A stretch of 64,000 bases of DNA, from NCBI GenBank assembly GCA_018819405.1, contig JAHJQF010000001.1, forward strand, positions 907,377 through 971,376, read 5' to 3'. The position numbers were made by a program, and so were the translations under genes. This document shows positions 1-64,000 of this stretch, in pieces. A model generated the notes under the pieces. It was given only the letters and a program-made list of their open reading frames with translations. It was not told the DNA's origin and did no database searches. How positions within the stretch are numbered: position 1 is the stretch's first letter; every line of letters begins with the position of its first letter. This DNA is from Patescibacteria group bacterium. Lineage in GTDB: Bacteria; Patescibacteriota; Patescibacteriia; UBA1558; GWA2-36-10.

Positions 1-292
1 AAATGAGCAACCCGTATTCAGGATTTTGATGAGCAAACACTCCATCAACATGAGGTACTAGTTTGATAGCTAGTTTTTGAAAACGCCAAAATTCCCTAAG
101 ACGATTTTTGCCGTTTTCTTTGCCCAGAGAATATACAGACACATTGTCAGGTAGGCCTTCTATATTCCCCTTTTCCAGACAAATCACATCCAGATTTTCT
201 ATATTATTAGCCAATTTTTTGACCCAATTAAAACTAAAACCGGCCAAACCATCGTCTTTATCTACCTTTCTAGTAATCATCAGTAGTCTCAT
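1..292 (-). CDS. glycosyltransferase, N-terminal fragment (gene continues beyond window start)
   Basis: Reverse-strand translation from the ATG at 290-292 reads MRLLMITRKVDKDDGLAGFSFNWVKKLANN..., a typical GT4 N-terminus. The frame stays open to the window edge. It is not in the ORF track because it is partial. Confidence 0.5.
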   Translation of the reverse strand, partial: MRLLMITRKVDKDDGLAGFSFNWVKKLANNIENLDVICLEKGNIEGLPDNVSVYSLGKENGKNRLREFWRFQKLAIKLVPHVDGVFAHQNPEYGLLI

Positions 293-419
293 CCCGTTAG
301 AAATTTATTTTGTTAAACTTTTGTAAAAAATAATACCTATTAGCAAATTATTTTATTATCAACTATATAAATAATCATTTATAATTATAACCTATTGCCC
401 CGTGAATTTCTAACGGGAC

Positions 420-580
420 TCATATTTTTTTACCCCGTTGAATAATATTTAAGCTAAACTTAAATATTAAATTTAAATTATTAAAAAATATATCCAACTT
501 TCTAAATTTTATAAATAATAAATAATATATCAAGTACATATTTTACAGTTATTTAAATTTATTCAACGGGGTAAATCTTA
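420..580. repeat. about 150-bp AT-rich element bounded by 13-bp inverted repeats CCCCGTTGAATAA / TTATTCAACGGGG. Paralog at 25003-25145
   Basis: Direct read. Shared internal TAAGC..CTTAAATATTAAATTTAAATTA..AATTTAAATTTA. Confidence 0.7.
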
Positions 581-1265
581 ATTTAAAAACGTTAATAAAA
601 AATTCTATAGCATCTTTGGCGGACAACTTTGATTTTCCTTTTTCTCTATCCAAAAATACCGAAGGTATTTCTTTTATCCTAAAATTATTTTTTTCAGCAA
701 TATATATCATCTCAATCTGAAAAGCATAACCATTGCTTTTTATTTTTTTGTCTTTCAGAAAATCCAAAAACTTTCTATTGTAACACTTGAATCCAGCAGT
801 GACATCCTTTGTATTTAATGACAATATCAATCTAGAAATTGCCATAGCACCATTACTGGTCAAATGACGCCAAGCGTTCCAACCTACAATCTGGCCACCT
901 TTTATTTTTCTAGAAGCGAGCACTATATCAAAATTTTGACTTTGCTCTACCAACTTTATAATATCTTTTGGATTGTGAGAAAAATCAGCATCCATAGATA
1001 TCACAAAATCATATTTTTTTTCTCTAGCAAACTCAAATGCCTCTTGATAGGCTGAACCAAGACCTAGCTTACCAGGACGTTTTTTTAAAAATAAACTATC
1101 ACTATATTTATTTTGCAAATTTTCTACCAGGCCGGCTGTATTGTCTGGAGAATTATCATCAACTATCAAAATATCCAAAGACAAGGACAAATTTTTGATA
1201 GCTATTATCAAATCAGATATATTTTCTTTTTCATTATAGGTTGGTATAACTACCAAGTATTTCAT
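549..1265 (-). CDS. GT2-family glycosyltransferase (polyprenol/dolichol-phosphate mannosyltransferase-like)
   Basis: Has the VVIPTYNEKENI and DADFSH motifs typical of DPM1-like GT2 enzymes. Length 238 aa. Confidence 0.75.
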   Translation of the reverse strand: MKYLVVIPTYNEKENISDLIIAIKNLSLSLDILIVDDNSPDNTAGLVENLQNKYSDSLFLKKRPGKLGLGSAYQEAFEFAREKKYDFVISMDADFSHNPKDIIKLVEQSQNFDIVLASRKIKGGQIVGWNAWRHLTSNGAMAISRLILSLNTKDVTAGFKCYNRKFLDFLKDKKIKSNGYAFQIEMIYIAEKNNFRIKEIPSVFLDREKGKSKLSAKDAIEFFINVFKLRFTPLNKFK

Positions 1266-2458
1266 AACTGATTATTTACTATTTTAAACCAAAAGTCTTT
1301 TACCTGACCAAATGTCCGACCACGACTATAAGTATCGGCAAACTCCTGTTTGATTTTGATACCAATTAATTTTACCAAATCTTCATTATCCAAGAGGTAT
1401 ACTAATTTAGCAGTAGTATTTTCCAAATCATTTATATCCACCAGCCAGCCATTTTGACCATCTTCTATAATAGCTGAAGGACCTAGTGATCTGGATGCCA
1501 AAGTAGGTGTAGCAGACAAACCTGATTCAATAATCACTTTGCCAAAACTCTCACTAACTGACAAGAGAATAGATAAATAAGCGGCTTGGTAATAAACCAA
1601 TAATTCATTATGCTCTTTGGCTCCCAAAAAAAATACCAAATCCTGCAAATCATTTTGATTAACAAAATTTATTAATTTGTCATGCTCTGTGCCCTCGCCA
1701 ACCAAAAGCAAAACAAAATTATTTCTTTTTTCTTTCAGTTCTTTAATGAGCTCCAAAAGGAAAGTGAGATTTTTTTCTGGCACCAGACGACCGACAAAAA
1801 GTATTATTTTTTTATTGGAATATTTATTTTTTATATCGGATATCTGCTGGTTATCTAGGTCCAATACAAATTTTTCCGTATCAACCGGGGTATTAATCAC
1901 CTGTATTTTACTTTCATTAATACCTGAAAAAACCAGCTTTTCCTTTATTTTTTTGTTTACTACCCTGATAGCATCAGCATTTTTGACTGTTTTTTTCTGC
2001 AAAATATTGAAAATGCGATGTTTAAAAGATAAGGCTAACCAGCGTGGATTGTCCCAAAAATCACCGTGAAAATGAAGCTCAAATTTTATTTTGTATTTCT
2101 TTTTTAAAAACATGCCCAAAAGCCCAGTCAAATGAGGATCCTGAGTGTCAACCAAATCATATTTGTTTTTTTTCATCAAATCTTTGGCCAAAACCCAAGC
2201 TTGATACAAAGACAAAAATTTGTTGCCCACTCCATAGACCTGAAGATTGTCAGATAAAATACTGCCGGAATTATTGGTTTTACCCAAGACAATGATATCC
2301 AGACGTTTGAGGCTCTTGGCATACTCTCGATGACGGCTAATAGAGTCCCCACTACTAGAGCTATTTAAGAGCCCAGTATCAAAACTAATCATTAATATTG
2401 AAATGTCTTTCAAATCTATCACCCCATTAGAAATTATTTTTTGCTCTACTTTTTCCAT
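1262..2458 (-). CDS. glycosyltransferase family 4
   Basis: C-terminal GT4 motif (VGEGTEH... ESFGKVIIESGLSATPTLASR). 398 aa. Confidence 0.75.
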   Translation of the reverse strand: MEKVEQKIISNGVIDLKDISILMISFDTGLLNSSSSGDSISRHREYAKSLKRLDIIVLGKTNNSGSILSDNLQVYGVGNKFLSLYQAWVLAKDLMKKNKYDLVDTQDPHLTGLLGMFLKKKYKIKFELHFHGDFWDNPRWLALSFKHRIFNILQKKTVKNADAIRVVNKKIKEKLVFSGINESKIQVINTPVDTEKFVLDLDNQQISDIKNKYSNKKIILFVGRLVPEKNLTFLLELIKELKEKRNNFVLLLVGEGTEHDKLINFVNQNDLQDLVFFLGAKEHNELLVYYQAAYLSILLSVSESFGKVIIESGLSATPTLASRSLGPSAIIEDGQNGWLVDINDLENTTAKLVYLLDNEDLVKLIGIKIKQEFADTYSRGRTFGQVKDFWFKIVNNQL

Positions 2459-2534
2459 AAAGTGGAATATATAATCATTTATTTATTATTTTGCCAATCT
2501 CCCCTGCTAGAGTGAATTTCTAACGGGGTAAATT

Positions 2535-3647
2535 TTATTTAGCAAAAATAGTTATAGTATCTCTGGCTGCCTGATTATAAGAATAATCATAATTAAGCTC
2601 TGAAATAACTTTTGTATAATCTTGGTAAACTTTTTCATCAAGCAGTTCATCAATGGCCCTAGTCATATCCTGATAACTCAATGGATCAAAAGTTCTAATC
2701 TTATCACGCAACCAAGAAAAACCAATTTCACTGGTACTTAGTATTGGCACATTGAGACTGACTGCTTCAAGCATTGAATTGGGGCTGATATCAGTCAGTG
2801 ACGGCCAGACTAGCAGATAGGCATTGGCAATTCTTTTTTTCAAATCCTGACGAGAAAGTTTTTCTTCCATGTGAATATTATCGGCACCAAGCTCAGCAAT
2901 TAAATTTTGTATATCTTTTTTGAGAGGCCCTTCACCAATGAGTACCAAAGTGTATGAATGATCATGAATATCATGAAAGGCTCTGATAAAATTCAATATA
3001 TTATTTTTGTGAATAAAGCGTCCTGAAAAAATTATTTCTTTACTGACTTGCTCTCTGACAATAGCATCTGATAAGACAATTGGATTTTTGATAATAAAAA
3101 GTTTGTTATCTGCTAATTCATAATATTTTTTAAAAATTTCTTTTTGGAAACTAGTAGTAAAAATAATGCCCGTAGCCTGCCTGAAAATAAATCTTATGAT
3201 TTTGAACCTAAAATTTTCTGCTTGCTTATGAATACCTCGTTTATAAAAATCATGTAAAGTAACCAAGGCACCTGTCATATCCAAATATCTTTCCCAAATA
3301 AAATCACCACCGACCCTAATATAAAATGGCTTTTTATAAATACGGCAAAATAAAGCTGTAGGAATACCGGCACTAAAATGATCAAAACTATATATAATAT
3401 CGGCGTTTTTGGCTATTTTTTGAAGCTTTTGAAAATATCTCCAATAATTAAGCAATTTATTGGCTCGTTTTATCCTAAAAACAGGGTAGCCAAAACCACT
3501 GTCAAAATCATACCTAGCCTTGTCAGAATAAGTAAGTACTTCTACTTTGTGCCCCATTTTTATAAATTCTCTGGCAATATTGGGAGCATAAGTAGCTGGG
3601 CCACCAAGCTCTGGCACAAAAATTCCTGTTGCTATCACTATTTTCAC
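2535..3647 (-). CDS. glycosyltransferase (GT4-like), GTG start
   Basis: N-terminus MKIVIATGIFVPELGGPATYAPN. GT-B fold signature. 370 aa. Confidence 0.65.
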   Translation of the reverse strand: MKIVIATGIFVPELGGPATYAPNIAREFIKMGHKVEVLTYSDKARYDFDSGFGYPVFRIKRANKLLNYWRYFQKLQKIAKNADIIYSFDHFSAGIPTALFCRIYKKPFYIRVGGDFIWERYLDMTGALVTLHDFYKRGIHKQAENFRFKIIRFIFRQATGIIFTTSFQKEIFKKYYELADNKLFIIKNPIVLSDAIVREQVSKEIIFSGRFIHKNNILNFIRAFHDIHDHSYTLVLIGEGPLKKDIQNLIAELGADNIHMEEKLSRQDLKKRIANAYLLVWPSLTDISPNSMLEAVSLNVPILSTSEIGFSWLRDKIRTFDPLSYQDMTRAIDELLDEKVYQDYTKVISELNYDYSYNQAARDTITIFAK

Positions 3648-3678
3648 CCCGTTAGAAATTAATTATTAAATTTATCCT

Positions 3679-3767
3679 TTTGTCATTGCGAGGATCCGCC
3701 AGCTGGCGGAGACGAAGCAATCTACAAGCTTTTAGATTGCCACGCCCTTCGGGCTCGCAATGACAAA
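3679..3767. repeat. 89-bp palindromic element with perfect 14-bp terminal inverted repeats (TTTGTCATTGCGAG / CTCGCAATGACAAA), abutting the GIY-YIG stop codon
   Basis: Terminal inverted repeats (TIRs) read directly. Inner CCGCCAGCTGGCGG hairpin. Conserved core AATCTACAAGCTTTTAGATT, shared with the repeats at 19981-20184. Confidence 0.7.
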
Positions 3768-3769
3768 TA

Positions 3770-4057
3770 TTACAATTTATTATATAAATTAGCCCAATTT
3801 TTATTATATTTTTCTATTAAATCAATCTTTTTCTGTCTTGACCCCGCTTTAATTTGCTTTTCTCTAGATATAGCTTCATAAGCATCTTCATATATTTCAT
3901 AATATACTAATTTATTGATACTATATCGTGATGTAAATGATTTATTATCTAGTTTTTCTTTATGTTGCCATACTCTAACAATTAAATCATTTGTTACTCC
4001 TGTATATAATGTACCCTGTTTATGATTAGCCAAAATATAAACAAAATATTGTCTCAT
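3770..4057 (-). CDS. GIY-YIG nuclease family protein (small, about 95 aa)
   Basis: YFVYILANHKQGTLYTGVTNDLIVRVWQHK = GIY...YIG motif. Confidence 0.8.
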   Translation of the reverse strand: MRQYFVYILANHKQGTLYTGVTNDLIVRVWQHKEKLDNKSFTSRYSINKLVYYEIYEDAYEAISREKQIKAGSRQKKIDLIEKYNKNWANLYNKL

Positions 4058-4083
4058 CGCTTTTCTTCATATTTAATTGTAAA

Positions 4084-5232
4084 TTATTTTCCCAACATTC
4101 TTTGATAAACTCTATCCATCTGACTAGCTACTTTATCCCAAGAATATTTTTCTTTTACTAATTCCTGACCACGCTGGACAATTGATTTGTAAAGCTCTGG
4201 ATTTTTGACATATTTAGATACTGCCTCGGCAATGGAAGCCGGATTTCTGACTTCACAAAATAATCCAGTTTGACCGTCTTGTAAAAAATCAGGAATACCA
4301 CCGACTCTAGTAGCAATGATGGGCGTACCAACTGCCATAGCTTCTACAAAAGAATTACCAAAGCCTTCAGACAATGACGGACGACAAAAAATATCAGCTG
4401 ACTCTACATAAGGCGGTAATTTTTTGTAATCGGTATAGCCCATAAACAAAACATTGTCAGTGACTTTTTTTTCAACAGCCAAATTACGAAGTTTTTGCTC
4501 ATCAGGTCCAGAACCAAAAATAACAAGCTTAGTATTGATACCCATTTTGTAAACCAGAAAATGAACAGCTTTTATCAAATCATCTATTCCATTTTTTAAA
4601 ACCAATCTAGAGGTGGTGACAATCATAGTCTGATCAATCTGCACTCCTAGTTCCTCTCTAATCTTGGCAATACCGTCTTGATCAAGAGTGTTTTTGAAAA
4701 CATTCAAGTCAGCCGCATTTGGCACGAGTAATATTTCACCTTTATTACCCATCCGGCGTGATCTTTCGCCAAGCCACTTGGAAATTACCTGAGTTACTTT
4801 TGGTTCACGATAAATACGTTTGTAATAATAATCCCAAAACCAAGTTCTTTTTCTCAAAAATGCGTCACTGTCTCCGCTCTGCAAGGTAAGTAGATATGGG
4901 ACTTTTGTGTTATACTTAAAAAGTAAAGCTGCCAGACCGGCATAAAAAGCCATCATAGACCAGGCAAAATCAAATTTTATAATTCTATTCAAATTGATAG
5001 CATAAATAGTTGCCCTGAAAGGATAAATATATTTGTCCCATTTTTTACCATTACCAATACGACGGACATTAATATTGCCAATTTTTTCTTCTTTGGACCA
5101 AGTAGCATCAAACTGATTGGTAATCATATAATACTCATAATTTGGCAACCTATCAGTAATTTCTTTAATTGCTACTTCTGCTCCGCCAACATATGGATGG
5201 TAGGCCAGAGAAAAAATAAGAATTTTCTTCAT
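4084..5232 (-). CDS. glycosyltransferase family 4
   Basis: EGFGNSFVEAMAVGTPIIATRVGGIPD motif. Confidence 0.8.
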   Translation of the reverse strand: MKKILIFSLAYHPYVGGAEVAIKEITDRLPNYEYYMITNQFDATWSKEEKIGNINVRRIGNGKKWDKYIYPFRATIYAINLNRIIKFDFAWSMMAFYAGLAALLFKYNTKVPYLLTLQSGDSDAFLRKRTWFWDYYYKRIYREPKVTQVISKWLGERSRRMGNKGEILLVPNAADLNVFKNTLDQDGIAKIREELGVQIDQTMIVTTSRLVLKNGIDDLIKAVHFLVYKMGINTKLVIFGSGPDEQKLRNLAVEKKVTDNVLFMGYTDYKKLPPYVESADIFCRPSLSEGFGNSFVEAMAVGTPIIATRVGGIPDFLQDGQTGLFCEVRNPASIAEAVSKYVKNPELYKSIVQRGQELVKEKYSWDKVASQMDRVYQRMLGK

Positions 5233-5303
5233 AAAACGCTTGCTTTAGACTAATAAATACTATAAAATTATACCAGTATTTACAAAATAAATCAACCAAA
5301 AAA

Positions 5304-6515
5304 ATGACTAAAATTAGCGAAAATGCTAAAAATACACCACATTTAGAAGGCAAAAAAATCCTATATTTGGTCACCCAGACCAAATGGGGCGGTGCCCAAA
5401 AATATGTCCTGCAAATGGCTGGCTATTTCAAAAAGCACAATGAAATACACATTGCCCATGGGAAAAGCTCTACTGATGACCAAAGATTTTTAAATAGTGC
5501 CAAAAAGCTGGACATCAAAACAATAGAACTACCATATCTGGTCAGAAATATAGATTTGAGCAAAGACTATCTAGCAATGATAGACATTTATAAATTACTC
5601 AATAAGGAACAGTACGAAATCATACATCTCAATAGTTCCAAAACCGGACTACTCGGCGCATTAGCTGCCAGACTATACGCTAGCAATCCAATCAACACAA
5701 AAATAAGAGTTGTTTATACTGCCCATGGTTTTGTCTTCAATGAGCCACTTTCCAAAACCAGAAAAAAACTCTACAGATTTTCTGAAAAATTTTCTACTGC
5801 TATCCAAAATGTCATAATTACCGTTTCAGATTATGACAAAGCAAGCGCCATAGAAAACAAAATCACTCCTGACGCTAAGATGATTACTATTCATAATGGA
5901 CTTGATTTTGACAAATACAATTTTTATGAAAAAAAAGAAGCCCTAAAAAAACTGAGCCTGAATCCTGACAAAAAATATTTTGGTACTATTGCCAGTTTTT
6001 ATCCGACCAAAGGCTATCAATATCTGATAGAGGCTATCAAAATGCTACTGGCCAAAGATTCACCTATTATAAAAAATTATAACTGGGCACTAATTGGTGA
6101 CGGACCAGAAATGGAAAATATAAAAAAATTGGCCAAAGACCAGGGTGTAGAAAATTATATAAAATTTTTGGGACAAATTGATAATGCCTATAAATATCTT
6201 CCTGCTTTTGATATTTTTGTTCTGCCATCAGTCAAAGAGGGTCTGCCATTTACAATTTTGGAAGCTGGATTGGCCCAAGTACCTACTATCGCTAGCCGAG
6301 TAGGTGGAATATCTGAAATAATTACTGATCAAAAAACAGGTCTGCTTGTCAGCCCAGCCGATCCCCTATCACTGGTTGAGTCCATGGAAAAAATGTCATC
6401 TGACAATGAATTGGCCAATAACATAGCTCATCAAAATTATCAGAATATAAAAAACAATTTTAACCTTACAAATACTCTGGAAAAAACAGAAAAAATATAC
6501 TTAGGATTGTTCTAA
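5304..6515 (+). CDS. glycosyltransferase family 4
   Basis: KEGLPFTILEAGLAQVPTIASRVGGISEII motif. Only plus-strand gene in this cluster. Confidence 0.8.
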   Translation: MTKISENAKNTPHLEGKKILYLVTQTKWGGAQKYVLQMAGYFKKHNEIHIAHGKSSTDDQRFLNSAKKLDIKTIELPYLVRNIDLSKDYLAMIDIYKLLNKEQYEIIHLNSSKTGLLGALAARLYASNPINTKIRVVYTAHGFVFNEPLSKTRKKLYRFSEKFSTAIQNVIITVSDYDKASAIENKITPDAKMITIHNGLDFDKYNFYEKKEALKKLSLNPDKKYFGTIASFYPTKGYQYLIEAIKMLLAKDSPIIKNYNWALIGDGPEMENIKKLAKDQGVENYIKFLGQIDNAYKYLPAFDIFVLPSVKEGLPFTILEAGLAQVPTIASRVGGISEIITDQKTGLLVSPADPLSLVESMEKMSSDNELANNIAHQNYQNIKNNFNLTNTLEKTEKIYLGLF

Positions 6516-6575
6516 TTTGACAAGTAAATAAGCTATGACTTATAATGAATTAACCTAAATAATTAACAAAAAACT

Positions 6576-7025
6576 ATGAAGAAGAAAAGTGAGATTACTA
6601 ATCAACAGATACTAAAGGCCATACAAGTATTGGATAAAAAGGTCAACAAAAATAGCGCAAATCTTGATAAATTAGCTGGTGCTATTAATATTTTTGCCGA
6701 CGACAACGAAGGACGTTTCAATGGCATTGACCAGCGTTTTGAGAAAATAGACCAACGTTTTGAGAAAATAGACCAGCGTTTTGAGAAAATAGACCAACGT
6801 TTTGAGAAAATAGACCAACGGCTCAATAAAATTGAAACAACAATGGTCAGCAAAGAATATTTGGACGAAAAACTACTTGATCTAAAAGGCGATCTAATAG
6901 TCACCATCCGAAAAGAAGATAAAAAATTGGGTACTTTAGTAAAAATTTTGGAAAATAAAAAGGTAATATCAAAAAAAGAAACTCAAACTATTATGTCACT
7001 AGAGCCTTTTCCCAACAATACTTAA
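6576..7025 (+). CDS. coiled-coil repeat protein (5x FEKIDQR heptad)
   Basis: The 21-bp tandem DNA repeat GACCAGCGTTTTGAGAAAATA at 6729-6833 encodes IDQRFEK x5. Confidence 0.5.
   Translation: MKKKSEITNQQILKAIQVLDKKVNKNSANLDKLAGAINIFADDNEGRFNGIDQRFEKIDQRFEKIDQRFEKIDQRFEKIDQRLNKIETTMVSKEYLDEKLLDLKGDLIVTIRKEDKKLGTLVKILENKKVISKKETQTIMSLEPFPNNT
6729..6833 (+). repeat. 5 tandem copies of a 21-bp repeat inside the CDS
   Basis: Direct reading: gaccagcgttttgagaaaata / gaccaacgttttgagaaaata ... Confidence 0.9.
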
Positions 7026-7026
7026 A

Positions 7027-9489
7027 CTATTTTAAATATAATTTTTTAATCTCCTCTGCATACAGCGGATCCAATACGCGAAGTCTGCCCAAATACTGGG
7101 CAGATTTTTCTTCTTGGCCAAGCTGATGATAATAGAGGGCTAGCTTGGCCAAAAAATTACTCTGAGCTGGATACTTTATCAAAGACTCTTCCAATAAATC
7201 TATACCCTCATCTAAATAAGCAAAGGAAACATAGACATCAGCCAATTGACCCAAGTGAGCAGATACCTTTATATCAGCGTCTAAGGGCGTGTTTTTTAAT
7301 ACCTGTGTATAAAACTGAGCTAGATTTTCTTCCATTTGAGCTACCAACTGACTAGCCGCCTCCAAATCCCCTGCATACAAATAAGCTACAAGTAAATGAA
7401 AGTATGACTCAAATATATATGGCGACATATCTCTAGCTCTCTCAAATTGAGCTACAGCCTCAGGATAATTACCAACCCCTATATAGGAATTACCCAGAGC
7501 ATAATATAATCTAGTTCTGCTTGGGCTATATGGTAATACTTTGTTTATAAAATCTATATTTTTCTGATTATACAAAGGATTGATTTCATAACCTGCCTTT
7601 AGATACAGATTTATCAAAAAACTATCAGAACGCACACTGGCCGGCTGGCTCTGCCAATTTAATAGCAATTGCTCTTCGGCTAAATTCAGTGCCTTTTGTC
7701 TGTCATTAATATAGATATTATCTTTAGACAAAAGATTTTCCACATATTCCCCATAAAGCTGTCTACCTTCAAACTTCCCAAGATAATACTTATTTATATG
7801 CTCTATAAAATCCAAATGATTTTGATAGGAAAATGAAAAAACGTCTTGATAACGCATTTTACTAAAAACTGTAAAAAAATTACGATTGGCCATAGCTCTT
7901 GGCACAGTCAGATAAACACCGAGTGAAATCACCAAAATAAAAACCAATATAGCGGGCAAATATGGTCGCCTCTTGGGAAATTGCAAATCAAAATTTATTT
8001 TATTTTCTTTGTGGCTAATAAAAATAATAATTGCCAAAAATAATACCAATGGTATATAACTGTTTAGGCTGTCAAACACAAAAAAGTTTTGTACCAAATA
8101 AGCAATAATCAAAGAACTAAAAAGCAAAAAAGTTTGAATATCATTGGTTTTTTTGTAATAAAGATATAAAGATTTAAAAGCAAAAATAAAAATAGACAAA
8201 TATGCCAGTAGGCCAAGCAAACCTCCGCTTATAGCGTATTGAATAAATATATTATGAGGCCTATCAAACCAAACTCTGGAATCAGACTCTCTAAGTATTT
8301 CTGTAGGAAAATATTTATTAAAAACTTTGTAATAATTTTCTTCCCCCCAACCCAAAACAGGCTTTTCAACTAGGCCATGCAGAGATGCACTCCAAGTCAA
8401 AATACGAGATTGGGTTGTTGTATCATTGATAGATATACTGGCAATTCTTCCTAAAGTAGGAGTTTGCTGTATATATTTGCTATCCCGTGACACAAAAAAT
8501 ACAGTGGTCATCACCAGCAACAACAATAAAGATAAGGCTGATATTCTTTTATATTGCGTGGAAACTTTTTTTGATAAAAGTAAAAAAAATAAAACAAACA
8601 AAACAGCCAACCCCAACCCCACTATCACTCCTCTGGTTTGACTATAAAATATGGCCAGAAAATTTAAAAAAGCTATTACCAGAAAATAATATTTACTACT
8701 TATTTTTTTTATTTTTTTATCCTGATAATAACAATTTATATTCAGAAATATCTGAGGTATTATAAAAAACATAGCCATCATAAAATTTTTCAAAAAGGAA
8801 AAAATATTACTATCCGATCCAACGATATTGCTAAAAAGAGAAAATATCAACAATATATCTAAAATATAAAAACTGACCAACTCAAAACGCAAAATACTCA
8901 ACCTCTCTTTTAGAAAAAAATACAGGGCAAAGAAAAAATGAAATAAAGCATAAGTAGCTAGATATGCAGGATTACCAAAAAAAGCTGATACTCTACCAGA
9001 CTCTTGAGCAAAGAAAAAACCAAAATTAAAAAATTGACCAAGGGCTACAAAAGAAACCAAAAATGAGACAAAGACTGTAGTCCGAAGCAAAAGCAACCAG
9101 CCTTTTTTGCGATAATATAAGCCCAAAATCACAACAAAAAACGCCAAAAGATGATAAAGAGTAACCAGACCATCCATCCTTTCATAATTACTCCAAAAAC
9201 TAAAAAGAAAATCCCTATTTATTAGACTGGAAACTGTCAAAATAAATGCCAAGACTAAATAAGCTACTAAGATATTACTTTTAAGTGGTTTATATTTTTT
9301 TGGTTGGCGTATAAAAAGAAAAAGATAAAGACCGAGAATAACTGTAACCATTATTCTAAACAAAAAATTGCGTGGTCCAATAAAAGGAAAATAAAAATCA
9401 CTACTTATAAACAAAGGCAAAAAGAAAATAATCGGCATTAGTAATTTAATAACCTTTTCAATCATATTATCCAAATTTTTTACTAACAT
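7027..9489 (-). CDS. O-antigen ligase/Wzy-like polytopic membrane protein with C-terminal TPR repeats
   Basis: 820 aa. Many TM helices. Wzy_C-like loop (SQTRGVIVG). C-terminal TPR-like YY..A...G repeats. Confidence 0.6.
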   Translation of the reverse strand: MLVKNLDNMIEKVIKLLMPIIFFLPLFISSDFYFPFIGPRNFLFRIMVTVILGLYLFLFIRQPKKYKPLKSNILVAYLVLAFILTVSSLINRDFLFSFWSNYERMDGLVTLYHLLAFFVVILGLYYRKKGWLLLLRTTVFVSFLVSFVALGQFFNFGFFFAQESGRVSAFFGNPAYLATYALFHFFFALYFFLKERLSILRFELVSFYILDILLIFSLFSNIVGSDSNIFSFLKNFMMAMFFIIPQIFLNINCYYQDKKIKKISSKYYFLVIAFLNFLAIFYSQTRGVIVGLGLAVLFVLFFLLLSKKVSTQYKRISALSLLLLLVMTTVFFVSRDSKYIQQTPTLGRIASISINDTTTQSRILTWSASLHGLVEKPVLGWGEENYYKVFNKYFPTEILRESDSRVWFDRPHNIFIQYAISGGLLGLLAYLSIFIFAFKSLYLYYKKTNDIQTFLLFSSLIIAYLVQNFFVFDSLNSYIPLVLFLAIIIFISHKENKINFDLQFPKRRPYLPAILVFILVISLGVYLTVPRAMANRNFFTVFSKMRYQDVFSFSYQNHLDFIEHINKYYLGKFEGRQLYGEYVENLLSKDNIYINDRQKALNLAEEQLLLNWQSQPASVRSDSFLINLYLKAGYEINPLYNQKNIDFINKVLPYSPSRTRLYYALGNSYIGVGNYPEAVAQFERARDMSPYIFESYFHLLVAYLYAGDLEAASQLVAQMEENLAQFYTQVLKNTPLDADIKVSAHLGQLADVYVSFAYLDEGIDLLEESLIKYPAQSNFLAKLALYYHQLGQEEKSAQYLGRLRVLDPLYAEEIKKLYLK

Positions 9490-9606
9490 AATTCTATAAA
9501 TTATTCATTAGCCCACTCCTTAGATCTTCCTCTATTTTTATCAAACCCATTAAACATGTTTCTATGTTTTATAGATAATTTTATCTAATAAAGATATGAT
9601 ATAGTA

Positions 9607-11589
9607 CTAATCTATTTTATCTAATAAAAGATCTACTATACCCTGATCATCTTCACCAGGTAAAAATCCTCTATCAACCGCCTTTTGGTAGTAATCATAG
9701 GCCAATTCTATATCTCCCAAAAATATATAAATTTTAGCTAAGTACCAATAGCCATAATAAAGCTCTGGATCATCATTAATAATTTTTTCCATTAAACTTT
9801 TAGCTTCATCAATTCTTTCCTCTTGTATTAAATAATTAAAATACAAAAAATTGAGTTCTTGTTTTTTGTCACTGACTTGACTAGCTCTAGCAAAAACCGA
9901 TTCTATTTTTTTTGTTCTGTCTTCAAAAATATTTAAAATAATATTTACCCGCAACAAAAATAAATAATCAAAAGTATTGTTTGGATTATAGTTTTGCAAA
10001 TTATTATCTACTCTTTCTTCTAAAGAATACAACAAACTTACATAGTCTTCTTTTTGCTCTGCACTGACGCTAGCTCCTATCCAATATTTTATATAGTCTC
10101 TAACTATCTCTCTATGCATTGGCCCCATGGAATCCAAACTATCTTCTGTCAGCTCCATGGCCTCTACAATATTTCGATACTGAATTAACACCCTGACTTT
10201 ATCATCAAGACGATTGGCTTGATAAGTTTTGATATTACCATAAAAAAGTGACCACAATGAAAATACTATTAGTAATAAAGCCAAAATATTTACTAACCAT
10301 ATCTTTGTCTGCGACATCTCTATCTCATTTTGTTTGTGACCATAGCTAGCATAAACTACAAAAGCCAAAGATAAAAATAACCAAAAATAAAAAGCTGGAT
10401 GTAAAAAGGAAAAAAATAATTGAGCTAGTATAGAAATTACCAAAGCCAAAAGTAAACTAAAAAATATTTTATATTGCGATTGCTTTATTTCTCTAATTAA
10501 CTTGATAATAGCTAAAACAAAAATAGATAAAAAAGAAGCAACACCCAAAATACCCAAGCCCACTAAAATATCCAAATAATAGTTATGAGCTGAATCAAAA
10601 AAAGTGTCCCCCCAACCACGACGCAAAAATTCTGCCTTGTAATGCAGATGAAAAGCTGTAGAAAAATTAGCAAAACCCCAACCCAGAGGTCTTTCCTTGA
10701 AAGATTCTAGAGCAATATCAGCTGCCAAAATACGATTAGAGACTGTTTCCCCAAGATTTTTTATATCTGAAAGATTATTTACAATGGGAATATTTTTTAT
10801 CAAAACATTTTCTGGTGAAAATATACCTCCCAAAACCAAAAATATGCCAATGATGATAATTCCCAAAAAGGAAAACTTAATCTGTTTGTTTTTGGCTATA
10901 AAGATATAAAACAAAGAAAACACAGCAAGCCCTAAAACCAAAGACAAAAATGGTCCTCTGCTACCTGAAACAAAAATACCCAATATTGATAAAAAGGCTA
11001 AGGCATAGGCGCTATATCTTTCCCATTTTATCTTGGTTAAAAAAGAAAACAAAATACTAAACCAAAATAAAAATAAAGAATATTCACCAAAATATATTGG
11101 ATTGCCTAGAGTACCAGAGACTCTAGATACTCCCAATGTTTGAGCTTCATAAAATCCTTTTAGTAGTACAAAAATAGAAACTACCAAAAGAGAACGCAAA
11201 AAGATGTACCAGTCTTTCTCACCAAATATAGTAATCAGTAAAATAGTAAAAATAAAATAATGCAGCAAGGAAAATAGGCCATCCATTCGCTCGTGACCAC
11301 CCCAAAAACTAAAATTCCAATCTACTCCAAAATAAGAGACTATTATAGCTAATAGTAAAAACAAAGAAGCACTAATAGTAAAAAAATTAAAGCACGGTAA
11401 ATATTCTTTGTATTTTAAAACTAAAATTAAATAAAAAATAAAAGCCAAATCTACTAAAACCCTAAAATAAATAACTTTTGTAAAGATAAAAGGAAAAATA
11501 ACTTTAGCATCCACTATCAAAGGCATCGCTAATATAGCAAATAGTAAAATTTTTATTAGCAAAAGAATTTTTTGCTTATTAAACATCAA
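9607..11589 (-). CDS. O-antigen ligase/Wzy-like membrane protein with C-terminal TPR (paralog)
   Basis: 660 aa. Same architecture (GSRGPFLSL loop, TPR tail). Confidence 0.6.
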   Translation of the reverse strand: MMFNKQKILLLIKILLFAILAMPLIVDAKVIFPFIFTKVIYFRVLVDLAFIFYLILVLKYKEYLPCFNFFTISASLFLLLAIIVSYFGVDWNFSFWGGHERMDGLFSLLHYFIFTILLITIFGEKDWYIFLRSLLVVSIFVLLKGFYEAQTLGVSRVSGTLGNPIYFGEYSLFLFWFSILFSFLTKIKWERYSAYALAFLSILGIFVSGSRGPFLSLVLGLAVFSLFYIFIAKNKQIKFSFLGIIIIGIFLVLGGIFSPENVLIKNIPIVNNLSDIKNLGETVSNRILAADIALESFKERPLGWGFANFSTAFHLHYKAEFLRRGWGDTFFDSAHNYYLDILVGLGILGVASFLSIFVLAIIKLIREIKQSQYKIFFSLLLALVISILAQLFFSFLHPAFYFWLFLSLAFVVYASYGHKQNEIEMSQTKIWLVNILALLLIVFSLWSLFYGNIKTYQANRLDDKVRVLIQYRNIVEAMELTEDSLDSMGPMHREIVRDYIKYWIGASVSAEQKEDYVSLLYSLEERVDNNLQNYNPNNTFDYLFLLRVNIILNIFEDRTKKIESVFARASQVSDKKQELNFLYFNYLIQEERIDEAKSLMEKIINDDPELYYGYWYLAKIYIFLGDIELAYDYYQKAVDRGFLPGEDDQGIVDLLLDKID

Positions 11590-11593
11590 AAAA

Positions 11594-12268
11594 TTATTTT
11601 AATTTATCTTCTAATTCATCTATAAATACTTGAAACTGTGGATAATTATCTACTAAACTTTCATAAATATCCAAAGCTCCTTGGTAATCACCCGTATCTT
11701 TTAAATAACCAGCCTTCAATTGTAATAATGGCGCTTTTTCTACAGCTCTGGCCAAGGCTCTGTCCAATAAACCAATTATCTCTTCTGGACTTTTATCCAA
11801 TTTATAACGATATAAATCAAATAATCTCTTATTGGTATCAAATTCTGCTGGGCTTATATCAAGGGCTCTCAAATATTGCTCTTCTGCCAAAGCATAATCC
11901 CCTAAAATCTCATAAATAAGGCCTATATTATTTATAGGCAAAATATTAGTGTCGCCTGCCAAATCTTCTGCCTTTTTATAAGCTTCTATGGCATATTGAT
12001 AATCCTGATTATCTTTGGTCACGTCTGCTATTGATTTCCAGGAAAAACCCATTTTGATAAAGTGCCCAATAGCCTCCTCTTCATTATATGAGGAGTTATT
12101 AAGTTCTTTTAGCTCTGCTATAGATTCTGTCGTCCTATCATCGCCTGATAACTCGATAATACGCTGCTCCCCTATAATTCCACTGTCTCTATCTCTGATT
12201 ATAAAAAATACCATTAATACAGCCACTATTAATACTAACAATATAAATCCTATTTTTTTCATACTCAT
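11594..12268 (-). CDS. TPR-repeat protein with N-terminal TM anchor
   Basis: 224 aa. N-terminal hydrophobic helix, TPR-like repeats. Confidence 0.45.
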   Translation of the reverse strand: MSMKKIGFILLVLIVAVLMVFFIIRDRDSGIIGEQRIIELSGDDRTTESIAELKELNNSSYNEEEAIGHFIKMGFSWKSIADVTKDNQDYQYAIEAYKKAEDLAGDTNILPINNIGLIYEILGDYALAEEQYLRALDISPAEFDTNKRLFDLYRYKLDKSPEEIIGLLDRALARAVEKAPLLQLKAGYLKDTGDYQGALDIYESLVDNYPQFQVFIDELEDKLK

Positions 12269-12279
12269 AATTAAATTAA

Positions 12280-14472
12280 TTATAATTTTATATTATTTTG
12301 TTCCAAAAAAGCTTTCGCTTCCTCTACTAAGCTTGGATCAATTTCCACTGCCTTATATATATATTCCACTACTTTATCTTCATTGCCAATGGCTACATAC
12401 ACAGCCGCCAACCTAGCATACCAATCCGCGCTATCTGGTTCACGCTGTATCAACAACTCATATAAAGGCACTATTTTTTCATATTCTTCAAGTTCAGCGT
12501 ATATGTCAATCAAAAACAATATATTATTTTTCTTACTTAGTTCAAAACCTAAATCAATGGCTTGTTCAAAAAAAAGTGCTGCCTGAGACAAATCATCCTT
12601 AGCAAATAAAACAGCTCCCAAGAGCCAGTGTGGTTCGGCCAACATATCATCCTGTTTTATCAAATCACGCAGTACATTCTCCGCTTCATCTATTCTCTGT
12701 AAAGATAATAAATATCTGGACTCAAGAAAAACTACATACTGATGATCATTATTAAAAGTTTTAGCCTTTTCTAAGTGCTCTAAAGCTTTTTCAAAATAAA
12801 TATTACCTGCTCCATATTCCCCTTTATCGCCATAAAGTCTAGCTAACCAAAAATTTATCAAATAATTATCCCCCAAACTATTATTTTTGTCTTCTAAAAC
12901 TAAAATTAAATCATCAGTTATTTCAGATAGATCTACTACAGATCTTAAGCTTCTATCAAATTTTAATAAGTCTACAGATACATGAATGGATTGCTCCCAA
13001 TCATAAGAACCTTTATACTCCAAAGCATTTTTTGCCTGGCTCTGCCATTTTACAATCTCACCAGTTTCCGCATAATTTCTGACGGCGAGTAAATTATTGG
13101 ACATTTTTAATGTGCTACAGCTCCAAAATAAGGACAATACTGCGAGGCATAGTAAGATTGCACCTAAAAAATTCTTATACACATTCTTCCTAAATTCTTT
13201 TTTCTCTCCTTGCCCATACTGTAATCCAGCTAAAAGAATAGTCAACCCCCATAAAGTATTTGATGTCTCCGCAACAAACATAGCTTGAATTATGTAAGCC
13301 ACACCAACTGATACCATCAGAATAAACAAAAATTTATTTTCCTTAAAAATAAGAGTATAAATTCTTTTGAATACCAATATTATAATAAACAAAACTGACA
13401 ACATTGCAAAGATACCACCAGAGACCATAACTTCTAAAAATTCGTTGTGGGGTATATCCCAAACAGTTTCTCCTAAGCCATAATCCAAAAAATCGGGGTT
13501 GTAAAATTTATCAAAAGTATGTTGAAAATTACTAAGCCCCCAACCCATAATAGGCCTATTCAAAAATCCCTGCCAAGCTATATCCCAAGCCATAAGTCGG
13601 GTATTGGCTCCTAAACTGTCTACTGATAAATTAAAAATTTGAGCTATAGTGGCTGGGAGATGCTGTCTGACCGTACTACCCCATGGAGAATAAAGATAAG
13701 CTACTATACTAACCATTATTAATAATGCCGCTATTCCTACCGTCTTTATCTTTTTATTTTTAAAAAGCAATATACAGCCAATAAATAAAAATAATAGCGC
13801 TACAAAAAAAGCTAATACAGCGCCTCTGGAACCAGAAGCAAAGATAGTCGGTACACTGAATATAAGATTCAAATAATAAAAGTATTGCCAATTTTTGGAA
13901 TATTTATCTTTGAATATAGCCAAACAAATTAATAAGATAAAACTCCACAAATAAGAAGCTAAGAATATAGAATTACCAAATATTCCATTTAAACGACTGT
14001 ATCCTCCAACTACTATGCCCTCAAACAAAGGGATCATAGGCCCCAACCAAGCAATGATAATAGATAAAAACCCAACCACTGCTATGATCCTGAAAATCCT
14101 AATCCAGTCTTGAATAACAAAAAATTGCCTGAGTAATAAATAATAAATATAAAAATGAATGAGTATTATAAATCCGTTTGCCCGAACCATGGTACCAAAA
14201 AATGCTCTTTCTACATCAAAAGCAAAAATACTCGACAATAAAAATATACCAAATAAAATAGAAATGGATATATCCAATCTATCAAATGATCTAATTTCTA
14301 ATTCCTTTCTTCTCAAAAAATCTATAACAACTAAAACCACAATAATATCAACTAAAATAACAAACAAAATCGTCTTGCCAAAATGCCAGGGCTGGAACGT
14401 AAAAGAAGTAAAAACAAGCGGCAAAATGGCCGGTATTAGAAGTAAATAGTTTCTTATTTTCTCTAAATTCAT
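12280..14472 (-). CDS. O-antigen ligase/Wzy-like membrane protein with C-terminal TPR (paralog)
   Basis: 730 aa. GSRGAVLAF loop. TPR tail. Confidence 0.6.
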   Translation of the reverse strand: MNLEKIRNYLLLIPAILPLVFTSFTFQPWHFGKTILFVILVDIIVVLVVIDFLRRKELEIRSFDRLDISISILFGIFLLSSIFAFDVERAFFGTMVRANGFIILIHFYIYYLLLRQFFVIQDWIRIFRIIAVVGFLSIIIAWLGPMIPLFEGIVVGGYSRLNGIFGNSIFLASYLWSFILLICLAIFKDKYSKNWQYFYYLNLIFSVPTIFASGSRGAVLAFFVALLFLFIGCILLFKNKKIKTVGIAALLIMVSIVAYLYSPWGSTVRQHLPATIAQIFNLSVDSLGANTRLMAWDIAWQGFLNRPIMGWGLSNFQHTFDKFYNPDFLDYGLGETVWDIPHNEFLEVMVSGGIFAMLSVLFIIILVFKRIYTLIFKENKFLFILMVSVGVAYIIQAMFVAETSNTLWGLTILLAGLQYGQGEKKEFRKNVYKNFLGAILLCLAVLSLFWSCSTLKMSNNLLAVRNYAETGEIVKWQSQAKNALEYKGSYDWEQSIHVSVDLLKFDRSLRSVVDLSEITDDLILVLEDKNNSLGDNYLINFWLARLYGDKGEYGAGNIYFEKALEHLEKAKTFNNDHQYVVFLESRYLLSLQRIDEAENVLRDLIKQDDMLAEPHWLLGAVLFAKDDLSQAALFFEQAIDLGFELSKKNNILFLIDIYAELEEYEKIVPLYELLIQREPDSADWYARLAAVYVAIGNEDKVVEYIYKAVEIDPSLVEEAKAFLEQNNIKL

Positions 14473-14504
14473 AACTATATAATAGCTTAAAATAAGACAA
14501 AAAT

Positions 14505-14540
14505 AAAGCCCCGCCCTCGTAAGAGGGCGGGGCTTTTATC
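14505..14540. terminator. bidirectional intrinsic terminator (AAAGCCCCGCCCTC gtaa GAGGGCGGGGCTTT)
   Basis: Perfect 14-bp stem with an A-run upstream and a T-run downstream. Follows the stop of the 1203-aa gene. Confidence 0.8.
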
Positions 14541-14571
14541 TAGCAACCTAGATACTAAAACTTGGCTAAAA

Positions 14572-17500
14572 TTAGTAAGTCAAAGTATAAGGTGTTAGAG
14601 GTAATGAATTGACAGTAGTGATTGAAGAAGTCACACCATCAGTCCATATAACATCGCCAGCTTCTAAACTAATAGACAAGCTATCAGTTGAAGCAGCGTC
14701 GTTGGTGTCTAAGGTTACCCAGAAGGTCTTAGAAGCACCAGCAGTAATCTCAACATCAATGAAAGTGCTAATGCCTGTATCACTAAAGTTTTGATTAGAT
14801 CCACCACCAAAATTGGTTGTAGCTAAAGCTGTAGTGGCTAGACTGTCTTTATAGATAGTCAAAGCTCGGGTAGTAGCAGCTGGGATTGAAATACCAGTCT
14901 GATCCATACCAACATTCATAGTCTCTATAGTGGCTGAATAAGCTCCTACGTTAGAACTATTTGTTACTACAAACTTGGCTACTGTTTTACCAGTACCACC
15001 TGTGCTTGCACCTGATGGAGAATCAGAGGCAAAGGTAGCTGTTAGTTTGGTTCTGTATACTGTCATTTGGTTAGTAGTGACATCAGCATCTGGAGAAGCT
15101 GAGAAGTCCAAAGTACCACCAGTTAACTCAGTACCAGAACCAACGCCGAAGGCTGTGACGCCCTCATTGCCACTACTGTAGTTGGCCAAAATAGCCAAAG
15201 TGTGTGTGGAAGCAGAAACCGCACCGTCGCTATATGGTGAAACGTCAGCTTTCACAGTAACTATAACAGTAGAAGAAACTGGGATATTGATATCCAAACT
15301 ACTAAATGTGGCATGAACATAAGTAGATGTAGCACTGGTAGTGTCTAACTGCACAGTATTACCAACCTGCTCACCACCAACATAAAGTTTTAGGTTCTTC
15401 AAAGTACCAGTAGCAGCATCAGAAACATTGTCGCTGATTACCAATTCAGTAATATTGACAGCTTCTGAAGCATCGGCGGTCAATCTAAACTTGGCTACTT
15501 CATAACCAGTAGCACCCATGACCAATTGCTGGGCAATGGCTGTATCTGGATCAGCAGTAATGGTCAAATTACCAGCAGCGGCAATATAACCATTTTGCAA
15601 ATTTGTATCAGTTGAATAGCTAGCATCAGCAGAGGTGTTAACACCAGTAGCTGTGATAGAATCCACTATGATGACTGGACTCAAAACTGTAGCCGAGTCT
15701 TGGACTGATGATTTAATGTCAGCATAAACATCAACTACATATTGTTCGCCAGAAGCGATTCTGACAGCTGGGCTTGGTGAGAATGAATATGAAGTGGCTG
15801 TACCACCGGCATTCAAATTACCAATGGTTGTACCCAATTGAGTGCTGCTATGCATCAACTTCAAGTTTTGGAAGTTGTCTCCCATTTGAGAAACAGCTGA
15901 AGCATCCAACATAGCAATTTGAGTGACATCAACAGCTTCACCAGAACCAGCGGTGATGGTGAATGAAGCAATCTTTGCTCCAGTAGCACCAGCTACACCA
16001 GTTGGATTGCTTGAGCTCTTGTCACCAAAGGCTGTATTTTCAGCTACAGAGACTGTACCTGATTTGACAGTCAATAGACGGCCAGCTTGAGCAGTGGTGC
16101 TCAAAGAAGTCAAAGTTGACTGACCAACAGCATTGGATGAACCAGCTTGCAAGTCGATCCTATAAGTATCATTTACGCCAACTGTAGAATCGCTGGTATC
16201 AGCTACTACAGTAACATATTTATACTCACCATTTGGTACTACAAAAGTATTACCAAAACTATAGGTGGTTGAATCAGTACCGTCATCGCACTTCAAAGTG
16301 GAGTCAGTAGTACCGATCTGTGAACCATCCAATAACAATTTTACATTGTCTAAATAACTAACAGCATCAGAACTATAACAATCAATTGTTAAGCTCTCAA
16401 CCTTTACATCCTCGCCAGCAGCATAAAAGCTGTATTTGGCAAGTGTAACTCCACTGGCAGCATCAGCAATGTTGCCTGATGGCGAGTCAGTGGCCAGACC
16501 AACAGTAATGGTTCCACTATCAATAGTGGTACCAGAACCTGTGGTTGGTTGTACTACACCAAAGGCAGTAATAGTGCCAGTGATTGTGAAGGTATTAAAT
16601 ACACCATATTCAGTGTCATAGACTGAAACGTCTGATGATTTCTGAATAGTGAATTTAAAGGTGCGACCAGCACCGCCCATCATATCACCACGTAAAATCA
16701 AAACTTTAGTTTGACCTGAAGTGATTGTTAATGGATCACCAGATAAGTCAAAGACAACTGAGTTGTCAGCGCCAATTTCAACTGTACTACCAACTTGAAC
16801 ACCAGCTACTTCTAACTTCAAATTTTGAATATCAGTAGAAGCAATAGTGCCCACCATAGTCATTCTGATGCGACTTATTTCCATATCCTGATCAGTAGCT
16901 GTCAAATTCATCCTCCAAAGCTCTCTATTGGCTTCGTCGGCTTTAACAGTTGTTGGATAAGTTTTATAAGATGTAGCATGTACATGACCTAGGTCAGCTA
17001 CAGCGGTTGTTTCCATGACATTACCTGTCAATGGAAAACTACCATTAATAGCACCACCGGCAGTAACTACATCTGAAGCGCTATTAAGACCAAAAGCAAT
17101 GGTTTTGCCAGCTACTACAGAAGTAGAGCCTCTGGCCAAATCACCCTTCAAAGTAATAACTTTACTTGAACCAGCAGGCACTGTAAATAGACCGGCTGAA
17201 TTACTGAAAGTAACTACTTTATCACTGAATGAAGTGTACTCAGCTAAACGAGTATCACCTTCATATAGATACAAAGTGCCTAAGTCAGCATCAGAAGCAA
17301 TTCCAGTACGAGTAAACTTAAGAGTGTTTACTTGTGAAGCTTCAGATCCAGCAGTAAATTTTACTGTTGTAAATGGAATTAAAGCTTGTGGATATTCATT
17401 GGCTGTACTATCAGATAAAATCTGACTAGCTCCTGGGGTGTTGTACAAAGCAACACTTACGTCACCACCAATAACTACTGGAGGTTGTGATGTTTCGCCT

Positions 17501-18183
17501 GGCATATAGCCTGACAAAGCGGCTTCTTCACCGGTGATAGATTCACCAGTTGAATAACCTGATACGCTTGATACTGTGACAGCATTGCTGTATACGAAGC
17601 CATTGGCTTCAAAAGCATCTCCGTCAGCAAATGGTCTGACCATTCCACCTTCTACATAATAGTAGTCACTGCCCATTTTGAGCAATGTACCATCTGGATA
17701 GGTGTTTGATAAGTCAGAACCTGAAGTGTAGCTTGATGAAAAGTAGCCTGGAATAGCATCCAAAACTCTTGTATACCAAGTTGCACCGTATAGTGTTTCA
17801 GCTACTTCAGCAGTTGGAATCCAGTGTAGTACTCCGCCTGGACTTACTGCGTAAATTTTAGCTGTATTAGAGTGGGTGATTAGTTTAGTACCTGGTCTAT
17901 AGGTAACAGCACCACCATCTTGATACATATCCAATTCTGAAACTGGAACTCTGACAACATCGTCAAAGTTTGCGTACCAAGTGTAGTATGTCTTCTGATC
18001 TGGGAAGACATATTTCATGCCGTCTGAACCAATGTAGTAAACAGCAGCACCTGAAACTCCTTCTAGAGCAAGCAGTGAGCCTGCTCCATAGTTACCTTCT
18101 GCCTTTACGGTTAATCCACCAAGGGACCATAGGACAGTGGTAACCACTAAAGAAAACACCAATAATTTTTTTACTAAGCTCAT
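14572..18183 (-). CDS. large secreted T/S/G/A-rich repetitive surface protein (adhesin/S-layer-like)
   Basis: 1203 aa. N-terminal signal peptide MSLVKKLLVFSLVVTTVLWSLGGLTVKA. Low-complexity beta-rich repeats. Good SD (AAAAGGAG) upstream. Confidence 0.6.
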   Translation of the reverse strand: MSLVKKLLVFSLVVTTVLWSLGGLTVKAEGNYGAGSLLALEGVSGAAVYYIGSDGMKYVFPDQKTYYTWYANFDDVVRVPVSELDMYQDGGAVTYRPGTKLITHSNTAKIYAVSPGGVLHWIPTAEVAETLYGATWYTRVLDAIPGYFSSSYTSGSDLSNTYPDGTLLKMGSDYYYVEGGMVRPFADGDAFEANGFVYSNAVTVSSVSGYSTGESITGEEAALSGYMPGETSQPPVVIGGDVSVALYNTPGASQILSDSTANEYPQALIPFTTVKFTAGSEASQVNTLKFTRTGIASDADLGTLYLYEGDTRLAEYTSFSDKVVTFSNSAGLFTVPAGSSKVITLKGDLARGSTSVVAGKTIAFGLNSASDVVTAGGAINGSFPLTGNVMETTAVADLGHVHATSYKTYPTTVKADEANRELWRMNLTATDQDMEISRIRMTMVGTIASTDIQNLKLEVAGVQVGSTVEIGADNSVVFDLSGDPLTITSGQTKVLILRGDMMGGAGRTFKFTIQKSSDVSVYDTEYGVFNTFTITGTITAFGVVQPTTGSGTTIDSGTITVGLATDSPSGNIADAASGVTLAKYSFYAAGEDVKVESLTIDCYSSDAVSYLDNVKLLLDGSQIGTTDSTLKCDDGTDSTTYSFGNTFVVPNGEYKYVTVVADTSDSTVGVNDTYRIDLQAGSSNAVGQSTLTSLSTTAQAGRLLTVKSGTVSVAENTAFGDKSSSNPTGVAGATGAKIASFTITAGSGEAVDVTQIAMLDASAVSQMGDNFQNLKLMHSSTQLGTTIGNLNAGGTATSYSFSPSPAVRIASGEQYVVDVYADIKSSVQDSATVLSPVIIVDSITATGVNTSADASYSTDTNLQNGYIAAAGNLTITADPDTAIAQQLVMGATGYEVAKFRLTADASEAVNITELVISDNVSDAATGTLKNLKLYVGGEQVGNTVQLDTTSATSTYVHATFSSLDINIPVSSTVIVTVKADVSPYSDGAVSASTHTLAILANYSSGNEGVTAFGVGSGTELTGGTLDFSASPDADVTTNQMTVYRTKLTATFASDSPSGASTGGTGKTVAKFVVTNSSNVGAYSATIETMNVGMDQTGISIPAATTRALTIYKDSLATTALATTNFGGGSNQNFSDTGISTFIDVEITAGASKTFWVTLDTNDAASTDSLSISLEAGDVIWTDGVTSSITTVNSLPLTPYTLTY

Positions 18184-18387
18184 TTGTTTTCTCCTTTTAA
18201 AAGTTCTCTAGATACCATCTTAACCGTTGAATTATAGACACCCTCTGTACGCGATATATCAGCGGGCTAAAACCATTGACTTTAGCGCCCACGGCATGTG
18301 CCATGCCGACCTTTCTGGTCAACTAAAGTAATAGGCCTACAAATCAAACTGGAAAAAATAAATTATCTAGGAACACTAATTAAATTT

Positions 18388-18414
18388 CCCAATAAGCGTA
18401 CGTACGCTTATGGG
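18388..18414. promoter_or_regulatory. near-perfect 26/27-bp palindrome CCCAATAAGCGTACGTACGCTTATGGG in the 5' region of the surface-protein gene
   Basis: Read directly. Candidate operator or RNA hairpin. Confidence 0.4.
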
Positions 18415-18598
18415 ATACAAACCCTAATTCGCGCGCGATTAGCGATAAGTTAGGGATATCAAACTTCTGTTTTAAAAAATCTGATACCCACAACCTATCG
18501 CGACGCGTCCTACGTGGACACAGGCAAATATAGGGTTTATGTAAGTTATTTAGCTCGGACTCGACTAAGCCTAAGCTTTGTTAATTATTAATATTGAA

Positions 18599-19972
18599 TT
18601 AGTAAAGTTCGTTATCAGTCACAGCCTGTTTGGGATCCAAAAGTGGATCTACCTTTATAGCCGAGGCTTGCAAATCAGTATTTATCTCCGGAGTTTGAGG
18701 CACATCATCTGATTTGGTTTCAGTCTCTGAGTCATTTTCATCTGTACTAGATGTGTTGTCATCACTTGTTTCAAGTAAATCTGCTCCCAAGATATTATTA
18801 TTATTTATGGCATCCTCAATTTCTTTTAATACCACTTCTGCTCTTTGATATTCTTCTTTTATTTGAGCAATCATTTCATAAGCATTGCGCAAAAATCCAT
18901 CTTCTAGCAAAGCTTTGGCCTCATCAAGTATCAAAGCTACTTCTTCTGAATTATTAATATCTAGCCTTTCCAGCTCACCACTAGCTTGATTGACAGCCAT
19001 ATTTTCTTTTTTCAAAGTGGAGCCATCTTCAGCTCCGGCTACCTCAGCCATTTGCTTTACAGTATCAACTTCTTGGCTAGTTTCATCTATTTCTGAAGCA
19101 ATTATTCCTTTGACTAAATTTTTGACTGATTCAGCATCTTTTTCACTGGTAGTATTATGATTGGTGTTGCCAACAAATTCACTGGTAGTAGTCTCATTGT
19201 TTATATTATTTTCAACATCAGTCTTGTCCTGCTCAGCATGACTAGCGGCCAATACTTCTTCGTGAACTTCCAGAGCTAGAGCAACCGCTTTGTCTTTGGA
19301 CACCTTATTGGCTGCTTGTGCACTATTGAGAGCATCGGAAATATTTTGGTCAGCTGAGGCAACTTCTTTTTTCTTTTTTAGATTGTTATCAACTTCTTTA
19401 CTAGCATCAGTGACTTTTTTTACCAATTCCACTACTTCTAGAGGTTTTTTTTCTTCTTTGGCTATTTTTAGTGAGCTATCAACTGCTACCACATCTTTGG
19501 TAAAATGAATCACAGCTTGTTTGATAGCTTTTTCTTGTTTTTCTGGAGTGCTATTTTCAGAGCCCAATATTTTATCAATTTCATTCAAACGCTCATTAAT
19601 ATGTTTGATATAGATTTCAGTTTCTTTGATTGGACTAAAAGTCAAAGTAATTTCGGCTTTTTCTATAGATCTCTTGATTGGCCAAAAAGCCTGACCTGGC
19701 ACAGAAGCCTGAGCAGTGTAGCTAACACCTGTACCCATCACTATGATCAAAAAAACCGCTACCGCTCTACTAAAAGAAGGAGCCAACTTATTTAAAAGTC
19801 TGGAAGCAAACAAATCCAGCTTTTCCTTGCGGTCCAGCTTTTGTGCCTGCATCAGTCTGTTTTGAGAAGCTATTTCTGACAACAGATCAAATTTGGTTGT
19901 GGACTCCCATCTCTTATCCGGTTGAATGGACTTGAGATTTCTAATGTGGGAGATTTTTTTAGTTAAACTCAT
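18599..19972 (-). CDS. membrane-anchored putative anti-sigma factor (DUF5667-like), acidic C-terminal tail
   Basis: 457 aa. Cytoplasmic N-terminus, single TM (AVAVFLIIVMGTGV), then a periplasmic domain. Sits immediately downstream of the ECF sigma gene. Confidence 0.4.
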   Translation of the reverse strand: MSLTKKISHIRNLKSIQPDKRWESTTKFDLLSEIASQNRLMQAQKLDRKEKLDLFASRLLNKLAPSFSRAVAVFLIIVMGTGVSYTAQASVPGQAFWPIKRSIEKAEITLTFSPIKETEIYIKHINERLNEIDKILGSENSTPEKQEKAIKQAVIHFTKDVVAVDSSLKIAKEEKKPLEVVELVKKVTDASKEVDNNLKKKKEVASADQNISDALNSAQAANKVSKDKAVALALEVHEEVLAASHAEQDKTDVENNINNETTTSEFVGNTNHNTTSEKDAESVKNLVKGIIASEIDETSQEVDTVKQMAEVAGAEDGSTLKKENMAVNQASGELERLDINNSEEVALILDEAKALLEDGFLRNAYEMIAQIKEEYQRAEVVLKEIEDAINNNNILGADLLETSDDNTSSTDENDSETETKSDDVPQTPEINTDLQASAIKVDPLLDPKQAVTDNELY

Positions 19973-19980
19973 AGTTTTTA

Positions 19981-20184
19981 TGCGCGATTATTTTATTCAC
20001 TCCTTGTCATTCCGGACTCGCTCCGGAATCTACAAACTTTTAGTTTCCCGCTTGCGCGAGAATGACGAGAAGAGGTTAGCGATTATTTTATGCACTCCTT
20101 GTCATTCCGGACTCGCTCCGGAATCTACAAACTTTTAGTTTCCCGCTTGCGCGAGAATGACGAGAAGAGGTTAGCGATTATTTT
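19981..20184. repeat. about 2.2 tandem copies of a 95-bp structured repeat (CACTCCTTGTCATTCCGGACTCGCTCCGGAATCTACAAACTTTTAGTTTCCCGCTTGCGCGAGAATGACGAGAAGAGGTTAGCGATTATTTT)
   Basis: Exact 95-bp period (19998 and 20093). Internal hairpins. Family member of the element at 3679-3767. Overlaps the last 4 codons of the sigma gene. Confidence 0.85.
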
Positions 20185-20755
20185 TTTCTTGGATAATTTG
20201 CTTTAGCTTGTTTAGAGCCCGATGTAGTGTCACCCTGATATTATTTTTGTCTTTCTGCATTACATCAGATATATCATCAATGGAAAGATCTTCTATATAT
20301 CTTAATATCAAGACTTCTTGATATTCAGGTTTTAGCTTGCGAATCTCTTGGAGTAGGACAGCAGCATCAATGGATTTGTCAACTTCAGTGGTGATACTTT
20401 TGCTCATATCAGCTAATTCACTAATATATTCTAGGGGTAATTCTTGACTATTAGATGCTCTATAATGATCAACTACTGAATTACGAGCTATTCTGAATAT
20501 AAAGGCCTGAAAACTTTTGATATTTTTTTTATCTACCAAATGTTGCCAGACTTTAAGGAAAACCTCTTGAGTCAAATCTTCAGCCAACTGTCTATTAGTT
20601 ACCTTTATATAGATAAATCTATATATGTTTTTTACGTATTTATCGTAAAAAAAACCGAAAGCCTCTGAGTCACCAGATTTGAGCCTTAAAAAAGCTATTT
20701 TTTCTTGTAAACTACTACGTAATGTCTTCATAGATATAGACGCAAAAATAGCCAA
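20171..20755 (-). CDS. ECF-type sigma-70 family RNA polymerase sigma factor
   Basis: Region 2 (YRFIYIKVTNRQLAEDLTQEVFLKVW) and region 4 (LILRYIEDLSIDDISDVM...VTLHRALNKL). Confidence 0.8.
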   Translation of the reverse strand: MAIFASISMKTLRSSLQEKIAFLRLKSGDSEAFGFFYDKYVKNIYRFIYIKVTNRQLAEDLTQEVFLKVWQHLVDKKNIKSFQAFIFRIARNSVVDHYRASNSQELPLEYISELADMSKSITTEVDKSIDAAVLLQEIRKLKPEYQEVLILRYIEDLSIDDISDVMQKDKNNIRVTLHRALNKLKQIIQEKNNR

Positions 20756-21010
20756 AATATTACACCAAGCCGAGGCTTGATAATTTTGGATTTTGCTAGC
20801 TTTATTTATTGGCTAATATTAGCAAAAATAAGCTGTAACTTAATAATTATCGCGCTTGATTTTACTTGAGCTTTAGTAAAAATTTAGATCAAATCCCACC
20901 GATTATAACACTTTTTATACCTACTGTAAAGGTATAAAATCAATATATTCAGGCTTTTTCTGATAAAATCATTGACTCTAGATTTTAGTAACTTTTTACT
21001 CTAAAAATAG

Positions 21011-21019
21011 TTATCCACA
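21011..21019 (+). promoter_or_regulatory. perfect DnaA box TTATCCACA
   Basis: Direct read. Confidence 0.6.
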
Positions 21020-21095
21020 CCTAGTAAAATTGTCTTTCTCCTTACAAGACTACCGACTTATTTATAGTTTTATTTACAGTTTAGATAATCCAAAC

Positions 21096-21104
21096 TTATC
21101 CACA
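21096..21104 (+). promoter_or_regulatory. perfect DnaA box TTATCCACA (second copy)
   Basis: Direct read. Confidence 0.6.
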
Positions 21105-21144
21105 TTTTTGATAAAAGGTGTAGAATAGTGTATACTTAAATTGT

Positions 21145-21162
21145 ATTAATAAGCTTATTAAT
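21145..21162. promoter_or_regulatory. perfect 18-bp palindrome ATTAATAAGCTTATTAAT 12 bp upstream of the HTH gene start (candidate operator)
   Basis: Direct read. Confidence 0.5.
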
Positions 21163-21173
21163 AAGCTAAAGAT

Positions 21174-21485
21174 ATGGAAAATATAATTCGTATATCTGTA
21201 TCTGTGGCCGCCCGACTCTTTGGGGTTTCCTCCAAAACCATCCGACAAACTATCAAAAATGAAGAGCTTCGCTACATTGTAGTCAATGGTCGCTACAAGC
21301 TTAATTTTATTTCTCTGGTAGAATGGTCTCAAAAATCTACCAGACGCAAAAACCAACTAGCCAAAGAAGGTATTGGTCAATATATAGATAAATGGAAAAT
21401 GTCCAATAAAAAATTTAGCCCCAATCCTAAACTGGCTCTGACTAAACAAAATAAAAAAGATAAGCCCGAAAAACTATCGCCCTAG
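21174..21485 (+). CDS. small HTH DNA-binding protein (excisionase/MerR-like HTH_17)
   Basis: ISVSVAARLFGVSSKTIRQ helix-turn-helix. Chosen over the overlapping antisense ORF 21096..21356. Confidence 0.35.
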   Translation: MENIIRISVSVAARLFGVSSKTIRQTIKNEELRYIVVNGRYKLNFISLVEWSQKSTRRKNQLAKEGIGQYIDKWKMSNKKFSPNPKLALTKQNKKDKPEKLSP

Positions 21486-21512
21486 TACAATTTTTTTGAT
21501 ATAATATTATTT

Positions 21513-22364
21513 ATGGAATGGTTTATATATTCAATTAGCTCAATGCTGCTATTTAGCGGTATGACAGGGCTTTACAAACTCCCTACGTATAAAAATCAAA
21601 GCCGACTAGCTACTACATTTTGGATGATGGGCTTTATTTTTTTATGGGCTATTATGATATTCAATAAATTAGCCTTTAGCGTAAACCCAGAAATTTTATT
21701 TTTTGCTCTACTCTGGGGCTGTAGCTTTGCCACCCTTACTGCAATTCAGATATATCTTTTGTCTCGAATAGAAATAAACACCCTTTTTCCTATAAACACT
21801 ATCCTCAGTATGATTTTTGTAGTTGCCTTTGGACTTTTGGTCTTTGCAGAAAAAATTTCTATACTACAGGGTCTAGGCATTAGTATTGCCATAGTCACTC
21901 TGTATTTTTTCCTATTTAGCAGTAGAGGAGCAAAATATTCCCGAGGAACTCTAAAATTTGGTCTAGTGATGATTTTTCTATCAGTATTTTCCAAGGTAGT
22001 CCAAAAAATTGCCGTAGACCATGTCATTGATATAAAAATTTTGATAATATACCAATTTTTATTTGCCAGTTTATTCTTATTGCTAGCCAATATAATGTAC
22101 CACCGAAAATCTTGGGCAAAAAAAATATTTTCTAGGTCATACAAATCAGGGTTAATGATATCAATACCGGCCTTTTTTGGAAATTGGGCTATTATGCATG
22201 CCTTAGCAAAAGGCCCCTTCACACTAGTATATTCTATACATTCTTTTTATATATTTGGTGGATCAATTATTGGCTATTTCTTTTTTAAAGAAAAACTCAC
22301 CAAATACAAAATAAGTTTATTATTTCTGGCTATTTTAGCAATTATATTTATTAGAATTGGCTAA
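21513..22364 (+). CDS. EamA/DMT-like polytopic membrane transporter
   Basis: 283 aa, about 10 TM helices. Confidence 0.45.
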   Translation: MEWFIYSISSMLLFSGMTGLYKLPTYKNQSRLATTFWMMGFIFLWAIMIFNKLAFSVNPEILFFALLWGCSFATLTAIQIYLLSRIEINTLFPINTILSMIFVVAFGLLVFAEKISILQGLGISIAIVTLYFFLFSSRGAKYSRGTLKFGLVMIFLSVFSKVVQKIAVDHVIDIKILIIYQFLFASLFLLLANIMYHRKSWAKKIFSRSYKSGLMISIPAFFGNWAIMHALAKGPFTLVYSIHSFYIFGGSIIGYFFFKEKLTKYKISLLFLAILAIIFIRIG

Positions 22365-22370
22365 ACAAAA

Positions 22371-22410
22371 AACAACCCGACGTATAACCCGTCGGGTTGT
22401 TTTTTTTATT
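22371..22410. terminator. bidirectional intrinsic terminator (AACAACCCGACG...CGTCGGGTTGTTTTTTTTATT)
   Basis: Stem plus T-run between convergent genes. Confidence 0.8.
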
Positions 22411-23494
22411 ATAAACTAAGATTAATATCTATTTCTTGATTATCCCGCAATACTTTAATTATCACCTGATCCCCAGGGCGATAATTTTGTAATATAGAAG
22501 TCAGGCTCCTGGTACTTGTAATAATATCATTATTGACGGCTACTAGCTGATCATTTACTTTTAGACCGGCTTTTTGACCTGGTAGATTATAGGTCAAGGC
22601 AGTTTGCCCAGGATTATATATCAAAACCCCTTTTCTATTAAAACCGCTGTTGTTTTCCATATCCAAATAGCTAATACCCGCTATCACTCTTTCTGTACCA
22701 TTTAGCAAATTTTTGATAGCCTGTTTTAGATATTCGGCTGGAATAAGCAAAGAATCTTCACCTATTTTATATACCAAGCCCAAAAGCTCTCCATTCATAT
22801 TAAAATAAGGTGCCCCCATACTAGCTTTTGAATCAGCTATTTTTAGATAATAATCTATTGAGTCAGTAGACAAGTATTTATTTAAAATAAAATGATTACT
22901 ACTTAAAGTACTGACATAAAAAGCGTGATCAATACTAGTTGGTATATCTATATTACTAAAAAGTGTTTCCCCTACCTTGGCGTCATCTGTAAACTGAAAA
23001 TTGACCGGACTAAGCAGATTGCCATCAATCTTTATAAAAACGACTCCCGAAAATTTATCTTCTTTTAGATCAACAATATCGTAAATCCTATCTCCTAAGA
23101 CCACTTTAGCTTGGCTGTTTTTGACTACTTGGTTGGTAGTCATCAACCAGCCGTCAGAAGTCACCACTATCGCTGAACCCAAAAAATCAGCTTGGGAAAA
23201 AACCGGCTCACCAACAGCGGCAATTGGCTGGACTGCCTTATACACTCCAGCTACGTTGGCTGATTGTTTTTTGGCAAAATTGGTCAACGGTTGCTCCAAA
23301 TTGATTTTTATATCAGTTGGCGTATTTGATGAATTAAAATAATTGACAGAATTTGCTGGTAAAAAATAATTGGCCACCAAATAACCACCAAAACCAGCTA
23401 TTAATCCCACAAAAACTGCCCAAAAAGTCAGATTAAATAAAGATGGCGGACGATTGGTAGTAGGCCTTTCAAAATGCTTTGTTTTCTCTTCCAT
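22409..23494 (-). CDS. HtrA/DegP-like trypsin-fold + PDZ protein, membrane-anchored, catalytic residues apparently substituted
   Basis: N-terminal TM. Core aligns by eye to HtrA. TNQVV aligns to TNNHV (His to Gln). DIVDLK carries the Asp. ASMGAPYF aligns to GNSGGPL (Ser to Met). C-terminal PDZ domain. Confidence 0.45.
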   Translation of the reverse strand: MEEKTKHFERPTTNRPPSLFNLTFWAVFVGLIAGFGGYLVANYFLPANSVNYFNSSNTPTDIKINLEQPLTNFAKKQSANVAGVYKAVQPIAAVGEPVFSQADFLGSAIVVTSDGWLMTTNQVVKNSQAKVVLGDRIYDIVDLKEDKFSGVVFIKIDGNLLSPVNFQFTDDAKVGETLFSNIDIPTSIDHAFYVSTLSSNHFILNKYLSTDSIDYYLKIADSKASMGAPYFNMNGELLGLVYKIGEDSLLIPAEYLKQAIKNLLNGTERVIAGISYLDMENNSGFNRKGVLIYNPGQTALTYNLPGQKAGLKVNDQLVAVNNDIITSTRSLTSILQNYRPGDQVIIKVLRDNQEIDINLSL

Positions 23495-23501
23495 ACTTAA
23501 A

Positions 23502-24224
23502 TTATCTTAGCGAAGTAATTAATAAAAGTGTCACTGACAGCATAAATAAGCCCAAATATAGCTTAAAATACTTCAATTGATTGGCTGTGTTATCTATTAT
23601 AAAGAAAAACCACAAAGTTGCAATAGTGCCGGTCACATAAAAACTAAGTGGGGCAAAATATAAAGCAAAGCTCAGCTGAGCTGACAAAAAGGCAGCAAAA
23701 AAAGCATAATACCAATTAAAATCTTCTCTGGTCCTTATAATCTCCAGAGACCAAAAAAATGACGCCAAAAATACAACTACCAAAGCATAAAGAGCTGGAA
23801 AATTTACAAAAATTATCAGCGAATAAAGACTGGCGGACAAAAACCAGAAAGATAAATAATAGAAAAATTTGTTGACAGCTAAATACTCCCTACTTTGTAT
23901 ATCTTTTATATCTCTAAAATATTTTTTTAAAATATGCCACACCAGAAGCCAGGCCGCAGATAAGATAAAAGATAAAACATAACGTAAAGCATCTGAATCT
24001 AAAATAATTAAAAACAAAAACTGAGAAATATAAGCCACCAGTAGATTTAGCCACAACAATTTAAAATTAAAAAATCTAGACCTAGCCAATATACGTCCGA
24101 CAAATAATATAGACAAACATGAAATCGCAACAAACCACCAAATACCATCTTGATTTTTAAAAAACAACCAAAAAGTAAATAAGATTACTAGCGGACTAAA
24201 AAATGGTGCTAAATATCTAAACAT
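23502..24224 (-). CDS. hypothetical polytopic membrane protein
   Basis: 240 aa, hydrophobic. Confidence 0.4.
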   Translation of the reverse strand: MFRYLAPFFSPLVILFTFWLFFKNQDGIWWFVAISCLSILFVGRILARSRFFNFKLLWLNLLVAYISQFLFLIILDSDALRYVLSFILSAAWLLVWHILKKYFRDIKDIQSREYLAVNKFFYYLSFWFLSASLYSLIIFVNFPALYALVVVFLASFFWSLEIIRTREDFNWYYAFFAAFLSAQLSFALYFAPLSFYVTGTIATLWFFFIIDNTANQLKYFKLYLGLFMLSVTLLLITSLR

Positions 24225-24651
24225 TTGATAAAATATTTCTTAGATTTTCTATTTCTACTGACAACTGTGGCAAAGCAGTTGATATCTCCAATAAATTTTC
24301 TTGCGCCAAAGTCTTCATCTGCACCTGATTAGTCAAAAGATAATTCTCCCAAGCGTCTATAGCCAAAAATAATTTGATATGCACCTGACCGATATCTTTG
24401 TTGTTTGAGCGAAAATCCAAAAGATCCTGCTTGGTCTGAGAAATATTCTCCAAAGATGGATCTTGCGATATTCTGGTCAACCACGGTCTGATATGCTCTG
24501 CATAATCCTCAACTGAAACCAAAGGCGGCAAATTTTCTATTTTATTGTTAAAAACTTGTCCACTTTCGTGCGTAACTAAAACAATAATCAGCCCAGCGGC
24601 CATAAAAAATAAAAATAATATAAAAACTTTTTTTGTTTTTGAAAATTTCAT
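24217..24651 (-). CDS. hypothetical protein with N-terminal TM
   Basis: 144 aa. Confidence 0.4.
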   Translation of the reverse strand: MKFSKTKKVFILFLFFMAAGLIIVLVTHESGQVFNNKIENLPPLVSVEDYAEHIRPWLTRISQDPSLENISQTKQDLLDFRSNNKDIGQVHIKLFLAIDAWENYLLTNQVQMKTLAQENLLEISTALPQLSVEIENLRNILSNV

Positions 24652-24684
24652 AATTTCGTACCCTTATTATACCTTGTCAGGTTT

Positions 24685-25002
24685 TTAAAATAAAGACTCA
24701 TTATTTAGCTTGTCCCAAGACTCTGATGACTCCTGCCACTGGTATATTTCCAAATGAGAAACAAATTCATCTTCAGAATATACATAATCAACTGTAATAG
24801 CTGAACCCGGTCGGTTGGAATAGCTGGTTTTTTTATCCAACACTTTTGGCCGAGTTACAAATTTGACCATCATTTTTCCGCTTGGACCTGAAAATTCAAT
24901 AACCTCTACTGTACCAGGAGCCAAATCCTCCTGATATTCATTTTCAAAACCAAAAGTTTGTCTTATTTGTATTTTTAACTCCTTCCAACGATCTTTGGTC
25001 AT
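24685..25002 (-). CDS. hypothetical protein
   Basis: 105 aa. Confidence 0.35.
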   Translation of the reverse strand: MTKDRWKELKIQIRQTFGFENEYQEDLAPGTVEVIEFSGPSGKMMVKFVTRPKVLDKKTSYSNRPGSAITVDYVYSEDEFVSHLEIYQWQESSESWDKLNNESLF

Positions 25003-25145
25003 ATATTTACCCCGTTAAATAATATTAAGCCATTAGCTTAATATTAAATTTAAATTAAACAAATATTTTATTAATATAATTTTTATTTTTTATATATAAA
25101 TACATAATAATATAACTAAAATTTAAATTTATTTAACGGGGTGAA
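25003..25145. repeat. about 135-bp AT-rich element bounded by inverted repeats CCCCGTTAAATAA / TTATTTAACGGGG
   Basis: Direct read. Confidence 0.7.
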
Positions 25146-25597
25146 AATTTAATAATATCACCTTTTTTTATTCCTAAAGAATCTATGGTTCCAGCTGGTA
25201 ACTCCATAACCTTGTCTACTTCTAAAACCGGATAATATCTCCTGAGTTCAAAATCATTGGCCACCGCCGGCATATTTTTTTCATAATCTACAATTGTCTG
25301 ATTATCAATCCATAAAAGATCAATATCAAATTTCATGCCTTTCATCCAAAATGCTGGTTTGCTTTTTTCCGGAAAGATAAATAGCATTGCCTGATTGTCG
25401 GCCAAAAAATCACGCCCAGCTAGACCCAATCGGCGACTTTGATTGTCGCTGGCAATCTCCAGATCAAAGGCTTGGCCGGCTATATAAGCTTTGGGCAAAT
25501 TTTCTTCTGACTTATCAGAATCAGACCAATAGTATATACCAACCACAAAAAAGATAAACAAAAACCACAAAATACTAATTTTTTTCATCAGCTCCAT
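25133..25597 (-). CDS. DUF192 domain protein
   Basis: GLAGRDFLADNQAMLFIFPEKSKPAFWMKGMKFDIDLLWID matches DUF192/COG1430. Confidence 0.55.
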   Translation of the reverse strand: MELMKKISILWFLFIFFVVGIYYWSDSDKSEENLPKAYIAGQAFDLEIASDNQSRRLGLAGRDFLADNQAMLFIFPEKSKPAFWMKGMKFDIDLLWIDNQTIVDYEKNMPAVANDFELRRYYPVLEVDKVMELPAGTIDSLGIKKGDIIKFSPR

Positions 25598-26663
25598 TCA
25601 ATTTATAATTTAACCAGCTTGATAATATAAACATAAGAGCCAATATCATAAACAAAGCTCCTATTTTTGCTTTGGTAGTAAAGACAATTGATATCAAACC
25701 AAAACAGAGACTAACTACTATAAAAAATAAAACTACCTGCTTTTGAGAAAATCCAGATCTAAGTAAACGAAAATGTAAATGATCTTGATCACCCTGCCAA
25801 ATTGCTTGTTTTCTTTTTAGCCTTCTAATAATAACCCAAAAGATATCCAAAACTGGCAAACCCATGACTAAAAGTGCAGTAGCAATTTTGCTGCCCGATA
25901 TTATAGATAAAACTCCCAAAGCAAAGCCTATAAAAGTACTACCGCCTTCCCCCAAAAATATTTTGGCTGGATGCCAATTGAAAATCAAAAATCCAAAAAT
26001 AGATCCGCCCAAAGCCAAAGACAATATAGAAGTAGTAGAGCCGACTACATCCCAAGAAAGACTAACAATAAAAATTACTAAACTGGCTATCAGACCAATA
26101 CTTGACGCCAGACCATCTATACCGTCTAAAAGCTTGGTCGTATAAGTAATACCCAAAAGCCAGATAAATGTCAGAACAATAGGTATAAAATCCAAAGGAA
26201 ATATATACTCCAAATATAAAATCCCACCAGCTGGATTGGTAATATAGGCAATTTTTAAGCCAGCCAGCACTATCAATAAACAAGCCAAAATAGGCCCCAA
26301 AATACTAATATAGGGTGGTAGAGACATCTTATCATCCAAAAAGCCTCCTAGAGCCAAAATAAGGCCTGAAATAAGGAAAATCCAGACTAAATTCATGTCC
26401 ATACGAGGATCTAGAAGCTGGCCTTTTTGCCATAAAATCAAAACAGTCAAAACAAAAGCTATATAAACAGCCATACCTCCCAAAAGAGGTATGGGTTTTT
26501 GATGTATCTTTCTTTCCAAATGTGGCCTATCTAAAATATTAAATCTATTGGCTAAAAATATAAACAGTCTGGAAAATATAAAAGATAGCACAAAAGATAA
26601 AAAGAAAACGAAAAAAAATTTTTCAATATTAACTGGCATTATTTTTGGATAAATAAGTATCAA
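25575..26663 (-). CDS. MraY/WecA-family polyprenyl-phosphate N-acetylhexosamine-1-phosphate transferase
   Basis: Ten TM helices. DDKMSLPP and GLDGLASSIGLIASL motifs. Confidence 0.7.
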   Translation of the reverse strand: MILIYPKIMPVNIEKFFFVFFLSFVLSFIFSRLFIFLANRFNILDRPHLERKIHQKPIPLLGGMAVYIAFVLTVLILWQKGQLLDPRMDMNLVWIFLISGLILALGGFLDDKMSLPPYISILGPILACLLIVLAGLKIAYITNPAGGILYLEYIFPLDFIPIVLTFIWLLGITYTTKLLDGIDGLASSIGLIASLVIFIVSLSWDVVGSTTSILSLALGGSIFGFLIFNWHPAKIFLGEGGSTFIGFALGVLSIISGSKIATALLVMGLPVLDIFWVIIRRLKRKQAIWQGDQDHLHFRLLRSGFSQKQVVLFFIVVSLCFGLISIVFTTKAKIGALFMILALMFILSSWLNYKLNGADEKN

Positions 26664-27015
26664 GTATAGCTGTAGCCGAATGCTTATCTATATCTTTTTT
26701 GACTCCCATCCTCTCATATAGCTTGGAAGTCATCTGCTCATCAATTGTTTCCACAGGAATATCCAAATCATTTCTTAAAGTATCAACAAAATTTTGAGTA
26801 ATCTCCAATCTGTCGTTGTGCTGCCCCGACAAGCTATGTGGCAAACCAACTACCACTATATCTATATTTTCTGCCTTGATAATATCTTTTATATTTTGCA
26901 AAATATTTTGGCTATTTTCTAGAATCTTAAAAGGCAAGGCTGGCCCCAGCTCATCAGCAAGCGCCAGACCTAATCTCTTATCTCCATAGTCAATGCCCAA
27001 AAGTCTTTTTTGCAT
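26629..27015 (-). CDS. ruvX: Holliday junction resolvase-like RuvX/YqgF
   Basis: LLGIDYGDKRLGLALAD N-terminal motif. Confidence 0.8.
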   Translation of the reverse strand: MQKRLLGIDYGDKRLGLALADELGPALPFKILENSQNILQNIKDIIKAENIDIVVVGLPHSLSGQHNDRLEITQNFVDTLRNDLDIPVETIDEQMTSKLYERMGVKKDIDKHSATAILDTYLSKNNAS

Positions 27016-27019
27016 TATA

Positions 27020-27766
27020 TCATTCGGTAATAATAATAGGCCCGTCTTTGGTCACAGCTACTGTGTGCTCAAAATGGGCAGTCATAGTTTTATCTTTTGA
27101 TACAACATCCCATCTATTTGGGTGAGTAGTAACCTGACCATCTCCTCCCAATATAATCATTGGTTCAATAGCAATGACCAAACCTGCAAACATTTTTTCT
27201 GTTTTTCTACCAGGATTAAAATTGGGAACTGTCGGGTCTTCATGAATCTCACGACCGACACCATGTCCCGCCAAATCTCGCACTATACCATATCCATATG
27301 GCTTTATAAATTTTTCAATCGCTTTACCAATATCGGAAATATAGCCACCTACCTTTACCTGCTCTATACCAATGTCCAGTGCTTTTTTGGTAGCAAATAA
27401 AAGTCTTTCTGATTCCGGACTGACCCTAGCTACTCCGACAGTCAAAGCTGTATCAGTATATAAATTTCTATATTTCATACCAATATCCAAACCTACCAAA
27501 TCTCCTTCTGCAAAAGGTGTGTCATTTGGAATACCGTGGACTACTGTACTGTTTACAGAAACACACAAAGCAGCCGGAAAACCATGATAATTTTTAAAAG
27601 CCGGAATACCACCGGCTTTGTGGATCAAGTCCTCGGCCAGTTTATTCAAATTTTTGCCAGTCTGACCAACTTTAGTTTCTCTGGCCAACTGTCTTAATAT
27701 ATCTCCTAGTATTTTTCCGCCCTGACGAAGAATTTTTATTTCTTCAGGACTTTTCTGATCCAACAT
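27020..27766 (-). CDS. map: methionine aminopeptidase type I
   Basis: Pita-bread motifs VHGIPNDTPFAEGDLVGLDIG. 248 aa. Confidence 0.9.
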   Translation of the reverse strand: MLDQKSPEEIKILRQGGKILGDILRQLARETKVGQTGKNLNKLAEDLIHKAGGIPAFKNYHGFPAALCVSVNSTVVHGIPNDTPFAEGDLVGLDIGMKYRNLYTDTALTVGVARVSPESERLLFATKKALDIGIEQVKVGGYISDIGKAIEKFIKPYGYGIVRDLAGHGVGREIHEDPTVPNFNPGRKTEKMFAGLVIAIEPMIILGGDGQVTTHPNRWDVVSKDKTMTAHFEHTVAVTKDGPIIITE

Positions 27767-28406
27767 ATTTTTTCAAATAGTTTAATATATCTTGAGATAA
27801 CATTTCAATTGGCTTTTCACCATCAAAAACTTTTAGTTTACCTTGTTTGGAATAATAAGCCAAAAGCTGCTCTGTCTGGTCACGATAAATTGCCAATCTT
27901 TTTTTGACTACATCTTCTTTATCATCTTCTCTTTGAAATAATTCTCCCTGACAAATATCACAAATATCACCTTGACTAGAAGGTTTGTATTCAGTATGAA
28001 ATACATGACCTTCACGGCAAATACGCCTGCCCGAAATACGACGGATTGCTTCATTATCGGATATATCAATACTAAAAACCATATCTACACCACAACTATC
28101 ATCCAGAGCTTTGGCTTGAACCAAATTTCTAGGAAAACCATCCAGCAAAAAACCACGTAAACAACTCGGTGCATTAAGCTGACCTAAAACTAGATTGATG
28201 ACATGTTCATCAGGGACCAGGTCTCCTCTGTCCATAATAACTTCTATTTTTTTGCCCATTTCACTACCCTTTTCTACCACATCACGCAAGACCTGACTAG
28301 TTGAAATAGCTGGAACACCCAAAAAATCAGTAATTACTTTGGTTTGGGTGCTTTTTCCGGAAGCCTGAGGACCCATTAAAACTATTTTTTTTAAGTTCTT
28401 TTCCAT
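27744..28406 (-). CDS. adk: adenylate kinase with zinc lid
   Basis: P-loop GPQASGKSTQ. Cys4 lid CREG...CDIC. Confidence 0.9.
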   Translation of the reverse strand: MEKNLKKIVLMGPQASGKSTQTKVITDFLGVPAISTSQVLRDVVEKGSEMGKKIEVIMDRGDLVPDEHVINLVLGQLNAPSCLRGFLLDGFPRNLVQAKALDDSCGVDMVFSIDISDNEAIRRISGRRICREGHVFHTEYKPSSQGDICDICQGELFQREDDKEDVVKKRLAIYRDQTEQLLAYYSKQGKLKVFDGEKPIEMLSQDILNYLKKYVGSEKS

Positions 28407-28471
28407 ATATTTATTTTACCTTTACCAACCAAAATTATAACAAATAAAGGCTTCTAAAGCAAAGTCCTAAT

Positions 28472-28516
28472 AAAAAAACAACCTTCGAGGTTAATCTAAC
28501 CTCGAAGGTTGTTTTA
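28472..28516. terminator. hairpin terminator after secY (AACCTTCGAGGTT-n5-AACCTCGAAGGTT plus T-run). Same hairpin recurs at 42026-42067
   Basis: Direct read. Confidence 0.7.
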
Positions 28517-28524
28517 TACTATTT

Positions 28525-29802
28525 TTAAAATCCTTCGTAATCTCTCATTACCAATTGAGCATCAATTTGTTTTACTGTCTCAATAACTACAGCGACTGTA
28601 ATCAACAAGCTAGTGCCGCCGATAGACAAAGTGGCAATGCCGGTCAAAGGTCCGACAATCAAAGGAAGTATAGCTATCAGACCCAAAAATATAGCCCCAG
28701 CCAAAACAATCTTCAACATGACAGAGTTTAAATAATCAGAAGTATAACGTCCTGGACGAATGCCCGGTATAAAACCTCCCTGTTTCTGCAAATTTTCTGC
28801 AATCTGAGTTGGTTTGAATATTACTGAAGTATAAAAGAAAGTAAATAATACAACCATTATAAAATAGAACACTCCATAAAAAAGACCATTGGCAAACAAA
28901 TCTTTTATCCATAGAGAAGAGCTGGCTATCCAAGCAACCTGTGATCTCTCAAAAAATTGAGCAACCATTGGCGGAAATATAATAACTGAAATAGCAAAAA
29001 TGATTGGGATGACTCCGGCTTGGTTTACGCGAAGTGGTAAATGAGTATTTACTCCTCCCACATTTCTCTGACCGACCACGTGTCTAGCATAAGACACTGG
29101 GATATTTCTAGTACCTTCAGTAATAATAACAATAGCGGCAATGGTTATCAAAGAGATAATAACAAAAACCAATAAACTTAATACCATGGTATTGTCAAAG
29201 GCAATAAAAGTATTCCTGATGGACTGCGGTAAGCTACTCACAATACCAGCAAAAATAATCAGTGATATGCCATTACCAATATGACGTTCAGTAATAAGCT
29301 CACCTAACCACATCAAAAATATAGTGCCAGCCGTAATAATAATTATAGTAGTTATCAATTGAAAAGCAGTAATATCTGCCAAAAGTCTGCCCTGAGTCTG
29401 GTTGGAAATAAGTCTAATAAATGAATAACCCTGTATAGCAGCCAAAGGTATAGTAAGCATCCTTGTCCATTGGTTTATTTTTTGTGATCCGGCTTCTCCT
29501 TCTTTTTGGATAGCTTCTAATTTTGGTACAATCATAACCAGAAGCTGAAATATAATTGAGGCCGTAATATAAGGACCAACCCCAAGCATAACTACAGAAA
29601 AATTCTGCATGGCACCGCCTGAAAACAAATCAAGCATACCCAAAACCTGATTGCCCTGGAAATACTGCTCCAAATCACTGGCATTAATACCAGGCACAGG
29701 AATATGAGCAGCAATTCTAAAAACAACCAACAGGGCTAAAACATAAAAAATACTGTTTCTGACATCTTTGGCCTTCCAAATTTGTTGTAGTTTAGCTAAC
29801 AT
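28525..29802 (-). CDS. secY: preprotein translocase SecY
   Basis: 425 aa, 10 TM, conserved SecY blocks. Confidence 0.9.
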   Translation of the reverse strand: MLAKLQQIWKAKDVRNSIFYVLALLVVFRIAAHIPVPGINASDLEQYFQGNQVLGMLDLFSGGAMQNFSVVMLGVGPYITASIIFQLLVMIVPKLEAIQKEGEAGSQKINQWTRMLTIPLAAIQGYSFIRLISNQTQGRLLADITAFQLITTIIIITAGTIFLMWLGELITERHIGNGISLIIFAGIVSSLPQSIRNTFIAFDNTMVLSLLVFVIISLITIAAIVIITEGTRNIPVSYARHVVGQRNVGGVNTHLPLRVNQAGVIPIIFAISVIIFPPMVAQFFERSQVAWIASSSLWIKDLFANGLFYGVFYFIMVVLFTFFYTSVIFKPTQIAENLQKQGGFIPGIRPGRYTSDYLNSVMLKIVLAGAIFLGLIAILPLIVGPLTGIATLSIGGTSLLITVAVVIETVKQIDAQLVMRDYEGF

Positions 29803-29807
29803 ATTTT

Positions 29808-29845
29808 TAGTTTAAAGTTTAAAGTTAGAAAGTTTCAAAATTATT
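29808..29845. repeat. AAAGTTT-repeat element between L15 and secY
   Basis: tagtttaaagtttaaagttagaaagtttcaaaatt. Confidence 0.6.
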
Positions 29846-30353
29846 TATTTTTTTCATCTTTAGAGACACCCTCATCTTTTGGCTTTTCAACTTTTGAACT
29901 TTTTAACTTTCCAACTATTATGGCTTTACCGCCGGCTGACTCAATCTTTTCTTTGGCACTTTGAGAAAAAGCATTAGCTTCTACTGTCAAATTTTTGGTG
30001 AGTTTACCAGAAGATAATATTTTAATACCTTTGTCAATATTTTCTACAATTCCGGCTTTTAATATTGCCCTATCGTTGACAGTCTGACCATTTTTGAAAG
30101 CCTTCTCCAAATCACCAATATTTACTGTAGCCATTGATTTGTAGATTGACTTAAATCCACGTACTTTTGGAATACGAAGCAAATAGCTCTTGATACTTCT
30201 ACCAGCTATACCTGCCCTTCCGCCTGAACGCGCCTTTTGGCCTTTCAAACCTTTTCCTGAATAAGTTCCTAAACCAGAAGAATTACCGCGTCCCAGTCTT
30301 CTCTTGGGCTTACGATTGGCTTTTGGTTTTTCTAAATTATGCAGACTCAACAT
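29841..30353 (-). CDS. rplO: 50S ribosomal protein L15 (C-terminally extended)
   Basis: KRRLGRGNSSGLGTYSGKGLKGQKARSG. Confidence 0.85.
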   Translation of the reverse strand: MLSLHNLEKPKANRKPKRRLGRGNSSGLGTYSGKGLKGQKARSGGRAGIAGRSIKSYLLRIPKVRGFKSIYKSMATVNIGDLEKAFKNGQTVNDRAILKAGIVENIDKGIKILSSGKLTKNLTVEANAFSQSAKEKIESAGGKAIIVGKLKSSKVEKPKDEGVSKDEKNK

Positions 30354-30355
30354 AG

Positions 30356-31075
30356 TTATTTATTGATTTTATCTTTTTTAACTGGCTTATGATTATCAGT
30401 TTTTCTTACTTCATTTTTATTATCAATTACCTTGACTGACCTCTTCCTAGAAGCATCAACAGCTTTTGGTACAAATGATTGCAGTGCCTCGATAGTAGCT
30501 TTAGCATTGTTTATTTTGTTGTTGGTGCCCAAAATTTTGGCAACTACATCTTTGATACCAGCCAACTCCAAAACAATACGAACAACACCACCAGCTTTGA
30601 TACCACTACCAGCTTTAGCTGGTCTAATCATTATATTGGCCGAATTTTGTCTGATATTTACCTGATGAGGAATAGTGCCTTCTATAATAGGTACTTCAAA
30701 CATATTTTTTCTGGCTTTGGAGACAGCTTTGGAAATTGCCTGAGATACATCCACTCCCTTGGCAATACCAACGCCTACTTTACCTTTTTTATCACCAATA
30801 ATCATAGTGGCCCTAAACTTCATACGTTTGCCACCAGCCATTACACGAGTAACACGAGCCAAGTCAACTATCTTCTGTTCAAAATCATCAGCCGGCTTGT
30901 CTGACCTCTTTCTGGTCTTTGGGCCACGTTTATTACCGAAGTTTCGTTTACCACGATTAGCCCCTCTTTTATCTGAACCAACAAAATTTTGACCTCTAGA
31001 TTCAGGCTGACTCTTTTTTTCTATTGTTTGATTACCCTCGACTTTACTCGGGGTCTTTGATTTATCATCTACCAT
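30356..31075 (-). CDS. rpsE: 30S ribosomal protein S5 with about 70-aa N-terminal extension. No L30 gene between S5 and L15
   Basis: S5 core LARVTRVMAGGKRMKF...GTIPHQV. Confidence 0.85.
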   Translation of the reverse strand: MVDDKSKTPSKVEGNQTIEKKSQPESRGQNFVGSDKRGANRGKRNFGNKRGPKTRKRSDKPADDFEQKIVDLARVTRVMAGGKRMKFRATMIIGDKKGKVGVGIAKGVDVSQAISKAVSKARKNMFEVPIIEGTIPHQVNIRQNSANIMIRPAKAGSGIKAGGVVRIVLELAGIKDVVAKILGTNNKINNAKATIEALQSFVPKAVDASRKRSVKVIDNKNEVRKTDNHKPVKKDKINK

Positions 31076-31078
31076 ATT

Positions 31079-31435
31079 TTAAAATTTTACACCTGATTTT
31101 CTGATGCCTTCAGCTAGAGCCTTGACTCTACCATGATATTTATAAGCACCTTTATCAAAAACTATTTTATCAATTTTTTTGTCCATCAATTTTTTGCCAA
31201 TAGCTTCACCTACCAAAGCAGCTTTTTCAGTCTTATTACCCTTGGCCTTGATTTCTTTATCACTGATAGCCGTCAAAGTCTTGCCAGCTATATCATCAAT
31301 AGCTTGAGCACTAATGTGCATCAAACTTCTAAAAACTGACAATCGTGGTTTTTCTGGAGTACCTGTCATTTTGACACGAGTACGACGCTGTCTTCTGATA
31401 AATTTATCTTTTTTTAATTTGGCTTTATCTTTCAT
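31079..31435 (-). CDS. rplR: 50S ribosomal protein L18
   Basis: Order and sequence. Confidence 0.85.
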   Translation of the reverse strand: MKDKAKLKKDKFIRRQRRTRVKMTGTPEKPRLSVFRSLMHISAQAIDDIAGKTLTAISDKEIKAKGNKTEKAALVGEAIGKKLMDKKIDKIVFDKGAYKYHGRVKALAEGIRKSGVKF

Positions 31436-31547
31436 CCCGTTAGAAATTACTTTTGTAAAATATCTAATTGTTCTTTATATATTATCTAAATATACTTTTC
31501 CTAATTTATTACTCCCGTTGTCTATCATCTAATTTCTATAGGGAATA

Positions 31548-32102
31548 TTATGATTTGACAACCTTACCAGCTTTTCTTCTGATTTGCTCGTCAACATACT
31601 TTATACCCTTTCCTTTATAAGGTTCTGGTTTTTTAATTGATCTGATTTCTGCCGCAGTCTGCCCAACTAACTGTTTATCAATTCCAATAATTTTAATCCG
31701 GTTTTTCTCTACTTCGGCACTAATCCTTTCTGGCAACGGATAATTTACCGGGTGAGAAAAGCCTACATTTAAAACAAGATTTTTACCCTGCAAAGCCACC
31801 TTGAAACCAACTCCATTTATTTCCAGTTCTTTAGAAAAACCTTCAGTAACTCCTAATACTGCATTTTGTACCAAAGTACGACTCAGGCCCCAAAGAGCTT
31901 TTTCTTGTCCGGAATCAGGATTGTTTACAGAAAAAATTATCTGGTCATTTTCTGATTTGACTGAAACGCCTTTTGGCAAATCAACACTCAAGTTGCCCTT
32001 TGGGCCCTTGATTGCTACTTGGGCATTACCCAAATCATTGGTGCTAACCTTTACTTCTACACCTTTGGTTATTTCAATTGGTTTTTTTCCTACTCTTGAC
32101 AT
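31548..32102 (-). CDS. rplF: 50S ribosomal protein L6
   Basis: Sequence and position. Confidence 0.9.
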   Translation of the reverse strand: MSRVGKKPIEITKGVEVKVSTNDLGNAQVAIKGPKGNLSVDLPKGVSVKSENDQIIFSVNNPDSGQEKALWGLSRTLVQNAVLGVTEGFSKELEINGVGFKVALQGKNLVLNVGFSHPVNYPLPERISAEVEKNRIKIIGIDKQLVGQTAAEIRSIKKPEPYKGKGIKYVDEQIRRKAGKVVKS

Positions 32103-32107
32103 AAAAT

Positions 32108-32186
32108 TTAGTTTAAAGTTTAAAGTTTAAAGTTTCAAGTTCATATTATACAAATCTTTGAACTTTTAACTTAGAACTTTTTACTA
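32108..32186. repeat. AAAGTTT-repeat element between S8 and L6. On the mRNA strand it contains an extended -10 TGTATAAT
   Basis: agtttaaagtttaaagtttaaagtttcaagttcatattatacaaatctttgaacttttaac. Confidence 0.6.
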
Positions 32187-32573
32187 CCATATTTCACACA
32201 TTAATTCTCCACCAATATTTTGGCGTCTAGCTTCTTTGTTGGTCATAATACCTTTGGAAGTTGATAGTATAGCGATACCATAACCGTTTAATACATGTGG
32301 CAATTCTTTACCAGAAGCATAAATACGTTGTCCCGGCTTAGAAATCTTTTTGATGTGACGAATAGTCGGGCCATGATTGGTATATTTTAATTCAATATTT
32401 AACTCATCAAATTTGCCGTTTTTTACTTTGGATACTTTGCCAATATAATTTTCTGATTCTAAAATTTTGGCAACATTAAATTTCAAATTTGAGTAAGGCA
32501 AAACCACCTCTGGCTTTTTGACTGCCACGGCATTCCTGATTCTTGTTAGCATGTCTGCAATAGGATCTGTCAT
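32184..32573 (-). CDS. rpsH: 30S ribosomal protein S8
   Basis: Sequence and position. Confidence 0.9.
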   Translation of the reverse strand: MTDPIADMLTRIRNAVAVKKPEVVLPYSNLKFNVAKILESENYIGKVSKVKNGKFDELNIELKYTNHGPTIRHIKKISKPGQRIYASGKELPHVLNGYGIAILSTSKGIMTNKEARRQNIGGELMCEIW

Positions 32574-32592
32574 GTTATTTTATTTAAATTAA

Positions 32593-32778
32593 TTACCAAC
32601 TTGATTTTTTAATACCTGGGATTTCTCCCTTGTCAGCCAACTCTCTAAAACAAATACGGCATAAATCAAATTTTCTCATATAAGAACGTTGTTTACCACA
32701 TCGCCAACAGCGTCTGACGACACGTGTAGAATATTTTGGCTTTTTTTTGGATTTTACAATTTGTGCTTCTGTTGCCAT
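32593..32778 (-). CDS. rpsZ: 30S ribosomal protein S14 type Z (zinc-binding)
   Basis: CWRCGKQRSYMRKFDLCRICFRE. Confidence 0.85.
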   Translation of the reverse strand: MATEAQIVKSKKKPKYSTRVVRRCWRCGKQRSYMRKFDLCRICFRELADKGEIPGIKKSSW

Positions 32779-32783
32779 AGTGA

Positions 32784-33338
32784 TTATTTTTTCTTATCTT
32801 TTTTAAAAGGAAATCCCAAGGCTCTCAATAGCGCTAGATTATCCTGATTATTTTTAGCGTTACTGACTACTGTCAGTTCCATACCATGAGTTCTATCTAC
32901 ATCATCCATACTAATTTCCGGAAAAACAATGTGTTCTTTAAAACCAATGGTATAGTTACCGTGATTATCAAAACCTTTTTTCAAATCCAAACCATAGAAA
33001 TCTCTAATTCTAGGCAAGGTAATGTTGACCAGTCTTTCTAAAAAATCATACATTCTGTCTCCACGTAAAGTTACTTTAGTGCCAACTACCATTCCTTCAC
33101 GAACTTTAAAGTTGGAGATAGCCTTGCGAGCCTTATTTTTAATTGGTTTTTGTCCAGAGATTCTTTCCAAAATAGAAGTGGCAATATCAATCCATTGCTT
33201 ATCTTGAGTAGCACGTCCAATACCAATATTGAGAACTACCTTTTCTACCTTAGGCACAGCCATAATATTTTTTAGGCCTAGAGTATTTTTGAGTTCACTT
33301 CTGATCTCTTTGTTATATTTTTCTTTTAAATAAGCCAT
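32784..33338 (-). CDS. rplE: 50S ribosomal protein L5
   Basis: Sequence and position. Confidence 0.9.
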   Translation of the reverse strand: MAYLKEKYNKEIRSELKNTLGLKNIMAVPKVEKVVLNIGIGRATQDKQWIDIATSILERISGQKPIKNKARKAISNFKVREGMVVGTKVTLRGDRMYDFLERLVNITLPRIRDFYGLDLKKGFDNHGNYTIGFKEHIVFPEISMDDVDRTHGMELTVVSNAKNNQDNLALLRALGFPFKKDKKK

Positions 33339-33346
33339 ATATCAAA

Positions 33347-33667
33347 TTAATCAATTACTTCTTTACATTTTTTACAAAATCTAGCCTTGGCTTTTCTGTT
33401 TTCACCAAGTTTTACGCCTACTTTGGAGGCTTTGTTGCACTTTGGACAAATCAACATTATATTGCTCAAATCAAGAGGGCCATTAAACTGAATACGTTGA
33501 CCTTTTTCTCCTTTTTTTTGAGAACGAATATGTTTGTACATTACATTTATACCTTCAACGACAATCTTTTTCATTTCTGGCAAAATTTGAATAACCTTGC
33601 CGGTTTTACCTTTGTCTTTGCCGGTAGTTACTTGTACTTTATCATTTACTTTTATCTTGATATCCAT
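33347..33667 (-). CDS. rplX: 50S ribosomal protein L24 (KOW) with C-terminal Cys4 zinc-ribbon tail
   Basis: KOW N-terminus. CPKC...CKKC tail. Confidence 0.8.
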   Translation of the reverse strand: MDIKIKVNDKVQVTTGKDKGKTGKVIQILPEMKKIVVEGINVMYKHIRSQKKGEKGQRIQFNGPLDLSNIMLICPKCNKASKVGVKLGENRKAKARFCKKCKEVID

Positions 33668-33671
33668 ATTT

Positions 33672-34043
33672 TTATAATACCTCCGGTGCCAAGGAAATAA
33701 GTTTGGTATATCCTTTGGCTCTTAATTCACGAGCAACTGGTCCAAAAATACGAGTTCCTTTTAGCTCTTTATTTTTTTTATCTACAATAACTACAGCGTT
33801 ATCATCAAAACGGATATAAATACCGCTAGGACGACGTATTTCTTTTCTCTGTCTGACAATCACTGCGTGTAAAACCTGACCTTTTTTGACGGCGCTATGT
33901 GGCTGAGCGGATTTCACAGTAATAGTAATTAGATCACCAATACGGGCATATCTTTTTTTATAACCACCTAAAACCCTGATGCACTGTACCAATTTTGCAC
34001 CAGAATTATCAGCAACCTTTAACATGGATCTCTCTTGAATCAT
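33672..34043 (-). CDS. rplN: 50S ribosomal protein L14
   Basis: [17 protein letters not shown]. Confidence 0.9.
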
Positions 34044-34053
34044 ATCAGTATTG

Positions 34054-34302
34054 TTATTTTACTTTTTTAATAACACGCCATCTTTTGTCTTTGGAAAGTG
34101 GACGACATTCTTCTATCACAACTTTATCACCTGTTTTGTACTCATTTTTTTCATCATGAGCCTTGTATTTCTTGGATGACTTATATTGTTTTTTATACTT
34201 ACTGTGAGTTTTGATACTGGTGACAAGCACTACGACAGTTTTGTCCATCTTGTCACTCATTATCTCTCCTTCCAGCTTTCTTTTAGTTATTTTTTTATCC
34301 AT
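34054..34302 (-). CDS. rpsQ: 30S ribosomal protein S17
   Basis: [18 protein letters not shown]...[13 protein letters not shown]. Confidence 0.85.
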
Positions 34303-34313
34303 ATCTTAAAATA

Positions 34314-34550
34314 TTATTTCTTTTCCTCTGACACTTCTTCTTTGGCTGGAGCAACATTTTTACCCAACCTTTTTTCATTTAAAACAGTCAAAATCTTGGC
34401 AATATCTTGTTTGGCAACCCTCAAATCTCTGACTTTTTTCAATTGATTGTTGGCAATAGAAAATCTAAACTCACGGGTTTTGTTGCGCAGCTCTGCTAAT
34501 TTTTCATTTAGCTTAGCATTATCCAATTTTCTTAATTCTTTGATTTTCAT
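34314..34550 (-). CDS. rpmC: 50S ribosomal protein L29 (true start at the internal Met MKIKELRKL)
   Basis: L29 N-terminus. The ORF track start lies 21 codons upstream in non-homologous sequence. Confidence 0.8.
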   Translation of the reverse strand: MKIKELRKLDNAKLNEKLAELRNKTREFRFSIANNQLKKVRDLRVAKQDIAKILTVLNEKRLGKNVAPAKEEVSEEKK

Positions 34551-34627
34551 CCTGTTAGAAATTATAGTGAAATTAACTCTTTGTCCTTTATTTTTAGCCC
34601 CGCCAGTAAACATAAATTTCTAACGGG
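34551..34627. repeat. inverted pair of the CCCGTTAGAAAT-family motif (CCTGTTAGAAATT ... AAATTTCTAACGGG) filling the L16-L29 intergenic gap
   Basis: Direct read. Confidence 0.7.
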
Positions 34628-34637
34628 ATTCATGATT

Positions 34638-35054
34638 TTATATTAATTCTTTGCTTACAAATTTAGTCTTGACCGACAATTTATAACCAGCCAATTGCAT
34701 TGCTCTACGAGCAGTGGCCTCATCAACACCTTTCATCTCAAACATAACAGTACCTGGTTTGACTACAGCAATATAATGGTCAACTGCGCCTTTACCTTTA
34801 CCCATTGGCATTTCATTACCTTTGGCCGTAATAGGCTTGTCTGGAAAAATGCGAATATATATTTCTCCACCACGTTGGATATGACCTACCATGGCACGAC
34901 GGGCAGATTCAATTTGACGGGCTGTAACCCAACCAGTAGTCAAGCTCTTTAATCCGTATTCGCCAAAAGAAACCTTGGTCATTCGCGTTGCTTTGCCCTT
35001 GACCTTGTCTCCTCTTTGCCATTTTCTGTGTTTTACTTTCTTTGGTGCTAACAT
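34638..35054 (-). CDS. rplP: 50S ribosomal protein L16
   Basis: Sequence. Confidence 0.9.
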
Positions 35055-35078
35055 AATTATACTAAAATTACTCTAAAA

Positions 35079-35834
35079 TTATTTCTTTTCTTTGCTTTTC
35101 CTTACGCCAGGCTTTTCCATAGATTGAACTTCAAATTTTGCCCCAAAAAGCTTGGCGCTCTTGGTAGGCACTTTGACCTTAGAGTCTGTCTTTGCTTTTT
35201 TGTCAAAGTATTCCCCTTTATAAATCCATACTTTAATACCAATTGCTCCATACATAGTCCTGGCTACACCACGACTATAATCAATGTTTGATCTCAAAGT
35301 CTGAAGAGGAATTTTTCCATCTACCAATTTTTCTCTTCTGGCAATATCAACACCATTCAACCTTCCGGCTACCATGATTTTTACTCCTTTAGCTCCGGCT
35401 TTCATGACTTTGTCAATATTTTGCTTCATTACTCTACGGAATGGTATACGTTTTTCAATATCATTTCTGATAGAATCTACCACTACGTTGGCTGATAGAT
35501 TTGGTACAGAAACTTCAGTAATGTTGATATTTAATTTAATATTCTTGTCCAAAAATTTGTCTCTGATCTTTTTCTTCAAATCTTCAATACCACTACCGCC
35601 ACGTCCGATTATTAACCCTGGCTTGGCAGCTGAGACATTGATAGTGAGTTCTCCACGGTTTCTTTCTATATCAATACGGTCAATAGAGGCATCTCTCAAA
35701 GTAACCTTCAAAAACTTTCTGATAGTAATATCCTCTTCCAAAAATTTGGCAAAATCACGACCAGCATACCAGCGAGATCTCCATTTCTCACTCATGCCCA
35801 GACGAAATACTGTTGGATTTATTTTTTTTCCCAT
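35079..35834 (-). CDS. rpsC: 30S ribosomal protein S3
   Basis: KH domain, sequence. Confidence 0.9.
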   Translation of the reverse strand: MGKKINPTVFRLGMSEKWRSRWYAGRDFAKFLEEDITIRKFLKVTLRDASIDRIDIERNRGELTINVSAAKPGLIIGRGGSGIEDLKKKIRDKFLDKNIKLNINITEVSVPNLSANVVVDSIRNDIEKRIPFRRVMKQNIDKVMKAGAKGVKIMVAGRLNGVDIARREKLVDGKIPLQTLRSNIDYSRGVARTMYGAIGIKVWIYKGEYFDKKAKTDSKVKVPTKSAKLFGAKFEVQSMEKPGVRKSKEKK

Positions 35835-35838
35835 ACTA

Positions 35839-36363
35839 TTAACCTTTTTTTACTTTACTATTATCTTTGGCCTTACCCATTTTGGTTTCTTTGAATGATT
35901 TCTTTTCTTCTTTTGGCTTGGCGCTCTTTTTATTATCAACTTTAGTTGTTGGTTTCTTATCAGTTTTTGTCAGATCAACAGTCTCAACTTCTTCTTTCTT
36001 TTTGTCTTTTAGAGTTGCTTTGACACCTTCTTTGGTGACAAGCATAATCTCTACATGAGAAGAATGTTTTTTATATGGATGAGCGCGTCCAAAAGCCGCT
36101 GGCTTCCAACGTTTCAAATCAACACCTTGATTTACAATGATGCTTTTGATACGTAAATCTTCTTCCTTTACATCGTATCTATCAATAGCGTTGGCTACTG
36201 CTGATTTTAGAAGCTTACTGATTATAGGAGCTGATCTTTTAAATGTAACCGGTAATTTCTCAAAAGCTTCAGTGACAGTTAAGCCACGTACAAGATCAGC
36301 CACCAAACGCATTTTCTTTGGTGAAATCCTGACATGTTTCAATTTTGCTTTTACTTCAACCAT
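35839..36363 (-). CDS. rplV: 50S ribosomal protein L22 with K-rich C-terminal extension
   Basis: Sequence. Confidence 0.85.
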   Translation of the reverse strand: MVEVKAKLKHVRISPKKMRLVADLVRGLTVTEAFEKLPVTFKRSAPIISKLLKSAVANAIDRYDVKEEDLRIKSIIVNQGVDLKRWKPAAFGRAHPYKKHSSHVEIMLVTKEGVKATLKDKKKEEVETVDLTKTDKKPTTKVDNKKSAKPKEEKKSFKETKMGKAKDNSKVKKG

Positions 36364-36392
36364 ATTTGTATATTGTCTTTTTTAAAATTATT

Positions 36393-36677
36393 TTATTTGG
36401 CCTTGGACTGTGTCTTTGCCATTTTACCACCATGAGAAATAAATTTTCTGGTTGGAGAAAATTCTCCCAAATGATGACCGACCATATTTTCTATTACATA
36501 AACATTTATATGATCCTTGCCATTATGGACTGCGAAAGTAAAACCTACCATCTCAGGAGTAATAACTGAAGACCTTGACCAAGTTTTAATTGGTTTAGTG
36601 CTTTCTGGTTTTTTGCCCTCTAATTTTTTGAGCAATTTGGGATCAGTAAATGGTCCTTTTTTTAAACTTCTTGACAT
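36393..36677 (-). CDS. rpsS: 30S ribosomal protein S19
   Basis: Sequence. Confidence 0.9.
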
Positions 36678-36684
36678 AACTTAT

Positions 36685-37539
36685 TTAATTTACTTTTCTA
36701 CGAGTCTTTGATGGACGACGTTTTACAATTAAATGATCGGAAAGCCTATTTTTCTTTCTTGTCTTGACACCATAGGCTGGTTTACCTTTGTAGGTTTTAG
36801 GATGTTTCATACCAATTGGGTTACTTCCTTCACCACCACCATGAGGGTGATCTACCGGATTCATAACCTTACCACGAACAGTTGGTTTGATACCCATATG
36901 ACGTTTACGTCCAGCTTTACCTACTCTTACATTTCTGGCTTCTGGATTACTCGGCACACCAATAGTGGCCATACAGTCTGCCGATACAAATCTGACCTCA
37001 CCACTTGGCATTTTGAGTTGTGCTTTGCCTTCAAAAATAGCCATCAGCACCAATCCATTACCAGCGCTTCTAGCCAACTGACCGCCTTTGGCTGGTGACA
37101 TTTCTACATTATAGACAGTCGTACCAGTTGGTATATTTTTCAAATTTAATCTATTACCTATTTTGATACTAATTTTCTTTTGTGAAGAGATTACTTTATC
37201 GCCGACTTTCAAACCATCGGGGGCTAAAATATATCTTCTTTCGCCATCTGGATAAAGCACCAAGGCAATATTAGCATTTCTGTTTGGGTCATACTCCAAA
37301 TGTTCTACTTTGGCTGGCATATCAAATTTTTCTCTCTTGAAATCAACCAATCTAATCATCCTTTTGGCTCCGCCGCCTTTGTGCCTAACTGAAATTTTGC
37401 CCTGGTTGTTACGTCCAGAATATTTTTTTCTTTTGGTAACCAAATATCTCTCAGGACGTTTCTTGGATAATTCCTTATTGATTACTACGCTAGTCCTACG
37501 ACGAGCTGGAGTGGTTGGTTTGTAAACTTTAATTGGCAT
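36685..37539 (-). CDS. rplB: 50S ribosomal protein L2
   Basis: Sequence. Confidence 0.9.
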
Positions 37540-37550
37540 GATTAGATATA

Positions 37551-37997
37551 TTAAATTCCTTCATAAAGCTTGATACTGTCACCTTTTTTCAAAGTAACAA
37601 TAGCTTTTTTTGTGTCACTTTTGCGACCAAATTTTCGACCAAAGCGGACACTCTTACCTTTTTGATTAACAATATTTACGCTTACCGGAATTACTCCATA
37701 AGCTTCTTCAATTGCTTTTTTTATTTGTACTTTGTTGGAAAATCCGGCTACTTCAAAAGTATATTTGTTTAAAGATGCACCAATAGTAGCTTTTTCAGAA
37801 ATAACGGGTTTAATAAGTACACGATAGGCAGCCTTGGCAACTTTATTGTCAACAGCCCTAGCTACTTTACCAATATCTTTTTTGACATTGTCACTTTTTT
37901 TGACAACCGTCTTTTTTTCTGGTTTTTTATCAGCCTCTTTTTTGGCTTCGGTATTTTTTTTATTAAATAATCCCATATTATTTCTTGTAATGCTCAA
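37551..37997 (-). CDS. rplW: 50S ribosomal protein L23 (K-rich N-terminal extension. True start may be the Met at 37976)
   Basis: Core [14 protein letters not shown]. Confidence 0.8.
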
Positions 37998-38616
37998 CCA
38001 CTTTTTTTAGTAGCTCCTTATTAACAATCAAATATTCTCTTTTTAACAAATCAACAACATTTAAACTGCCAAAATTGATAGTGTCTACTTTAGTCAAATT
38101 CTTAGCAGCCTTAACTAAATTTTCCTGAGCGTTTTTGGTAATTACTAATACTGATTTTCCTTTGATAGGCAGTGCATCCAAGGAAGATTTCAGACTCTTG
38201 GTCTTGGCTTCTGGTAAATTATATGAATCTACCAAAACTAATTTTTCATTTTTTACCTTATCAGATAAAACCATTGCCAAAGCTTTGCTTTTTACTTTCT
38301 TATTCACTTTGACGGAAAAATTACGTTCTTTAGTAGGACCAAAAGTGATACCACCACCTACCCACAACGGGGAACGGATAGAACCGTGACGAGCACGACC
38401 AGTGCCTTTTTGACGCCATGGTTTTTTACCACCACCTCTGACTTCAGCTCTACCTTTGGTATGAGCCAAAACCTGACGAGCGTTTTTCTCTTGGGCAATT
38501 ACCACTTCCTGAACCAAAACCGGATCCAATTCTAATCCAAACAATGCTGGATCAAGTGACTCGGTACCAACTTCTTTTCCTTTGAAATCGTATAATTTTA
38601 CTTTAATATCTGCCAT
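37978..38616 (-). CDS. rplD: 50S ribosomal protein L4
   Basis: Sequence. Confidence 0.85.
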   Translation of the reverse strand: MADIKVKLYDFKGKEVGTESLDPALFGLELDPVLVQEVVIAQEKNARQVLAHTKGRAEVRGGGKKPWRQKGTGRARHGSIRSPLWVGGGITFGPTKERNFSVKVNKKVKSKALAMVLSDKVKNEKLVLVDSYNLPEAKTKSLKSSLDALPIKGKSVLVITKNAQENLVKAAKNLTKVDTINFGSLNVVDLLKREYLIVNKELLKKVVEHYKK

Positions 38617-38642
38617 ATTATTATCCTGAATTTATTGAAGGA

Positions 38643-39506
38643 TTATTTCTTTTCCCCCTCGACTTCGCTCAGGGTCTTTGATTCTTTATTTTCTGCTATA
38701 TTATCAGCCTGAATTTTAGTTGAAGGTTCTTCTTCGGCCTTTGGTTCTTCCCCTTCGGTCTTGCTCGGGGTTTCTGATTTTACTTCTTTTGGTTTATCCT
38801 CAGCTAGTTTATCTTCTTTGACTTCACTATCCTGTTTAGCCTCAACTGGCTGTTCTTTAACTTCTTCTTTGACAGCCTTTGATTCTGCAAATTTGATATC
38901 ACCATCAGCTAAAATAAATACTAAAGCATTTCTTCCACCTGGAACTGCTCCTTTTATATATAAAAGGTTTTTATCATTATCTACTTCTACCAACTCTAGA
39001 TTAGCTACGGTCACTGTATCACCACCCATACGACCACCCATACGAGTACCTTTAAAAACTCTAGCTGAATCAGTGGCGCCGATAGAACCTGGCATCCTCA
39101 ATTGGTCTTTATGACCATGACTAGCTGGTGAACCGTGAAAACCATGACGCTTAACAACGCCTTGGAAGCCTTTTCCTTTGGATGTAGAAGTAATTTTCAA
39201 TTTATCACCAGCTTCAAAGCTAGTAAGATCTATTACTTTGCCTCTTTCAAAACCTTCTGCATTTTCTAACCTAAATTCTTTCAAGTATCTAAAAGTATTT
39301 AAACCTTTTAGATGACCTGCCATTGGTTTATTTGCTTTTTTCTTGGTGCCAAAGCCTAACTGAACAGCTTGATAGCCGTCCTTTTCACCTTTTACCTGGA
39401 CAACTGTACATGGTCCAGCTTCTACTACAGTGACTGGGACAACACGGCCGTCTTGGCTAAACTTTTGGCTCATATTCAATTTTTTTCCTAAAATAAACTT
39501 GGCCAT
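38643..39506 (-). CDS. rplC: 50S ribosomal protein L3 with about 80-aa acidic/lysine-rich C-terminal extension
   Basis: Sequence. Confidence 0.85.
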   Translation of the reverse strand: MAKFILGKKLNMSQKFSQDGRVVPVTVVEAGPCTVVQVKGEKDGYQAVQLGFGTKKKANKPMAGHLKGLNTFRYLKEFRLENAEGFERGKVIDLTSFEAGDKLKITSTSKGKGFQGVVKRHGFHGSPASHGHKDQLRMPGSIGATDSARVFKGTRMGGRMGGDTVTVANLELVEVDNDKNLLYIKGAVPGGRNALVFILADGDIKFAESKAVKEEVKEQPVEAKQDSEVKEDKLAEDKPKEVKSETPSKTEGEEPKAEEEPSTKIQADNIAENKESKTLSEVEGEKK

Positions 39507-39730
39507 ATAATTTAATCTTTGTTAAATAAAATCGCGACTTTATTCTCAAAAAATTTAAGGACAAAATCGCGACTACTATACAAAATGATAGTAAATTGTC
39601 TGATTTGTTTATTTTGCGATTTTTAATCCTTCTAGAACACTATATCTATCTGTGTACTTCCTTAATAATAGGGTTGCACGGACAAATATAATTTTCTTAA
39701 TTTCGTTACACCCCGAGCGAAGTCGAGGGG

Positions 39731-40069
39731 TTACATTTTTATTTCTAAATCTACACCAGCTGGCAAATTCAAATTTTGCAAAGCATCAATAGTCTGTGAG
39801 GTTGGGTTGATTATATCCAGCAGCCTCTTATGAACCCTCATTTCATATTGGTCACGAGCATCTTTGTGGACAAAAGTTGATCTAAGCACTGTAAACTTTT
39901 TCTTTTCAGTTGGCAGTGGGATAGGACCAATCACTTTTGCACCACTACGATCAACAGTATCAATAATAGTCTTGGTAGACTGATCAATGATTTTGTGGTC
40001 ATAGGCTCTGATTTTGATACGAATCCTAGACTGAATTTCTTCTTTTACTTCTTTATCTTTGGCTGACAT
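39731..40069 (-). CDS. rpsJ: 30S ribosomal protein S10
   Basis: Sequence. Confidence 0.9.
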
Positions 40070-40113
40070 TTAATTTGTACGAATTAAATTTACTTAAATG
40101 GACAATTTTATAA

Positions 40114-40140
40114 CCCAGCCCCTCGCGAGGGGCTGGGAAA
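40114..40140 (-). terminator. GC palindrome CCCAGCCCCTCGCGAGGGGCTGGG after tuf / in the S10 leader
   Basis: Perfect 10-bp stem. Weak U-run on the minus strand. Confidence 0.6.
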
Positions 40141-40146
40141 ATAAAT

Positions 40147-41334
40147 TTACTTTAAAATTTTGGTTACTACAGCAGCACCAACAGTACGTCCGCCTTCGCG
40201 GATAGCAAACTTGGATTTTTCTTCCAAAGCTACTGGAGCTATCAATTTGATCTTCAAATTGATAGTATCTCCTGGCATAACCATCTCAGTACCTTCTGGT
40301 AATTCAACTTCACCGGTTACATCAGTAGTACGGATATAAAACTGTGGCTTGTATCCTTTGAAAAATGGAGTGTGACGTCCACCTTCTTCTTTACTCAAGA
40401 TATAAGCTTCAGCTTCAAATTCAGTGTGAGGAGTGATAGAACCTGGTTTGGCCAAAACTTGTCCACGTTGTATTTCATCTTTTTTGGTACCACGTAACAA
40501 AATTCCAGCATTGTCTCCTGCCCTACCTTCTTCCAACTGCTTATTAAACATCTCAATACCAGTAACAACAGTCTTGCTAGTGTCTTGTAGACCGACCATT
40601 TCAACTTCGTCATTTAGTTTGACAACTCCTCTTTCAATACGTCCGGTAACTACAGTACCACGACCTTCAATTGAAAAGATGTCTTCAATAGGCATTAAGA
40701 ATGCGTGTTCAGTATCACGTTTTGGTTCTGGGATATACTCATCCAAAGATTTGATCAAATCCAAAATTGGTTTTGAATCATCACCTGATGGATTTTCCAA
40801 GGCTTTCAAAGCGGTACCTCTGATAATTGGAGTTTCATCGCCTGGGAATTCATATTTCTTTAACAAATCTCTAATTTCTTCCTCAACTAGATCTACGAGT
40901 TCTGGATCATCAACTTGGTCCATTTTGTTCAAAAATACAACAATGTATGGGACACCAACCTGACGAGCAAGTAAAATATGTTCTCTAGTCTGAGGCATTG
41001 GACCATCAGCAGCTGATACTACCAAAATAGCACCATCCATCTGAGCGGCACCAGTAATCATGTTTTTGACATAGTCAGCGTGACCTGGACAGTCTACGTG
41101 AGCGTAATGTCTTTTTTCTGACTCATACTCAACATGAGCAGTGGCAATAGTAATACCACGTTCTCTTTCTTCAGGAGCATTATCAATCTGATCAACGTCC
41201 TTTTGCTGAGCAACACCACCATGAGCGGCTAATACCTTCAAAATGGCGGCAGTCAGGGTAGTTTTACCGTGGTCTACGTGACCAATAGTACCCACATTTA
41301 TGTGTGGCTTTTCTCTTTTAAAAGCTTCTGCCAT
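40147..41334 (-). CDS. tuf: elongation factor Tu (start at [18 protein letters not shown]-track start is an upstream TTG)
   Basis: [11 protein letters not shown]-loop. Full EF-Tu. Confidence 0.9.
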
Positions 41335-41435
41335 TTTTATTCTTTCTCCTATGATAGCCCCCCGCAAAAATGTGGGGTTTGTGAGCCAGCTATCTTGATT
41401 AAAATTACTTAATTATCGTTATTTAAAACACACAG

Positions 41436-41464
41436 ATTATAGCACTGTTTTTTGATTTTGGCAA
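41436..41464 (-). promoter_or_regulatory. sigma70-type promoter TTGCCA-17-TATAAT for tuf
   Basis: Direct read on the minus strand. Confidence 0.6.
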
Positions 41465-41521
41465 GCCCCTAAGCGCAGTATATCTATTTTTTTGTTATAT
41501 TGACTAATATTAGCAAAAAAA

Positions 41522-41887
41522 CTAGTCAACTGGCTCTATATAATACCTATCATCATCACCCACTGCTGACTTATCAACAGTAGTTTTGTCATCAGTATTT
41601 TCTGGCTTTTTTTCATCCTTTCTTAGAGTGTCCACACGGAAATTTTCCAGGCTATAGTCATCTAAGTGCTCTTGAGAAGCTTTCCAGACGGCAATGTCAC
41701 GATTTATCTTGTCCAAAAGCTCGTCTTCAGACAATCCTTTGACTGATGACGGACCAGCCAACAAAGCCTCATATTCTTTGACGGTCATGATTACATAGGG
41801 TTCATGGTTGTCTGACAAAACAATAACTTTGTCACCGGTTTTGGCCGCTAGTTCCAAAACTTTGTCTATTTGTTTGTAATTTGGCAT
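41522..41887 (-). CDS. hypothetical protein, N-terminal Phd/YefM-antitoxin-like fold, acidic C-terminus
   Basis: KVIVLSDNHEPYVIMTVKEYEALL resembles the YefM/Phd N-domain. Weak. Confidence 0.3.
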   Translation of the reverse strand: MPNYKQIDKVLELAAKTGDKVIVLSDNHEPYVIMTVKEYEALLAGPSSVKGLSEDELLDKINRDIAVWKASQEHLDDYSLENFRVDTLRKDEKKPENTDDKTTVDKSAVGDDDRYYIEPVD

Positions 41888-41894
41888 ATATTTT

Positions 41895-41972
41895 CAGTTT
41901 AAAGTTTGAAAGTTATAAAATTTAAAGTCATTTTTTCTACTTTTTAACTTTGAACTTTTTAACTTTTTACTG
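41895..41972. repeat. AT-rich AAAGTTT/AACTTT repeat element. Family with 29808-29845 and 32108-32186
   Basis: Direct read. Confidence 0.6.
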
Positions 41973-42025
41973 ATTAAAGTGCTAGTATTTTATAGTAAAA
42001 TTAAGGCTTTTGTCAAATTTTAATC

Positions 42026-42067
42026 TAACCTTCGAGGTTAGATTTAACCTCGAAGGTTGCTTTTTTC
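42026..42067 (+). terminator. hairpin AACCTTCGAGGTT-n6-AACCTCGAAGGTT plus T-run. Insulates the promoter at 42070
   Basis: Near-identical to the secY terminator at 28472-28516. Confidence 0.65.
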
Positions 42068-42069
42068 TA

Positions 42070-42098
42070 TTGACAAAATAATAAATATGTGATATAAT
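42070..42098 (+). promoter_or_regulatory. consensus sigma70 promoter TTGACA-17-TATAAT
   Basis: Perfect hexamers and spacing. Confidence 0.7.
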
Positions 42099-42324
42099 AT
42101 TACATTACTATAAAAAGTTCTTTAAAAGTGGGATTTCCCAGGTACAAACTTGGAGGTTGGAGAGCAGATAAACTAGCTAGATTTTATTGGGTCTCTACTC
42201 AACAATTTCAGCCTAATTATCTGGTCTAAGCTGGCTTCGGCCAAAAGCTAGACATCTCTCCTCCAAATTTGTGCCTGGAAAAATACTCCTGGTACAGCTC
42301 AACCCATCCAAGGAAGGAAACGCC

Positions 42325-42471
42325 ATGTTGGTACTGGCTTACTGCCTCTGCAAGCAGGCTCCCCGAGCCGCGGCCAAGGTCTCCTACCTGATGCTCTGCA
42401 CCATGGTCGGCCCGACCCTGATTCTCCTGTCCGCCATGATCGCAGGGATGATCTACTCCCTGCACCTCTAA
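42325..42471 (+). CDS. 48-aa hydrophobic Cys-rich peptide (MLVLAYCLCKQAPRAAAKVSYLMLCTMVGPTLILLSAMIAGMIYSLHL) with strong SD AAGGAAGGAAA
   Basis: SD 6 nt upstream. One predicted TM helix. GC-rich codons. Confidence 0.4.
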   Translation: MLVLAYCLCKQAPRAAAKVSYLMLCTMVGPTLILLSAMIAGMIYSLHL

Positions 42472-42586
42472 AGATCTGAACACAACACCAACACCCGCCA
42501 GGATCCCACCTTTCAAAGACCTATCTCGAATAGGCCCCCTCCTAAGTCTATAAAAAATTATAGATTTGGGAGGGATATAATAAGGC

Positions 42587-42625
42587 CCGGTAATTATTTA
42601 CCGGTCTTTATTTTATTTTTAAAAA
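42587..42625 (+). terminator. intrinsic terminator CCGGTAA ttat TTACCGG plus long T-run
   Basis: Direct read. Confidence 0.75.
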
Positions 42626-42678
42626 AATATATAATAAAATTAGTTCTTTCCACCACCCACACCTGAGGAGGTGAAACC

Positions 42679-42879
42679 ATGCTGGGCATAAAACAAAAAC
42701 AATGTTTAATCGAAGGCCTGACAAGGCAAATCCGAGAAATTCGTATCAAAAAAATAACTAATCCAGTACAGATAGAAAAAATTATCCTGTACGCTATGCA
42801 AATGCGCCGAGAAAATATAATAAATGATTTCCAAGAAATCGGCACAACCAACGCTGAATTATTATCCTGGCTACCCTAA
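42679..42879 (+). CDS. 66-aa hypothetical protein with strong SD (GAGGAGGTGA)
   Basis: SD. Followed by the terminator at 42922-42962. Confidence 0.5.
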   Translation: MLGIKQKQCLIEGLTRQIREIRIKKITNPVQIEKIILYAMQMRRENIINDFQEIGTTNAELLSWLP

Positions 42880-42921
42880 GGAGAAAGGCCTAAACATGTT
42901 ACCAACAACCTAAAACCACCT

Positions 42922-42962
42922 ACTTCACGGAAGATTGGGTGGTTTTATATTTGAAGATATCT
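42922..42962 (+). terminator. intrinsic terminator AAAACCACC...GGTGGTTTT plus T-run
   Basis: Direct read. Confidence 0.7.
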
Positions 42963-42984
42963 TAAATAAAATAACTTTTATTAG

Positions 42985-43013
42985 TTGACAAAAACTATAC
43001 AATATACTATGAT
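42985..43013 (+). promoter_or_regulatory. sigma70 promoter TTGACA-17-TATGAT. Downstream near-palindrome TGTCAATTGATA in the leader
   Basis: Direct read. Confidence 0.6.
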
Positions 43014-43069
43014 AACTCTCTGTAATGTTCCCTGTCAATTGATAACCTCAGACTCAAAGGAGTGAGTTC

Positions 43070-43480
43070 ATGCCACTTGAATTTCAGCTTTTGTCACTGA
43101 TTGAGCTACGCCAATACGTGGCTCAGCTCAACGAAAATTCTCATCCCGGGTTTGTGTTTCGTATCTTGGTACAGTGTCTGTGCCAGATAAAGGCCGGTGC
43201 TTGCTGGCCACAAATTGGCACGACCCAAGTCGACATGCAGACGCTGATGCGCGTCTGTCACAAAAACCAGGTGAGACGTGAACTTCAGGCCATCCTGGCC
43301 AAAAATGAGTACACACCGCTGAATTTTGATGACGCGGAAAAACTGAGCTGCATCATGGAGGAGATCCAGCAATGTCACATCAATTGGAATGATCTTCCTG
43401 TATCTGAGAATGTATTGAGACAAATCATCAATATGGCCGCTTGCGGCTATGAACACTGCAATCAGCAAAAAATGGCCTGA
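43070..43480 (+). CDS. 136-aa Cys-rich hypothetical protein (about 50% GC), SD AAGGAG
   Basis: Good RBS. Own promoter and terminator. No recognisable domain. Confidence 0.55.
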   Translation: MPLEFQLLSLIELRQYVAQLNENSHPGFVFRILVQCLCQIKAGACWPQIGTTQVDMQTLMRVCHKNQVRRELQAILAKNEYTPLNFDDAEKLSCIMEEIQQCHINWNDLPVSENVLRQIINMAACGYEHCNQQKMA

Positions 43481-43482
43481 GT

Positions 43483-43530
43483 CTCGCCCCGCCGAACGCT
43501 ATCAAGCGTGAGGCGGGGTTTCTTTTTTAT
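43483..43530 (+). terminator. intrinsic terminator CTCGCCCCGCC...GGCGGGGTTTCTTTTTTATTTT
   Basis: Direct read. Confidence 0.8.
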
Positions 43531-43689
43531 TTTAATTTTTGAGTAAAGACTTTTTGTAATACTTTTCAAAATTACTTTCAGCAAAAAAATCCCAGCCTCT
43601 TAGCCATATTTTTATTTTTCTTTTTAGCATAAACATATATTTTAATTAGCTATAATATACAACGAAAAAATAAAATAAAAGTAACAAAA

Positions 43690-43713
43690 AAGGAGCGGAC
43701 TGATGCCCGCTCC
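43690..43713 (-). terminator. terminator hairpin GGAGCGG..CCGCTCC plus T-run (minus strand) after cdd
   Basis: Direct read. Confidence 0.6.
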
Positions 43714-43724
43714 CGACCGAATCC

Positions 43725-44237
43725 TCACCTGAGGGTGAAAACATGAGGCAAAAGCACCCCGATACTTGCCCGAAAAACAAAGCCCTCGGTGTTGACCGAC
43801 AGAATCGGCACTCTATTGTCGCCGTTGCAGTGCTCGCTGATAATCTGACGACAATCGCCACATGATGTGACCATACTACTGACATTAATCTTGCCCAGAT
43901 CAATGTCTTTGGGTGTCAGATTGAACTCACGATCAGCAGTCGCACCAGCCAAAACCAACATCCTAATATTGAGTTGTCCGCTGACTACCATGGCCGCTAG
44001 AGCTGAACGCTCGGCATGAGTGACTTTGTAGTGGGCGTACTCCACATTGCATCCGTAAAAAACGACGTTACTCTGACTGACCAGAGCACAGCCCACCTTG
44101 AAACCGGAATACGGAGCATAGGCATTACGCCTAGCATTGATAGCCTGCTGAACCAGGCCACGCCCGTCTGCTGACGACATGTCAGAAAAATGGAAAATTT
44201 CCACATCCCCGACCCGATGAATCTTGCTTGCCTGCAT
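43725..44237 (-). CDS. cdd: cytidine deaminase (start at MQASKIHRV with SD GAGGAGG)
   Basis: NAYAPYSGFKVGCAL, GCNVEYAHY, HAERSAL, SCGDCRQII zinc-ligand motifs. About 50% GC. Confidence 0.8.
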   Translation of the reverse strand: MQASKIHRVGDVEIFHFSDMSSADGRGLVQQAINARRNAYAPYSGFKVGCALVSQSNVVFYGCNVEYAHYKVTHAERSALAAMVVSGQLNIRMLVLAGATADREFNLTPKDIDLGKINVSSMVTSCGDCRQIISEHCNGDNRVPILSVNTEGFVFRASIGVLLPHVFTLR

Positions 44238-44320
44238 GACTAGCCTCCTCGTTTGTGCCATATACCTCTGGACAGAACTAAACTGGCTATAAATTAGCAA
44301 TAAAATATTTTTCTGTCAAA

Positions 44321-44349
44321 CCGCGTTAGAAAAATTTTTTCTAACGCGG
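44321..44349. repeat. palindrome CCGCGTTAGAAAAA/TTTTTTCTAACGCGG (CCCGTTAGAAAT-family variant)
   Basis: Direct read. Confidence 0.7.
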
Positions 44350-44350
44350 T

Positions 44351-44405
44351 AAACAAAAAACCCAGTCCTTCCTGCCTACCGATAGGCAAAGCACGAAGAA
44401 CTGGG
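44351..44405 (-). terminator. fusA terminator (CCCAGTCCTTC...GAAGAACTGGG plus U-run on minus strand)
   Basis: Direct read. Confidence 0.7.
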
Positions 44406-44419
44406 TAAATTTATATAAT

Positions 44420-46513
44420 CTAATTTTTCTTAATTATCTCTTCAGCAACATTGTGAGGCACCTGAGCATATTTTTTGAACTCCATAGAATAACTAGCTCG
44501 TCCCTGAGTCATAGATCTTAGAGCGGTAGCATAACCAAACATCTCAGATAGTGGCACTTCGGCATCAATAACCTTGGCACCAGCTCTATCGCTCATTTCA
44601 TGAACCTGTCCTCTCTTGGAATTCAAATCACCAATCACATCGCCCATGTATTGTTCGGGAGTGACTACTTCTACCGCCATGACTGGCTCTAAAATAACCG
44701 GGGTAGCTTTTTTGAAAGCTTCTTTAAAAGCCATTGAACCAGCTACTTTAAAAGCAGCTTCAGAAGAGTCAACATCATGGTAACTTCCATCATAAACAGC
44801 TACTTTAACATCTTGTATTTGATAACCAGCCAATATTCCGTTGTCCATGGTTTCTTTGATACCTTTTTCAATAGCCGGAATATATTCTTTTGGAATAACG
44901 CCACCTTTGATTTCTTCTTCAAACTCAAATCCAGTACCTCTTTCAAGTGGTTCCAATCTCAACCAACAATGACCATACTGACCACGACCACCAGATTGTT
45001 TGATATATTTTCCTTCTGCCTCGGCAGTAGCCGTAATGGTTTCTTTGTAAGCGACTTGTGGGGCACCGACATTGGCCTCAACCGAAAACTCACGCTTCAT
45101 ACGATCCACAATAATATCCAAATGAAGCTCTCCCATACCACCAATAATAGTTTGATTTGTTTCTTCATCTGATCGGACAGTAAAGGTTGGGTCTTCTTCG
45201 GCTAATTTTGCCAGAGCCATACCCATCTTTTCTTGATCAGCTTTGGTTTTTGGTTCAACTGCCACATGAATAACTGGTTCTGGGAAATCCATACTTTCAA
45301 GGACTACTTCTCTTTTTTCATCACAAAGAGTCTGACCAGTAGTTGTATCTTTTAGGCCAACAACAGCTACGATATCACCAGTAAATATTTCAGATACTTC
45401 TTCACGAGAGTTGGCGTGCATTCTAAGAATTCTTCCAATCCTCTCTCTTTTCTCGGTATTGGCATTAAAAACATAAGAGCCGGATTTTAATGTACCAGAA
45501 TAAACTCTTACAAAAGTCAGTTTACCAACATAAGGATCAGTCGCCACTTTAAAAGCCAAACCTACAAAAGGATCCTCATCTTTAGCCAAGACCGTGATAT
45601 GATTTTCTTCATTTCTTGGTTCGTGTCCGACAATTTCTGGTACATCAAGTGGAGATGGTAAATACGCAACAATGGCATCTAGCAAAAACTGAACTCCTTT
45701 GTTTTTTAAAGCTGAACCGACAAAAACTGGCACAATCTTGTTGCCAATAACGGCCTGTCTCAAAACTTTTTTCAAATCTTCAATAGCTGGTTCTTCTCCG
45801 CCAAGATATTTTTCCATCAAGGCTTCATCGTTTTCTACAATCGCTTCAATAAGTTTTCCACGGAATTCTTCTACCTTATCTTTCATGTCAGCTGGTACTT
45901 CACGTTTTTCAAATTGTTTACCGTCTTCATCAAGATAATACCAAGCTTCTCTTTCTAAAAGATTGATAATGCCTTCAAAAGTTTCAGCTGCTCCAATTGG
46001 CAACTGCATTGGATGGGCAGATTTTGTCAATCTATCATGAATAGTTTTTAAATCATAATAAAAATCCGCACCCATTCTATCCATCTTGTTTACAAAGGCT
46101 AGGCGGGGCACATGATATTTGTCAGCCTGTCTCCAGACAGTCTCCGACTGTGGTTCTACTCCAGCTACTCCATCAAAAACAATCACACCACCATCAAGCA
46201 CGCGCAATGATCTTTCTACTTCTACAGTAAAATCTACGTGACCTGGGGTATCAATAATATTGATATTGGCTTTGTCACCACCCAACCAGTCAGGTAAATT
46301 CCAAAAACAAGTAGTCGCGGCAGAAGTAATGGTAATACCTCTTTCCTTTTCCTGTTCCATCCAATCCATTTCAGCTTGCCCTTCATGGACTTCACCGATT
46401 TTATGTTTTTTTCCTGTATAAAAAAGAATACGCTCCGTCACGGTAGTCTTACCAGCATCAATATGAGCAATAATTCCAATGTTTCTTATTTTTTCAAGTG
46501 GATGTCGAGGCAT
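44420..46513 (-). CDS. fusA: elongation factor G
   Basis: AHIDAGKTT, full-length EF-G. Confidence 0.95.
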
Positions 46514-46587
46514 AGTTTTGTTTACAACTTAGATTTTTTAAAAAATAAAAGGCGGCTAAAGCGCCTAATATTTAAATTAATAACTGT

Positions 46588-47052
46588 TTAGGCGAAGTGA
46601 GCAAAAGCTTTGTTTGATTCGGCCATACGTTGCACATCTTCACGTTTTTTCATAGCAGCACCCTCACCGCCGGCAGCAGCAATAAGCTCTTCACCTAAGC
46701 GGACAGCCATGGAAGCTCCTTTTCTAGCTTTGGCAGCTTCAATGAGCCAACGATGTGCTAAAGTCATTTTTCTATCGCCAGTCACTACTATTGGTACTTG
46801 ATAGTTAGCGCCACCAATACGCTTACCTTTTACTTCTAGGTTTGGGGAAATATTTCTAATAGCAGCATCATAAATAGCTATAGGGTCTTGTTTGGTTTTT
46901 TTTGATATATGTTCAAAAGCTCCATAAACTACTTTTTGAGCTGTGGTTTTTTTACCACGTTCCATGATCTTGTTTATCAGCTTGGCAATATCTAATCTCT
47001 GAAATTTTGGATCTGGATTGATAGGTCTTTTTGGTGCTGGTTTTCCTCTCAT
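46588..47052 (-). CDS. rpsG: 30S ribosomal protein S7
   Basis: Sequence. Confidence 0.9.
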   Translation of the reverse strand: MRGKPAPKRPINPDPKFQRLDIAKLINKIMERGKKTTAQKVVYGAFEHISKKTKQDPIAIYDAAIRNISPNLEVKGKRIGGANYQVPIVVTGDRKMTLAHRWLIEAAKARKGASMAVRLGEELIAAAGGEGAAMKKREDVQRMAESNKAFAHFA

Positions 47053-47083
47053 AATTTTATAATGATTTTATCAAAATATTAAT

Positions 47084-47512
47084 TTATTTTTTAGCTGCTC
47101 TTTCTCTTTTGGCGCCATAAATTGAGCGACCTTGCTTTCTATTGGCTACGCCCTGAGTATCAAAAATACCACGAACAATATGATAACGGACACCTGGCAA
47201 ATCTTTTACCCTACCGCCGCGAATCATAACAATACTGTGCTCCTGCAAATTGTGGCCTTCACCTGGAATATAAGCAGTCACTTCCATACCATTTGACAAT
47301 CTAACCCTGGCAATTTTTCGAAGAGCTGAGTTTGGTTTCTTAGGTGTTGTGGTAGTAACTTTTAAACATACTCCACGTTTAAAAGGAGAGCCTTGTGGCA
47401 TTTCTCTTTTTCTTCTTTTCAAACTATTTAAAACAGTTTTTAAAGCCGGGGTAGTGCCCTTGGCCTTTTGCTGTTTTCTAGGTTTTTTGATTAATTGATT
47501 TACTGTTGGCAT
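47084..47512 (-). CDS. rpsL: 30S ribosomal protein S12
   Basis: [14 protein letters not shown]. Confidence 0.95.
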
Positions 47513-47546
47513 ATTTAACTTAAAAAATAAAAAATACGACTGTTCT

Positions 47547-47576
47547 TCCCGCGTAGCGGGATCCCGCTACGCGGGA
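47547..47576. promoter_or_regulatory. perfect 30-bp GC palindrome TCCCGCGTAGCGGGA|TCCCGCTACGCGGGA in the rpsL leader, followed by a U-run on the mRNA strand (attenuator/terminator or operator)
   Basis: Direct read. Confidence 0.6.
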
Positions 47577-47638
47577 AAAGTCCCCAATAAAATAGCATAA
47601 AAAAATATATAAGTCAAGAATAATAGCCAAAATTAATA

Positions 47639-47681
47639 CCCCTCCCCCTTAGATTTTGTGAATCTTTGGAGGAGGGGCGGG
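47639..47681 (-). terminator. hairpin CCCCTCCCCC...GGAGGAGGGG after the GC-rich lipoprotein gene
   Basis: Direct read, one mismatch. Confidence 0.5.
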
Positions 47682-47706
47682 TTTCAGGCCCTAATGAGAG
47701 ACCTGA

Positions 47707-48360
47707 CTAGTCGATCAGGACGTAGTCGGTGATGTCGCCGTTGTAGACATCGCGGACCTTGATATTGTCCTCATCCCAGGCTCCGACAAAGGTCGGAGGC
47801 GTGCCGAACTGAGTGTTGTTGCGCACTTCAAACCAGGCGTACTCGCCGCGAGTAGTCCAGGTCGGGTAATCCCCTCCGATCTTGACGTGATCACCGAATG
47901 GCACACCATTCGATTCTCCCGTGTAGCCCCAAGGATAGCCCGGCTCAGTGCTGTAGACAGCCCCTAAACCACTGTCGACGAGAGTCCAGCCATTGACATC
48001 GCTGGTGGTCACGGTGAAAGGTAGCTGGTAGCCCCGAGCTTCGCCAGAAGGATAGACCTTCTGGTAAAACATCACTGCCCAGTAGCCAGTGGCGTAACCG
48101 TAGGGCGAACGGGAGCGAGTCAGAATGATTGTGTCAGGATCGGCAGTTTTCAGAACGGACTGAATACCCTGCCAGGTCGAACTGTCCTCCGCACTCCGAG
48201 AGGCCACGTTCATGACATCCTCGAAGCCGCCGCTCTGGTTGGTCGCGTTGACCTGATCGACGATCGAGGTCTCCGGAGCCGTGGTCTGGTCCATGTTGCT
48301 GCAGCCGGTCAGCCAGGCGAGGCAAACCAGCATTAAAGTGATTGCGATGATTCGCTTCAT
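47707..48360 (-). CDS. GC-rich (about 58%) lipoprotein (lipobox LTGCS), unknown function
   Basis: Signal peptide MKRIIAITLMLVCLAWLTGCSN. Protein-like composition. GC content strongly atypical for the genome. Confidence 0.6.
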   Translation of the reverse strand: MKRIIAITLMLVCLAWLTGCSNMDQTTAPETSIVDQVNATNQSGGFEDVMNVASRSAEDSSTWQGIQSVLKTADPDTIILTRSRSPYGYATGYWAVMFYQKVYPSGEARGYQLPFTVTTSDVNGWTLVDSGLGAVYSTEPGYPWGYTGESNGVPFGDHVKIGGDYPTWTTRGEYAWFEVRNNTQFGTPPTFVGAWDEDNIKVRDVYNGDITDYVLID

Positions 48361-48640
48361 GGTTAGACTTCTCCTTGTCTCAGATACAATAGTTTTGCCT
48401 CATTGAGGCGCTTCGAAAAACTGCAGGTGTGAATACACTGCTGTTCATGCTCTTACGGGTAGCGCAACCCCCCTTAACGCTTTTTAACTCCTTTACAAGG
48501 CAAATCAATTTCCATGTTCAAGGCAAGTTGTCGAGCAAAAGTTGCGTGAAATCTATAAATTAATCCTGTGACCAGGAAAAAATGCAACGAACTTTTACAA
48601 ACAATTATAAAAAATACACTAAAAATAAATTCTTGTCAAT

Positions 48641-48673
48641 AAAAAGAGCCCCCGCAGCATAAGCCGTGGGGGC
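48641..48673 (-). terminator. GC hairpin terminator (GCCCCCGCAGC...GCCGTGGGGGC plus U-run)
   Basis: Direct read. Confidence 0.6.
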
Positions 48674-48716
48674 CTGTCGATCACTCTACGACCACGTGAG
48701 GCCAATGCGGCCTGGG

Positions 48717-48827
48717 TCAGGCGATCGTCACCTCGCTCGCCGTCGTCTTCTTGACGGTCTTCTTCTTGGTAGCCTTCTTGGCGACCATCTTCATCTGCAT
48801 CTGGACACTGGGTCTTCGTCGATTCAT
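48717..48827 (-). CDS. 36-aa lysine-rich peptide MNRRRPSVQMQMKMVAKKATKKKTVKKTTASEVTIA with SD AAGGAGGA
   Basis: Strong SD 8 nt upstream. Flanked by terminators on both sides. The upstream 43 codons of the track ORF are AT-rich non-coding-like. Confidence 0.45.
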   Translation of the reverse strand: MNRRRPSVQMQMKMVAKKATKKKTVKKTTASEVTIA

Positions 48828-48929
48828 ATTGGGAATCCTCCTTATGGTATCACAATGACAGACAAATGTGCTGACTATGATAGCCAGCACGCGAGTATAT
48901 TTATAATAACATAAGCAAAAAAAACAAAC

Positions 48930-49006
48930 AATAAAAAAGAGCCCCCGCGGAAGCACCTCACTGGGCGCGATACTGAGATCGCGTGCAGAGGGTGCCCCGC
49001 GGGGGC
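48930..49006 (-). terminator. compound GC hairpin terminator (GCCCCCGCGG...CCGCGGGGGC) plus U-run
   Basis: Direct read. Confidence 0.6.
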
Positions 49007-49082
49007 CAGCAGCCTGATTGGCCAGCTTGGCGATGGGCGTATAGCCCGTGAAGACGCTGGCGACAGGCCGAAGCGCGTCACC

Positions 49083-49175
49083 TTACTGGGTCTCCAGCCC
49101 AGGGGTGACAGGCGTGGTCATCGGAGGCGCGTCGGACGCCTCGGCAGGAACATCGGGCAGGGTCCAGAAGAGCAT
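49083..49175 (-). CDS. 30-aa peptide MLFWTLPDVPAEASDAPPMTTPVTPGLETQ (SD GGAAAGGAG). Start overlaps the upstream stop (ATGATG)
   Basis: Paralogous N-terminus to 49175..49330. Confidence 0.3.
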   Translation of the reverse strand: MLFWTLPDVPAEASDAPPMTTPVTPGLETQ

Positions 49176-49330
49176 CATCGCTCCTTTCCGGCAACTGCCG
49201 AAGGTTGTCTGTAGCGCTCGGTCCATACGCCGGCCTCAACGGCGCGGTACCACCTGTGGCACGAACTGTTTCCGACGAGCTTAGTCGCCGGGTTCGCACC
49301 CGAATCGTCGGGAAGGAGCCAGTAGAGCAC
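49175..49330 (-). CDS. 51-aa peptide (GTG start) VLYWLLPDDSGANPATKLVG... (SD GAAAGGAG)
   Basis: DNA around the start about 80% identical to the next ORF start. The SD region is also palindromic, so it may be RNA structure instead. Confidence 0.25.
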   Translation of the reverse strand: MLYWLLPDDSGANPATKLVGNSSCHRWYRAVEAGVWTERYRQPSAVAGKER

Positions 49331-49415
49331 TGCTTCTCCTTTCGACTGGTTGTGTAGCTCCGAAGTGGAGCTACATGGTGCGGCTAGCTAGCCGCCGGGG
49401 CGCTGGCGCCCAGGT

Positions 49416-49523
49416 CTAGCTGCCGCGCCGCCGGCCGCGGACGTCGGTCGTGGAGGTGTTGCCCATGAGCACGAAATAGTTCGTGTAAGTGGCGACCGGA
49501 CGGCCGCGGATGTGGATCGACAT
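49416..49523 (-). CDS. 35-aa peptide MSIHIRGRPVATYTNYFVLMGNTSTTDVRGRRRGS (SD GGGAGGA). Member of the M-x-I-R-x-R-G-R-P short-ORF family
   Basis: SD 6 nt upstream. DNA about 80% identical over the first 10 codons to 54092..54136. Confidence 0.4.
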   Translation of the reverse strand: MSIHIRGRPVATYTNYFVLMGNTSTTDVRGRRRGS

Positions 49524-49678
49524 TGGGATCCTCCCGTCGTTGCATCATGGCAGGTTTTGTCCAGACTAGCTGGACGCTACATCCCACTTGGGGATACCAT
49601 TTTCCGTTGCTTAGACTTGTTGCGTATTCACTAGGAAATGATCGGGCGACTAAAAATATTTTTTAATCACGATTTTGT

Positions 49679-49706
49679 ATTATAGCACAAATAAAAAATT
49701 TGTCAA
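49679..49706 (-). promoter_or_regulatory. sigma70 promoter TTGACA-16-TATAAT whose -35 is embedded in the palindrome TTTGTCA-n8-TGACAAA (49699-49720)
   Basis: Direct read on the minus strand. Confidence 0.65.
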
Positions 49707-49739
49707 GAGCCCCTGACAAACCTTTTAAAAATACCAAAA

Positions 49740-50378
49740 ATGGGTATTTTATATAAATCTAGAAATAAAATTGATAAAAAAGTCAAAAATATGCCCAAAA
49801 ATATTAATGTTCATAAAATTATCCAAAATTATCAAAACTATCAATATCCAAGGCCCATTTATAGTAAATTTACGCTTAAATTCGTCAAAATGAGCTGGCA
49901 AAAAGGCAAAAAGCACTTTGGAGCCATCAAGTGGTGGAATAGGTATAAGATTAAAAACTCCCAATATAAGATTGACTAATATCAAATAAAACAAAAATAT
50001 AAAAACTAGATTATCAATAGGCAAAAACTTGAGCAAAAAATTAGCAATTATTATAAATAAAGCTACATTAATAAAGTTGGAAAGCGGACCAGCCAGTGAC
50101 ACAAAAGCATCTCCCCAACGACGCCAACGAAGATTATAAGTATTGACCGGTACTGGTTTGCCCCAACCAAAACCGGCGAAAAGGAGCATCAAGGTACCCA
50201 AAAACTCCATATGAGCCAAAGGATTGAGAGTCAAACGACCATTTTGACTAGGGGTATTGTCTCCCAAATAATGAGCCGCCAAAGCATGAGCAAACTCATG
50301 AATAGTTAAAGCATATATAATAGATAAAATAACTATTAAAAATATTTTTGGATCGCTAAATAATGTGGAAATTAACAT
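49740..50378 (-). CDS. M50-family site-2 protease (HEFAH zinc motif), AT-rich native gene
   Basis: HEFAHALAAH. Multi-TM. Confidence 0.7.
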
Positions 50379-50467
50379 ATATTATTGACAAAATTATAAA
50401 TTGATGGTAGCATAATCAAAGCTTAATAATAGTATTATAGCCTAATTAACATAGAAATTCAAAGTAT

Positions 50468-50659
50468 ATGGCCAAAGTATGTGAAATTTGTAATAGAGGT
50501 AAACTAAGTGCTAATACCCGCAGTCATTCCAATATTGCTAGCAAGAGAACCATGAAGCTGAATTTGCAATCCAAAAAAATTGGCAACAGCAAAATGACTG
50601 TTTGCACTTCTTGTTTGAAAACTCTAAACAAACTTAGAAAAAATCAAACTATAAAATAA
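50468..50659 (+). CDS. rpmB: 50S ribosomal protein L28
   Basis: MAKVCEICNRGKLSANTRSHSNIASKR. Confidence 0.85.
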   Translation: MAKVCEICNRGKLSANTRSHSNIASKRTMKLNLQSKKIGNSKMTVCTSCLKTLNKLRKNQTIK

Positions 50660-50673
50660 ATTATTTTTTTCAA

Positions 50674-50712
50674 CCGTCCCCTCATAGCAGGGGGCGGTTT
50701 TTTAATTTTTTG
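50674..50712 (+). terminator. rpmB terminator (CCGTCCCC..GGGGCGG plus T-run)
   Basis: Direct read. Confidence 0.7.
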
Positions 50713-50765
50713 AATAAAAATAAAGCGGGCGCCTGATGACATACATGATGCAAAAGTGGCGCCCG
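50712..50765 (-). terminator. terminator of the GC-rich gene (GCGGGCGCC...GGCGCCCG plus U-run)
   Basis: Direct read. Confidence 0.6.
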
Positions 50766-50785
50766 GAAAAGGGTCTTGGGCCAAA

Positions 50786-51085
50786 CTACCTGCTACTAGC
50801 GCAGGCCATGACGATCTTCTTGATCAGTCTCCTGACAGGGTGAGCCCTGATCAGCTCATCGCCGATGATCTGGTAGTGTCTTCCCTCACCATGAGGATCG
50901 AGATAGACCAGACGGGTCCGCGTATCCCAGATGGGCCAAGGTTGGCCTGCTCTGCGCAGACGACCGGTCGAGACATAGTCTCTTCCATCATAGCTCTGCT
51001 CTTCCACCAGTTCAACCGATGAAAAATTGTTGGGAAAAGGCACCCAACGGCGTCCGTCAATCGTCGCCCCAGCTTGTTTCGACAC
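50786..51085 (-). CDS. GC-rich (about 55%) hypothetical protein, about 100 aa, GTG start with SD GGAGG
   Basis: SD plus GTG. Own terminator. No recognisable domain. Confidence 0.4.
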   Translation of the reverse strand: MSKQAGATIDGRRWVPFPNNFSSVELVEEQSYDGRDYVSTGRLRRAGQPWPIWDTRTRLVYLDPHGEGRHYQIIGDELIRAHPVRRLIKKIVMACASSR

Positions 51086-51486
51086 AAGTAACCTCCAGTG
51101 TTTGTTTGGGCCAATATATGTGGCTGATAAAGCCACGGGATGAACAAAATATATTTTACAATACCACTCTTTGCAATTTTGGTCAATTATAAAAACCCCT
51201 GGCCTAAACTCGGGGTAAAAACAAAAAGGCGTTGTTATAGTTTGAAAAACTAATAAAACACCTTTTTGCTAGCCATTTTGTTGCATGAATTTGTGCCTTA
51301 GTAATTAATGACTATTGTAGCTTTGCTTTTTTATATGTATAACCCCTTTGTAAAAGGGTGGTGCTCGCAGACTAAAGGCCCCAGCCCAAGACAATATAAA
51401 GCACCAAGGCAATAATGTTGTAGAGTTACATATGTTAAAAAGAAGCTACATTTATAATATAACATCTTTTAAAAATCATTGCAAAA

Positions 51487-51513
51487 CCCGTTAGAAATAT
51501 TATTTCTAACGGG
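51487..51513. repeat. perfect palindrome CCCGTTAGAAAT att ATTTCTAACGGG
   Basis: Direct read. Confidence 0.8.
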
Positions 51514-51521
51514 TCAAAAAC

Positions 51522-51551
51522 AAACCAAAAAAAGAGCTAGACTTAGCTCTT
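51522..51551 (-). terminator. ndk terminator (AGAGCTAgactTAGCTCT plus U-run)
   Basis: Direct read. Confidence 0.7.
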
Positions 51552-51584
51552 TTTAAATTGATTATTTTAAAACTCGTCGAGAGA

Positions 51585-52094
51585 TTATTTTTCCAACAGT
51601 GTATGCCTAGTATAATCAGGCTGATGATCACATAATTCAAAATCCTGAAACCAATAACTTATCTCCATCTTAGCTTCTTCTACGCTTGAAGAGGCGTGAA
51701 TGAGATTAAAAACTGCTTTGTTGCTTTTGTCAGCATGAGAAAAAGACAAGTGAGCATAATCACCTCTGATAGTACCTGGAGCCGCACTTTTTGGCTCAGT
51801 CTCTCCGACCATCTTGCGTACAATGGTCACTGCCTCCACGCCTTCGATAGCAATGGCTACTACTGGTCCGGAAGTAATCATCTCCACCATCATATCTCTT
51901 ACTTTTTGTCCGCGTCTCTTTGCCAAATCTTCACTATAATGTTTGAGGGCAGTATCTTGATCAGACAGGACAAGTTTTAGTCCGGCAATTTTGAGTCCAG
52001 TTCTTTCAAAACGATGTAGTATTTCCCCTATCAAGCCTCTGTTGATAGCATCGGGTTTGAGTAATATTAAACTTCTTTCTAATTTATCATTCAT
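51585..52094 (-). CDS. ndk: nucleoside diphosphate kinase (C-terminally extended)
   Basis: LILLKPDAINRGLIGEIL... Confidence 0.85.
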   Translation of the reverse strand: MNDKLERSLILLKPDAINRGLIGEILHRFERTGLKIAGLKLVLSDQDTALKHYSEDLAKRRGQKVRDMMVEMITSGPVVAIAIEGVEAVTIVRKMVGETEPKSAAPGTIRGDYAHLSFSHADKSNKAVFNLIHASSSVEEAKMEISYWFQDFELCDHQPDYTRHTLLEK

Positions 52095-52115
52095 ATTTAC
52101 AAATTTATAAAATAA

Positions 52116-52496
52116 TTATTTAGCCATTTTCTTTTTAACTTCTGCCACTACTTCCGATGGGGTAATATTTGCCTTGACTAAATAGCCAACTGACCCCAAC
52201 TCTTTACCACGCTCAATATCCTCATCCTGCCCTAGGTTGGTCAACAACATTACAGGAATATCTTTGGTAGCGGCATCCTCCTTGAGAGATTTCAAAACTG
52301 AAAAACCATCCATCTTTGGCATAATAATATCAAGTAAAATAAAATCCGGATGAATAGTTTTGGCTTTTTCCAAACCGTCTGCTCCATCAAGAGCCTTGGT
52401 CAAATCAAAGCCTTCGTTGTTAAACTTTACTTCATACATATTGGCGAGCATTTCCTCGTCCTCAATAAGCAAAATTTTTGTTTTATTATCTGCCAT
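52116..52496 (-). CDS. single-domain response regulator (CheY-like receiver). Start at MADNKTKILLIEDEE
   Basis: DEEM...LDIIMPKMDG...K receiver residues. The upstream 41 codons of the track ORF run into GC-rich terminator hairpins. Confidence 0.75.
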   Translation of the reverse strand: MADNKTKILLIEDEEMLANMYEVKFNNEGFDLTKALDGADGLEKAKTIHPDFILLDIIMPKMDGFSVLKSLKEDAATKDIPVMLLTNLGQDEDIERGKELGSVGYLVKANITPSEVVAEVKKKMAK

Positions 52497-52560
52497 AACG
52501 CTTAAAAATTTAATGTTTATGCCTATATTATATGCTAAGTGAATATAAAAATCAAGGTAA

Positions 52561-52592
52561 TAAAAAGAGGGGGCAACGCACGCGCTGCCCCC
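52561..52592 (-). terminator. terminator GGGGGCAACGCACGCGCTGCCCCC plus U-run for the GC-rich lipoprotein gene
   Basis: Direct read. Confidence 0.65.
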
Positions 52593-52672
52593 TGGCGAGC
52601 GTCCCATCTTTGGGTTCAATTGGGGCAGTGTCTGCCCCTTTTATAGCTCGCTGAGACCCGCCGGTTTTGGTG

Positions 52673-53167
52673 TTAGGCCGCCATCAGGCGGCCAGGCCTA
52701 TTGCCGGGCGGGACGTCTTCCCTGCCGCCGTAATGGCCGAGGATGGAGCTCTTGTTCATCGTCACCTGGTAGTAGTCCCAGATGGCATCACCGGCCGAAG
52801 CCGACACACACAGTGCGCTCAGTGAGCTGGGAATCTTGATATATACCGGATCCAGATTGCTGACGACGCTGGAGCTCTTGTAGTAGAGCCCAACGGCATC
52901 ACCGGCCGAAGCCGCCACACACAGTGCGCTCATGTTACAGGACTCGTTGATCTTCTTCAGGACGACGGTCGTAGTGTTCGCCGTCGTGTCCATGTGATTG
53001 GCGATCGCCACGGCGATGTCCGTGCCGTCGGTGACCGCATACCACAGGTCGTTCTTCGCGTAACTGACCTGGCTGGCCATCGCGCCGCAAGCAAGCAGCA
53101 TGATGACGGCCACCAGAGCCAGAGCGGCGCCCATCATCAGACGCGAGGGTCCACGAATGTGATGCAT
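52673..53167 (-). CDS. GC-rich (about 62%) lipoprotein with internal duplicated motif SALCV(A/S)ASAGDA(V/I)..YY
   Basis: Signal peptide and lipobox ALALVAVIMLLACGAMA. SD GGGAGGAAG. Confidence 0.55.
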   Translation of the reverse strand: MHHIRGPSRLMMGAALALVAVIMLLACGAMASQVSYAKNDLWYAVTDGTDIAVAIANHMDTTANTTTVVLKKINESCNMSALCVAASAGDAVGLYYKSSSVVSNLDPVYIKIPSSLSALCVSASAGDAIWDYYQVTMNKSSILGHYGGREDVPPGNRPGRLMAA

Positions 53168-53409
53168 GTCTTCCTCCCTGAATGGGGACTAAAATGACTA
53201 CCTAAGGTAGCCGGCGAATGATACTCGGTTAAAAAACCTCCTTGGCTTTTGGTCTCACTATAATGAGTATACTTCCATAGGAAATATACTCGTGAAATTG
53301 TACAATACATATTTGAACATACAATATTTTGTAAATTCTGTCAATAACTATAAAAAATTCTACCCTGACCCAAGCTACTAAGTTTTATAGCTAATCTTCA
53401 TCACTTTTG

Positions 53410-53467
53410 GATAAAATCTATAAAAGAAAACCGGGCGAAACTCACTATGTGAAGCTTGTCTCGCCCG
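53410..53467 (-). terminator. cassette unit-1 terminator (CCGGGCGA..TCGCCCGG plus U-run)
   Basis: Direct read. Confidence 0.6.
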
Positions 53468-53661
53468 GTCAGGTGGTTGGCCCGAAGGCCACCGGATCGC
53501 TGTGCGATCATTTTTTGAGCCATTGGGCTCGAAGAAAAGAATATTGGGATTTTTGGAGATGGGCCTTGAGTCGCTTAAGTGCCCGGTCAGTTGGCCCGAT
53601 TACTCTGGCCGAGCTAAAGGTGGAATCGAAGCTTCATCGGCGACCTCGCTGGTCAGGCGGT

Positions 53662-53739
53662 TCATGCGGCCTTCGTGGCTGTACGGCGACGCAGCTCGGC
53701 GACGGTCTCCCTCGGGGGTCCAGTGTTTCGAATCTTCAT
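53662..53739 (-). CDS. 25-aa peptide MKIRNTGPPRETVAELRRRTATKAA (SD GGAAGGAG). Short-ORF family member
   Basis: SD 7 nt upstream. RBS region homologous to 49524-49545 and 54137-54160. Confidence 0.35.
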   Translation of the reverse strand: MKIRNTGPPRETVAELRRRTATKAA

Positions 53740-53876
53740 GATCAGACTCCTTCCTCGAGTCGCTTCAGAAAATTCCCGCCAAAATTAGCGGCATAGGAGA
53801 TGTGGCTCCTTCCAATATCGGCTGGGCTCCTGCCCTCCCCTATAGACCAACAGATCTAGCGAGAACGGCTGTTTTT

Positions 53877-53905
53877 ATGATACCAAGTGCCCTAAAATTA
53901 GTCAA
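53877..53905 (-). promoter_or_regulatory. sigma70 promoter TTGACT-17-TATCAT inside the conserved ATTGACTAATTT box
   Basis: Direct read. Confidence 0.55.
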
Positions 53906-53915
53906 TATAATAATC

Positions 53916-53969
53916 TAAACAAAAAAATACCGGACAAAACTCGCTCTTGGAGCTAAGTCTTGCCCGGCT
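53916..53969 (-). terminator. cassette unit-2 terminator (CCGGACAA..CTTGCCCGG plus U-run)
   Basis: Homologous to 53430-53467. Confidence 0.55.
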
Positions 53970-54091
53970 TGCATCGCTGTAGATAGTCTCACCTGACCCC
54001 AGGTAATATTCCCCTACGAGGGGATCGTGAGAGTTGACTGGTTCGTAAGCGAAGGTCATCCTCTCCAACTAACGCTGGGAACTTTAGGAAG

Positions 54092-54136
54092 TCAGGCGTT
54101 GTCCCCGATGGGACGTCCACGGATGCGGATAGCCAC
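54092..54136 (-). CDS. 14-aa peptide (GTG) MAIRIRGRPIGDNA (SD GAAAGGAG). Truncated paralog of 49416..49523
   Basis: 17/20-nt identity with the start of 49416..49523. Confidence 0.3.
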   Translation of the reverse strand: MAIRIRGRPIGDNA

Positions 54137-54204
54137 GATATGGCTCCTTTCGTCGAGTCACTTCATACGTCGTTCCCACCATTACTGGCAGGAGTGGCTC
54201 TCTT

Positions 54205-54233
54205 AAGATATCAATCGCTATTAAATTAGTCAA
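54205..54233 (-). promoter_or_regulatory. promoter TTGACT-17-TATCTT (ATTGACTAATTT box, second copy)
   Basis: Direct read. Confidence 0.4.
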
Positions 54234-54239
54234 TAAATT

Positions 54240-55037
54240 TTAAAAACTAAAACTAATAGTACCTAAGTCCTGAGTATTTTCTATTTCACACCCTACTTTT
54301 TTCAATCTTTCTATTGCTTCCTGATGCGGGTGGCCAAATTTATTGTCCAAGCCAGATTGAATAATACAAAATTCGGGCTGTACAGCCTGCAAAAACTCTA
54401 GTGATGAAGAATATTTACTACCATGATGGCCGACTTTTAGATACTGGGAATTTAAATCAAAACCACCGGACAATAACTTTTGTTCCCCTTCTATTGGCAA
54501 ATCTCCCATCAATAAAACATTTTTATCTTTATAGCTTAGTTTTATAACTACTGAGTTTTCATTGAAATCTTCATGCCAGTAGTCAGCTAAAAGAACCCTA
54601 AAATATAAATCATCGGAAAACATAAAACTCTCGCCTGCTTGTACAATTTGTGGTTGGATATTATTTTCTTGTAATTTTTGGGTAAAGATATTATACAAAA
54701 AATGATCGGGCTGGTGATTACTCACCAAAACATGTTTTACTTCGTACTTTTCTAAAAGCTCTACAAAACCCATCATATGATCATCATGCCAATGAGTAAT
54801 AATCAAATAATCAATCGTGTCCTCCCACCAAGGAAGTTTGTCGGCCATTTGGGACAAGAGCAGATTGTCCGGCCCGCCGTCTATCAAAATATTTTGACCA
54901 TCAGGAGTACGAATTAAAATTGCATCACCTTGCCCAACATCCAAAAAATTAATCGCTAGTTTATTTTCTATTCTATAAAAAGAAAAAAATAAAGCTGACA
55001 AAATTATTAGGGTTATAAAAAATATTGTTTTATTCAT
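54240..55037 (-). CDS. ComEC C-terminal metallo-beta-lactamase domain protein (separate ORF with N-terminal TM)
   Basis: THWHDDHMMG motif, GHHGSKYSS. Confidence 0.75.
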   Translation of the reverse strand: MNKTIFFITLIILSALFFSFYRIENKLAINFLDVGQGDAILIRTPDGQNILIDGGPDNLLLSQMADKLPWWEDTIDYLIITHWHDDHMMGFVELLEKYEVKHVLVSNHQPDHFLYNIFTQKLQENNIQPQIVQAGESFMFSDDLYFRVLLADYWHEDFNENSVVIKLSYKDKNVLLMGDLPIEGEQKLLSGGFDLNSQYLKVGHHGSKYSSSLEFLQAVQPEFCIIQSGLDNKFGHPHQEAIERLKKVGCEIENTQDLGTISFSF

Positions 55038-55069
55038 ATGTTTATATAAATTAACCCACTATACCAAAT

Positions 55070-55182
55070 TTATATTTGTCATCCTGAACTTGTTTCAGGA
55101 TCTCCGATTGGAGATGCCGAAATACCCGCCTGCCATGACTACTGTCAGGCATGTCGGGCAGGAATTCGGCATAACAAAAATA
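55070..55182. repeat. structured GC-richer element (TTTGTCATCC plus hairpin ATCCTGAActtgTTCAGGAT ...) immediately 3' of the second GIY-YIG gene
   Basis: Same architecture as 3679-3767. Confidence 0.5.
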
Positions 55183-55473
55183 TCACAAAAAATCATCGCT
55201 AATATCCTCCCATTTTTTATTAACCGATTCCACTAAATTGTTCTTCCAATCTCTATGCCAATTTTTTAATTGTTTTTCTCTACAAATAGCATCATGCATA
55301 TGCTGATATACCTCATAATAAACCAGCTTTATAACATTATATGGCTTAGTAAAACCAATAATATCTTTATTTTTGTGTTGTTTTATCCTATTTATTAAAT
55401 CGCCAGTGACACCAATATACATAACATTATTATTTTGATTAGTTAAAATATAAACATAATATTCTTTATTCAT
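55183..55473 (-). CDS. GIY-YIG nuclease family protein (paralog of 3770..4057)
   Basis: YYVYILTNQNNNVMYIGVTGDLINRIKQHK. Confidence 0.8.
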   Translation of the reverse strand: MNKEYYVYILTNQNNNVMYIGVTGDLINRIKQHKNKDIIGFTKPYNVIKLVYYEVYQHMHDAICREKQLKNWHRDWKNNLVESVNKKWEDISDDFL

Positions 55474-56782
55474 AATTTTGAGGCTTAATTATAAAAGTCA
55501 AAATAAACATAAAACAAAGAAAAAAAATCATATAAAAACTACTGAAATCTTGTACTTCAATATAAGCCCTGGGTAATTGGGAAAGATAAAAAGATAAGAC
55601 AACAATTATCTTTAAAATAATAAAAAGCGGCCAAGCTAATAATTTTGCCAAAAATGGCCAAAAACCAAACCCCGCTAAAAACAGACTAAATACCAAAACC
55701 AATGGCAAAAAGGGCAAAATCAAAAAATTAGCCAAGGGCGCTACAATTGACACAATACCAAAATAATAAACAATCAAAGGCCAGGTAAATATTTGAGCGG
55801 CTAGGGTCACAGACATTACTTCTCTCAACTTAAATTTTTGGGGTACAAAAAACAAAACTTTCTGGAAAAATTTTACATAATAAAGCAAACCCAAGACTGC
55901 CAAAAATGACAATTGAAAACCTATATCATATAAAAGTAAATATGGATTGAGTAAGACAAATATATCAGCAGCCAAAACAAGGCTATATATAGATTCTGTA
56001 TCCCTGCCCAAAAAAGGCCCTAACATTAATATAGATAGCATCAAACTGGCTCGAACTGCCGAAGCTGGAAATCCTATCAAATATAAATATAAAAATAATA
56101 TTAAAATTAAAAACCAAAAGGCTTTTTTTCTAGACAAACCAATAGCAAACAAAAAACTCCTGACTAGCCAAACTATAATAGCCATATGCAGTCCGGAAAT
56201 AGCTACCACATGACTCAGGCCCACTTGAGCAAAAATATTTCTGGTATCACCAGGTATTTCCCGACGACTGGCCAGAAGCATAGCCTTGGCTAGTGATGAA
56301 GCCGGCTCACGAAGATAAATGTCAAGATTTTTCCAAAAATAATTTTTGGCTTGAAAAATATAAAAAGAAATACCTTTATCTTGAGAAATATATTTTACCT
56401 TTGGACGAAAACAAGTAGCATATATATTGTCCTTGGCTAAATATTTATCATAAAAAAATGTTTTGCCTTCATCATCCTCTATTGGCTCTGGTTTGTAAAC
56501 TTTGCCTGATAGTTCTAAAACATCACCATAATAATACTCTGGATACAAAGGAATATAGACTAAAATATTTCCGGAAAAATTATCTAAATCCAAAGGCTCT
56601 ACTAATATATTCCAACCATCTATCTTTTTGTCGGTATTTATTACTTTAGCTTTAAAACTATAAAAATTATCAAAAATAAAACCGGGATTATTTTCCCGAT
56701 TGTCAAAATATAGCAACCAAACAAAATTGAGTGCCAAAAAAATAAAACTAACCCCTAAAAAGCCTTGGCTTTTGCTCATCAA
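55466..56782 (-). CDS. comEC: ComEC N-terminal (DUF4131/OB) plus competence membrane domain
   Basis: GLSHVVAISGLHMAII and SFLAV motifs. Stop overlaps the GIY-YIG start. Confidence 0.75.
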   Translation of the reverse strand: MMSKSQGFLGVSFIFLALNFVWLLYFDNRENNPGFIFDNFYSFKAKVINTDKKIDGWNILVEPLDLDNFSGNILVYIPLYPEYYYGDVLELSGKVYKPEPIEDDEGKTFFYDKYLAKDNIYATCFRPKVKYISQDKGISFYIFQAKNYFWKNLDIYLREPASSLAKAMLLASRREIPGDTRNIFAQVGLSHVVAISGLHMAIIVWLVRSFLFAIGLSRKKAFWFLILILFLYLYLIGFPASAVRASLMLSILMLGPFLGRDTESIYSLVLAADIFVLLNPYLLLYDIGFQLSFLAVLGLLYYVKFFQKVLFFVPQKFKLREVMSVTLAAQIFTWPLIVYYFGIVSIVAPLANFLILPFLPLVLVFSLFLAGFGFWPFLAKLLAWPLFIILKIIVVLSFYLSQLPRAYIEVQDFSSFYMIFFLCFMFILTFIIKPQNYE

Positions 56783-56903
56783 AATCGCTTAATTCTTCTG
56801 AACTATATTTAAACCTATTTTAAAAAATTTGTCAAAAATTAACCTGTGCCGGCCTCTTGACCCTAAGCTCGAGACCGAAGGGACATAGACCGAGAAATCA
56901 AAA

Positions 56904-58394
56904 TCAATAAGACAAAATACTCGGCTCTAAAGGCAAATATGGAAGCATATAAGAATTGAAAAATATATCACCTGATGACCATATAATATTACCATTTCTA
57001 TCTTCAGAAATTGGCTGATCGTCAGTCAATAATCTAGCACTCAACTTGGCTGAACTATCTAGATTATCTACTTTGACAAGCAATGAAATTTCATTTCCTT
57101 TGTCTGATATTTTTATTGGGTTTTGTATGTCTGACTTTATTATTATTTTGTTATTTTCTATTACTATATCAGCTATATATGGTTCATCATCAATTAAAAC
57201 ATCTACCCGACTAATATCCAAACCATATTTATCTACAGCAAAAGTTAATTTATTTAACTCCAAACTATCAACACCTCTAGCTGTTAATTTCATTCTATAA
57301 AGCTCGTTCCAACCTTGGGAAAGTCTTTTATTTTGATCTGGTGAATTGATTTGTAAAAAGTAGTCCCGACTATCAACTGTGCTTAAATACAAATCTTTAT
57401 GGAGACTCAAATCCTGACCAGAGACTGAGCCAGTAGCGCTGACATTTTTTAGATAAAATTTGTATTGACCAGTCGGTAGAGCCAAAGTGTGCAAATCAAA
57501 ATACTCCAAACCATTGTTTTGTATAAAAATCGGTTTGTTTAAATAAAAGATTATATCTGATGATTGATCATCGAGACTAGCTTGGGATAGAAGCTGACCA
57601 TCTTTTAGTAAAACAAAGTCAGCTTTATCTATAGTCCGAGTATCTCCAAGGGCTTCATAAGCTACTATTACTTTATAAACATCAAAAGTTTCACTATCAG
57701 TAGTCAATGAAAATCTAGATAACTGCTGGGGTATATTAGTATTTATCAAAAAATTGTTGTCAATATATTGATTACTAGCCAGTATCTGGCCTTTTTCTAC
57801 AAAAGATATCAAACCACTCTGAACAGGGAATTGTCCGTCAGGAGTAAATAAATGCTCCTGATAACTCAAGAAAACATCCCAATCATTTTCAATACTTAAT
57901 TGCAAAACATCGCCAGTATTTACTACATTATTATTTGGTAATAAAAATCTAAACAAATTTTGACCTTTTTTAAGAGGATAATCTTCAAGGTCAAAATATA
58001 TATGTCCACTCTGATCAATTTCCTTTACTTCACCCAATTGCATACCATCATGGAAAATTTTAAGATCGTCTATAAGGCTAAGGTCATACAAACCATCAAC
58101 TCTTACTTCTAATTTTTGCAAAGAAATATTATCTTTTTCTGTTTCAATAATAAAATCAAAAACCGAAAAATTGTTGGCCTGATAAACTATTTTTTTGTCT
58201 GCTGTGTTAGCTAAAACTTTGGCTGAGAGTCTAGCCGAGTCTACACCATAAGCACCGGAGACCGGACCTTCTTTGAGGCTGAGGGAAAAAACAAAAACAA
58301 AAATAGCCATCAATAATAAAGATAAATACACTTTAAAATTTGTGACTTTTTTTTGTCTGTATGTTTCTGGTGTGGGTCCTAGATGCTCAAACAT
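56904..58394 (-). CDS. hypothetical membrane-anchored exported protein
   Basis: 496 aa, N-terminal TM. Confidence 0.4.
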   Translation of the reverse strand: MFEHLGPTPETYRQKKVTNFKVYLSLLLMAIFVFVFSLSLKEGPVSGAYGVDSARLSAKVLANTADKKIVYQANNFSVFDFIIETEKDNISLQKLEVRVDGLYDLSLIDDLKIFHDGMQLGEVKEIDQSGHIYFDLEDYPLKKGQNLFRFLLPNNNVVNTGDVLQLSIENDWDVFLSYQEHLFTPDGQFPVQSGLISFVEKGQILASNQYIDNNFLINTNIPQQLSRFSLTTDSETFDVYKVIVAYEALGDTRTIDKADFVLLKDGQLLSQASLDDQSSDIIFYLNKPIFIQNNGLEYFDLHTLALPTGQYKFYLKNVSATGSVSGQDLSLHKDLYLSTVDSRDYFLQINSPDQNKRLSQGWNELYRMKLTARGVDSLELNKLTFAVDKYGLDISRVDVLIDDEPYIADIVIENNKIIIKSDIQNPIKISDKGNEISLLVKVDNLDSSAKLSARLLTDDQPISEDRNGNIIWSSGDIFFNSYMLPYLPLEPSILSY

Positions 58395-58431
58395 ATATCA
58401 TATTATAGCACAAAATATACACAAAAACTAC

Positions 58432-59517
58432 TTATATTTTGACGTCTGATTCCAACTTGGCTTTTATAAAAGGCATCAAATCACCATCTAATACCTTATC
58501 TGGATCAGTGGATTCAAAACCAGTTCGATGATCTTTTACCATTTTATAAGGATGTAAAACATAAGAACGAATCTGATTACCCCAAGCAGCTTCTGTATAT
58601 TCACCTTTTAGAGATTTTTTTTCTTCATCTTTTTCGGCTTCAAAATATTTTTGCAGCTTGCTCCTGAGGTGGCTCATTGCCTGTTTTTTATTTTGCATCT
58701 GTGAGCGCTCATTTTGACATGAAACCACAATACCAGTCGGTAAATGAGTGATACGAACAGCACTGTCACTTTTATTGACTGACTGGCCACCATGCCCTGA
58801 AGCTCTAAAAGTGTCTATCTTTAGATCATCTTCATTAATAATAAAATCAACTTCTGATAACTCAGGTAATACTTCCACCATAGCAAAGGAAGTGTGACGA
58901 GCATGATCAGCATCATAAGGCGAAAGTCTAACTAATCTATGCACACCAGCCTCATTTTTTATATACCCATAGGTCTGTGGACCATCTATTTTAAAAGTAA
59001 CACTTTTTACACCAGCCTCGGCACCAGCCGAACGGAATAAAATATTTGTTTTCCAATCTTTTTGCTCGGCTAATCTAAAATACATACGCTCCAGCATAGC
59101 TGCCCAATCTTGAGCGTCCACTCCCCCGGCTCCAGCGTTGATAGTCAATATCGCTGGAAAATTATCATACTTTCCTGACAAATAAAGCTCGTCTGACAGA
59201 TCTATATATTTTTTTTCTAGGTCATCAAAACCAGAACTTATGTCTTTGATCAAACTAGCCGCATCTTTATCCTTTACTAAAGACATCAGACTATCCACAG
59301 CTTGGGACAACTCCTGCCAATCGTGTATAGAATTTTCCAAAAAACTAGCTTTAGTACTAATATTCCTAGCCCTGTCTTGATCAGACCAAAAATCAGGAGC
59401 TGACATATAAATTTTTAATTCTTCCAAATCTTTTTTCTTCTTGTCTAAAGACAGGATAGACAAGGCCTTATCTATCTTTATTTTAAGTTCTTCTATTTTT
59501 TGACGGAGTTCTTCCAC
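58432..59517 (-). CDS. prfB: peptide chain release factor 2, uninterrupted (no programmed frameshift)
   Basis: GGQ motif. SPY (SPF-type) tripeptide. 361 aa in one frame. Confidence 0.85.
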   Translation of the reverse strand: MEELRQKIEELKIKIDKALSILSLDKKKKDLEELKIYMSAPDFWSDQDRARNISTKASFLENSIHDWQELSQAVDSLMSLVKDKDAASLIKDISSGFDDLEKKYIDLSDELYLSGKYDNFPAILTINAGAGGVDAQDWAAMLERMYFRLAEQKDWKTNILFRSAGAEAGVKSVTFKIDGPQTYGYIKNEAGVHRLVRLSPYDADHARHTSFAMVEVLPELSEVDFIINEDDLKIDTFRASGHGGQSVNKSDSAVRITHLPTGIVVSCQNERSQMQNKKQAMSHLRSKLQKYFEAEKDEEKKSLKGEYTEAAWGNQIRSYVLHPYKMVKDHRTGFESTDPDKVLDGDLMPFIKAKLESDVKI

Positions 59518-59521
59518 AATA

Positions 59522-59866
59522 TTATTGACACAGCTGGTTGATTAGCGCATCTCTAGCTTCGGGGTCACAAAACACTTCAATTGCAAAATCATTCTGACTA
59601 GCATTGGAGTTATTTATAGGTACTATTCCCGCTGCCCTTTCTTTAAAGGGATCCAATAGAGGATCAAAAATTTTAATATAGTCTTTTAAGACTGGGGTAA
59701 AATAAATTATACCCGCAATAATCGGACCCCAGATTACCAAAAATTTTAAAAATCCAAAAATAGTATTCCAGATAAATTTTTTCTCAATTCTGTGCAATCT
59801 CTGATCAAGCCTTGCTAAGGTTTCTTTATTTTCTATTATTGCTTTTTTAAGCTCTTCATCAATCAT
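59522..59866 (-). CDS. hypothetical membrane protein
   Basis: 114 aa, one TM. Confidence 0.35.
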   Translation of the reverse strand: MIDEELKKAIIENKETLARLDQRLHRIEKKFIWNTIFGFLKFLVIWGPIIAGIIYFTPVLKDYIKIFDPLLDPFKERAAGIVPINNSNASQNDFAIEVFCDPEARDALINQLCQ

Positions 59867-59949
59867 ATGATGTCAAAATTAATATTTAAATTCTCTTAAA
59901 TTATAACAAAAAAACAGCAATTAGTTAACTGCCGTCTTTTTGGGGATTT

Positions 59950-60510
59950 TTACCAAAGTTTATACCATTTTTTATGTTTTTTTAACAAATTGGAGGATAA
60001 AAAATGTTTTTTCCTTTTAAAATGTCTGATGATTATAAATAACAAATTATATATTCCCAGTAAAAGTAAAATACCAAAAAATACTCCTACAAAAACTGCT
60101 TCCTTGGTCCAATAAAAAAATGACTTTGTAACATAGACAGTGGTTGGAATCTTGAGTCCGGAAAAAGCATTGAAACTTTTTTTATCCAAAGCCTTAGTAA
60201 GAACAGAGATATTGGTATATTTTAGACCTTCGGGACTATTTTTGAAATCTACAGACAAAGCAACACGACTAATCTCTTCTGGGTAAAGTTCCATTTCTTG
60301 TACATTAAACACAAAATTATCCTTATAATCATCAGTATAAATATAAACTACTATGGGTTCTTCTGATATATTTTGGATATCAATATAGCTATCACCCACC
60401 GAAGGATAAAACATTTCCAGAGACGAAGGACTAACTGAAATTCCGACTGCCTGACAAGAAAAAGGAAAAATTAAAAATATAAACAAAAAATATTCTATAA
60501 AATTTGTCAT
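59950..60510 (-). CDS. hypothetical exported protein with C-terminal TM and basic tail
   Basis: Signal peptide. C-terminal TM plus KRKKH. Confidence 0.35.
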   Translation of the reverse strand: MTNFIEYFLFIFLIFPFSCQAVGISVSPSSLEMFYPSVGDSYIDIQNISEEPIVVYIYTDDYKDNFVFNVQEMELYPEEISRVALSVDFKNSPEGLKYTNISVLTKALDKKSFNAFSGLKIPTTVYVTKSFFYWTKEAVFVGVFFGILLLLGIYNLLFIIIRHFKRKKHFLSSNLLKKHKKWYKLW

Positions 60511-60512
60511 AA

Positions 60513-62291
60513 CTATTGGTTAACCGCCCAAAATATCAACTGGCCGTTTTTTTGACCACTAGCTGTGTAGCTACTAGGCACACTCAAACCAACGTTGACA
60601 GGTTGATTTTGAGAAACAGGCAAATTGAGATTATATTCTGTCCAAGTAAAATGATTCAAACTAGTATAATCAGTAAAAATATCCTGACCTATCACACTGG
60701 CTTCAATATATATATCGACATTGCCGGTATTGGACAATGTAAGAATTGTCTCAGACGACTGTCCAGGGTATAAGTCTCCAAAATTTATGTTGGACTGATC
60801 CAGAGAAAAAGCAATAGTGTCATCGTTGTCATTATCCTCTCCTCCGTCTGTCTGGACATTGACACTCAAATCCACTGTCTCTGATATGCCACTGCCAACT
60901 GTCAGATATAACTTGTTGCTCCTTATCCTCTCTATATCATCATCAGACCAGATGGAATAAACACCACCTATTGGCATAGTAACAATTAATTGTCCGGCAC
61001 TATCTGCTTGAAATTGATCCTGACCAATATAAACAGGTGCTTGCGACCAAGGCTGCCAGTTTTGTCCATCATAGTAAGAGGCTTCAATAGTAGCCTGACC
61101 TCCCAATTCTATACGATTACTACTGATTTCTATCTTAGAAGCATAAAGTGGCCAAGCACCATAGCCCCATAAAACTCTTTCATTGCCTGTCAGCTGATAA
61201 TCTGCCACAGCCACGGCTCCACCCAAATCATTGACAAAATATTGCCAGCCATCCATACTTTGAGCTGCCACGCCATCTATAGATGAAACATAAACTCCAT
61301 AAGCACTATTTTCTGTAGTATATTCAAAGTTACAAACACTAGAGGCTGCTTCCAAAAGCTCCAAAACATTTTCAGCTTCCAAATTACTGGCTAGACAAAT
61401 TGTTTGACTAGGCCCTTCTATACGTATATCATGGCCACTTAGTGGTAATTCTTCTTCAGTTATTTCAATATAATTTATTGGGTAGGAGCTATTTGTTAAG
61501 GCCACCAAAGCATAGGCGGTGACCATGGCCGAACCTTGTTCATCGCTAGACATCCATAAAAATGAACCATTGTCTTGTCTTAAGCTTTCCAAAAAAATAA
61601 CTGGATTATTTTCACCCTTTTGCCAAGTATTAGCATCTTCACCCGCCTTATTTAAAGCGCTGATGAGCCAAGCAGTTGATGCCCCGTCTGATTGACTACC
61701 AGCATCATATCCAATACCGCCATCCTCATTCTGCAAACTCCTCAAATAAGCCAAGGCACTCTGTATTTCAGCGCTAGAAGAATTTAAGCCAGTATCCAAA
61801 AGAGCCATCACAGCTGCAGCCGTATCGTTACTATCTGAAGCACCTGTAGTGGCCCAAGACCAACCCCCATCGTTGTTTTGATGACTCAAAATAAAACTTT
61901 TTATTGTTTCTATATTACTTGAATGCCCAACAGAACTCAGAGCCATCAATCCCCAAAAATCATCATTTAAAAGATCTATTGATCCAATTTGTCCGTTGTT
62001 TATATTGGCTTCCAAGGTACTTAATAATGTATTTAGGCTATCTGTCTCCTGACTGCCAACTGCTGCCAAAACTAAAATATTTTTGACTACTGTCATCAAA
62101 TCCTGATTCTCAACCTCTATATAACTAATATCTGGATCAACTACCTGAGCCGCTATCAAAGCTTGAGTAATCCAAGCATTTTGATTTTGACCCTGCAAAT
62201 AAACAACGCTATCATCATATTGGGCAAAAATTAGGTTAGGACTAAATGCCAATAAACAGACTAGAATTAAAAATAAAATTTTATTTTTCAT
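60513..62291 (-). CDS. secreted protein with prenyltransferase/squalene-oxidase-like (alpha/alpha toroid) DGGW repeats
   Basis: Signal peptide. Repeated NDGGWSW / EDGGIGY motifs. Confidence 0.45.
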   Translation of the reverse strand: MKNKILFLILVCLLAFSPNLIFAQYDDSVVYLQGQNQNAWITQALIAAQVVDPDISYIEVENQDLMTVVKNILVLAAVGSQETDSLNTLLSTLEANINNGQIGSIDLLNDDFWGLMALSSVGHSSNIETIKSFILSHQNNDGGWSWATTGASDSNDTAAAVMALLDTGLNSSSAEIQSALAYLRSLQNEDGGIGYDAGSQSDGASTAWLISALNKAGEDANTWQKGENNPVIFLESLRQDNGSFLWMSSDEQGSAMVTAYALVALTNSSYPINYIEITEEELPLSGHDIRIEGPSQTICLASNLEAENVLELLEAASSVCNFEYTTENSAYGVYVSSIDGVAAQSMDGWQYFVNDLGGAVAVADYQLTGNERVLWGYGAWPLYASKIEISSNRIELGGQATIEASYYDGQNWQPWSQAPVYIGQDQFQADSAGQLIVTMPIGGVYSIWSDDDIERIRSNKLYLTVGSGISETVDLSVNVQTDGGEDNDNDDTIAFSLDQSNINFGDLYPGQSSETILTLSNTGNVDIYIEASVIGQDIFTDYTSLNHFTWTEYNLNLPVSQNQPVNVGLSVPSSYTASGQKNGQLIFWAVNQ

Positions 62292-62363
62292 AATTATTTT
62301 ATAAATTATTAATCAAATTTTTCAATGTGGGTAATTTTTTAACTACCCACATTGAGAACCAGA

Positions 62364-62810
62364 CTATCGTTCCTGTTTCGTGATATGAGGACGTGTTCTG
62401 ATATCAAGACACGGTGGCGGGCTGTATCTCCAAACTGTCTGGCCGAAACGGGTAATTCTCATTCGTTGTAAGCAGGAATTAAAAGGCACAACATTTATGG
62501 CTGTCGGTATATATTGTCCGTCAACATACACCTCATAACCATAAAGACCATGCCCCTCAAAATTCGTGATAAACAGTAGCCCACTGAAATCACCCTGGGG
62601 AAAACTCCAATCAGTGTTATGGTCAAACACTAGATCCAAAGATTCGGATTGCATAAAAGCCGCTATACTGCCAGCCATTATAAAATCCTGAATCTGTGCT
62701 TTGGTTTCAGAGGTGTCTGATGCCTCCGGTTCTAAAATTCTACGACCGCAACCGACTAAAGGCGCCGAAAAAAACAACGCCACAAGAGTCAGAAACTTTC
62801 GCCTGTACAT
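62364..62810 (-). CDS. lipoprotein (lipobox LVGC), start at MYRRKF with SD AAGGAGG
   Basis: SD 8 nt upstream. Moderately GC-rich. Long structured 5' leader. Confidence 0.5.
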   Translation of the reverse strand: MYRRKFLTLVALFFSAPLVGCGRRILEPEASDTSETKAQIQDFIMAGSIAAFMQSESLDLVFDHNTDWSFPQGDFSGLLFITNFEGHGLYGYEVYVDGQYIPTAINVVPFNSCLQRMRITRFGQTVWRYSPPPCLDIRTRPHITKQER

Positions 62811-63096
62811 GCCATCTACCTCCTTGAAAAGAACAAACTTTGAAACTATCAAAAAAACTCTCACTAAGGAGAGTGGTGACAAAATTATTAAGCTTTAATA
62901 AATTCATCCTTTTGCTCCTTAGGCAAAGAATAAAACTCAGGTGTCGGACTTGTTCTCCCTACATTGGAGACTTACCGTAGCTAGGACTGCGGAGGATTTG
63001 CACCTCACTTCCCTGATTGAATTGTCAAAGTGAATTTATCTTAACACAGAGTAAAACGATTGACAACTGTCTGTGACCTTATACATTGTTGATAAG

Positions 63097-63348
63097 TTAT
63101 TGGCTAAATTCATCATTACAACTAGCCTGACAGCTTGATTGATCCTCTTGTTCGGACATAATACAAAGTCTAAGACAATTTTCTAAACCAAATTTTCTAG
63201 TAGTCTCGTTAACATAATTTATATTGTCTGCAGGTGTTTCTACATTTTCGGGTATTAAAATAGGGTCATTCCACCAGCCTTTGGATATATATTGATAAAA
63301 TAAAAAGGCTATAATAGCCAATAATATAATCAAAATAGAAATTCTCAT
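63097..63348 (-). CDS. hypothetical small membrane protein with Cys-rich C-terminus
   Basis: 83 aa. Confidence 0.35.
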   Translation of the reverse strand: MRISILIILLAIIAFLFYQYISKGWWNDPILIPENVETPADNINYVNETTRKFGLENCLRLCIMSEQEDQSSCQASCNDEFSQ

Positions 63349-63350
63349 AA

Positions 63351-63815
63351 TTATTTCTTACCCTTCTTTTTTAAGAGCTCGTTTAACTCCTTTTGAAAAG
63401 TCTTGGCATCTTTAAATGACCTATAAACTGAAGCATACCTGATATAAGCCACCTGATCAAAACTTTTTAACCTTTTCATTACTATTTCTCCTATTTGCTT
63501 GGAGGTTATCTCTCCGTGGGCTTTCTTTTGTATGTCCCTTTCTATTTCGTTTATTAATTTATGAAAATCTTCTTCTAAATATTGTCTTTTCTCCAGTGAT
63601 GTTCTCATGCCCCGAATCAACTTGTCTCTACTATAATTTTCACGATGACCATCACGCTTTATTACTGCCAAATCAAGAATTTCCATGTCTTCCATGGTAG
63701 AAAATCTAAACTGACATTTCTGGCAAGCCCGACGGCGACGAATACTAAAACCCCCGCCACCTAAACGGGAGTCTACTACTTTGGTATCTTTTGCATTACA
63801 AACAGGACAATTCAT
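63351..63815 (-). CDS. nrdR: transcriptional repressor NrdR
   Basis: CPVC..CQKC zinc ribbon plus ATP-cone. Confidence 0.85.
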   Translation of the reverse strand: MNCPVCNAKDTKVVDSRLGGGGFSIRRRRACQKCQFRFSTMEDMEILDLAVIKRDGHRENYSRDKLIRGMRTSLEKRQYLEEDFHKLINEIERDIQKKAHGEITSKQIGEIVMKRLKSFDQVAYIRYASVYRSFKDAKTFQKELNELLKKKGKK

Positions 63816-63835
63816 CCAATTAGAAATTCATAGGC

Positions 63836-64000
63836 CTATCGGCCCTTTAATTTTTTTCTTAAAAATGCCGGAATATCAAGCTCCTCTTCTTCTTTAGATT
63901 TTGGCACATCAATGATTTCTTCTTCAGTCTCTTGCTTTGGTTTTTCAAAAGCTCTTTTAACTTTCCTTTCTTCTTCTTTTTTGGCAAAAGCCTCTGGATA
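63836..64000 (-). CDS. ftsZ: cell division protein FtsZ, C-terminal end (partial, continues beyond window)
   Basis: Reverse translation ends ...EEELDIPAFLRKKLKGR*, the conserved FtsZ C-terminal peptide. Confidence 0.6.
   Translation of the reverse strand, partial: YPEAFAKKEEERKVKRAFEKPKQETEEEIIDVPKSKEEEELDIPAFLRKKLKGR

Follow-up and report, generated by a model that had tools for sequence, protein, structure and literature searches.

Bacterial MITEs occur as many intergenic copies that are co-transcribed with neighboring genes, form long hairpins in mRNA and can alter expression downstream. Rickettsia palindromic elements (RPEs) insert in frame inside genes, adding internal peptide segments. 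IS1380-like families make 4–5 bp duplications and have CC ends, and DNA uptake sequences are common inside genes too.

We analyzed a 64,000-nt stretch of DNA from a Patescibacteria group bacterium ("the window"), in which a preliminary description had reported a recurrent palindromic motif, often in inverted pairs or abutting start codons. The motif probably forms the 13-bp terminal inverted repeats of a MITE-like, non-autonomous mobile element that is small and non-coding. The element is present in many candidate-phyla-radiation bacteria and appears to be undescribed; neither Rfam nor the literature yielded a matching family or paper, and we know of no parent insertion sequence. Its unit would be Y-CCCGTTAGAAAT, an interior of 0–170 nt and ATTTCTAACGGG-R, with the end bases Y and R pairing.

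A recurrent motif outside coding DNA

The motif recurs in the window far more often than chance allows. We found eight exact copies of the 12-mer CCCGTTAGAAAT/ATTTCTAACGGG and two with one mismatch, ten in all against 0.36 expected; none of 100 shuffles of the window reached ten, so the excess over expectation on which the reported recurrence hung is borne out. With two mismatches allowed, there are 17 matches versus 5.9 expected. Exact copies lie at 293–304, 406–417, 2516–2527, 3648–3659, 31436–31447, 34616–34627, 51487–51498 and 51502–51513, and one-mismatch copies at 2423–2434 and 34551–34562. Among positions given earlier, 293–304 stands, 405–416 shifts to 406–417 and 31437–31449 to 31436–31447. 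Coding DNA holds none of the ten arms, though it makes up about 83% of the window. Six copies adjoin true start codons: those of a partial gene at 292, two GT4 glycosyltransferases, L18, L29 and NrdR. Four of these had been recognized before (L18 at 31435, L29 at 34550, GTG 3647 and ATG 292), and we add a GT4 gene at GTG 2422 and NrdR at ATG 63815, where the arm is the variant TTCTAATTGG.

Two elements on the minus strand carry flanking duplications at a start codon. E1 (288–423) precedes a partial 97-aa ORF without a Pfam match. In mRNA sense it runs from an old start, ATGAGT (423–418), through the 5' arm CCCGTTAGAAAT (417–406), a 101-nt AT-rich interior and the 3' arm ATTTCTAACGGG (304–293) to a new ATG (292–290), with TGAG duplicated at 422–419 and 291–288. 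The minimum-energy fold pairs the two arms (−26.5 kcal/mol, z = −2.6). E4 (34546–34633), between rplP (L16) and rpmC (L29), has the old start ATGAAT (34633–34628), a 5' arm (34627–34616), a 53-nt interior, the 3' arm ATTTCTAACAGG (34562–34551) and the L29 ATG (34550–34548), with TGAA duplicated at 34632–34629 and 34549–34546. Its arms, one exact and one with a mismatch, are the inverted pair previously reported at 34551 and 34616. A 23-codon short ORF opens at the old ATG and closes with a TAA at 34564–34562, leaving 11 nt before the L29 ATG; the fold is no better than shuffles (z about −1).

Other minus-strand copies are less regular. E2 (2420–2534), of the GTG class, stands at a GT4 glycosyltransferase start and comprises the 5' arm (C)CCCGTTAGAAAT (2528–2516), an 81-nt interior, the 3' arm ATTTCTAATGGG (2434–2423) and GTG (2422–2420). 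Its flanks do not match (TTTA versus TGAT), its fold reaches −28.3 kcal/mol (z = −2.85), and an in-frame ATG at 2458 gives a predicted product beginning MEKVEQKIISNGV. E3 (31433–31543), between rplF (L6) and rplR (L18), has a degenerate 5' arm CCCTATAGAAAT (31543–31532), an 84-nt interior, a 3' arm (31447–31436) and the L18 ATG (31435–31433), with no flanking duplication and a weak fold (z = −0.9). At 3645–3659 a solitary 3' arm ATTTCTAACGGG (3659–3648) adjoins the GTG (3647–3645) of the second GT4 gene, a start with which the alignment of Glyco_transf_4 profile position 2 to residue 15 fits; upstream there is no partner arm, and an unrelated large hairpin element occupies 3690–3775 instead. 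At nrdR (63813–63833) a truncated, diverged 3' arm remains at the ATG (63815–63813) as ATGAAT-TTCTAATTGG-ATGAAT, with a 6-nt direct repeat at either side of the arm. Positions 1–42 of the NrdR zinc-ribbon profile align to residues 1–42 (Pfam), which identifies this ATG as the true start.

Two perfect palindromes reported earlier are both present, and both are minimal copies of the element behind native terminators, that of fusA (EF-G) being recognized by eye only. One (51482–51518) has two perfect 12-nt arms around a 3-nt loop (51487–51513), ending in a terminal A:T pair (51486/51514). The 4 nt on each side, at 51482–51485 and 51515–51518, are a duplication, CAAA, which reads TTTG on the minus strand. 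The native ndk terminator (51554–51529, flagged by the terminator scan) is immediately upstream. The other (44320–44350) has the variant arm ACCGCGTTAGAAAAA/TTTTTCTAACGCGGT, a 1-nt loop and 15-nt arms that are 100% complementary. Beside it, at 44351–44420, a hairpin CCCAGT...ACTGGG followed by TTTTTTG resembles, by eye only, the fusA terminator ahead of the palindrome. The paired form had been described as a terminator-like hairpin. The folds are indeed strong (−20.8 kcal/mol, z = −6.7 for 51487–51513; z = −6.45 for 44320–44350), yet both palindromes fail the T-tract criterion of the terminator scan; as intrinsic terminators, a GC-rich hairpin directly followed by a U-tract, the scan calls neither.

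A second family shares the CCCGTT end. The CCCCGTT(G/A)AATAA variants pointed out earlier belong to real inverted-repeat elements, at 429–575 and 25003–25148, that are homologous to each other. The first, about 147 bp long, has the inverted repeat TTTACCCCGTTGAATAATATTTAA with 24-nt arms 88% complementary, and a GT2 gene (549–1265) takes its final codons and its stop from one arm. The second, with the inverted repeat ATATTTACCCCGTTAAATAATATTAA and 26-nt arms 85% complementary, lies between a DUF192 gene, whose last codons and TAA fall inside an arm, and a gene starting at 25002 (AACGGGGTAAATAT-ATG).

A palindromic, over-represented, exclusively intergenic motif might also have built up through point mutation and selection, as an operator for a global DNA-binding regulator or as a DNA uptake sequence, and the inverted pairs behind genes resemble Neisseria and Haemophilus uptake sequences. 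We consider either origin very unlikely. The motif brings with it 40–110 nt of extra DNA and a flanking duplication; it sits flush with the start codon, with no promoter distance, before unrelated genes (ribosomal proteins, glycosyltransferases and nrdR, and dnaA and pyk in other genomes); and its density is only about 1 per 6 kb. The inserted block with its duplication, together with the lack of coding copies, led us to reject an uptake sequence.

Target duplications and empty sites

Paired elements also occur in other genomes, spread patchily across phyla. We searched genome_contigs with a 16-mer fixing one arm, in a pattern ending RTG, and sought a partner arm within 260 nt. A partner was found for 103 of 122 matches, versus 0 of 15 matches in viral contigs. 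These 103 elements, 24–190 bp in size, come from 102 loci: 76 in named Patescibacteria, 11 in Planctomycetota, 4 in Delta/Desulfobacterota and 11 other or unclassified. Arms exact at 12 of 12 positions across phyla represent more conservation than is usual for transposon ends, partly a search artefact because the query fixed one arm.

Flanking sequences bear the mark of insertion. An exact 4-nt duplication flanks 60 of the 103 elements; 5000 permutations gave 34.9 ± 2.6 and never more than 44. Among the 29 elements with a right flank other than TGAA, 14 match versus 1.1 expected. The terminal base pair covaries (C:G in 53, T:A in 43, other in 7). The base 5' of the left duplication copy is A in 54 of the 60, and GTG is the right-hand start in 26 of those. 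The duplicated 4-mer varies among copies (TGAA, TGAG, TGGA, TGGG, TGCA, TCAA, TTTA and TTTG), and some duplications lie away from start codons: TCAA at locus L117, TTTA at L078 and L096, and TTTG at the window's 51487 palindrome. In the window, that palindrome, E1 and E4 have the flanking duplication; E2 and E3 are among the 43 of 103 elements without an exact duplication. A recurrent class of such elements, TTTAC-...-GTGAA, makes better sense as an extended inverted repeat containing a G:T pair; in a Saccharibacteria class the left flank is CTTGT. In a few copies the duplication seems to be 3 to 5 nt long.

Whole units recur at unrelated loci. Interiors are shared between L088 and L021, L006 and L105 (each pair within one genome), L106 and L033, and window E2 and L065, with local alignment scores of 33–46 while the flanks stay at background. 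Many other interiors are unrelated, and their length and sequence vary widely from genome to genome, a spread not usual within a single MITE family.

Relatives of the window preserve the empty sites. We compared junctions in relatives with 60–88% L16 identity. In four of them (loci L121, L122, L125 and L126; 79–88% L16 identity) the L16–L29 junction is TAA, 4–8 nt and then ATGAAAAT. The window instead reads TAAAATC-ATGAA-T[CCCG...CAGG]-ATGAA-AATC, a precise insertion of about 82 nt with (A)TGAA duplicated at both flanks. The relatives' L6–L18 junction is likewise uninterrupted (TAA, 5–20 nt, ATGAA(A/G)GAT), making E3 an insertion relative to them. The window's operon contains two whole elements, whereas 505 kb of related ribosomal-protein loci yielded only 3 arms. 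Filled and empty sites at L16–L29 and L6–L18 thus join the other MITE characters observed here: terminal inverted repeats, target duplication, shared interiors at unrelated loci, small size and no ORF.

An enzyme for this movement did not emerge from the search. No autonomous copy or transposase with the element's ends was seen in about 1.5 Mb of locus fragments or in the window, of whose ORFs a part was scanned; arm pairs 300–6000 nt apart and the ORFs examined revealed no parent insertion sequence or transposase. The lack of a transposase in this material fits a rival in which a folded or circular form moves by site-specific recombination, through a tyrosine recombinase such as an Xer or integron-type enzyme and not a DDE transposase. 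The recombination site would be 3' arm, 6 bp, 5' arm (ATTTCTAACGGG-ATGAAT-CCCGTTAGAAAT), with the flanking repeat as crossover region, and tandem junctions forming exactly such 12 + 6 + 12 palindromes occur in L010, L025 and L069. The seemingly variable repeat length and the closeness of the arms' GTTAGAA/TTCTAAC to the integron core GTTRRRY/RYYYAAC point the same way. We nevertheless regard recombination as unlikely: the target flanks are unlike the arms and therefore contain no recognizable second site, the core-like motifs run in the reverse order of attC, the duplicated 4-mer varies freely, and no integrase or recombinase was seen beside copies in a non-exhaustive search.

Under the preferred reading, a mobile element with terminal inverted repeats, a presumed transposase would act in trans and duplicate a 4 bp target. 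The preferred surviving target would be the TGRR made up of a start codon's TG and the two bases that open codon 2. In the left duplication copy the old A-TGNN would persist; on the right, the terminal purine of the element would join the duplicated TG in a new in-frame ATG (T:A ends) or GTG (C:G ends). With its start rebuilt and its coding sequence intact, the gene would therefore survive, 40–110 nt of element now separating old start from new. Downstream ORFs do keep native N-termini, by Pfam for NrdR and L29 and as read from sequence for L36, L24, L9, DnaA, pyruvate kinase, TsaD, ProS, Ndk and L3. Other copies lie in T-rich tails behind terminators, with TTTG or TTTA duplications and often as minimal palindromes. 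There are 256 intergenic TGRR sites versus 29 at start codons, so start-codon association far exceeds site availability and target choice alone is insufficient to explain it.

Signals around translation

The GGG beside the start codon is the end of the element and not a ribosome-binding site. A Shine-Dalgarno site, complementary to CCUCC and 5–10 nt before the start, is rejected because the arm ends in ACGGG directly at the start codon. As the preliminary description had argued, spacing 0 is wrong for such a site, and the host is Shine-Dalgarno-poor, with an SD-like 4-mer in 5 of 66 genes. The element would be tolerated because its hosts seem to initiate translation without Shine-Dalgarno pairing.

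Several biases surround translation. Of the 50 GTG-class elements, 21 contain an in-frame ATG about 10 codons upstream; none of the 44 ATG-class elements does (about 14% expected). In 20 of 61 cases a relay short ORF that begins at the old ATG extends as far as the 3' arm (10.4 ± 2.7 expected, P about 3e-4); 33 of the 61 stop early. Orientation is biased as well: 25 of 84 elements have an internal CGGG no more than 32 nt from the upstream arm, versus 4 of 84 with the mirror arrangement. These biases may be signs of selection on translation, and the short-ORF and upstream-ATG enrichments may derive partly from inheritance within sub-families rather than independent selection.

The transcribed element may affect initiation. 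Pairing of its arms could mask the AU of the start codon, and the sub-terminal CGGG(R) near the upstream arm could compete by forming a local hairpin. A third of elements have a short ORF that begins at the old ATG and would remain open as far as stops built into the downstream arm (UAA at −7 and UGA overlapping RUGA); its translation would melt the stem and permit re-initiation. GTG-type elements would often bring their own in-frame ATG with a Lys-rich leader.

These features could mean that the motif is at heart a cis-acting RNA element: a long-range stem joining one gene's end to the next gene's start, for translational coupling or insulation, or for RNase III processing into short-leader mRNAs, its sequence kept by a conserved RNA-binding factor and its mobility secondary or absent. 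Such a stem would account for arms that pair up to the AU of the AUG in minimum-energy folds, G:U-compatible flanks (the TGAG and TGGG duplications, TTTAC/GUGAA), 3'-arm stops in both non-gene frames, the enriched relay ORFs, the orientation bias, the start-codon class effect and arms identical across phyla. We hold it to be improbable. Close relatives express the same ribosomal-protein genes without the element, its distribution in related operons is patchy, its flanks are duplicated and whole units recur at unrelated loci. The E3 and E4 folds do not surpass shuffles, over half of the short ORFs stop early, and no Rfam family matches; Rfam 15 gives no gathering-score match across the window, and around E1–E4 only chance-level hits at E ≤ 5.

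The mobile element could conceivably be more than a tolerated parasite, namely a portable translation-start module for bacteria without Shine-Dalgarno initiation, a tentative idea with a fairly low chance of being right. It would target start codons and reconstitute them, insulate genes from upstream reading frames through its built-in stops, and supply ribosomes by a relay via the short ORF or by its own ATG and Lys-rich leader. The arms would be invariant across phyla because a conserved host factor (ribosome, RNase III or initiation factor) reads them, and the element's spread would therefore rewire core-gene expression in Patescibacteria, including ribosomal proteins, dnaA and nrdR.

Relation to described repeats

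IS1380-like families share the 4 (occasionally 5) bp duplication and ends beginning CC. This is a lead and no classification, and no transposase was found in the roughly 1.5 Mb of loci and part of the window ORFs. Integron attC sites are likewise imperfect palindromes between genes, 60–140 bp long, and GTTAGAA/TTCTAAC resembles their core sites GTTRRRY/RYYYAAC. We reject attC because the order here is 5'-GTTAGAA ... TTCTAAC-3' versus 5'-RYYYAAC ... GTTRRRY-3', and the elements are insertions inside a conserved ribosomal-protein operon, not cassette boundaries; no integrase was seen.

REP and REPIN sequences, which flank RAYT transposase genes and lack a target duplication, are also extragenic palindromes, sometimes in inverted doublets behind genes, and the 51487 and 44320 palindromes look similar. 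Our elements differ in having target duplications, no GTAG-type head and long variable interiors. We reject REP/REPIN–RAYT on the target duplication, and a non-exhaustive search saw no RAYT-like gene. A REP-like element was the nearest of three options first proposed for the motif, since it does belong to a repetitive mobile element; a strictly REP-like one is rejected because of the terminal inverted repeats, 4-bp duplication and filled versus empty sites. The pattern needs neither of the other two, a regulator or RNA-binding-protein site and a processing site, though regulator binding or RNA processing could conceivably follow insertion.

RPEs resemble these elements as palindromic mobile repeats that survive closely joined to coding sequence in small genomes, and in being partly translatable, here in the GTG class with a predicted M-x-K-I-S-N-G-V leader. 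Unlike RPEs, these elements sit at the very start of genes or behind terminators, and the ATG class leaves the native protein intact.

The bacterial MITEs, among them the Neisseria Correia elements (CREE/NEMIS), pneumococcal RUP and enterobacterial ERIC, are likewise short and non-coding, with terminal inverted repeats and target duplication. Here the arm sequence is different and the duplication is 4 bp (TNNN), not TA. Insertion falls exactly at the start codon, with a terminal purine rebuilding ATG or GTG, and the same ends enclose very different interiors in several phyla.

Arms and paired elements in the window

The motif is far more abundant in the window than its composition predicts. 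The 64 kb contain eight exact and two one-mismatch copies of CCCGTTAGAAAT and its complement, against 0.36 in dinucleotide shuffles, and none of 100 shuffles reached 10 copies. Allowing two mismatches gave 17 sites against 5.9 expected. Coding sequence fills ~83% of the window, yet none of these 10 12-nt arms falls within it. The recurrence noted in the preliminary description is therefore real, and its motif coordinates are correct within one base.

Arms lie directly against start codons. Genes in the window run nearly throughout on the minus strand, and six minus-strand starts directly follow a 3' arm, ATTTCTAACGGG in mRNA sense, bearing out the earlier claim of a motif flush with start codons. 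The genes are a partial ORF (start at 292), two GT4 glycosyltransferases (GTG at 2422 and 3647), L18 (31435), L29 (34550, arm variant CAGG) and NrdR (63815, arm variant TTCTAATTGG). For NrdR and L29, alignment to Pfam profiles shows that the arm-abutting codon is the true start of the protein. On the other side, the stop codon of the upstream gene is followed by a few bases and then by the complementary arm CCCGTTAGAAAT. Four units have two arms separated by an AT-rich interior of 53 to 101 nt: E1 (293-417), E2 (2423-2527), E3 (31436-31543) and E4 (34551-34627). Beyond the arms, they have only short stretches in common.

Two perfect palindromes, correctly described before, are best seen as minimal arms-only copies that entered the T-rich tails of terminators. 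They form very stable hairpins at 51487-51513 (z = -6.7) and 44320-44350 (z = -6.5). The former lies directly behind the native ndk terminator (51554-51529), flagged by our terminator scan, and the latter behind an apparent fusA terminator, a hairpin and T-run at 44351-44420 judged by eye. The scan calls neither palindrome, and we rejected a terminator role for them. Three other perfect or near-perfect intergenic palindromes, at 28475-28515, 47546-47577 and 40104-40147 (arms of 19, 16 and 22 nt), are unrelated to the motif and are probably ordinary terminators.

The window holds other repeats. The elements bounded by CCCCGTT(G/A)AATAA, a separate family, are present at 429-575 and 25003-25148. 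Here it is the 3' ends of genes, not the start codons, that are overlapped: the arms of these elements at 549-575 and 25133-25148 supply the last codons and stop codon of a GT2 gene (protein ending in TPLNKFK) and a DUF192 gene (ending in HPVK). The tandem heptamer (AAACTTT)n, by its sequence placement, appears as a second start-proximal repeat, with 3.7-4.6 minus-strand copies directly upstream of three start codons. The arrays lie at 29809-29835 (gene at 29802, 425 aa, probably secY), 32110-32141 (gene at 32102, probably L6) and 41896-41928 (gene at 41887, a PhdYeFM-like protein), and a 19-mer of the array occurs 7 times in the window against 0.22 expected. A third repeat family comprises large GC-rich hairpins, TTGTCATTGCGAGG...CTCGCAATGACAA, whose copy at 3690-3775 adjoins a solitary arm at 3648. 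These hairpins have GTCATTCCGG...AATCTACAAACTTTTAG...GAGAATGAC in common with a tandem repeat at 19984-20184 (2.1 copies of a 95-bp unit, 99% identical).

Further features lie apart from these repeats. A cobalamin riboswitch at 62919-63050 on the minus strand (35.5 bits, gathering score 31.5) sits just downstream of nrdR, and the ORFs that follow it, of 172 aa (62364-62882) and 592 aa (60513-62291), may be nucleotide-reduction genes. Two stretches at about 42000-43700 and 48400-49700 have GC of 0.40-0.44 against about 0.34, hold only short or conflicting ORFs and gave no Rfam or tRNA match; they could hold foreign DNA or RNA genes that are not annotated. A promoter-like site that fits the consensus perfectly, TTGACA-16-TATAAT with TG, occupies 49706-49679 on the minus strand. 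The window also encodes a DUF5667 protein typical of CPR. Together with the Shine-Dalgarno-poor layout of small genes and the homologous copies of the element in CPR MAGs, this protein marks the host as probably a Patescibacterium.

Insertion and target duplication

Junctions that are filled in the window are empty in related genomes. We compared the window with 80 metagenomic relatives of its ribosomal-protein operon, fetched through L16. In the closest relatives (79-88% identity) the L16-L29 junction is TAA, 4-8 nt and ATGAAAAT, whereas the window reads TAAAATC-ATGAA-T[CCCGTTAGAAAT...ATTTCTAACAGG]-ATGAA-AATC. E4 is a clean insertion of ~82 nt, bordered on both sides by the start codon plus two further bases. 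This evidence is a direct read-out of the junction; a MAFFT alignment misplaced the flank. Relatives also have a short, continuous L6-L18 junction, and E3 is an insertion directly before the L18 ATG, lacking a duplicated flank. Only three arms occur in 505 kb of related operon loci, so the element is patchy and lineage-specific rather than ancestral to the operon.

The same architecture recurs in other genomes. Scanning one genome per species (596 Gb) for AATTTCTAACGGGRTG returned at least 120 loci, where a 16-mer of this kind is expected to give a few hundred chance matches. A partner CCCGTTAGAAAT (at most 2 mismatches, mostly exact) lies no more than 260 nt upstream in 103 of 122 among the matches listed. 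All 15 viral-contig matches, a negative control, are single coding matches that lack the partner arm, and carriage by phages was rejected. Grouped by record titles, 102 paired loci among the matches listed comprise 76 named Patescibacteria of many classes, 11 Planctomycetota, 4 Delta/Desulfobacterota and 11 other or unclassified; this last group accounts for 14 of the 18 unpaired matches listed. Read from their sequences, the ORFs after the arm at the listed loci open with the native N-terminus of ordinary genes. L36, L24, L9, L3, DnaA, pyruvate kinase, TsaD, ProS and Ndk all stand directly after an arm elsewhere.

Flanking sequences point to a target duplication of 4 bp. Across the 103 paired elements among the matches listed, the 4-mer at -5 to -2 left of the 5' arm equals that at +2 to +5 right of the 3' arm in 60, against 34.9 ± 2.6 by permutation (maximum 44 in 5000). 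Where the right flank is other than TGAA, 14 of 29 listed elements match against 1.1 expected, with flanks such as TGGA, TGAG, TGGG and TGCA. A single base separates each arm from the duplication and covaries with its counterpart at the other end, the pair being C:G in 53 listed elements, T:A in 43 and another pair in 7. The simplest reading is an element of the form Y-arm...arm-R flanked by a 4-bp duplication, whose terminal purine would join the duplicated TG to make a new start codon. An A precedes the left copy in 54 of the 60 matching listed elements, forming the old ATG, and in 26 of these 54 the right-hand start is GTG. Translational bypass, in which the repeats would act as take-off and landing codons, was rejected: the repeat is out of codon register and excludes the first base of the start codon, and in those 26 elements the left-hand start is ATG but the right-hand one GTG.

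Start codons are not a requirement for the duplication. Away from them it is TCAA (L117) or TTTA (L078 and L096) in other genomes and, in the window, TTTG on the minus strand at 51482-51485 and 51515-51518. E1 has TGAG and E4 TGAA, the NrdR copy is a remnant reading ATGAAT-TTCTAATTGG-ATGAAT, and matching flanks are absent at E2 and E3. One sub-group of elements elsewhere, in three Saccharibacteria MAGs (L012, L020, L047), Taylorbacteria (L120), Moranbacteria (L105, at 6810) and Paceibacterota (L032), has (A)CTTGT conserved to the left of the 5' arm and lacks a duplicated flank, reflecting either a longer end in a sub-family or a different insertion history.

The copied entity is the whole unit. 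Interiors among the listed elements range in length from 0 to 169 nt and cluster near 52 and 77 nt; most are unlike between genomes and track host GC content. Homologous interiors with non-homologous flanks nonetheless occur at unrelated loci within one genome (L088/L021 and L006/L105), and between genomes L106/L033 and window E2/L065 have homologous interiors and dissimilar flanks.

Possible interaction with translation

By its start-codon contexts, initiation in the window appears to be Shine-Dalgarno-independent, with the consensus AAA-n-T-ATG. A Shine-Dalgarno-like 4-mer occurs in 5 of 66 window genes, T stands at -1 in 47 of 66, and the upstream regions are rich in A, which is strongly preferred at -6 to -4. 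The host hardly uses Shine-Dalgarno pairing, which would account for its tolerance when the 13 nt ahead of a start codon are replaced. Target availability does not explain the association with start codons: the window offers 256 TGRR sites between genes and 29 at start codons, yet all six non-palindromic copies are at start codons. In a Yanofskybacteria locus (L048, ~1980-2093) the element lies between divergent ORFs with each arm flush with a start codon, ATGCAAAA at the left and ATGAATTT at the right.

Interiors show several translation-related biases. Predicted folds extend the pairing of the arms as far as the AU of AUG. An internal CGGG that could form a local pairing with the upstream arm is found no more than 32 nt from it in 25 of 84 listed elements, against 4 of 84 for the mirror arrangement. 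A short relay ORF from the old ATG stays open to the downstream arm in 20 of 61 listed elements (10.4 ± 2.7 in interior shuffles; P about 3e-4), where it meets UAA at -7, meets UGA overlapping RUGA, or reads through in frame. Listed elements whose rebuilt start is GTG have an in-frame upstream ATG, 6-13 codons away with no intervening stop, in 21 of 50 cases; those rebuilt with ATG have one in 0 of 44, against about 14% expected in both classes. The predicted N-termini of the GTG class include M-x(3-6)-K-I-S-N-G-V, exemplified by MEKVEQKIISNGV of window E2. Orientation, relay ORF and start class, read from sequence, suggest either that only translation-compatible insertions survive or that the element is built for translation. 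All three enrichments may partly reflect shared sub-family ancestry rather than independent selection.

Relation to known elements

Other explanations of the element were weighed and rejected. Sigma-70-like sites in and near E1-E4 occur about as often as in shuffled sequence (22 against 18.4 and 17 against 14.3) and the arm makes a poor -10 box, arguing against a promoter. Nor does the element qualify as an intrinsic terminator, as a Shine-Dalgarno site or as a DNA uptake sequence. Rfam families gave no match to the element, and comparison by eye found no convincing mimicry of tRNA, anticodon loops or rRNA by the arm. Our literature search found no relevant report of the motif, of the peptides ISNGV or NPVRN, or of such an element in Patescibacteria. 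The preliminary description had offered a regulator site and a REP-like element among its readings; it was partly right, the element being repeat-like and no regulator site.

We consider it likely that the motif is part of a new MITE-like mobile element. As in a MITE, the ends are inverted, the target is duplicated, the unit is small and non-coding, copies are multiple, and both filled and empty sites exist. No parent transposase was found in the fragments examined, and Pfam found no transposase in 20 of about 66 window ORFs. Nor was an autonomous copy found: where two arms stand 300-6000 nt apart, they surround ordinary genes or involve chance two-mismatch arms. We infer the mobilizing enzyme, why start codons are preferred, and every effect at the RNA level.

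Patescibacterial genomes are tiny and streamlined, and mobile DNA is considered scarce in them. Here an element sits inside the cell's most conserved operon and at the first codon of essential genes, leaving the genes undestroyed. If confirmed, it would be a clean natural case of a transposon end shaped to regenerate a start codon, and would help to show how initiation independent of Shine-Dalgarno pairing deals with structured 5' regions. It would also explain mis-called N-termini in CPR predictions, such as 'KISNGV' extensions and a 99-aa 'L29' ORF, and would mark recent gene flow among Patescibacteria, Planctomycetota and Desulfobacterota.

Among known systems, REP/RAYT elements fail as a match given the duplication, and attC sites fail on the reverse order of the core motifs and on insertion within an operon. 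The element works most like Correia or RUP-type MITEs. Unlike these, it combines a 4-bp duplication with an end that rebuilds the start codon, spreads across phyla with invariant arms, and appears adapted to translation.

Follow-up and report, generated by a model that had tools for sequence, protein, structure and literature searches.

The window, a stretch of 64,000 nucleotides from a Patescibacteria (CPR) genome of about 1 Mb, carries two genes for small GIY-YIG proteins, both embedded in operons. The first of these, ssn1, lies in a gap of 436 bp (3648-4083) between two GT4 glycosyltransferase genes and starts 26 nt past the stop codon of the upstream glycosyltransferase gene. A sequence-only reading had described here a 95-aa GIY-YIG ORF in a glycosyltransferase gap of about 430 bp, and Pfam PF01541 (GIY-YIG) indeed matches residues 3-77 of the protein with an E value of 4e-13. 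The features of this locus are as follows.

2535-3647 and 4084-5232: GT4 glycosyltransferase genes flanking ssn1
3770-4057, minus strand: ssn1, encoding an Ssn-family protein of 95 aa with a single GIY-YIG domain and the motif AGSRQKK at residues 71-77
3679-3767, no strand: 89-bp head-to-head dimer of two Ssn-related motifs (SRM), 3' of ssn1
3681-3722, plus strand: SRM-A, distal to ssn1; TGTC tag, ATTGCGAGG, 19-nt insert with its own hairpin, CGAAGCAAT, C
3723-3734: 12-nt spacer between SRM-A and SRM-B, TACAAGCTTTTA
3735-3765, minus strand (ssn1 sense strand): SRM-B, proximal to ssn1; TGTC tag, ATTGCGAG, CCCGAAGGGC hairpin, GTGGCAAT, C
3695-3710: internal hairpin of the 89-bp element, TCCGCCAG/CTGGCGGA
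3717-3740: centre of the 89-bp element, an imperfect palindrome
3744-3754: internal hairpin of the 89-bp element, GCCC-TTCG-GGC

Two nucleotides (3768-3769) separate the stop codon of ssn1 from the 89-bp element, whose 14-bp arms TTTGTCATTGCGAG (3679-3692) and CTCGCAATGACAAA (3754-3767) are perfectly complementary. Position, inverted ends and internal GC hairpin had all been described correctly, but to call the whole a mini-element with perfect terminal inverted repeats was a misreading. These "14-bp TIRs" are the conserved tag-plus-stem boxes of two hairpin motifs placed head to head and do not mark the boundaries of an element with the gene inside it. SRM-B lies 3 nt and SRM-A 48-88 nt from the ssn1 stop codon, and no motif was found on the upstream side of the gene, in the 26-nt spacer, so that motifs are present only 3' of it. 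A pair of a reverse-complement and a forward motif 3' of the gene also occurs in loci L002, L016, L023, L055, L056, L059, L078, and L088. Motifs of the ATTGCGAG type consist of TGTC and ATTGCGAG...GCAAT followed by C, with a basal stem of only 5 bp, then a mismatched 3x3 block that is conserved, and after it an insert of about 10 to more than 20 nt. The GC content of the 89-bp element is 53%, compared to 24% for ssn1 and 36% for the window. Folding, a check that the sequence-only reading had proposed, gave -47.4 kcal/mol (z = -5.8), and none of 200 shuffles was equally stable. Within the 64 kb no further exact copies of the 14-bp arms are present; allowing up to three mismatches yields five other matches, all with three, which is no excess over shuffles. 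A gathering-threshold Rfam scan of the whole window returned a cobalamin riboswitch alone and an E-value scan of 3600-4100 returned nothing relevant, and because of this we rejected a known structured RNA as an identity for the palindrome. A full-text literature search with the box sequences GTCATTGCGAG, CTCGCAATGAC, and related strings found unrelated primers only.

The second gene, ssn2, is the paralog with an analogous tail that the sequence-only reading had announced. Its 96-aa product is 48% identical to that of ssn1 and matches PF01541 at residues 5-78 (E = 1e-17), and its ATG overlaps the stop codon of comEC by 8 nt. The tail (55075-55178, 104 bp) has the same architecture as the one at ssn1 and folds with -49.9 kcal/mol (z = -5.9). 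On the upstream side, where ssn2 overlaps comEC, no motif was found, and the motifs are again restricted to the 3' side, SRM-D being located 81-105 nt past the stop codon.

55183-55473, minus strand: ssn2, 96-aa paralog of ssn1, with the motif NWHRDWK
55113-55176, minus strand: SRM-E, degenerate partner of SRM-D; TGTT tag, ATGCCGAA, 43-nt insert hairpin, TTCGGCAT, C
55077-55102, plus strand: SRM-D, distal to ssn2; TGTC, ATCCTGAA, loop CTTGT, TTCAGGAT, C, with a perfect 8-bp stem
55029-55037, minus strand: direct repeat ATGAATAAA, located where the metallo-beta-lactamase (MBL) gene begins, with a second copy at 55465-55473 at the start of ssn2, from the alignment with empty sites

The two 9-nt copies of ATGAATAAA bracket an ssn2 cassette of 436 bp. 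The idea that this cassette split a once-fused comEC was rejected, as comEC is about 437 aa long and has no Lactamase_B domain in all 120 relatives listed; the MBL gene is separate from comEC in the relatives' loci examined (62 to 76% identity). A general adjacency of Ssn genes to comEC was rejected as well. Among 80 unrelated loci, a single one (L037) shows a comEC-like gene at a distance of up to 3 kb. The link to comEC is specific to the clade.

Two further dimers of the same class are present in the window without an adjoining GIY-YIG gene, in tandem 95-bp units at 19980-20169.

20005-20067: gene-less head-to-head dimer, TGTCATTCCGGActcgcTCCGGAATC (plus strand) paired with an NTS-like CGTCATTCTCGCGCAAGCGGGAAAC (minus strand)
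20100-20162: the gene-less dimer again; the two units of 95 bp in tandem are identical at 91 of 95 positions

Both share the spacer CTACAA(A/G)CTTTTAG, and the spacer TACAAGCTTTTA of the ssn1 element recurs in them and in locus L085. All four dimers of the window are arranged head to head with outward-facing tags, which read TGTC at SRM-A, SRM-B, SRM-D, 20005, and 20100, CGTC at 20067 and 20162, and TGTT at SRM-E. Three of the dimers have one degenerate arm each, through the TGTT tag at 55113-55176 and, near 20.05 and 20.15 kb, through AAAC in place of AATC. Four dimers in a 64-kb window of a 1.04-Mb genome can be set against a mean of 1.8 single matches in shuffles. A metagenome scan with the dimer core GSAATCTACAARCTTTTAGWTTSC found one contig only, L085 (1.2 kb), with a gene-less dimer on it.

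The Ssn family corresponds to CDD cd10448 (GIY-YIG_unchar_3), and the pairing of an Ssn nuclease with a hairpin target repeat was first described in 2025 (Chenal et al. 2025, Nat Commun 16:2388, PMC11893778). To count as a family member in that work, a protein has to match Neisseria SsnA in blastp at E < 1e-10, with coverage of 75% or more. As reference we used the N. gonorrhoeae SsnA ortholog (L091 598-879, 94 aa) rather than N. meningitidis CAX49033.1; this protein has Y6, Y17, and E64 at the published positions, and 12 perfect NTS motifs surround its gene within 1.47 kb. The ssn1 protein is 48% identical to it over residues 2-90 (E 1e-28) and the ssn2 protein 51% identical over residues 5-94 (E 5e-32), with coverage of about 95% of the length in both. 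At 95 and 96 aa and with no second domain, they are also within the size expected of a single-domain GIY-YIG protein of <150 aa. The equivalents of SsnA Y6, Y17, and E64 are Y7, Y18, and E66 in ssn1 and Y8, Y19, and E66 in ssn2, and they are invariant in the alignments. The whole catalytic set of Tyr, Tyr, Arg, His, Glu, and Asn (Y7, Y18, R28, H32, E66, and N85 of ssn1) is invariant across the family. Both proteins are moreover 50 to 55% identical to the protein of locus L075, which has the exact NTS consensus on both sides. There is no NCBIfam model specific to the Ssn family.

The hairpin motifs follow a common scheme. A 5' (T/C)GTC tag precedes a stem that opens with A-T and then T-A; the loop or insert varies, and the stem is directly followed by a C. 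Across 80 homologous loci, drawn from almost every bacterial phylum, a collection that required stem complementarity yielded 241 motifs in 427 kb, compared to 2 to 10 in shuffles, and as a control the scanner recovered all 12 NTS motifs that surround N. gonorrhoeae ssnA. A motif is found within 200 nt of the gene on the upstream side in 49 of 79 loci, on the downstream side in 56, and on both sides in 43; flanking motifs on both sides are also present in L092. These counts agree with the published 71% and 42%, the latter being the share of Ssn homologs with motifs on both gene sides (PMC11893778, for the homologs treated there). Conservation over 240 copies ends abruptly at the tag and at the C past the stem, positions that mutagenesis had identified as critical (PMC11893778, for the motif tested there). 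The features shown to matter for SsnA are all present in SRM-A, SRM-B, and SRM-D: the stem is palindromic, a GTC tag precedes it on the 5' side, and a C follows it immediately on the 3' side.

The published SRM pattern is HGTCWYN(0-2)YYVSBRHN(0-5)WNVSBRGN(0-2)RNCYNB within 500 bp of the gene (PMC11893778). It had 0 matches over the whole window; the NTS consensus, used as positive control, is matched by it. In the 80 loci it matched 12 times, with the ATTCCCGC type only, compared to 239 GTCATTGCGA boxes. This pattern is not a valid detector for the motif types of the window. The ATTGCGAG type in particular departs from every biochemically tested motif by its 5-bp stem, its mismatched block, and its long insert.

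Protein and motif vary together. Residues 71-77 read (A/G/S)GSRxKK in proteins that go with ATTGCGAG and KWNRAWK in those that go with ATTCCCGC (the NTS type), and other protein variants go with other stems. This stretch is likely to hold the specificity determinants. Two or more pairs of enzyme and motif are present in the genome: ssn1, with AGSRQKK, goes with the ATTGCGAG type and ssn2, with NWHRDWK, with the ATCCTGAA type, and we infer that each protein recognizes its own type. Taken as a whole, the homology and the motif association make it probable that ssn1 and ssn2 encode site-specific ssDNA nucleases of the Ssn family and that, in the adjoining palindromes, the hairpin repeats cognate to these enzymes are paired head to head. 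The locus is a Patescibacteria example of the Ssn/SRM system, a known kind of element and not a new one. The sequence-only reading had offered, as its second option, that the palindromes are the recognition target of the nuclease. This option gained support, since Ssn proteins bind and cut such hairpins, as reported for the members characterized (PMC11893778), and a motif lies within 200 nt past the stop codon in the 56 of 79 relatives mentioned above.

By homology to the enzymes of Neisseria, N. elongata, N. wadsworthii, and Wolbachia, the ssn1 and ssn2 proteins should bind the hairpin as ssDNA and nick just 5' of it. Possibly, the region first turns single stranded, for example during replication, repair, or DNA uptake, so that the hairpin can form on the motif strand. 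Ssn would then bind the stem and the C that follows it and introduce a Mg2+-dependent nick a few nucleotides 5' of the tag, while the complementary strand, dsDNA, and RNA would be left uncut. For the characterized members it was shown that such hairpins are bound as ssDNA and that the cut falls beside them and not in dsDNA; in the case of SsnA, RNA was neither bound nor cut (both PMC11893778).

Comparison with insertion-free alleles, also proposed by the sequence-only reading, was possible at both loci. The glycosyltransferase synteny is found without the GIY-YIG gene in three relatives, with 87, 74, and 71% glycosyltransferase identity and spacers of 80, 27, and 77 nt. Against the closest of these empty alleles (L081, 87%), homology picks up right after ...AATGACAAA. 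No target-site duplication could be recognized at the ssn1 site; relative to the empty allele, some 48 nt of spacer has been replaced there and not interrupted. Because close relatives lack the cassette, the ssn1 cassette seems to be a recent insertion. Among nine relatives, the comEC/MBL junction is empty in six, holds other Ssn lineages in two, and holds a DUF559 gene in one, and because of this mixed occupancy the junction looks like an insertion hot spot. Gene and dimer together behave as an insertion cassette of about 430 bp without a promoter of its own. The elements are not always remote from GIY-YIG genes, nor do the GIY-YIG genes sit at conserved syntenic positions, the two patterns that the sequence-only reading had named as contrary to its proposal. 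What it had proposed, selfish cassettes resembling homing endonucleases, is only partly right: presence and absence at both loci and a hot spot with different lineages speak for it, whereas the genes do not encode classical homing endonucleases, for the reasons given below.

How far such cassettes move by themselves is a matter on which we are more hesitant. The gene and its hairpin repeats may form an autonomous mobile element with Ssn as its transposase or homing nuclease, a GIY-YIG analogue of IS200/IS605 and REP/RAYT in which gene-less dimers would be REPIN-like nonautonomous derivatives; we think this possible, while leaning somewhat against it. Such an element would extend the reading as an Ssn nuclease with its repeats and does not exclude it. 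At two loci, relatives of 62 to 87% identity differ in whether they carry the cassette, and one junction is occupied by three Ssn lineages that are only 46 to 47% identical in hosts whose ComEC proteins are 62 to 69% identical. The 9-nt direct repeat at both ends of the ssn2 cassette, the outward-facing motifs on both sides of the gene in the 43 loci counted above, the sharp outer limits of motif conservation, and the existence of dimers without a gene all fit an element of this kind. The same holds for the protein identity of 60 to 65% among Patescibacteria, cyanobacteria, and proteobacteria, and for the GC content of the ssn genes, 24 to 25% compared to 30 to 36% in the neighbor genes. An IS-like architecture was also put forward as a hypothesis by Chenal et al. 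(PMC11893778). However, transposition or strand joining is known for no Ssn protein, and for GIY-YIG nucleases cleavage is known but ligation is not. The replaced spacer at the ssn1 site, with no target-site duplication found, also speaks against it. Because a DUF559 gene sits at the hot spot too, that junction may merely tolerate insertions. No copy was found in phage records, plasmid matches are almost all on nonmobilizable replicons, and two Chryseobacterium species have the same flanks, which indicates vertical inheritance. A more specific proposal is that Ssn-plus-SRM cassettes are mobile and insert repeatedly at gene junctions, and that in this Patescibacteria clade at least three lineages of different specificity independently reached the very stop/start overlap of comEC and its partner gene for an MBL nuclease, where they would capture translational coupling to the DNA-uptake channel. 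We regard this as rather unlikely. If true, mobile Ssn cassettes would be the "dedicated enzyme" that CGTC-type REPs were said in 2013 to lack, and Ssn would be tied to the processing of incoming ssDNA in bacteria that depend on scavenged DNA.

The hairpins could instead act mainly as RNA, as terminators or as 3' mRNA-stabilizing structures whose proximity to a GIY-YIG gene has no enzymatic meaning. They are very stable (-47 and -50 kcal/mol) and lie at the 3' end of an ORF, and REP-type repeats are transcribed and influence mRNA stability (PMC3733652). We nevertheless consider this explanation improbable. No T-run is present past the stem, a terminator scan of 3400-4400 found none, and the element is followed by AAAAGGATAAATTT; it also lies within an operon, with the start codon of the next glycosyltransferase gene 31 nt further on. 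Unlike ordinary terminators, the boxes are conserved across phyla and in both orientations, SsnA, the enzyme assayed in PMC11893778, does not bind RNA, and there is no Rfam match.

Classical free-standing homing endonucleases of the I-TevI/Seg type, which cut dsDNA at the empty allele and spread via recombinational repair, would account for the presence/absence polymorphism at fixed sites, and both TIGR01453 and a PADLOC homing-endonuclease model give weak, sub-threshold matches. The TIGR01453 scores are nevertheless 16.9 and 20.9 bits, compared to a cut-off of 56.05, and the proteins of 95 and 96 aa have no linker or DNA-binding domain. A tblastn search of 50,697 phage records gave 0 matches, and the genes are intergenic in a bacterial chromosome. 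The Ssn members characterized in PMC11893778 do not cut dsDNA, and conserved hairpin repeats do not accompany Seg or Tev enzymes, so that this origin appears very improbable. Even less credible is a structured tail that would serve as a noncoding guide or scaffold RNA, in the way the RNAs of TnpB and IscB do, for although a multibranch fold adjoins a nuclease without a DNA-binding domain and cleavage was programmable by split DNA half-sites (Chenal et al., PMC11893778, for the enzyme assayed), SsnA neither bound nor cut RNA in the same work, the motifs lie on both strands and at a distance from the gene, the inserts inside the motifs vary freely, and Rfam has no match.

Coming back to the Ssn nucleases and their repeats, the system is extended here to reduced Patescibacteria genomes, with two enzyme/motif pairs in 64 kb. 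New in this analysis are the ATTGCGAG type that escapes the SRM pattern, the tracking of stem type by residues 71-77, the empty glycosyltransferase sites, and the occupancy of the comEC/MBL junction. The published SRM pattern misses a very common class of motifs, GTCATTGCGAG...GAAGCAATC, and repeat censuses based on that pattern will therefore undercount this class. Should Ssn enzymes be developed into a panel of ssDNA cutters, the pointer to residues 71-77 would be of use. Pairs of filled and empty alleles, together with the comEC hot spot, make mobility versus domestication for the control of DNA uptake directly testable.

By sequence, the nearest solved structures are those of the UPF0213 GIY-YIG proteins BH0048 (PDB 1zg2) and EF2693 (PDB 1ywl), which are also small and single domain but distant (E 2e-7 and 2e-3, compared to 1e-28 for SsnA) and uncharacterized in function. 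To our knowledge, no repeat association has been reported for them. The likeness to REP/REPIN-RAYT systems concerns the organization: small hairpin repeats with an unpaired tetranucleotide tag, inverted doublets, repeats flanking the gene of the cognate enzyme, an enzyme that works on ssDNA hairpins, and coevolution of enzyme and repeat. RAYT, however, is an HUH-Tyr transesterase of the IS200/IS605 family, unrelated in fold and chemistry to a GIY-YIG hydrolytic nuclease, its tag is GTAG and not GTC, and Ssn has no known strand-transfer activity.

The closest system is SsnA with its NTS and SRM repeats, as described in the main text of Chenal et al. (PMC11893778). Shared with it are a single-domain GIY-YIG protein of about 95 aa, 48 to 51% identical to Neisseria SsnA and with the same catalytic residues; repeats with a (C/T)GTC tag, a stem starting with AT, and a C past the stem; their location next to the gene and elsewhere in the genome; and the existence of several enzyme/motif specificities. 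The host here belongs to the Patescibacteria (CPR), a group absent from that main text, and the ATTGCGAG type escapes the pattern published there. Beside the genes of the window, the motifs are paired head to head and confined to one side, whereas the canonical arrangement reported is on both sides. Our genes lie inside operons, with ssn2 translationally coupled to comEC. Empty sites were found here in close relatives, a comparison that does not appear in Results parts 1 to 3, the Discussion, or two Methods sections of that paper.

The repeats themselves resemble the CGTC-tagged REPs, families CGTC-1 to CGTC-4, which include Neisseria dRS3 and Rickettsia RPE-4/RPE-6 (Di Nocera et al. 2013, BMC Genomics 14:522, PMC3733652). 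Those were defined by an unpaired CGTC, TGTC, or CCTC tag, a stem of 8 to 9 bp beginning with A and T, and a loop of 4 to 5 nt. The unpaired CGTC/TGTC tag, the first stem positions A and T, the short tail past the stem, and the intergenic location are the same, and most CGTC REPs are head-to-head dimers, often heterodimers. The 8-bp stem and 5-nt loop are shared by the window motifs at 20005, 20100, and 55077. The ATTGCGAG type differs by its 5-bp basal stem and long variable inserts, noted in that work for Bradyrhizobium CGTC-1 alone. In 2013 the CGTC REPs were judged to have no dedicated enzyme (PMC3733652), whereas here, and in the loci described by Chenal et al. in 2025 (PMC11893778), such repeats adjoin Ssn genes. 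With the Ssn system, the "orphan" CGTC-tagged REPs listed in 2013 find their explanation.

The two genes for small GIY-YIG proteins in the window, ssn1 and ssn2, are each followed by a structured tail. The features concerned, including copies of the hairpin repeat known as the Ssn-related motif (SRM), are as follows.

3679-3767, 89-bp element, starting 2 nt past the ssn1 stop codon
3681-3722, plus strand, SRM-A, TGTCATTGCGAGGATCCGCCAGCTGGCGGAGACGAAGCAATC
3735-3765, minus strand, SRM-B, TGTCATTGCGAGCCCGAAGGGCGTGGCAATC
3770-4057, minus strand, ssn1, 95 aa
19980-20169, tandem 95-bp units identical at 91/95 positions, one motif dimer per unit
54240-55037, gene for a metallo-beta-lactamase (MBL) fold protein, one flank of ssn2
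55077-55102, plus strand, SRM-D, TGTC-ATCCTGAA-cttgt-TTCAGGAT-C
55113-55176, minus strand, SRM-E, degenerate partner of SRM-D with a TGTT tag
55183-55473, minus strand, ssn2, 96 aa, 48% identical to the ssn1 protein
55466-56782, comEC (Competence domain and DUF4131), the other flank of ssn2

The ssn1 protein matches the Pfam GIY-YIG domain (PF01541, E=4e-13) over residues 3-77, and the Pfam search found no other domain in it. Its gene lies in a 436-bp gap (3648-4083) between two same-strand family-4 glycosyltransferase (GT) genes. The outer 14 nt of the 89-bp element, TTTGTCATTGCGAG and CTCGCAATGACAAA, are perfectly complementary, and exact copies of these arms occur in the 64-kb window only in this element; allowing up to three mismatches gave five other near-copies in the window, each with three, which is not above the number in shuffles. 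Folded as a single strand, the element reaches -47.4 kcal/mol (z = -5.8 versus dinucleotide shuffles), and it forms a GC island (53%, versus 24% for ssn1 and 36% for the window). The 104-bp tail of ssn2 has the same architecture with different stems (-49.9 kcal/mol, z = -5.9). Both ssn genes have a GC content of 24-25%, versus 30-36% for neighbouring genes. The anatomy described in the sequence-only reading (ORF, gap, 2-nt spacing, perfect 14-bp arms, and an analogous tail on the second GIY-YIG paralog) is borne out.

The palindrome itself must be parsed differently. We compared 80 loci encoding relatives of the GIY-YIG protein, taken from one-genome-per-species contigs and covering nearly all bacterial phyla (cyanobacteria, Chloroflexota, Bacteroidota, Pseudomonadota, Bacillota, Patescibacteria, Omnitrophota, and others). 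Most of them carry a conserved short module right past the stop codon, which consists of GATTGC(Y)(W)CG, a variable, often GC-rich hairpin, and CTCGCAATGAC(R). A simple pattern search found 241 copies in the 427 kb of these loci versus 2-10 in shuffles. Positions left free in the pattern are also strongly conserved, and conservation ends sharply 1-3 nt beyond either edge. Read on the opposite strand, the module is a (T/C)GTC tag, a stem starting with AT, an insert, and a closing arm ending in AT, followed by C. Given this anatomy across the 80 loci, the 89-bp element is two modules head to head with a 12-nt spacer between them. It had been taken for a mini-element with perfect terminal inverted repeats, which is wrong, as the 14-bp repeats are the tag-plus-stem boxes of SRM-A and SRM-B.

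The structured element had no match in Rfam, and a literature search with the box sequences gave no match either. The "CGTC-tagged REPs" described by Di Nocera et al. 2013 (PMC3733652) are hairpin repeats with a terminal tag CGTC, TGTC, or CCTC, stems of 8-9 bp that "almost invariably" start with A then T, and loops of 4-5 nt that are variable in Bradyrhizobium. They occur mostly as head-to-head dimers, include the Neisseria dRS3 and Rickettsia RPE repeats, and have no dedicated transposase according to the authors. Exactly these repeats, called NTS in Neisseria and SRM in general, are associated with SsnA, a 94-aa single-domain GIY-YIG protein (CDD cd10448), as described in the main text of Chenal et al. 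2025 (PMC11893778). According to that text, SsnA homologs have a motif nearby in 71% of cases and on both sides in 42%. SsnA binds the hairpin as single-stranded DNA only, and not the reverse strand, duplex DNA, or RNA, and its nick falls a few nucleotides to the 5' side of the motif. Binding depends critically on the C that follows the palindrome, and cutting on the GTC trinucleotide that precedes the palindrome; Y6A, Y17A, and E64A abolish cleavage. Four Ssn homologs had distinct specificities, and with the enzyme N. meningitidis was transformed about five-fold less by NTS-bearing DNA.

As a reference we used the N. gonorrhoeae ortholog (598-879 in locus L091), found by a tblastn match in PLSDB, where the chromosome-sized record is labelled as a plasmid. 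It encodes 94 aa with Y6, Y17, and E64 at the published positions, and 12 perfect NTS motifs surround it in 1.47 kb. The ssn1 protein is 48% identical to it over SsnA residues 2-90 (E 1e-28) and the ssn2 protein 51% over residues 5-94 (E 5e-32). Both fall well within the family criterion of PMC11893778 (E<1e-10, at least 75% coverage). Because, in addition, the catalytic residues are invariant in both in family alignments, the two proteins are by sequence members of the Ssn family, with a predicted activity. The nearest solved structures, the UPF0213 proteins 1zg2 (E 2e-7) and 1ywl (E 2e-3), are far more distant than SsnA, and against the NCBIfam model for group I intron endonucleases the two window proteins reach 17-21 bits, below its cut-off of 56. 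The published literal degenerate SRM pattern has no match in the window, and its matches in the 80 loci are confined to ATTCCCGC-type motifs (12 in 6 loci, versus 239 GTCATTGCGA boxes). A feature-based scan (GTC, a stem that begins with AT, spans 7 bp or more, and has no more than one mismatch, then loop and C) recovered 12/12 NTS motifs in the Neisseria control and, in the window, SRM-B, SRM-D, and two motifs at 20 kb, where shuffles average 1.8 matches. By class the window motifs fit the SRM, but their types lie outside the reach of the published detector. The second option of the sequence-only reading, in which the palindrome is the target of the nuclease, is therefore supported by homology as a prediction, through Ssn membership, the motif class, and the binding of such hairpins by SsnA.

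Among 79 loci with an intact ORF, a motif lies within 200 nt upstream in sense orientation in 49 and within 200 nt downstream in antisense orientation in 56; 43 have motifs on both sides with tags outward. A head-to-head pair after the gene, as in the window, is found in L002, L016, L023, L055, L056, L059, L078, and L088. The stem sequence co-varies with a protein motif aligned to ssn1 residues 71-77.

Protein motif at ssn1 residues 71-77, stem, and loci
(A/G/S)G(S/N)RxKK; ATTGCGAG; more than 40 loci and ssn1
K/A-W-N/K-R-x-W-K; ATTCC(C/T)GC; L042, L043, L057, L061, L067, L075
GWLRxKK; ATTCTGAG; L053, L073
NWDRQWK; ATACCACT; L028
NWHRDWK; ATCCTGAA; ssn2

Such a pattern would be expected of cognate enzyme/site pairs, and it makes these residues candidate specificity determinants.

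Motifs also occur apart from the gene. The window has two more head-to-head dimers with no adjoining GIY-YIG gene, in the tandem units at 19980-20169, which are flanked by a DUF5667 gene and by one for an ECF sigma factor. Each dimer combines TGTCATTCCGGActcgcTCCGGAATC with the NTS-like CGTCATTCTCGCGCAAGCGGGAAAC, and the spacer CTACAA(A/G)CTTTTAG is common to these dimers and the 89-bp element. In some genomes dense arrays adjoin the gene: L030 has 4 tandem copies past the stop (725-930), and the whole locus L064 has 16 copies in 3.7 kb. A few loci (L020 at about 3280-3330, L053, L069) have a lost or shifted stop codon, and translation there continues through the hairpin motif, giving the nuclease a C-terminal extension, as in ...NVIASRND... 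of L020. Translated hairpin motifs are probably the source of many odd tails in "hypothetical proteins", for example VIASRND, LAMT, and IPAFAGMT.

Empty alleles of the ssn1 site were found through orthologs of the upstream GT. The window comes from a Patescibacteria contig of 1,035,872 bp, and the orthologs in the relatives L081, L082, and L083/L084 are 87%, 74%, and 71% identical. All keep the gene order (divergent GT of 401-403 aa, queried GT, next GT), with spacers of 80, 27, and 77 nt, respectively, that contain no GIY-YIG gene. Between L081 and the window the downstream GT has 68% identity, and homology to L081 restarts right past ...AATGACAAA, the outer end of SRM-A. The empty spacer of the relatives holds an inverted repeat, CCCCGTTAGAAAT...ATTTCTAACGGGG (L081 3227-3306; L083 6141-6217). 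About 48 nt of empty-site spacer, one arm of this repeat, is absent from the window, and the right arm alone survives (3645-3660). The left arm seems to have given way to the cassette. Just past the GT cluster, a 149-aa ORF (6576-7025, plus strand) with five tandem IDQRFEK heptads probably encodes a coiled-coil protein.

The ssn2 site is more informative. In this clade comEC and MBL are always two separate genes, and ComEC has about 437 aa without an MBL domain in 120/120 relatives among the matches listed. We surveyed the comEC-MBL junction, variable at window positions 55029-55473, in nine relatives. Six are empty (L086, L087, L089, L090, and the contigs P0246 and P0262), and in empty sites the genes overlap by 8 nt (stop/start). 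L088 and L092 carry an Ssn gene and contig P0247 a gene for a 130-aa DUF559 (Vsr-like endonuclease) protein. The three Ssn proteins at this junction are only 46-47% identical to each other, as distant as ssn2 is from Neisseria SsnA (49%), and their host ComEC proteins are 62-69% identical. Protein motif and hairpin differ among all three: NWHRDWK with stem ATCCTGAA in the window, NLVRRKK with ATTCTGGAG in L088, and RWRRKWK with ATCCCCGA in L092. The last has the canonical motif-gene-motif form, and in it the TAA stop codon of comEC directly adjoins the TGTC tag. The 9-nt string ATGAATAAA stands at the start of ssn2 in the window and recurs at the MBL start, the two copies bracketing a 436-bp insert, and ssn2 begins with the same three codons (MNK) as the MBL gene of empty alleles.

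Next to this site, a 1.6-kb island of 50-61% GC in a 36% GC genome (52620-54240) extends from a response-regulator gene to the MBL gene. It contains a GC-rich 164-aa ORF (52673-53167, minus strand), inside which a 111-bp direct repeat lies at 52766-52932, and downstream of the ORF it has little coding potential. Rfam gave no match to the island even with the threshold relaxed to E<=1. The island looks like another insertion, because the flanking genes are only about 80 nt apart in L087 and L089. The only Rfam family in the window is a cobalamin riboswitch (RF00174, 62919-63050, minus strand, 35.5 bits, above the gathering score), and ARAGORN found no tRNA or tmRNA genes in the 64 kb.

Protein identity reaches 60-65% between Patescibacteria, Nostoc/Anabaena, and Gammaproteobacteria. 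Taken together with the empty and filled sites, the differing junction lineages, and GC content, this supports repeated gain or turnover of small nuclease cassettes at junctions that tolerate them, which would not imply a mode of movement. The junction may be simply permissive, as a DUF559 gene occupies it in contig P0247. Gene and repeats may also form a mobile element, a reading that we rate as less likely than not and that is compatible with our main explanation; Chenal et al. remarked on the IS-like NTS-ssnA-NTS architecture and the REP/RAYT parallel (main text of PMC11893778). Plasmid matches are on large, almost all non-mobilizable replicons. That the palindromes serve mainly as RNA terminators or stabilisers is unlikely, since there is no T-run or terminator-like site, the element lies within an operon, and conservation of the boxes extends across phyla and to both strands. 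The "selfish cassette" of the sequence-only reading is partly supported, as far as gain or turnover at junctions is concerned, but classical double-strand homing endonucleases are contradicted by protein size, domain content, the homolog biochemistry, and the search of 50,697 phage records, which found no copies. A guide RNA is contradicted by the freely varying motif inserts and the lack of RNA binding by SsnA.

The system is already known, as Ssn/SRM are CGTC-type REPs. To it we add a host among the Patescibacteria, a class of motifs that is under-detected, a protein motif that is a candidate for specificity, alleles with and without the cassette, and an apparent insertion hot spot at comEC. 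The main text of PMC11893778 mentions neither ATTGC-type motifs nor Patescibacteria. These additions are unsurprising in kind and should be useful to those working on Ssn/SRM.

Follow-up and report, generated by a model that had tools for sequence, protein, structure and literature searches.

The sigma/anti-sigma locus and its tandem array

The DNA analysed here, referred to below as the window, is a stretch of 64,000 nucleotides from the 1.04-Mb genome of a Patescibacteria group bacterium. Its minus strand carries a gene for an ECF sigma factor (20171..20731, alternative start 20755), recognized by the Pfam families Sigma70_r2/r4, and a second gene (18599..19972, with its ATG at 19970-19972) for a DUF5667 putative anti-sigma, the kind of protein that accompanies such sigma factors. 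The two are separated by a tandem array at 19984-20184, for which Tandem Repeats Finder returns a period of 95, 2.1 copies, 99% matches and a score of 395, in keeping with the 95-bp periodicity of the original prediction. The same prediction placed the array across the end of the sigma gene and 9 bp short of the downstream gene. The sigma gene does end inside the repeat, with its stop codon at 20171-20173, but the gap between the array and the anti-sigma ATG is 11 nt rather than 9.

The array has the layout T-E-T-E-T, in which an 84-bp element, E (hereafter E1), occurs twice and an 11-bp direct repeat, T, three times. The first direct repeat (T1, 19984..19994) reads GCGATTATTTT, or AAAATAATCGC on the minus strand, and occurs once at the empty site of relatives described below. 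It is followed by the first copy of the element (E1a, 19995..20078), a second direct repeat (T2, 20079..20089), the second copy (E1b, 20090..20173) and a third direct repeat (T3, 20174..20184). Within the element, a forward Ssn-related motif (SRM) and a reverse SRM are separated by a spacer of 15 nt, with outer extensions of 11 nt before the first and 12 nt after the second. The sigma gene stops in the last 3 nt of E1b, which read TAA on the minus strand, and T3 codes for the final residues of the sigma factor (..NNR). The two copies differ by a single SNP, T at 19997 versus G at 20092, and have about 50% G+C in a window and genome of 36%. Their two ends, 11-12 nt beyond the GTCAT on either side, form no more than an imperfect inverted repeat (CTCCTTGTCATTC versus CTTCTCGTCATTC). 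Both features from which a structured repeat had been predicted are present as described, namely an outer stem, GTCATTC/GAATGAC, and an inner hairpin, TCCGGActcgcTCCGGA.

The right-hand junction of the array is read through by an independent short-read assembly (Logan SRR6514730, contig L220, which starts inside the element); because L220 crosses this same junction, the array is not an artefact of a single assembly. Logan contigs from this organism break inside the tandem array (L220 start, position 1) and also inside the doublet that forms the tail of the first nuclease gene of the window (L001 end, position 3020), and breaks at both elements hint at further genomic copies. By profile search, the 64-kb window holds the two tandem copies of E1 and no others, and none were found in the corresponding loci of relatives.

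An empty site in related genomes

The nearest relative, whose sigma factor (P0002) is 85% identical and whose locus is syntenic (contigs L002, L003 and L004), carries the sequence ..GAAAAAAATAATCGCGCATAAAAATTTTATG.. at the orthologous position, with T present once and no E1. In the nucleotide alignment, the empty site of this relative (..CAAGAAAAAAATAATCGCGCATAAAAATTTTATG..) faces a window minus strand in which the 11-mer AAAATAATCGC occurs three times around two copies of the element. The distance from the sigma stop to the anti-sigma start is 7 nt in all three contigs of the nearest relative, and two further, more distant relatives, also without the element, have gaps of 23 and 10 nt. The window has 198 nt at this position, as against 7-23 nt in the relatives, the insertion having added 190 nt of hairpin-rich sequence between the two genes. 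The C-terminus of the sigma factor was changed at the same time, from an ancestral ..NNRA* to ..NNR*, with the stop codon supplied by the element.

The array is an insertion, because the closest relative carries T once, without E1, and with its genes 7 nt apart. As in a MITE, the insert is small (84 bp) and non-coding, a relative has the empty site, and the flanking repeat of 11 bp is derived from the target. The copies of E1 are mobile DNA rather than native intergenic sequence. The original prediction of a mobile, REP/MITE-like family is borne out: none of the relatives examined has the element at the orthologous position, an 11-bp direct repeat brackets it, and similar sequences form a large dispersed family.

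A doublet of Ssn-related motifs

The affiliation of this family, to which the original prediction made no link, is provided by a recently described system of nucleases and hairpin repeats. SsnA of Neisseria meningitidis is a 94-aa single-domain GIY-YIG nuclease (CDD cd10448) that binds the hairpin repeat NTS (CGTCATTCCCGCGMAVGCGGGAATCYRG) solely as single-stranded DNA (Chenal et al., Nat Commun 2025; PMC11893778). It cuts a few nt 5′ of NTS, at about 3 nt as judged from oligonucleotide lengths, and is inactive on double-stranded DNA, RNA and the reverse strand; its recognition is sequence-specific (PMC11893778). In Neisseria, Ssn restricts transformation by NTS-bearing DNA, and NTS-like Ssn-related motifs adjoin ssn homologues across bacterial phyla (PMC11893778). 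Rolling-circle concatemers are cut by Ssn to unit lengths in vitro, and the repeat-ssn-repeat arrangement was likened to an insertion sequence, its mobility being left as a hypothesis (PMC11893778). A search for follow-up literature to this paper found none, and the arm sequences of the element matched only human primers in full-text literature. Apart from the Ssn paper, nothing pertinent was found on GIY-YIG proteins in connection with repeats, MITEs or CPR bacteria.

E1 is an inverted doublet of two different hairpin modules that share the grammar GTC-palindrome-C. The plus-strand module, of CCGGA type (20006..20030, second copy 20101-20125), reads GTCATTCCGGActcgcTCCGGAATC, with an 8-bp stem, a 5-nt loop and a C after the stem. 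The other module, of NTS type, lies on the minus strand (20040..20067, second copy 20135-20162); its sequence is CGTCATTCTCGCGCAAGCGGGAAACTAA, and it reads CGTCATTCTCGCGCAAGCGGGAAAC on the minus strand. Both have 8-bp stems with loops of 4-5 nt, and both have a GTCWY head and a C after the palindrome (GTCATTCCGGA..TCCGGAAT-C and GTCATTCTCGC..GCGGGAAA-C). The NTS-type module agrees with the Neisseria NTS consensus at 25/28 positions and departs from the published SRM pattern, HGTCWYN(0-2)YYVSBRHN(0-5)WNVSBRGN(0-2)RNCYNB, by one substitution in the final base. The plus-strand module misses this pattern solely where a T-A pair of the stem replaces C-G.

The published pattern has no exact match in the 64-kb window, and its one-substitution matches (3, versus 2.7 in shuffled sequences) are not enriched in number; a lax hairpin grammar does not discriminate either (8 in the window versus 5.4 in shuffles). 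A stricter grammar, taken from the mutagenesis in PMC11893778, consists of GTC, a palindrome beginning at A, and then C. It finds 5 modules in the window versus 0.58 +/- 0.74 in shuffles; the array accounts for four of them and the tail of the second ssn gene for the fifth. Furthermore, a profile built from 75 unrelated metagenomic doublets matches each unit of the array over its full length (E=2.7e-12), and since both units are matched by doublets from unrelated environments, the similarity of E1 to this family is not due to chance. By sequence, the element is a member of the already known Ssn/SRM system, in a phylum where that system was undescribed.

The reading that we consider very probable is that an 84-bp, REPIN-like SRM doublet entered a translationally coupled sigma/anti-sigma pair at its stop/start junction, with an 11-bp direct repeat, and that it then came to be present in two copies, its SRMs being, by homology, single-stranded DNA targets of Ssn nucleases and its effects on the host operon collateral.

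Two ssn-like genes in the window

Two genes for Ssn-like proteins, of 95 and 96 aa, are found on the minus strand of the window. Pfam GIY-YIG is the sole domain of both (E = 4e-13 and 1e-17), and their similarity to 1zg2, a UPF0213 protein of solved structure, is weak (E = 0.002). Y7/Y18/E66 here match in position Y6/Y17/E64, which were mutated in SsnA. The first gene (3770..4057) codes for the 95-aa single-domain protein and is followed, just 3′, by an SRM doublet of GCGAG type at 3682..3764. This doublet is predicted to fold into a four-way junction (z = -8) and is matched by a profile of 130 unrelated doublets (E=2.7e-13). No significant flanking direct repeat was found around the first gene and its tail, where only 7-mers occur, at a 54% chance level.

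Homology between the array and this tail element was part of the original prediction, and it stands at the level of the superfamily: both are inverted SRM doublets with a shared centre of 17 nt. The predicted common core is indeed there, as AATCTACAAACTTTTAG at 20027 and 20122 and as AATCTACAAGCTTTTAG at 3719, and the central 17-mer AATCTACAARCTTTTAG is common to 3719-3735, 20027-20043 and 20122-20138. Profile searches nevertheless assign the two elements to different subfamilies, E1 to a CCGGA/NTS type and the doublet at 3682-3764 to a GCGAG/GCAATC type, and neither subfamily profile matches the window element of the other. Within the 17-mer, the part AATCTA/TAGATT is typical of the family, and the loop is absent from about 200 doublets elsewhere. 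The pattern GTCATTSCG..AATCTACAARCTTTTAG was found in no viral contig and the shared core AATCTACAARCTTTTAGWTTSCC in no metagenome contig. The shared 17-mer could reflect exchange between elements within the genome.

The second gene belongs to a discrete insertion of its own. This insertion, E2, is 426 bp long (55039..55464, minus strand) and comprises the gene and a 3′ tail with an SRM at 55078-55102. It is flanked by a 10-bp direct repeat, TATGAATAAA, whose left copy lies at 55465..55474 and whose right copy lies at 55029-55038, and which is present as a single copy in relatives, where the ORF for a Competence domain and that for an MBL-fold protein overlap. The 96-aa ORF (55183..55473) has its ATG inside the left repeat copy, and the start codon of the MBL gene is inside the right one. 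In relatives (L221-L224) the empty site is occupied by an overlap of 8 nt between the ComEC Competence ORF and the MBL-fold ORF, at ..AAATTATGAATAAATTT... The ssn gene is the sole ORF of E2, which has no terminal inverted repeats. ComEC is natively split in this Patescibacteria clade (window 54240-56782 and L221-L224) into an ORF with the Competence domain and a separate MBL-fold ORF of about 265 aa.

The window therefore shows two discrete insertions, a gene-less one with an 11-bp flanking repeat and one bearing a nuclease gene with a 10-bp flanking repeat, both at tightly coupled gene junctions. An origin of E1 as a deletion derivative of E2 was considered and rejected, the ends of the two sharing no similarity. 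The presence of an ssn unit inside the comEC DNA-uptake locus deserves attention, as Ssn restricts transformation in Neisseria.

The SRM family in other genomes and on phage-like DNA

Homologues of the GIY-YIG protein encoded by the first ssn gene number in the thousands and are about 95 aa long. From these, 80 loci were taken whose proteins are 55-64% identical and whose hosts include Proteobacteria as well as members of many other phyla. The modules GTCATTGCGAG..GAAGCAATC and GATTGCYKCG..CTCGCAATGAC lie directly 3′ of the gene in about 72 of the 80, and the arm motifs cluster within 250 nt on either side of the ssn homologue. Across phyla, the commonest layout is a forward module, the gene and a reverse module (32/84). 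In addition, there are 34 complete doublets that have no ssn gene within 2 kb. This survey reproduces and extends the published association of ssn with SRMs.

Doublets of the CCGGA/NTS type, to which E1 belongs, have an ssn gene nearby in 2 of 92 loci only, directly adjacent in L138. Doublets with the forward module of E1 occur in more than 119 metagenome contigs, mostly with an NTS-type reverse module as partner, as in the window; in one of them (L101) the reverse module is identical to that of the window. The exact forward module (GTCATTCCGGA-N5/6-TCCGGAATC) is also present in 12 viral contigs of IMG/VR (L089-L100), some of which have doublets (L094, L095, L100), so that SRMs are carried on phage-like DNA as well. 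Across the 75 unrelated doublets, the stem of the reverse module is kept through compensatory variants (CCCGC/GCGGG, CCTGC/GCAGG, CCGGC/GCCGG, CTGAA/TTCAG and others). This covariation has no strand bias, as expected of a DNA palindrome.

About 20 of 80 metagenomic doublets are situated centrally in a MITE of about 150 bp with long terminal inverted repeats (CTAGTGTAGTGTCTC...GAGACACTACACTAG). Contigs with such an arrangement include L104, L106, L108, L111, L116, L117, L125, L143, L145, L156, L168, L170, L178 and L179; the terminal inverted repeats of these MITEs read CTAGTGTAGTGTCTCAGAAATGACTTTACA ... ATTGTAAAGAAGTGTTAGAGACACTACACTAG, and on either side the similarity ends at CTAG, an indication that they were mobilised by an ordinary transposase. 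A search for flanking repeats over 186 doublets was dominated by tandem arrays and was restricted to 73 isolated doublets. Among these, 6 (about 2 expected) have direct repeats of 8-9 bp that lie beyond outer inverted repeats, some 25 nt away from the arms, and none has a repeat of 10 bp or more.

Arrays of a doublet with a constant spacer are found in L050, L016 and L086. The array of L050 (8900-11450) has a period of about 106 bp and at least 10 copies around two ssn genes. In Nostoc, the number of doublets that follow the gene varies between strains, the extra copies being bounded by a repeated arm, and in an all-against-all comparison of the fetched loci, variants in the presence or absence of a doublet were seen only within these Nostoc arrays. 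Whole ssn units are also duplicated in tandem, in L078 (10001-10705, two identical genes 148 nt apart) and in L050 (two genes).

Insertion, and the proposed duplication and effects on the host operon

The proposed course of events begins with insertion of the 84-bp SRM doublet at the stop/start junction of the sigma/anti-sigma pair, which left the 11-bp direct repeat of the target. The second copy would most simply have arisen by slippage, or by unequal exchange between the 11-bp repeats across the hairpin-forming insert; alternatively, the target may have received two insertions.

By homology, small single-domain GIY-YIG nucleases of the Ssn kind would bind and cut single-stranded DNA at the SRMs. 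Strand-specific nicking of single-stranded DNA would be expected at the E1 locus during replication, repair or DNA uptake, because the Neisseria Ssn cuts single-stranded DNA just 5′ of its motif. The case for the local nucleases acting on E1 is weakened by the fact that the two ssn genes of the window have hairpins in their tails other than those of E1, given the sequence-specific recognition by Ssn in Neisseria.

Effects on the host operon are collateral: the sigma factor is without its last residue, and the anti-sigma start, once 7 nt from the sigma stop, is now 198 nt away, with two strong hairpin clusters in front of it. The insertion probably weakens the translational coupling of sigma and anti-sigma. 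Since relatives without the element keep the two genes 7-23 nt apart, it is probably a recent and mildly disruptive event rather than an evolved regulator.

What moves the element

Given that E1 is an inserted SRM doublet, the agent of its movement may be sought in an ordinary transposase, in Ssn itself or in recombination at the flanking repeat. That a MITE was moved in trans by a DDE-type transposase, with the SRM doublet as mere cargo or a former landing pad and Ssn uninvolved, is possible rather than probable. Flanking repeats of 10-11 bp fit the staggered double-strand cuts of classical transposases, and IS4-type elements leave direct repeats of 9-12 bp. The doublets centred in MITEs of about 150 bp with terminal inverted repeats point the same way, as do the 8-9-bp direct repeats beyond the outer inverted repeats of isolated doublets. 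The ends of E1 are also off the position at which SsnA of N. meningitidis cuts. Against such a transposase, however, inverted termini in E1 are limited to the SRM arms and a weak extension of 11-12 nt, and a transposase gene was not detected near either insertion. Moreover, E2 has the same kind of flanking repeat with ssn alone as its ORF and with no terminal inverted repeats, and the module-ssn-module order is the commonest layout across phyla.

These last observations also lend themselves to a second reading, in which ssn genes with their SRM hairpins, together with derived gene-less doublets, are true transposable elements that leave a flanking repeat of 10-11 bp, Ssn driving the movement. 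We regard this as doubtful. It is favoured by the IS-like layout of module, gene and module, and by ssn being the only ORF of E2. Against it, the cut of N. meningitidis SsnA falls about 3 nt 5′ of NTS, whereas E1 ends 11-12 nt outside GTCAT, and the MITE-centred doublets and the 8-9-bp repeats point to ordinary transposases with SRMs as cargo. Moreover, we know of no Ssn with a joining or strand-transfer activity. If true, this reading would define a class of prokaryotic mobile elements built on a nuclease fold not known as a bacterial transposase, with the 426-bp ssn unit and the 84-bp doublet as its autonomous and non-autonomous forms.

The repeat of 10-11 bp may alternatively be a core borne by the element itself. 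A unit of T plus E, 95 or 436 nt long, would then integrate at a matching chromosomal sequence, either through recombination as at att sites or through the annealing of rolling-circle or single-stranded copies, and a multimer would give T-E-T-E-T directly. E2 seems to need the repeat sequence, since the start codon of its ssn gene is inside the left repeat copy. The phase of the tandem is arbitrary, as in a concatemer, Ssn cuts rolling-circle concatemers to unit length in vitro (PMC11893778), and both targets are similar AT-rich gene junctions with AATAA. On the other hand, only two events are available and the repeat sequence is different in each, neither a circular form nor a second copy with the same core was seen, and a genome of 1 Mb would offer very few targets with a perfect match of 10-11 nt. 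We consider integration of this kind rather unlikely.

A function at the RNA level had been put forward in the original prediction, in which an RNA structure would couple or attenuate the expression of sigma and anti-sigma. In this form the element would be a cis-regulatory RNA (an attenuator, a stabiliser or a processing site) under selection to adjust the ratio of the two proteins. Its position within an operon, between two co-directional genes, would suit such a role. In the mRNA sense (minus strand) the fold is stable, at -28.7 kcal/mol per unit (z = -3.2), and one imperfect stem pair is a G-U wobble in this sense and a C-A mismatch on the other strand. The fold of the whole array, however, reaches a z of -2.25 only, the stems show no strand bias, and the element family is found in any orientation and context in many phyla. 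Ssn binds single-stranded DNA and not RNA (PMC11893778). Rfam (Rfam 15) gave no match at the gathering threshold for either the array or the 3682-3764 element, with chance-level matches only at E<=10, and no terminator-like or promoter-like site was detected within the array. With no Rfam family, terminator or promoter, and with relatives that have no element and genes 7-23 nt apart, a regulatory role is unsupported, and we hold it to be very unlikely.

Chance similarity, or simple local duplication of native AT-rich intergenic DNA, might be argued from the presence in the window of just two adjacent copies of the CCGGA/NTS subfamily and from a core pattern that is not rare when up to 3 mismatches are allowed (4 matches versus 1.25 expected), but it is refuted by the empty-site alignment, in which 84 bp are missing at the orthologous site, and by the doublet profile matches (E=2.7e-12, unrelated environmental sequences), the G+C content (about 50% versus 36%) also speaking against it.

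Comparison with known systems

The closest likeness is to the Ssn/SRM system itself (SsnA/NTS; PMC11893778). Single-domain GIY-YIG proteins of about 95 aa are common to both, and so are genes flanked by hairpins that have a GTCAT head, a palindrome that starts with ATTC and, behind the stem, a C; in both, repeats occur at a distance from ssn as well, between genes. The present case differs in several respects. The host belongs to the Patescibacteria (CPR), outside the coverage of that paper. The unit is a heterotypic inverted doublet with outer extensions and not a single hairpin, and modules of CCGGA and GCGAG type are missed by the strict published pattern. Finally, a discrete insertion with an 11-bp flanking repeat is observed here, whereas the paper merely hypothesises mobility.

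REP sequences, the REPINs associated with RAYT, and BIMEs resemble E1 in their short palindromes arranged as inverted doublets or arrays, in the association of one small nuclease gene with its own flanking repeats, in the recognition of single-stranded DNA hairpins and in their wide dispersal across genomes. In contrast to these, the partner here is a GIY-YIG protein and not an HUH (Y1) transposase, and the head is GTCAT instead of GTAG, which places E1 outside the REP/REPIN family proper. REPINs and the relatives of IS200/IS605 insert without target duplication, unlike the insertions described here with their flanking repeats of 10-11 bp.

In Neisseria, NTS is an extended dRS3, and NIMEs are arrays of short units bounded by inverted dRS3, comparable to T-E-T-E-T, to L050 and to the arrays of Nostoc. 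NIMEs differ in being large species-specific mosaics. An 11-bp target repeat is, to our knowledge, undescribed for them. The dRS3 sequence is also a target of phage integration.

Classical MITEs (Correia elements, IS-derived MITEs) are likewise small, palindromic and non-coding, with a flanking direct repeat, an empty site and a position at a gene junction where a gene end is altered. E1 differs from them in that it has no long terminal inverted repeats of a known IS and in that its core consists of two different protein-recognition hairpins. Neither a parent IS nor a transposase was found in the window, the profile revealed no longer relative, and E1 does not qualify as a MITE by its terminal inverted repeats or by a transposase.

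Empty sites for an SRM doublet and for an ssn unit are direct evidence of SRM mobility, previously a hypothesis, and the combination of a clean empty site with a flanking repeat is rare. Two such before-and-after comparisons in one 1-Mb genome make mobility testable with defined ends and targets, and they extend the Ssn/SRM system to the ultra-small bacteria of the CPR. For genome annotation, they explain GC-rich palindromes that break assemblies, create spurious ORFs or alter gene ends.

Other features of the window include a 21-bp tandem repeat at 6729-6820 (GACCAACGTTTTGAGAAAATA, 4.4 copies, 95% matches) and a cobalamin riboswitch aptamer on the minus strand at 62919-63050 (Rfam RF00174, 35.5 bits versus a gathering score of 31.5).
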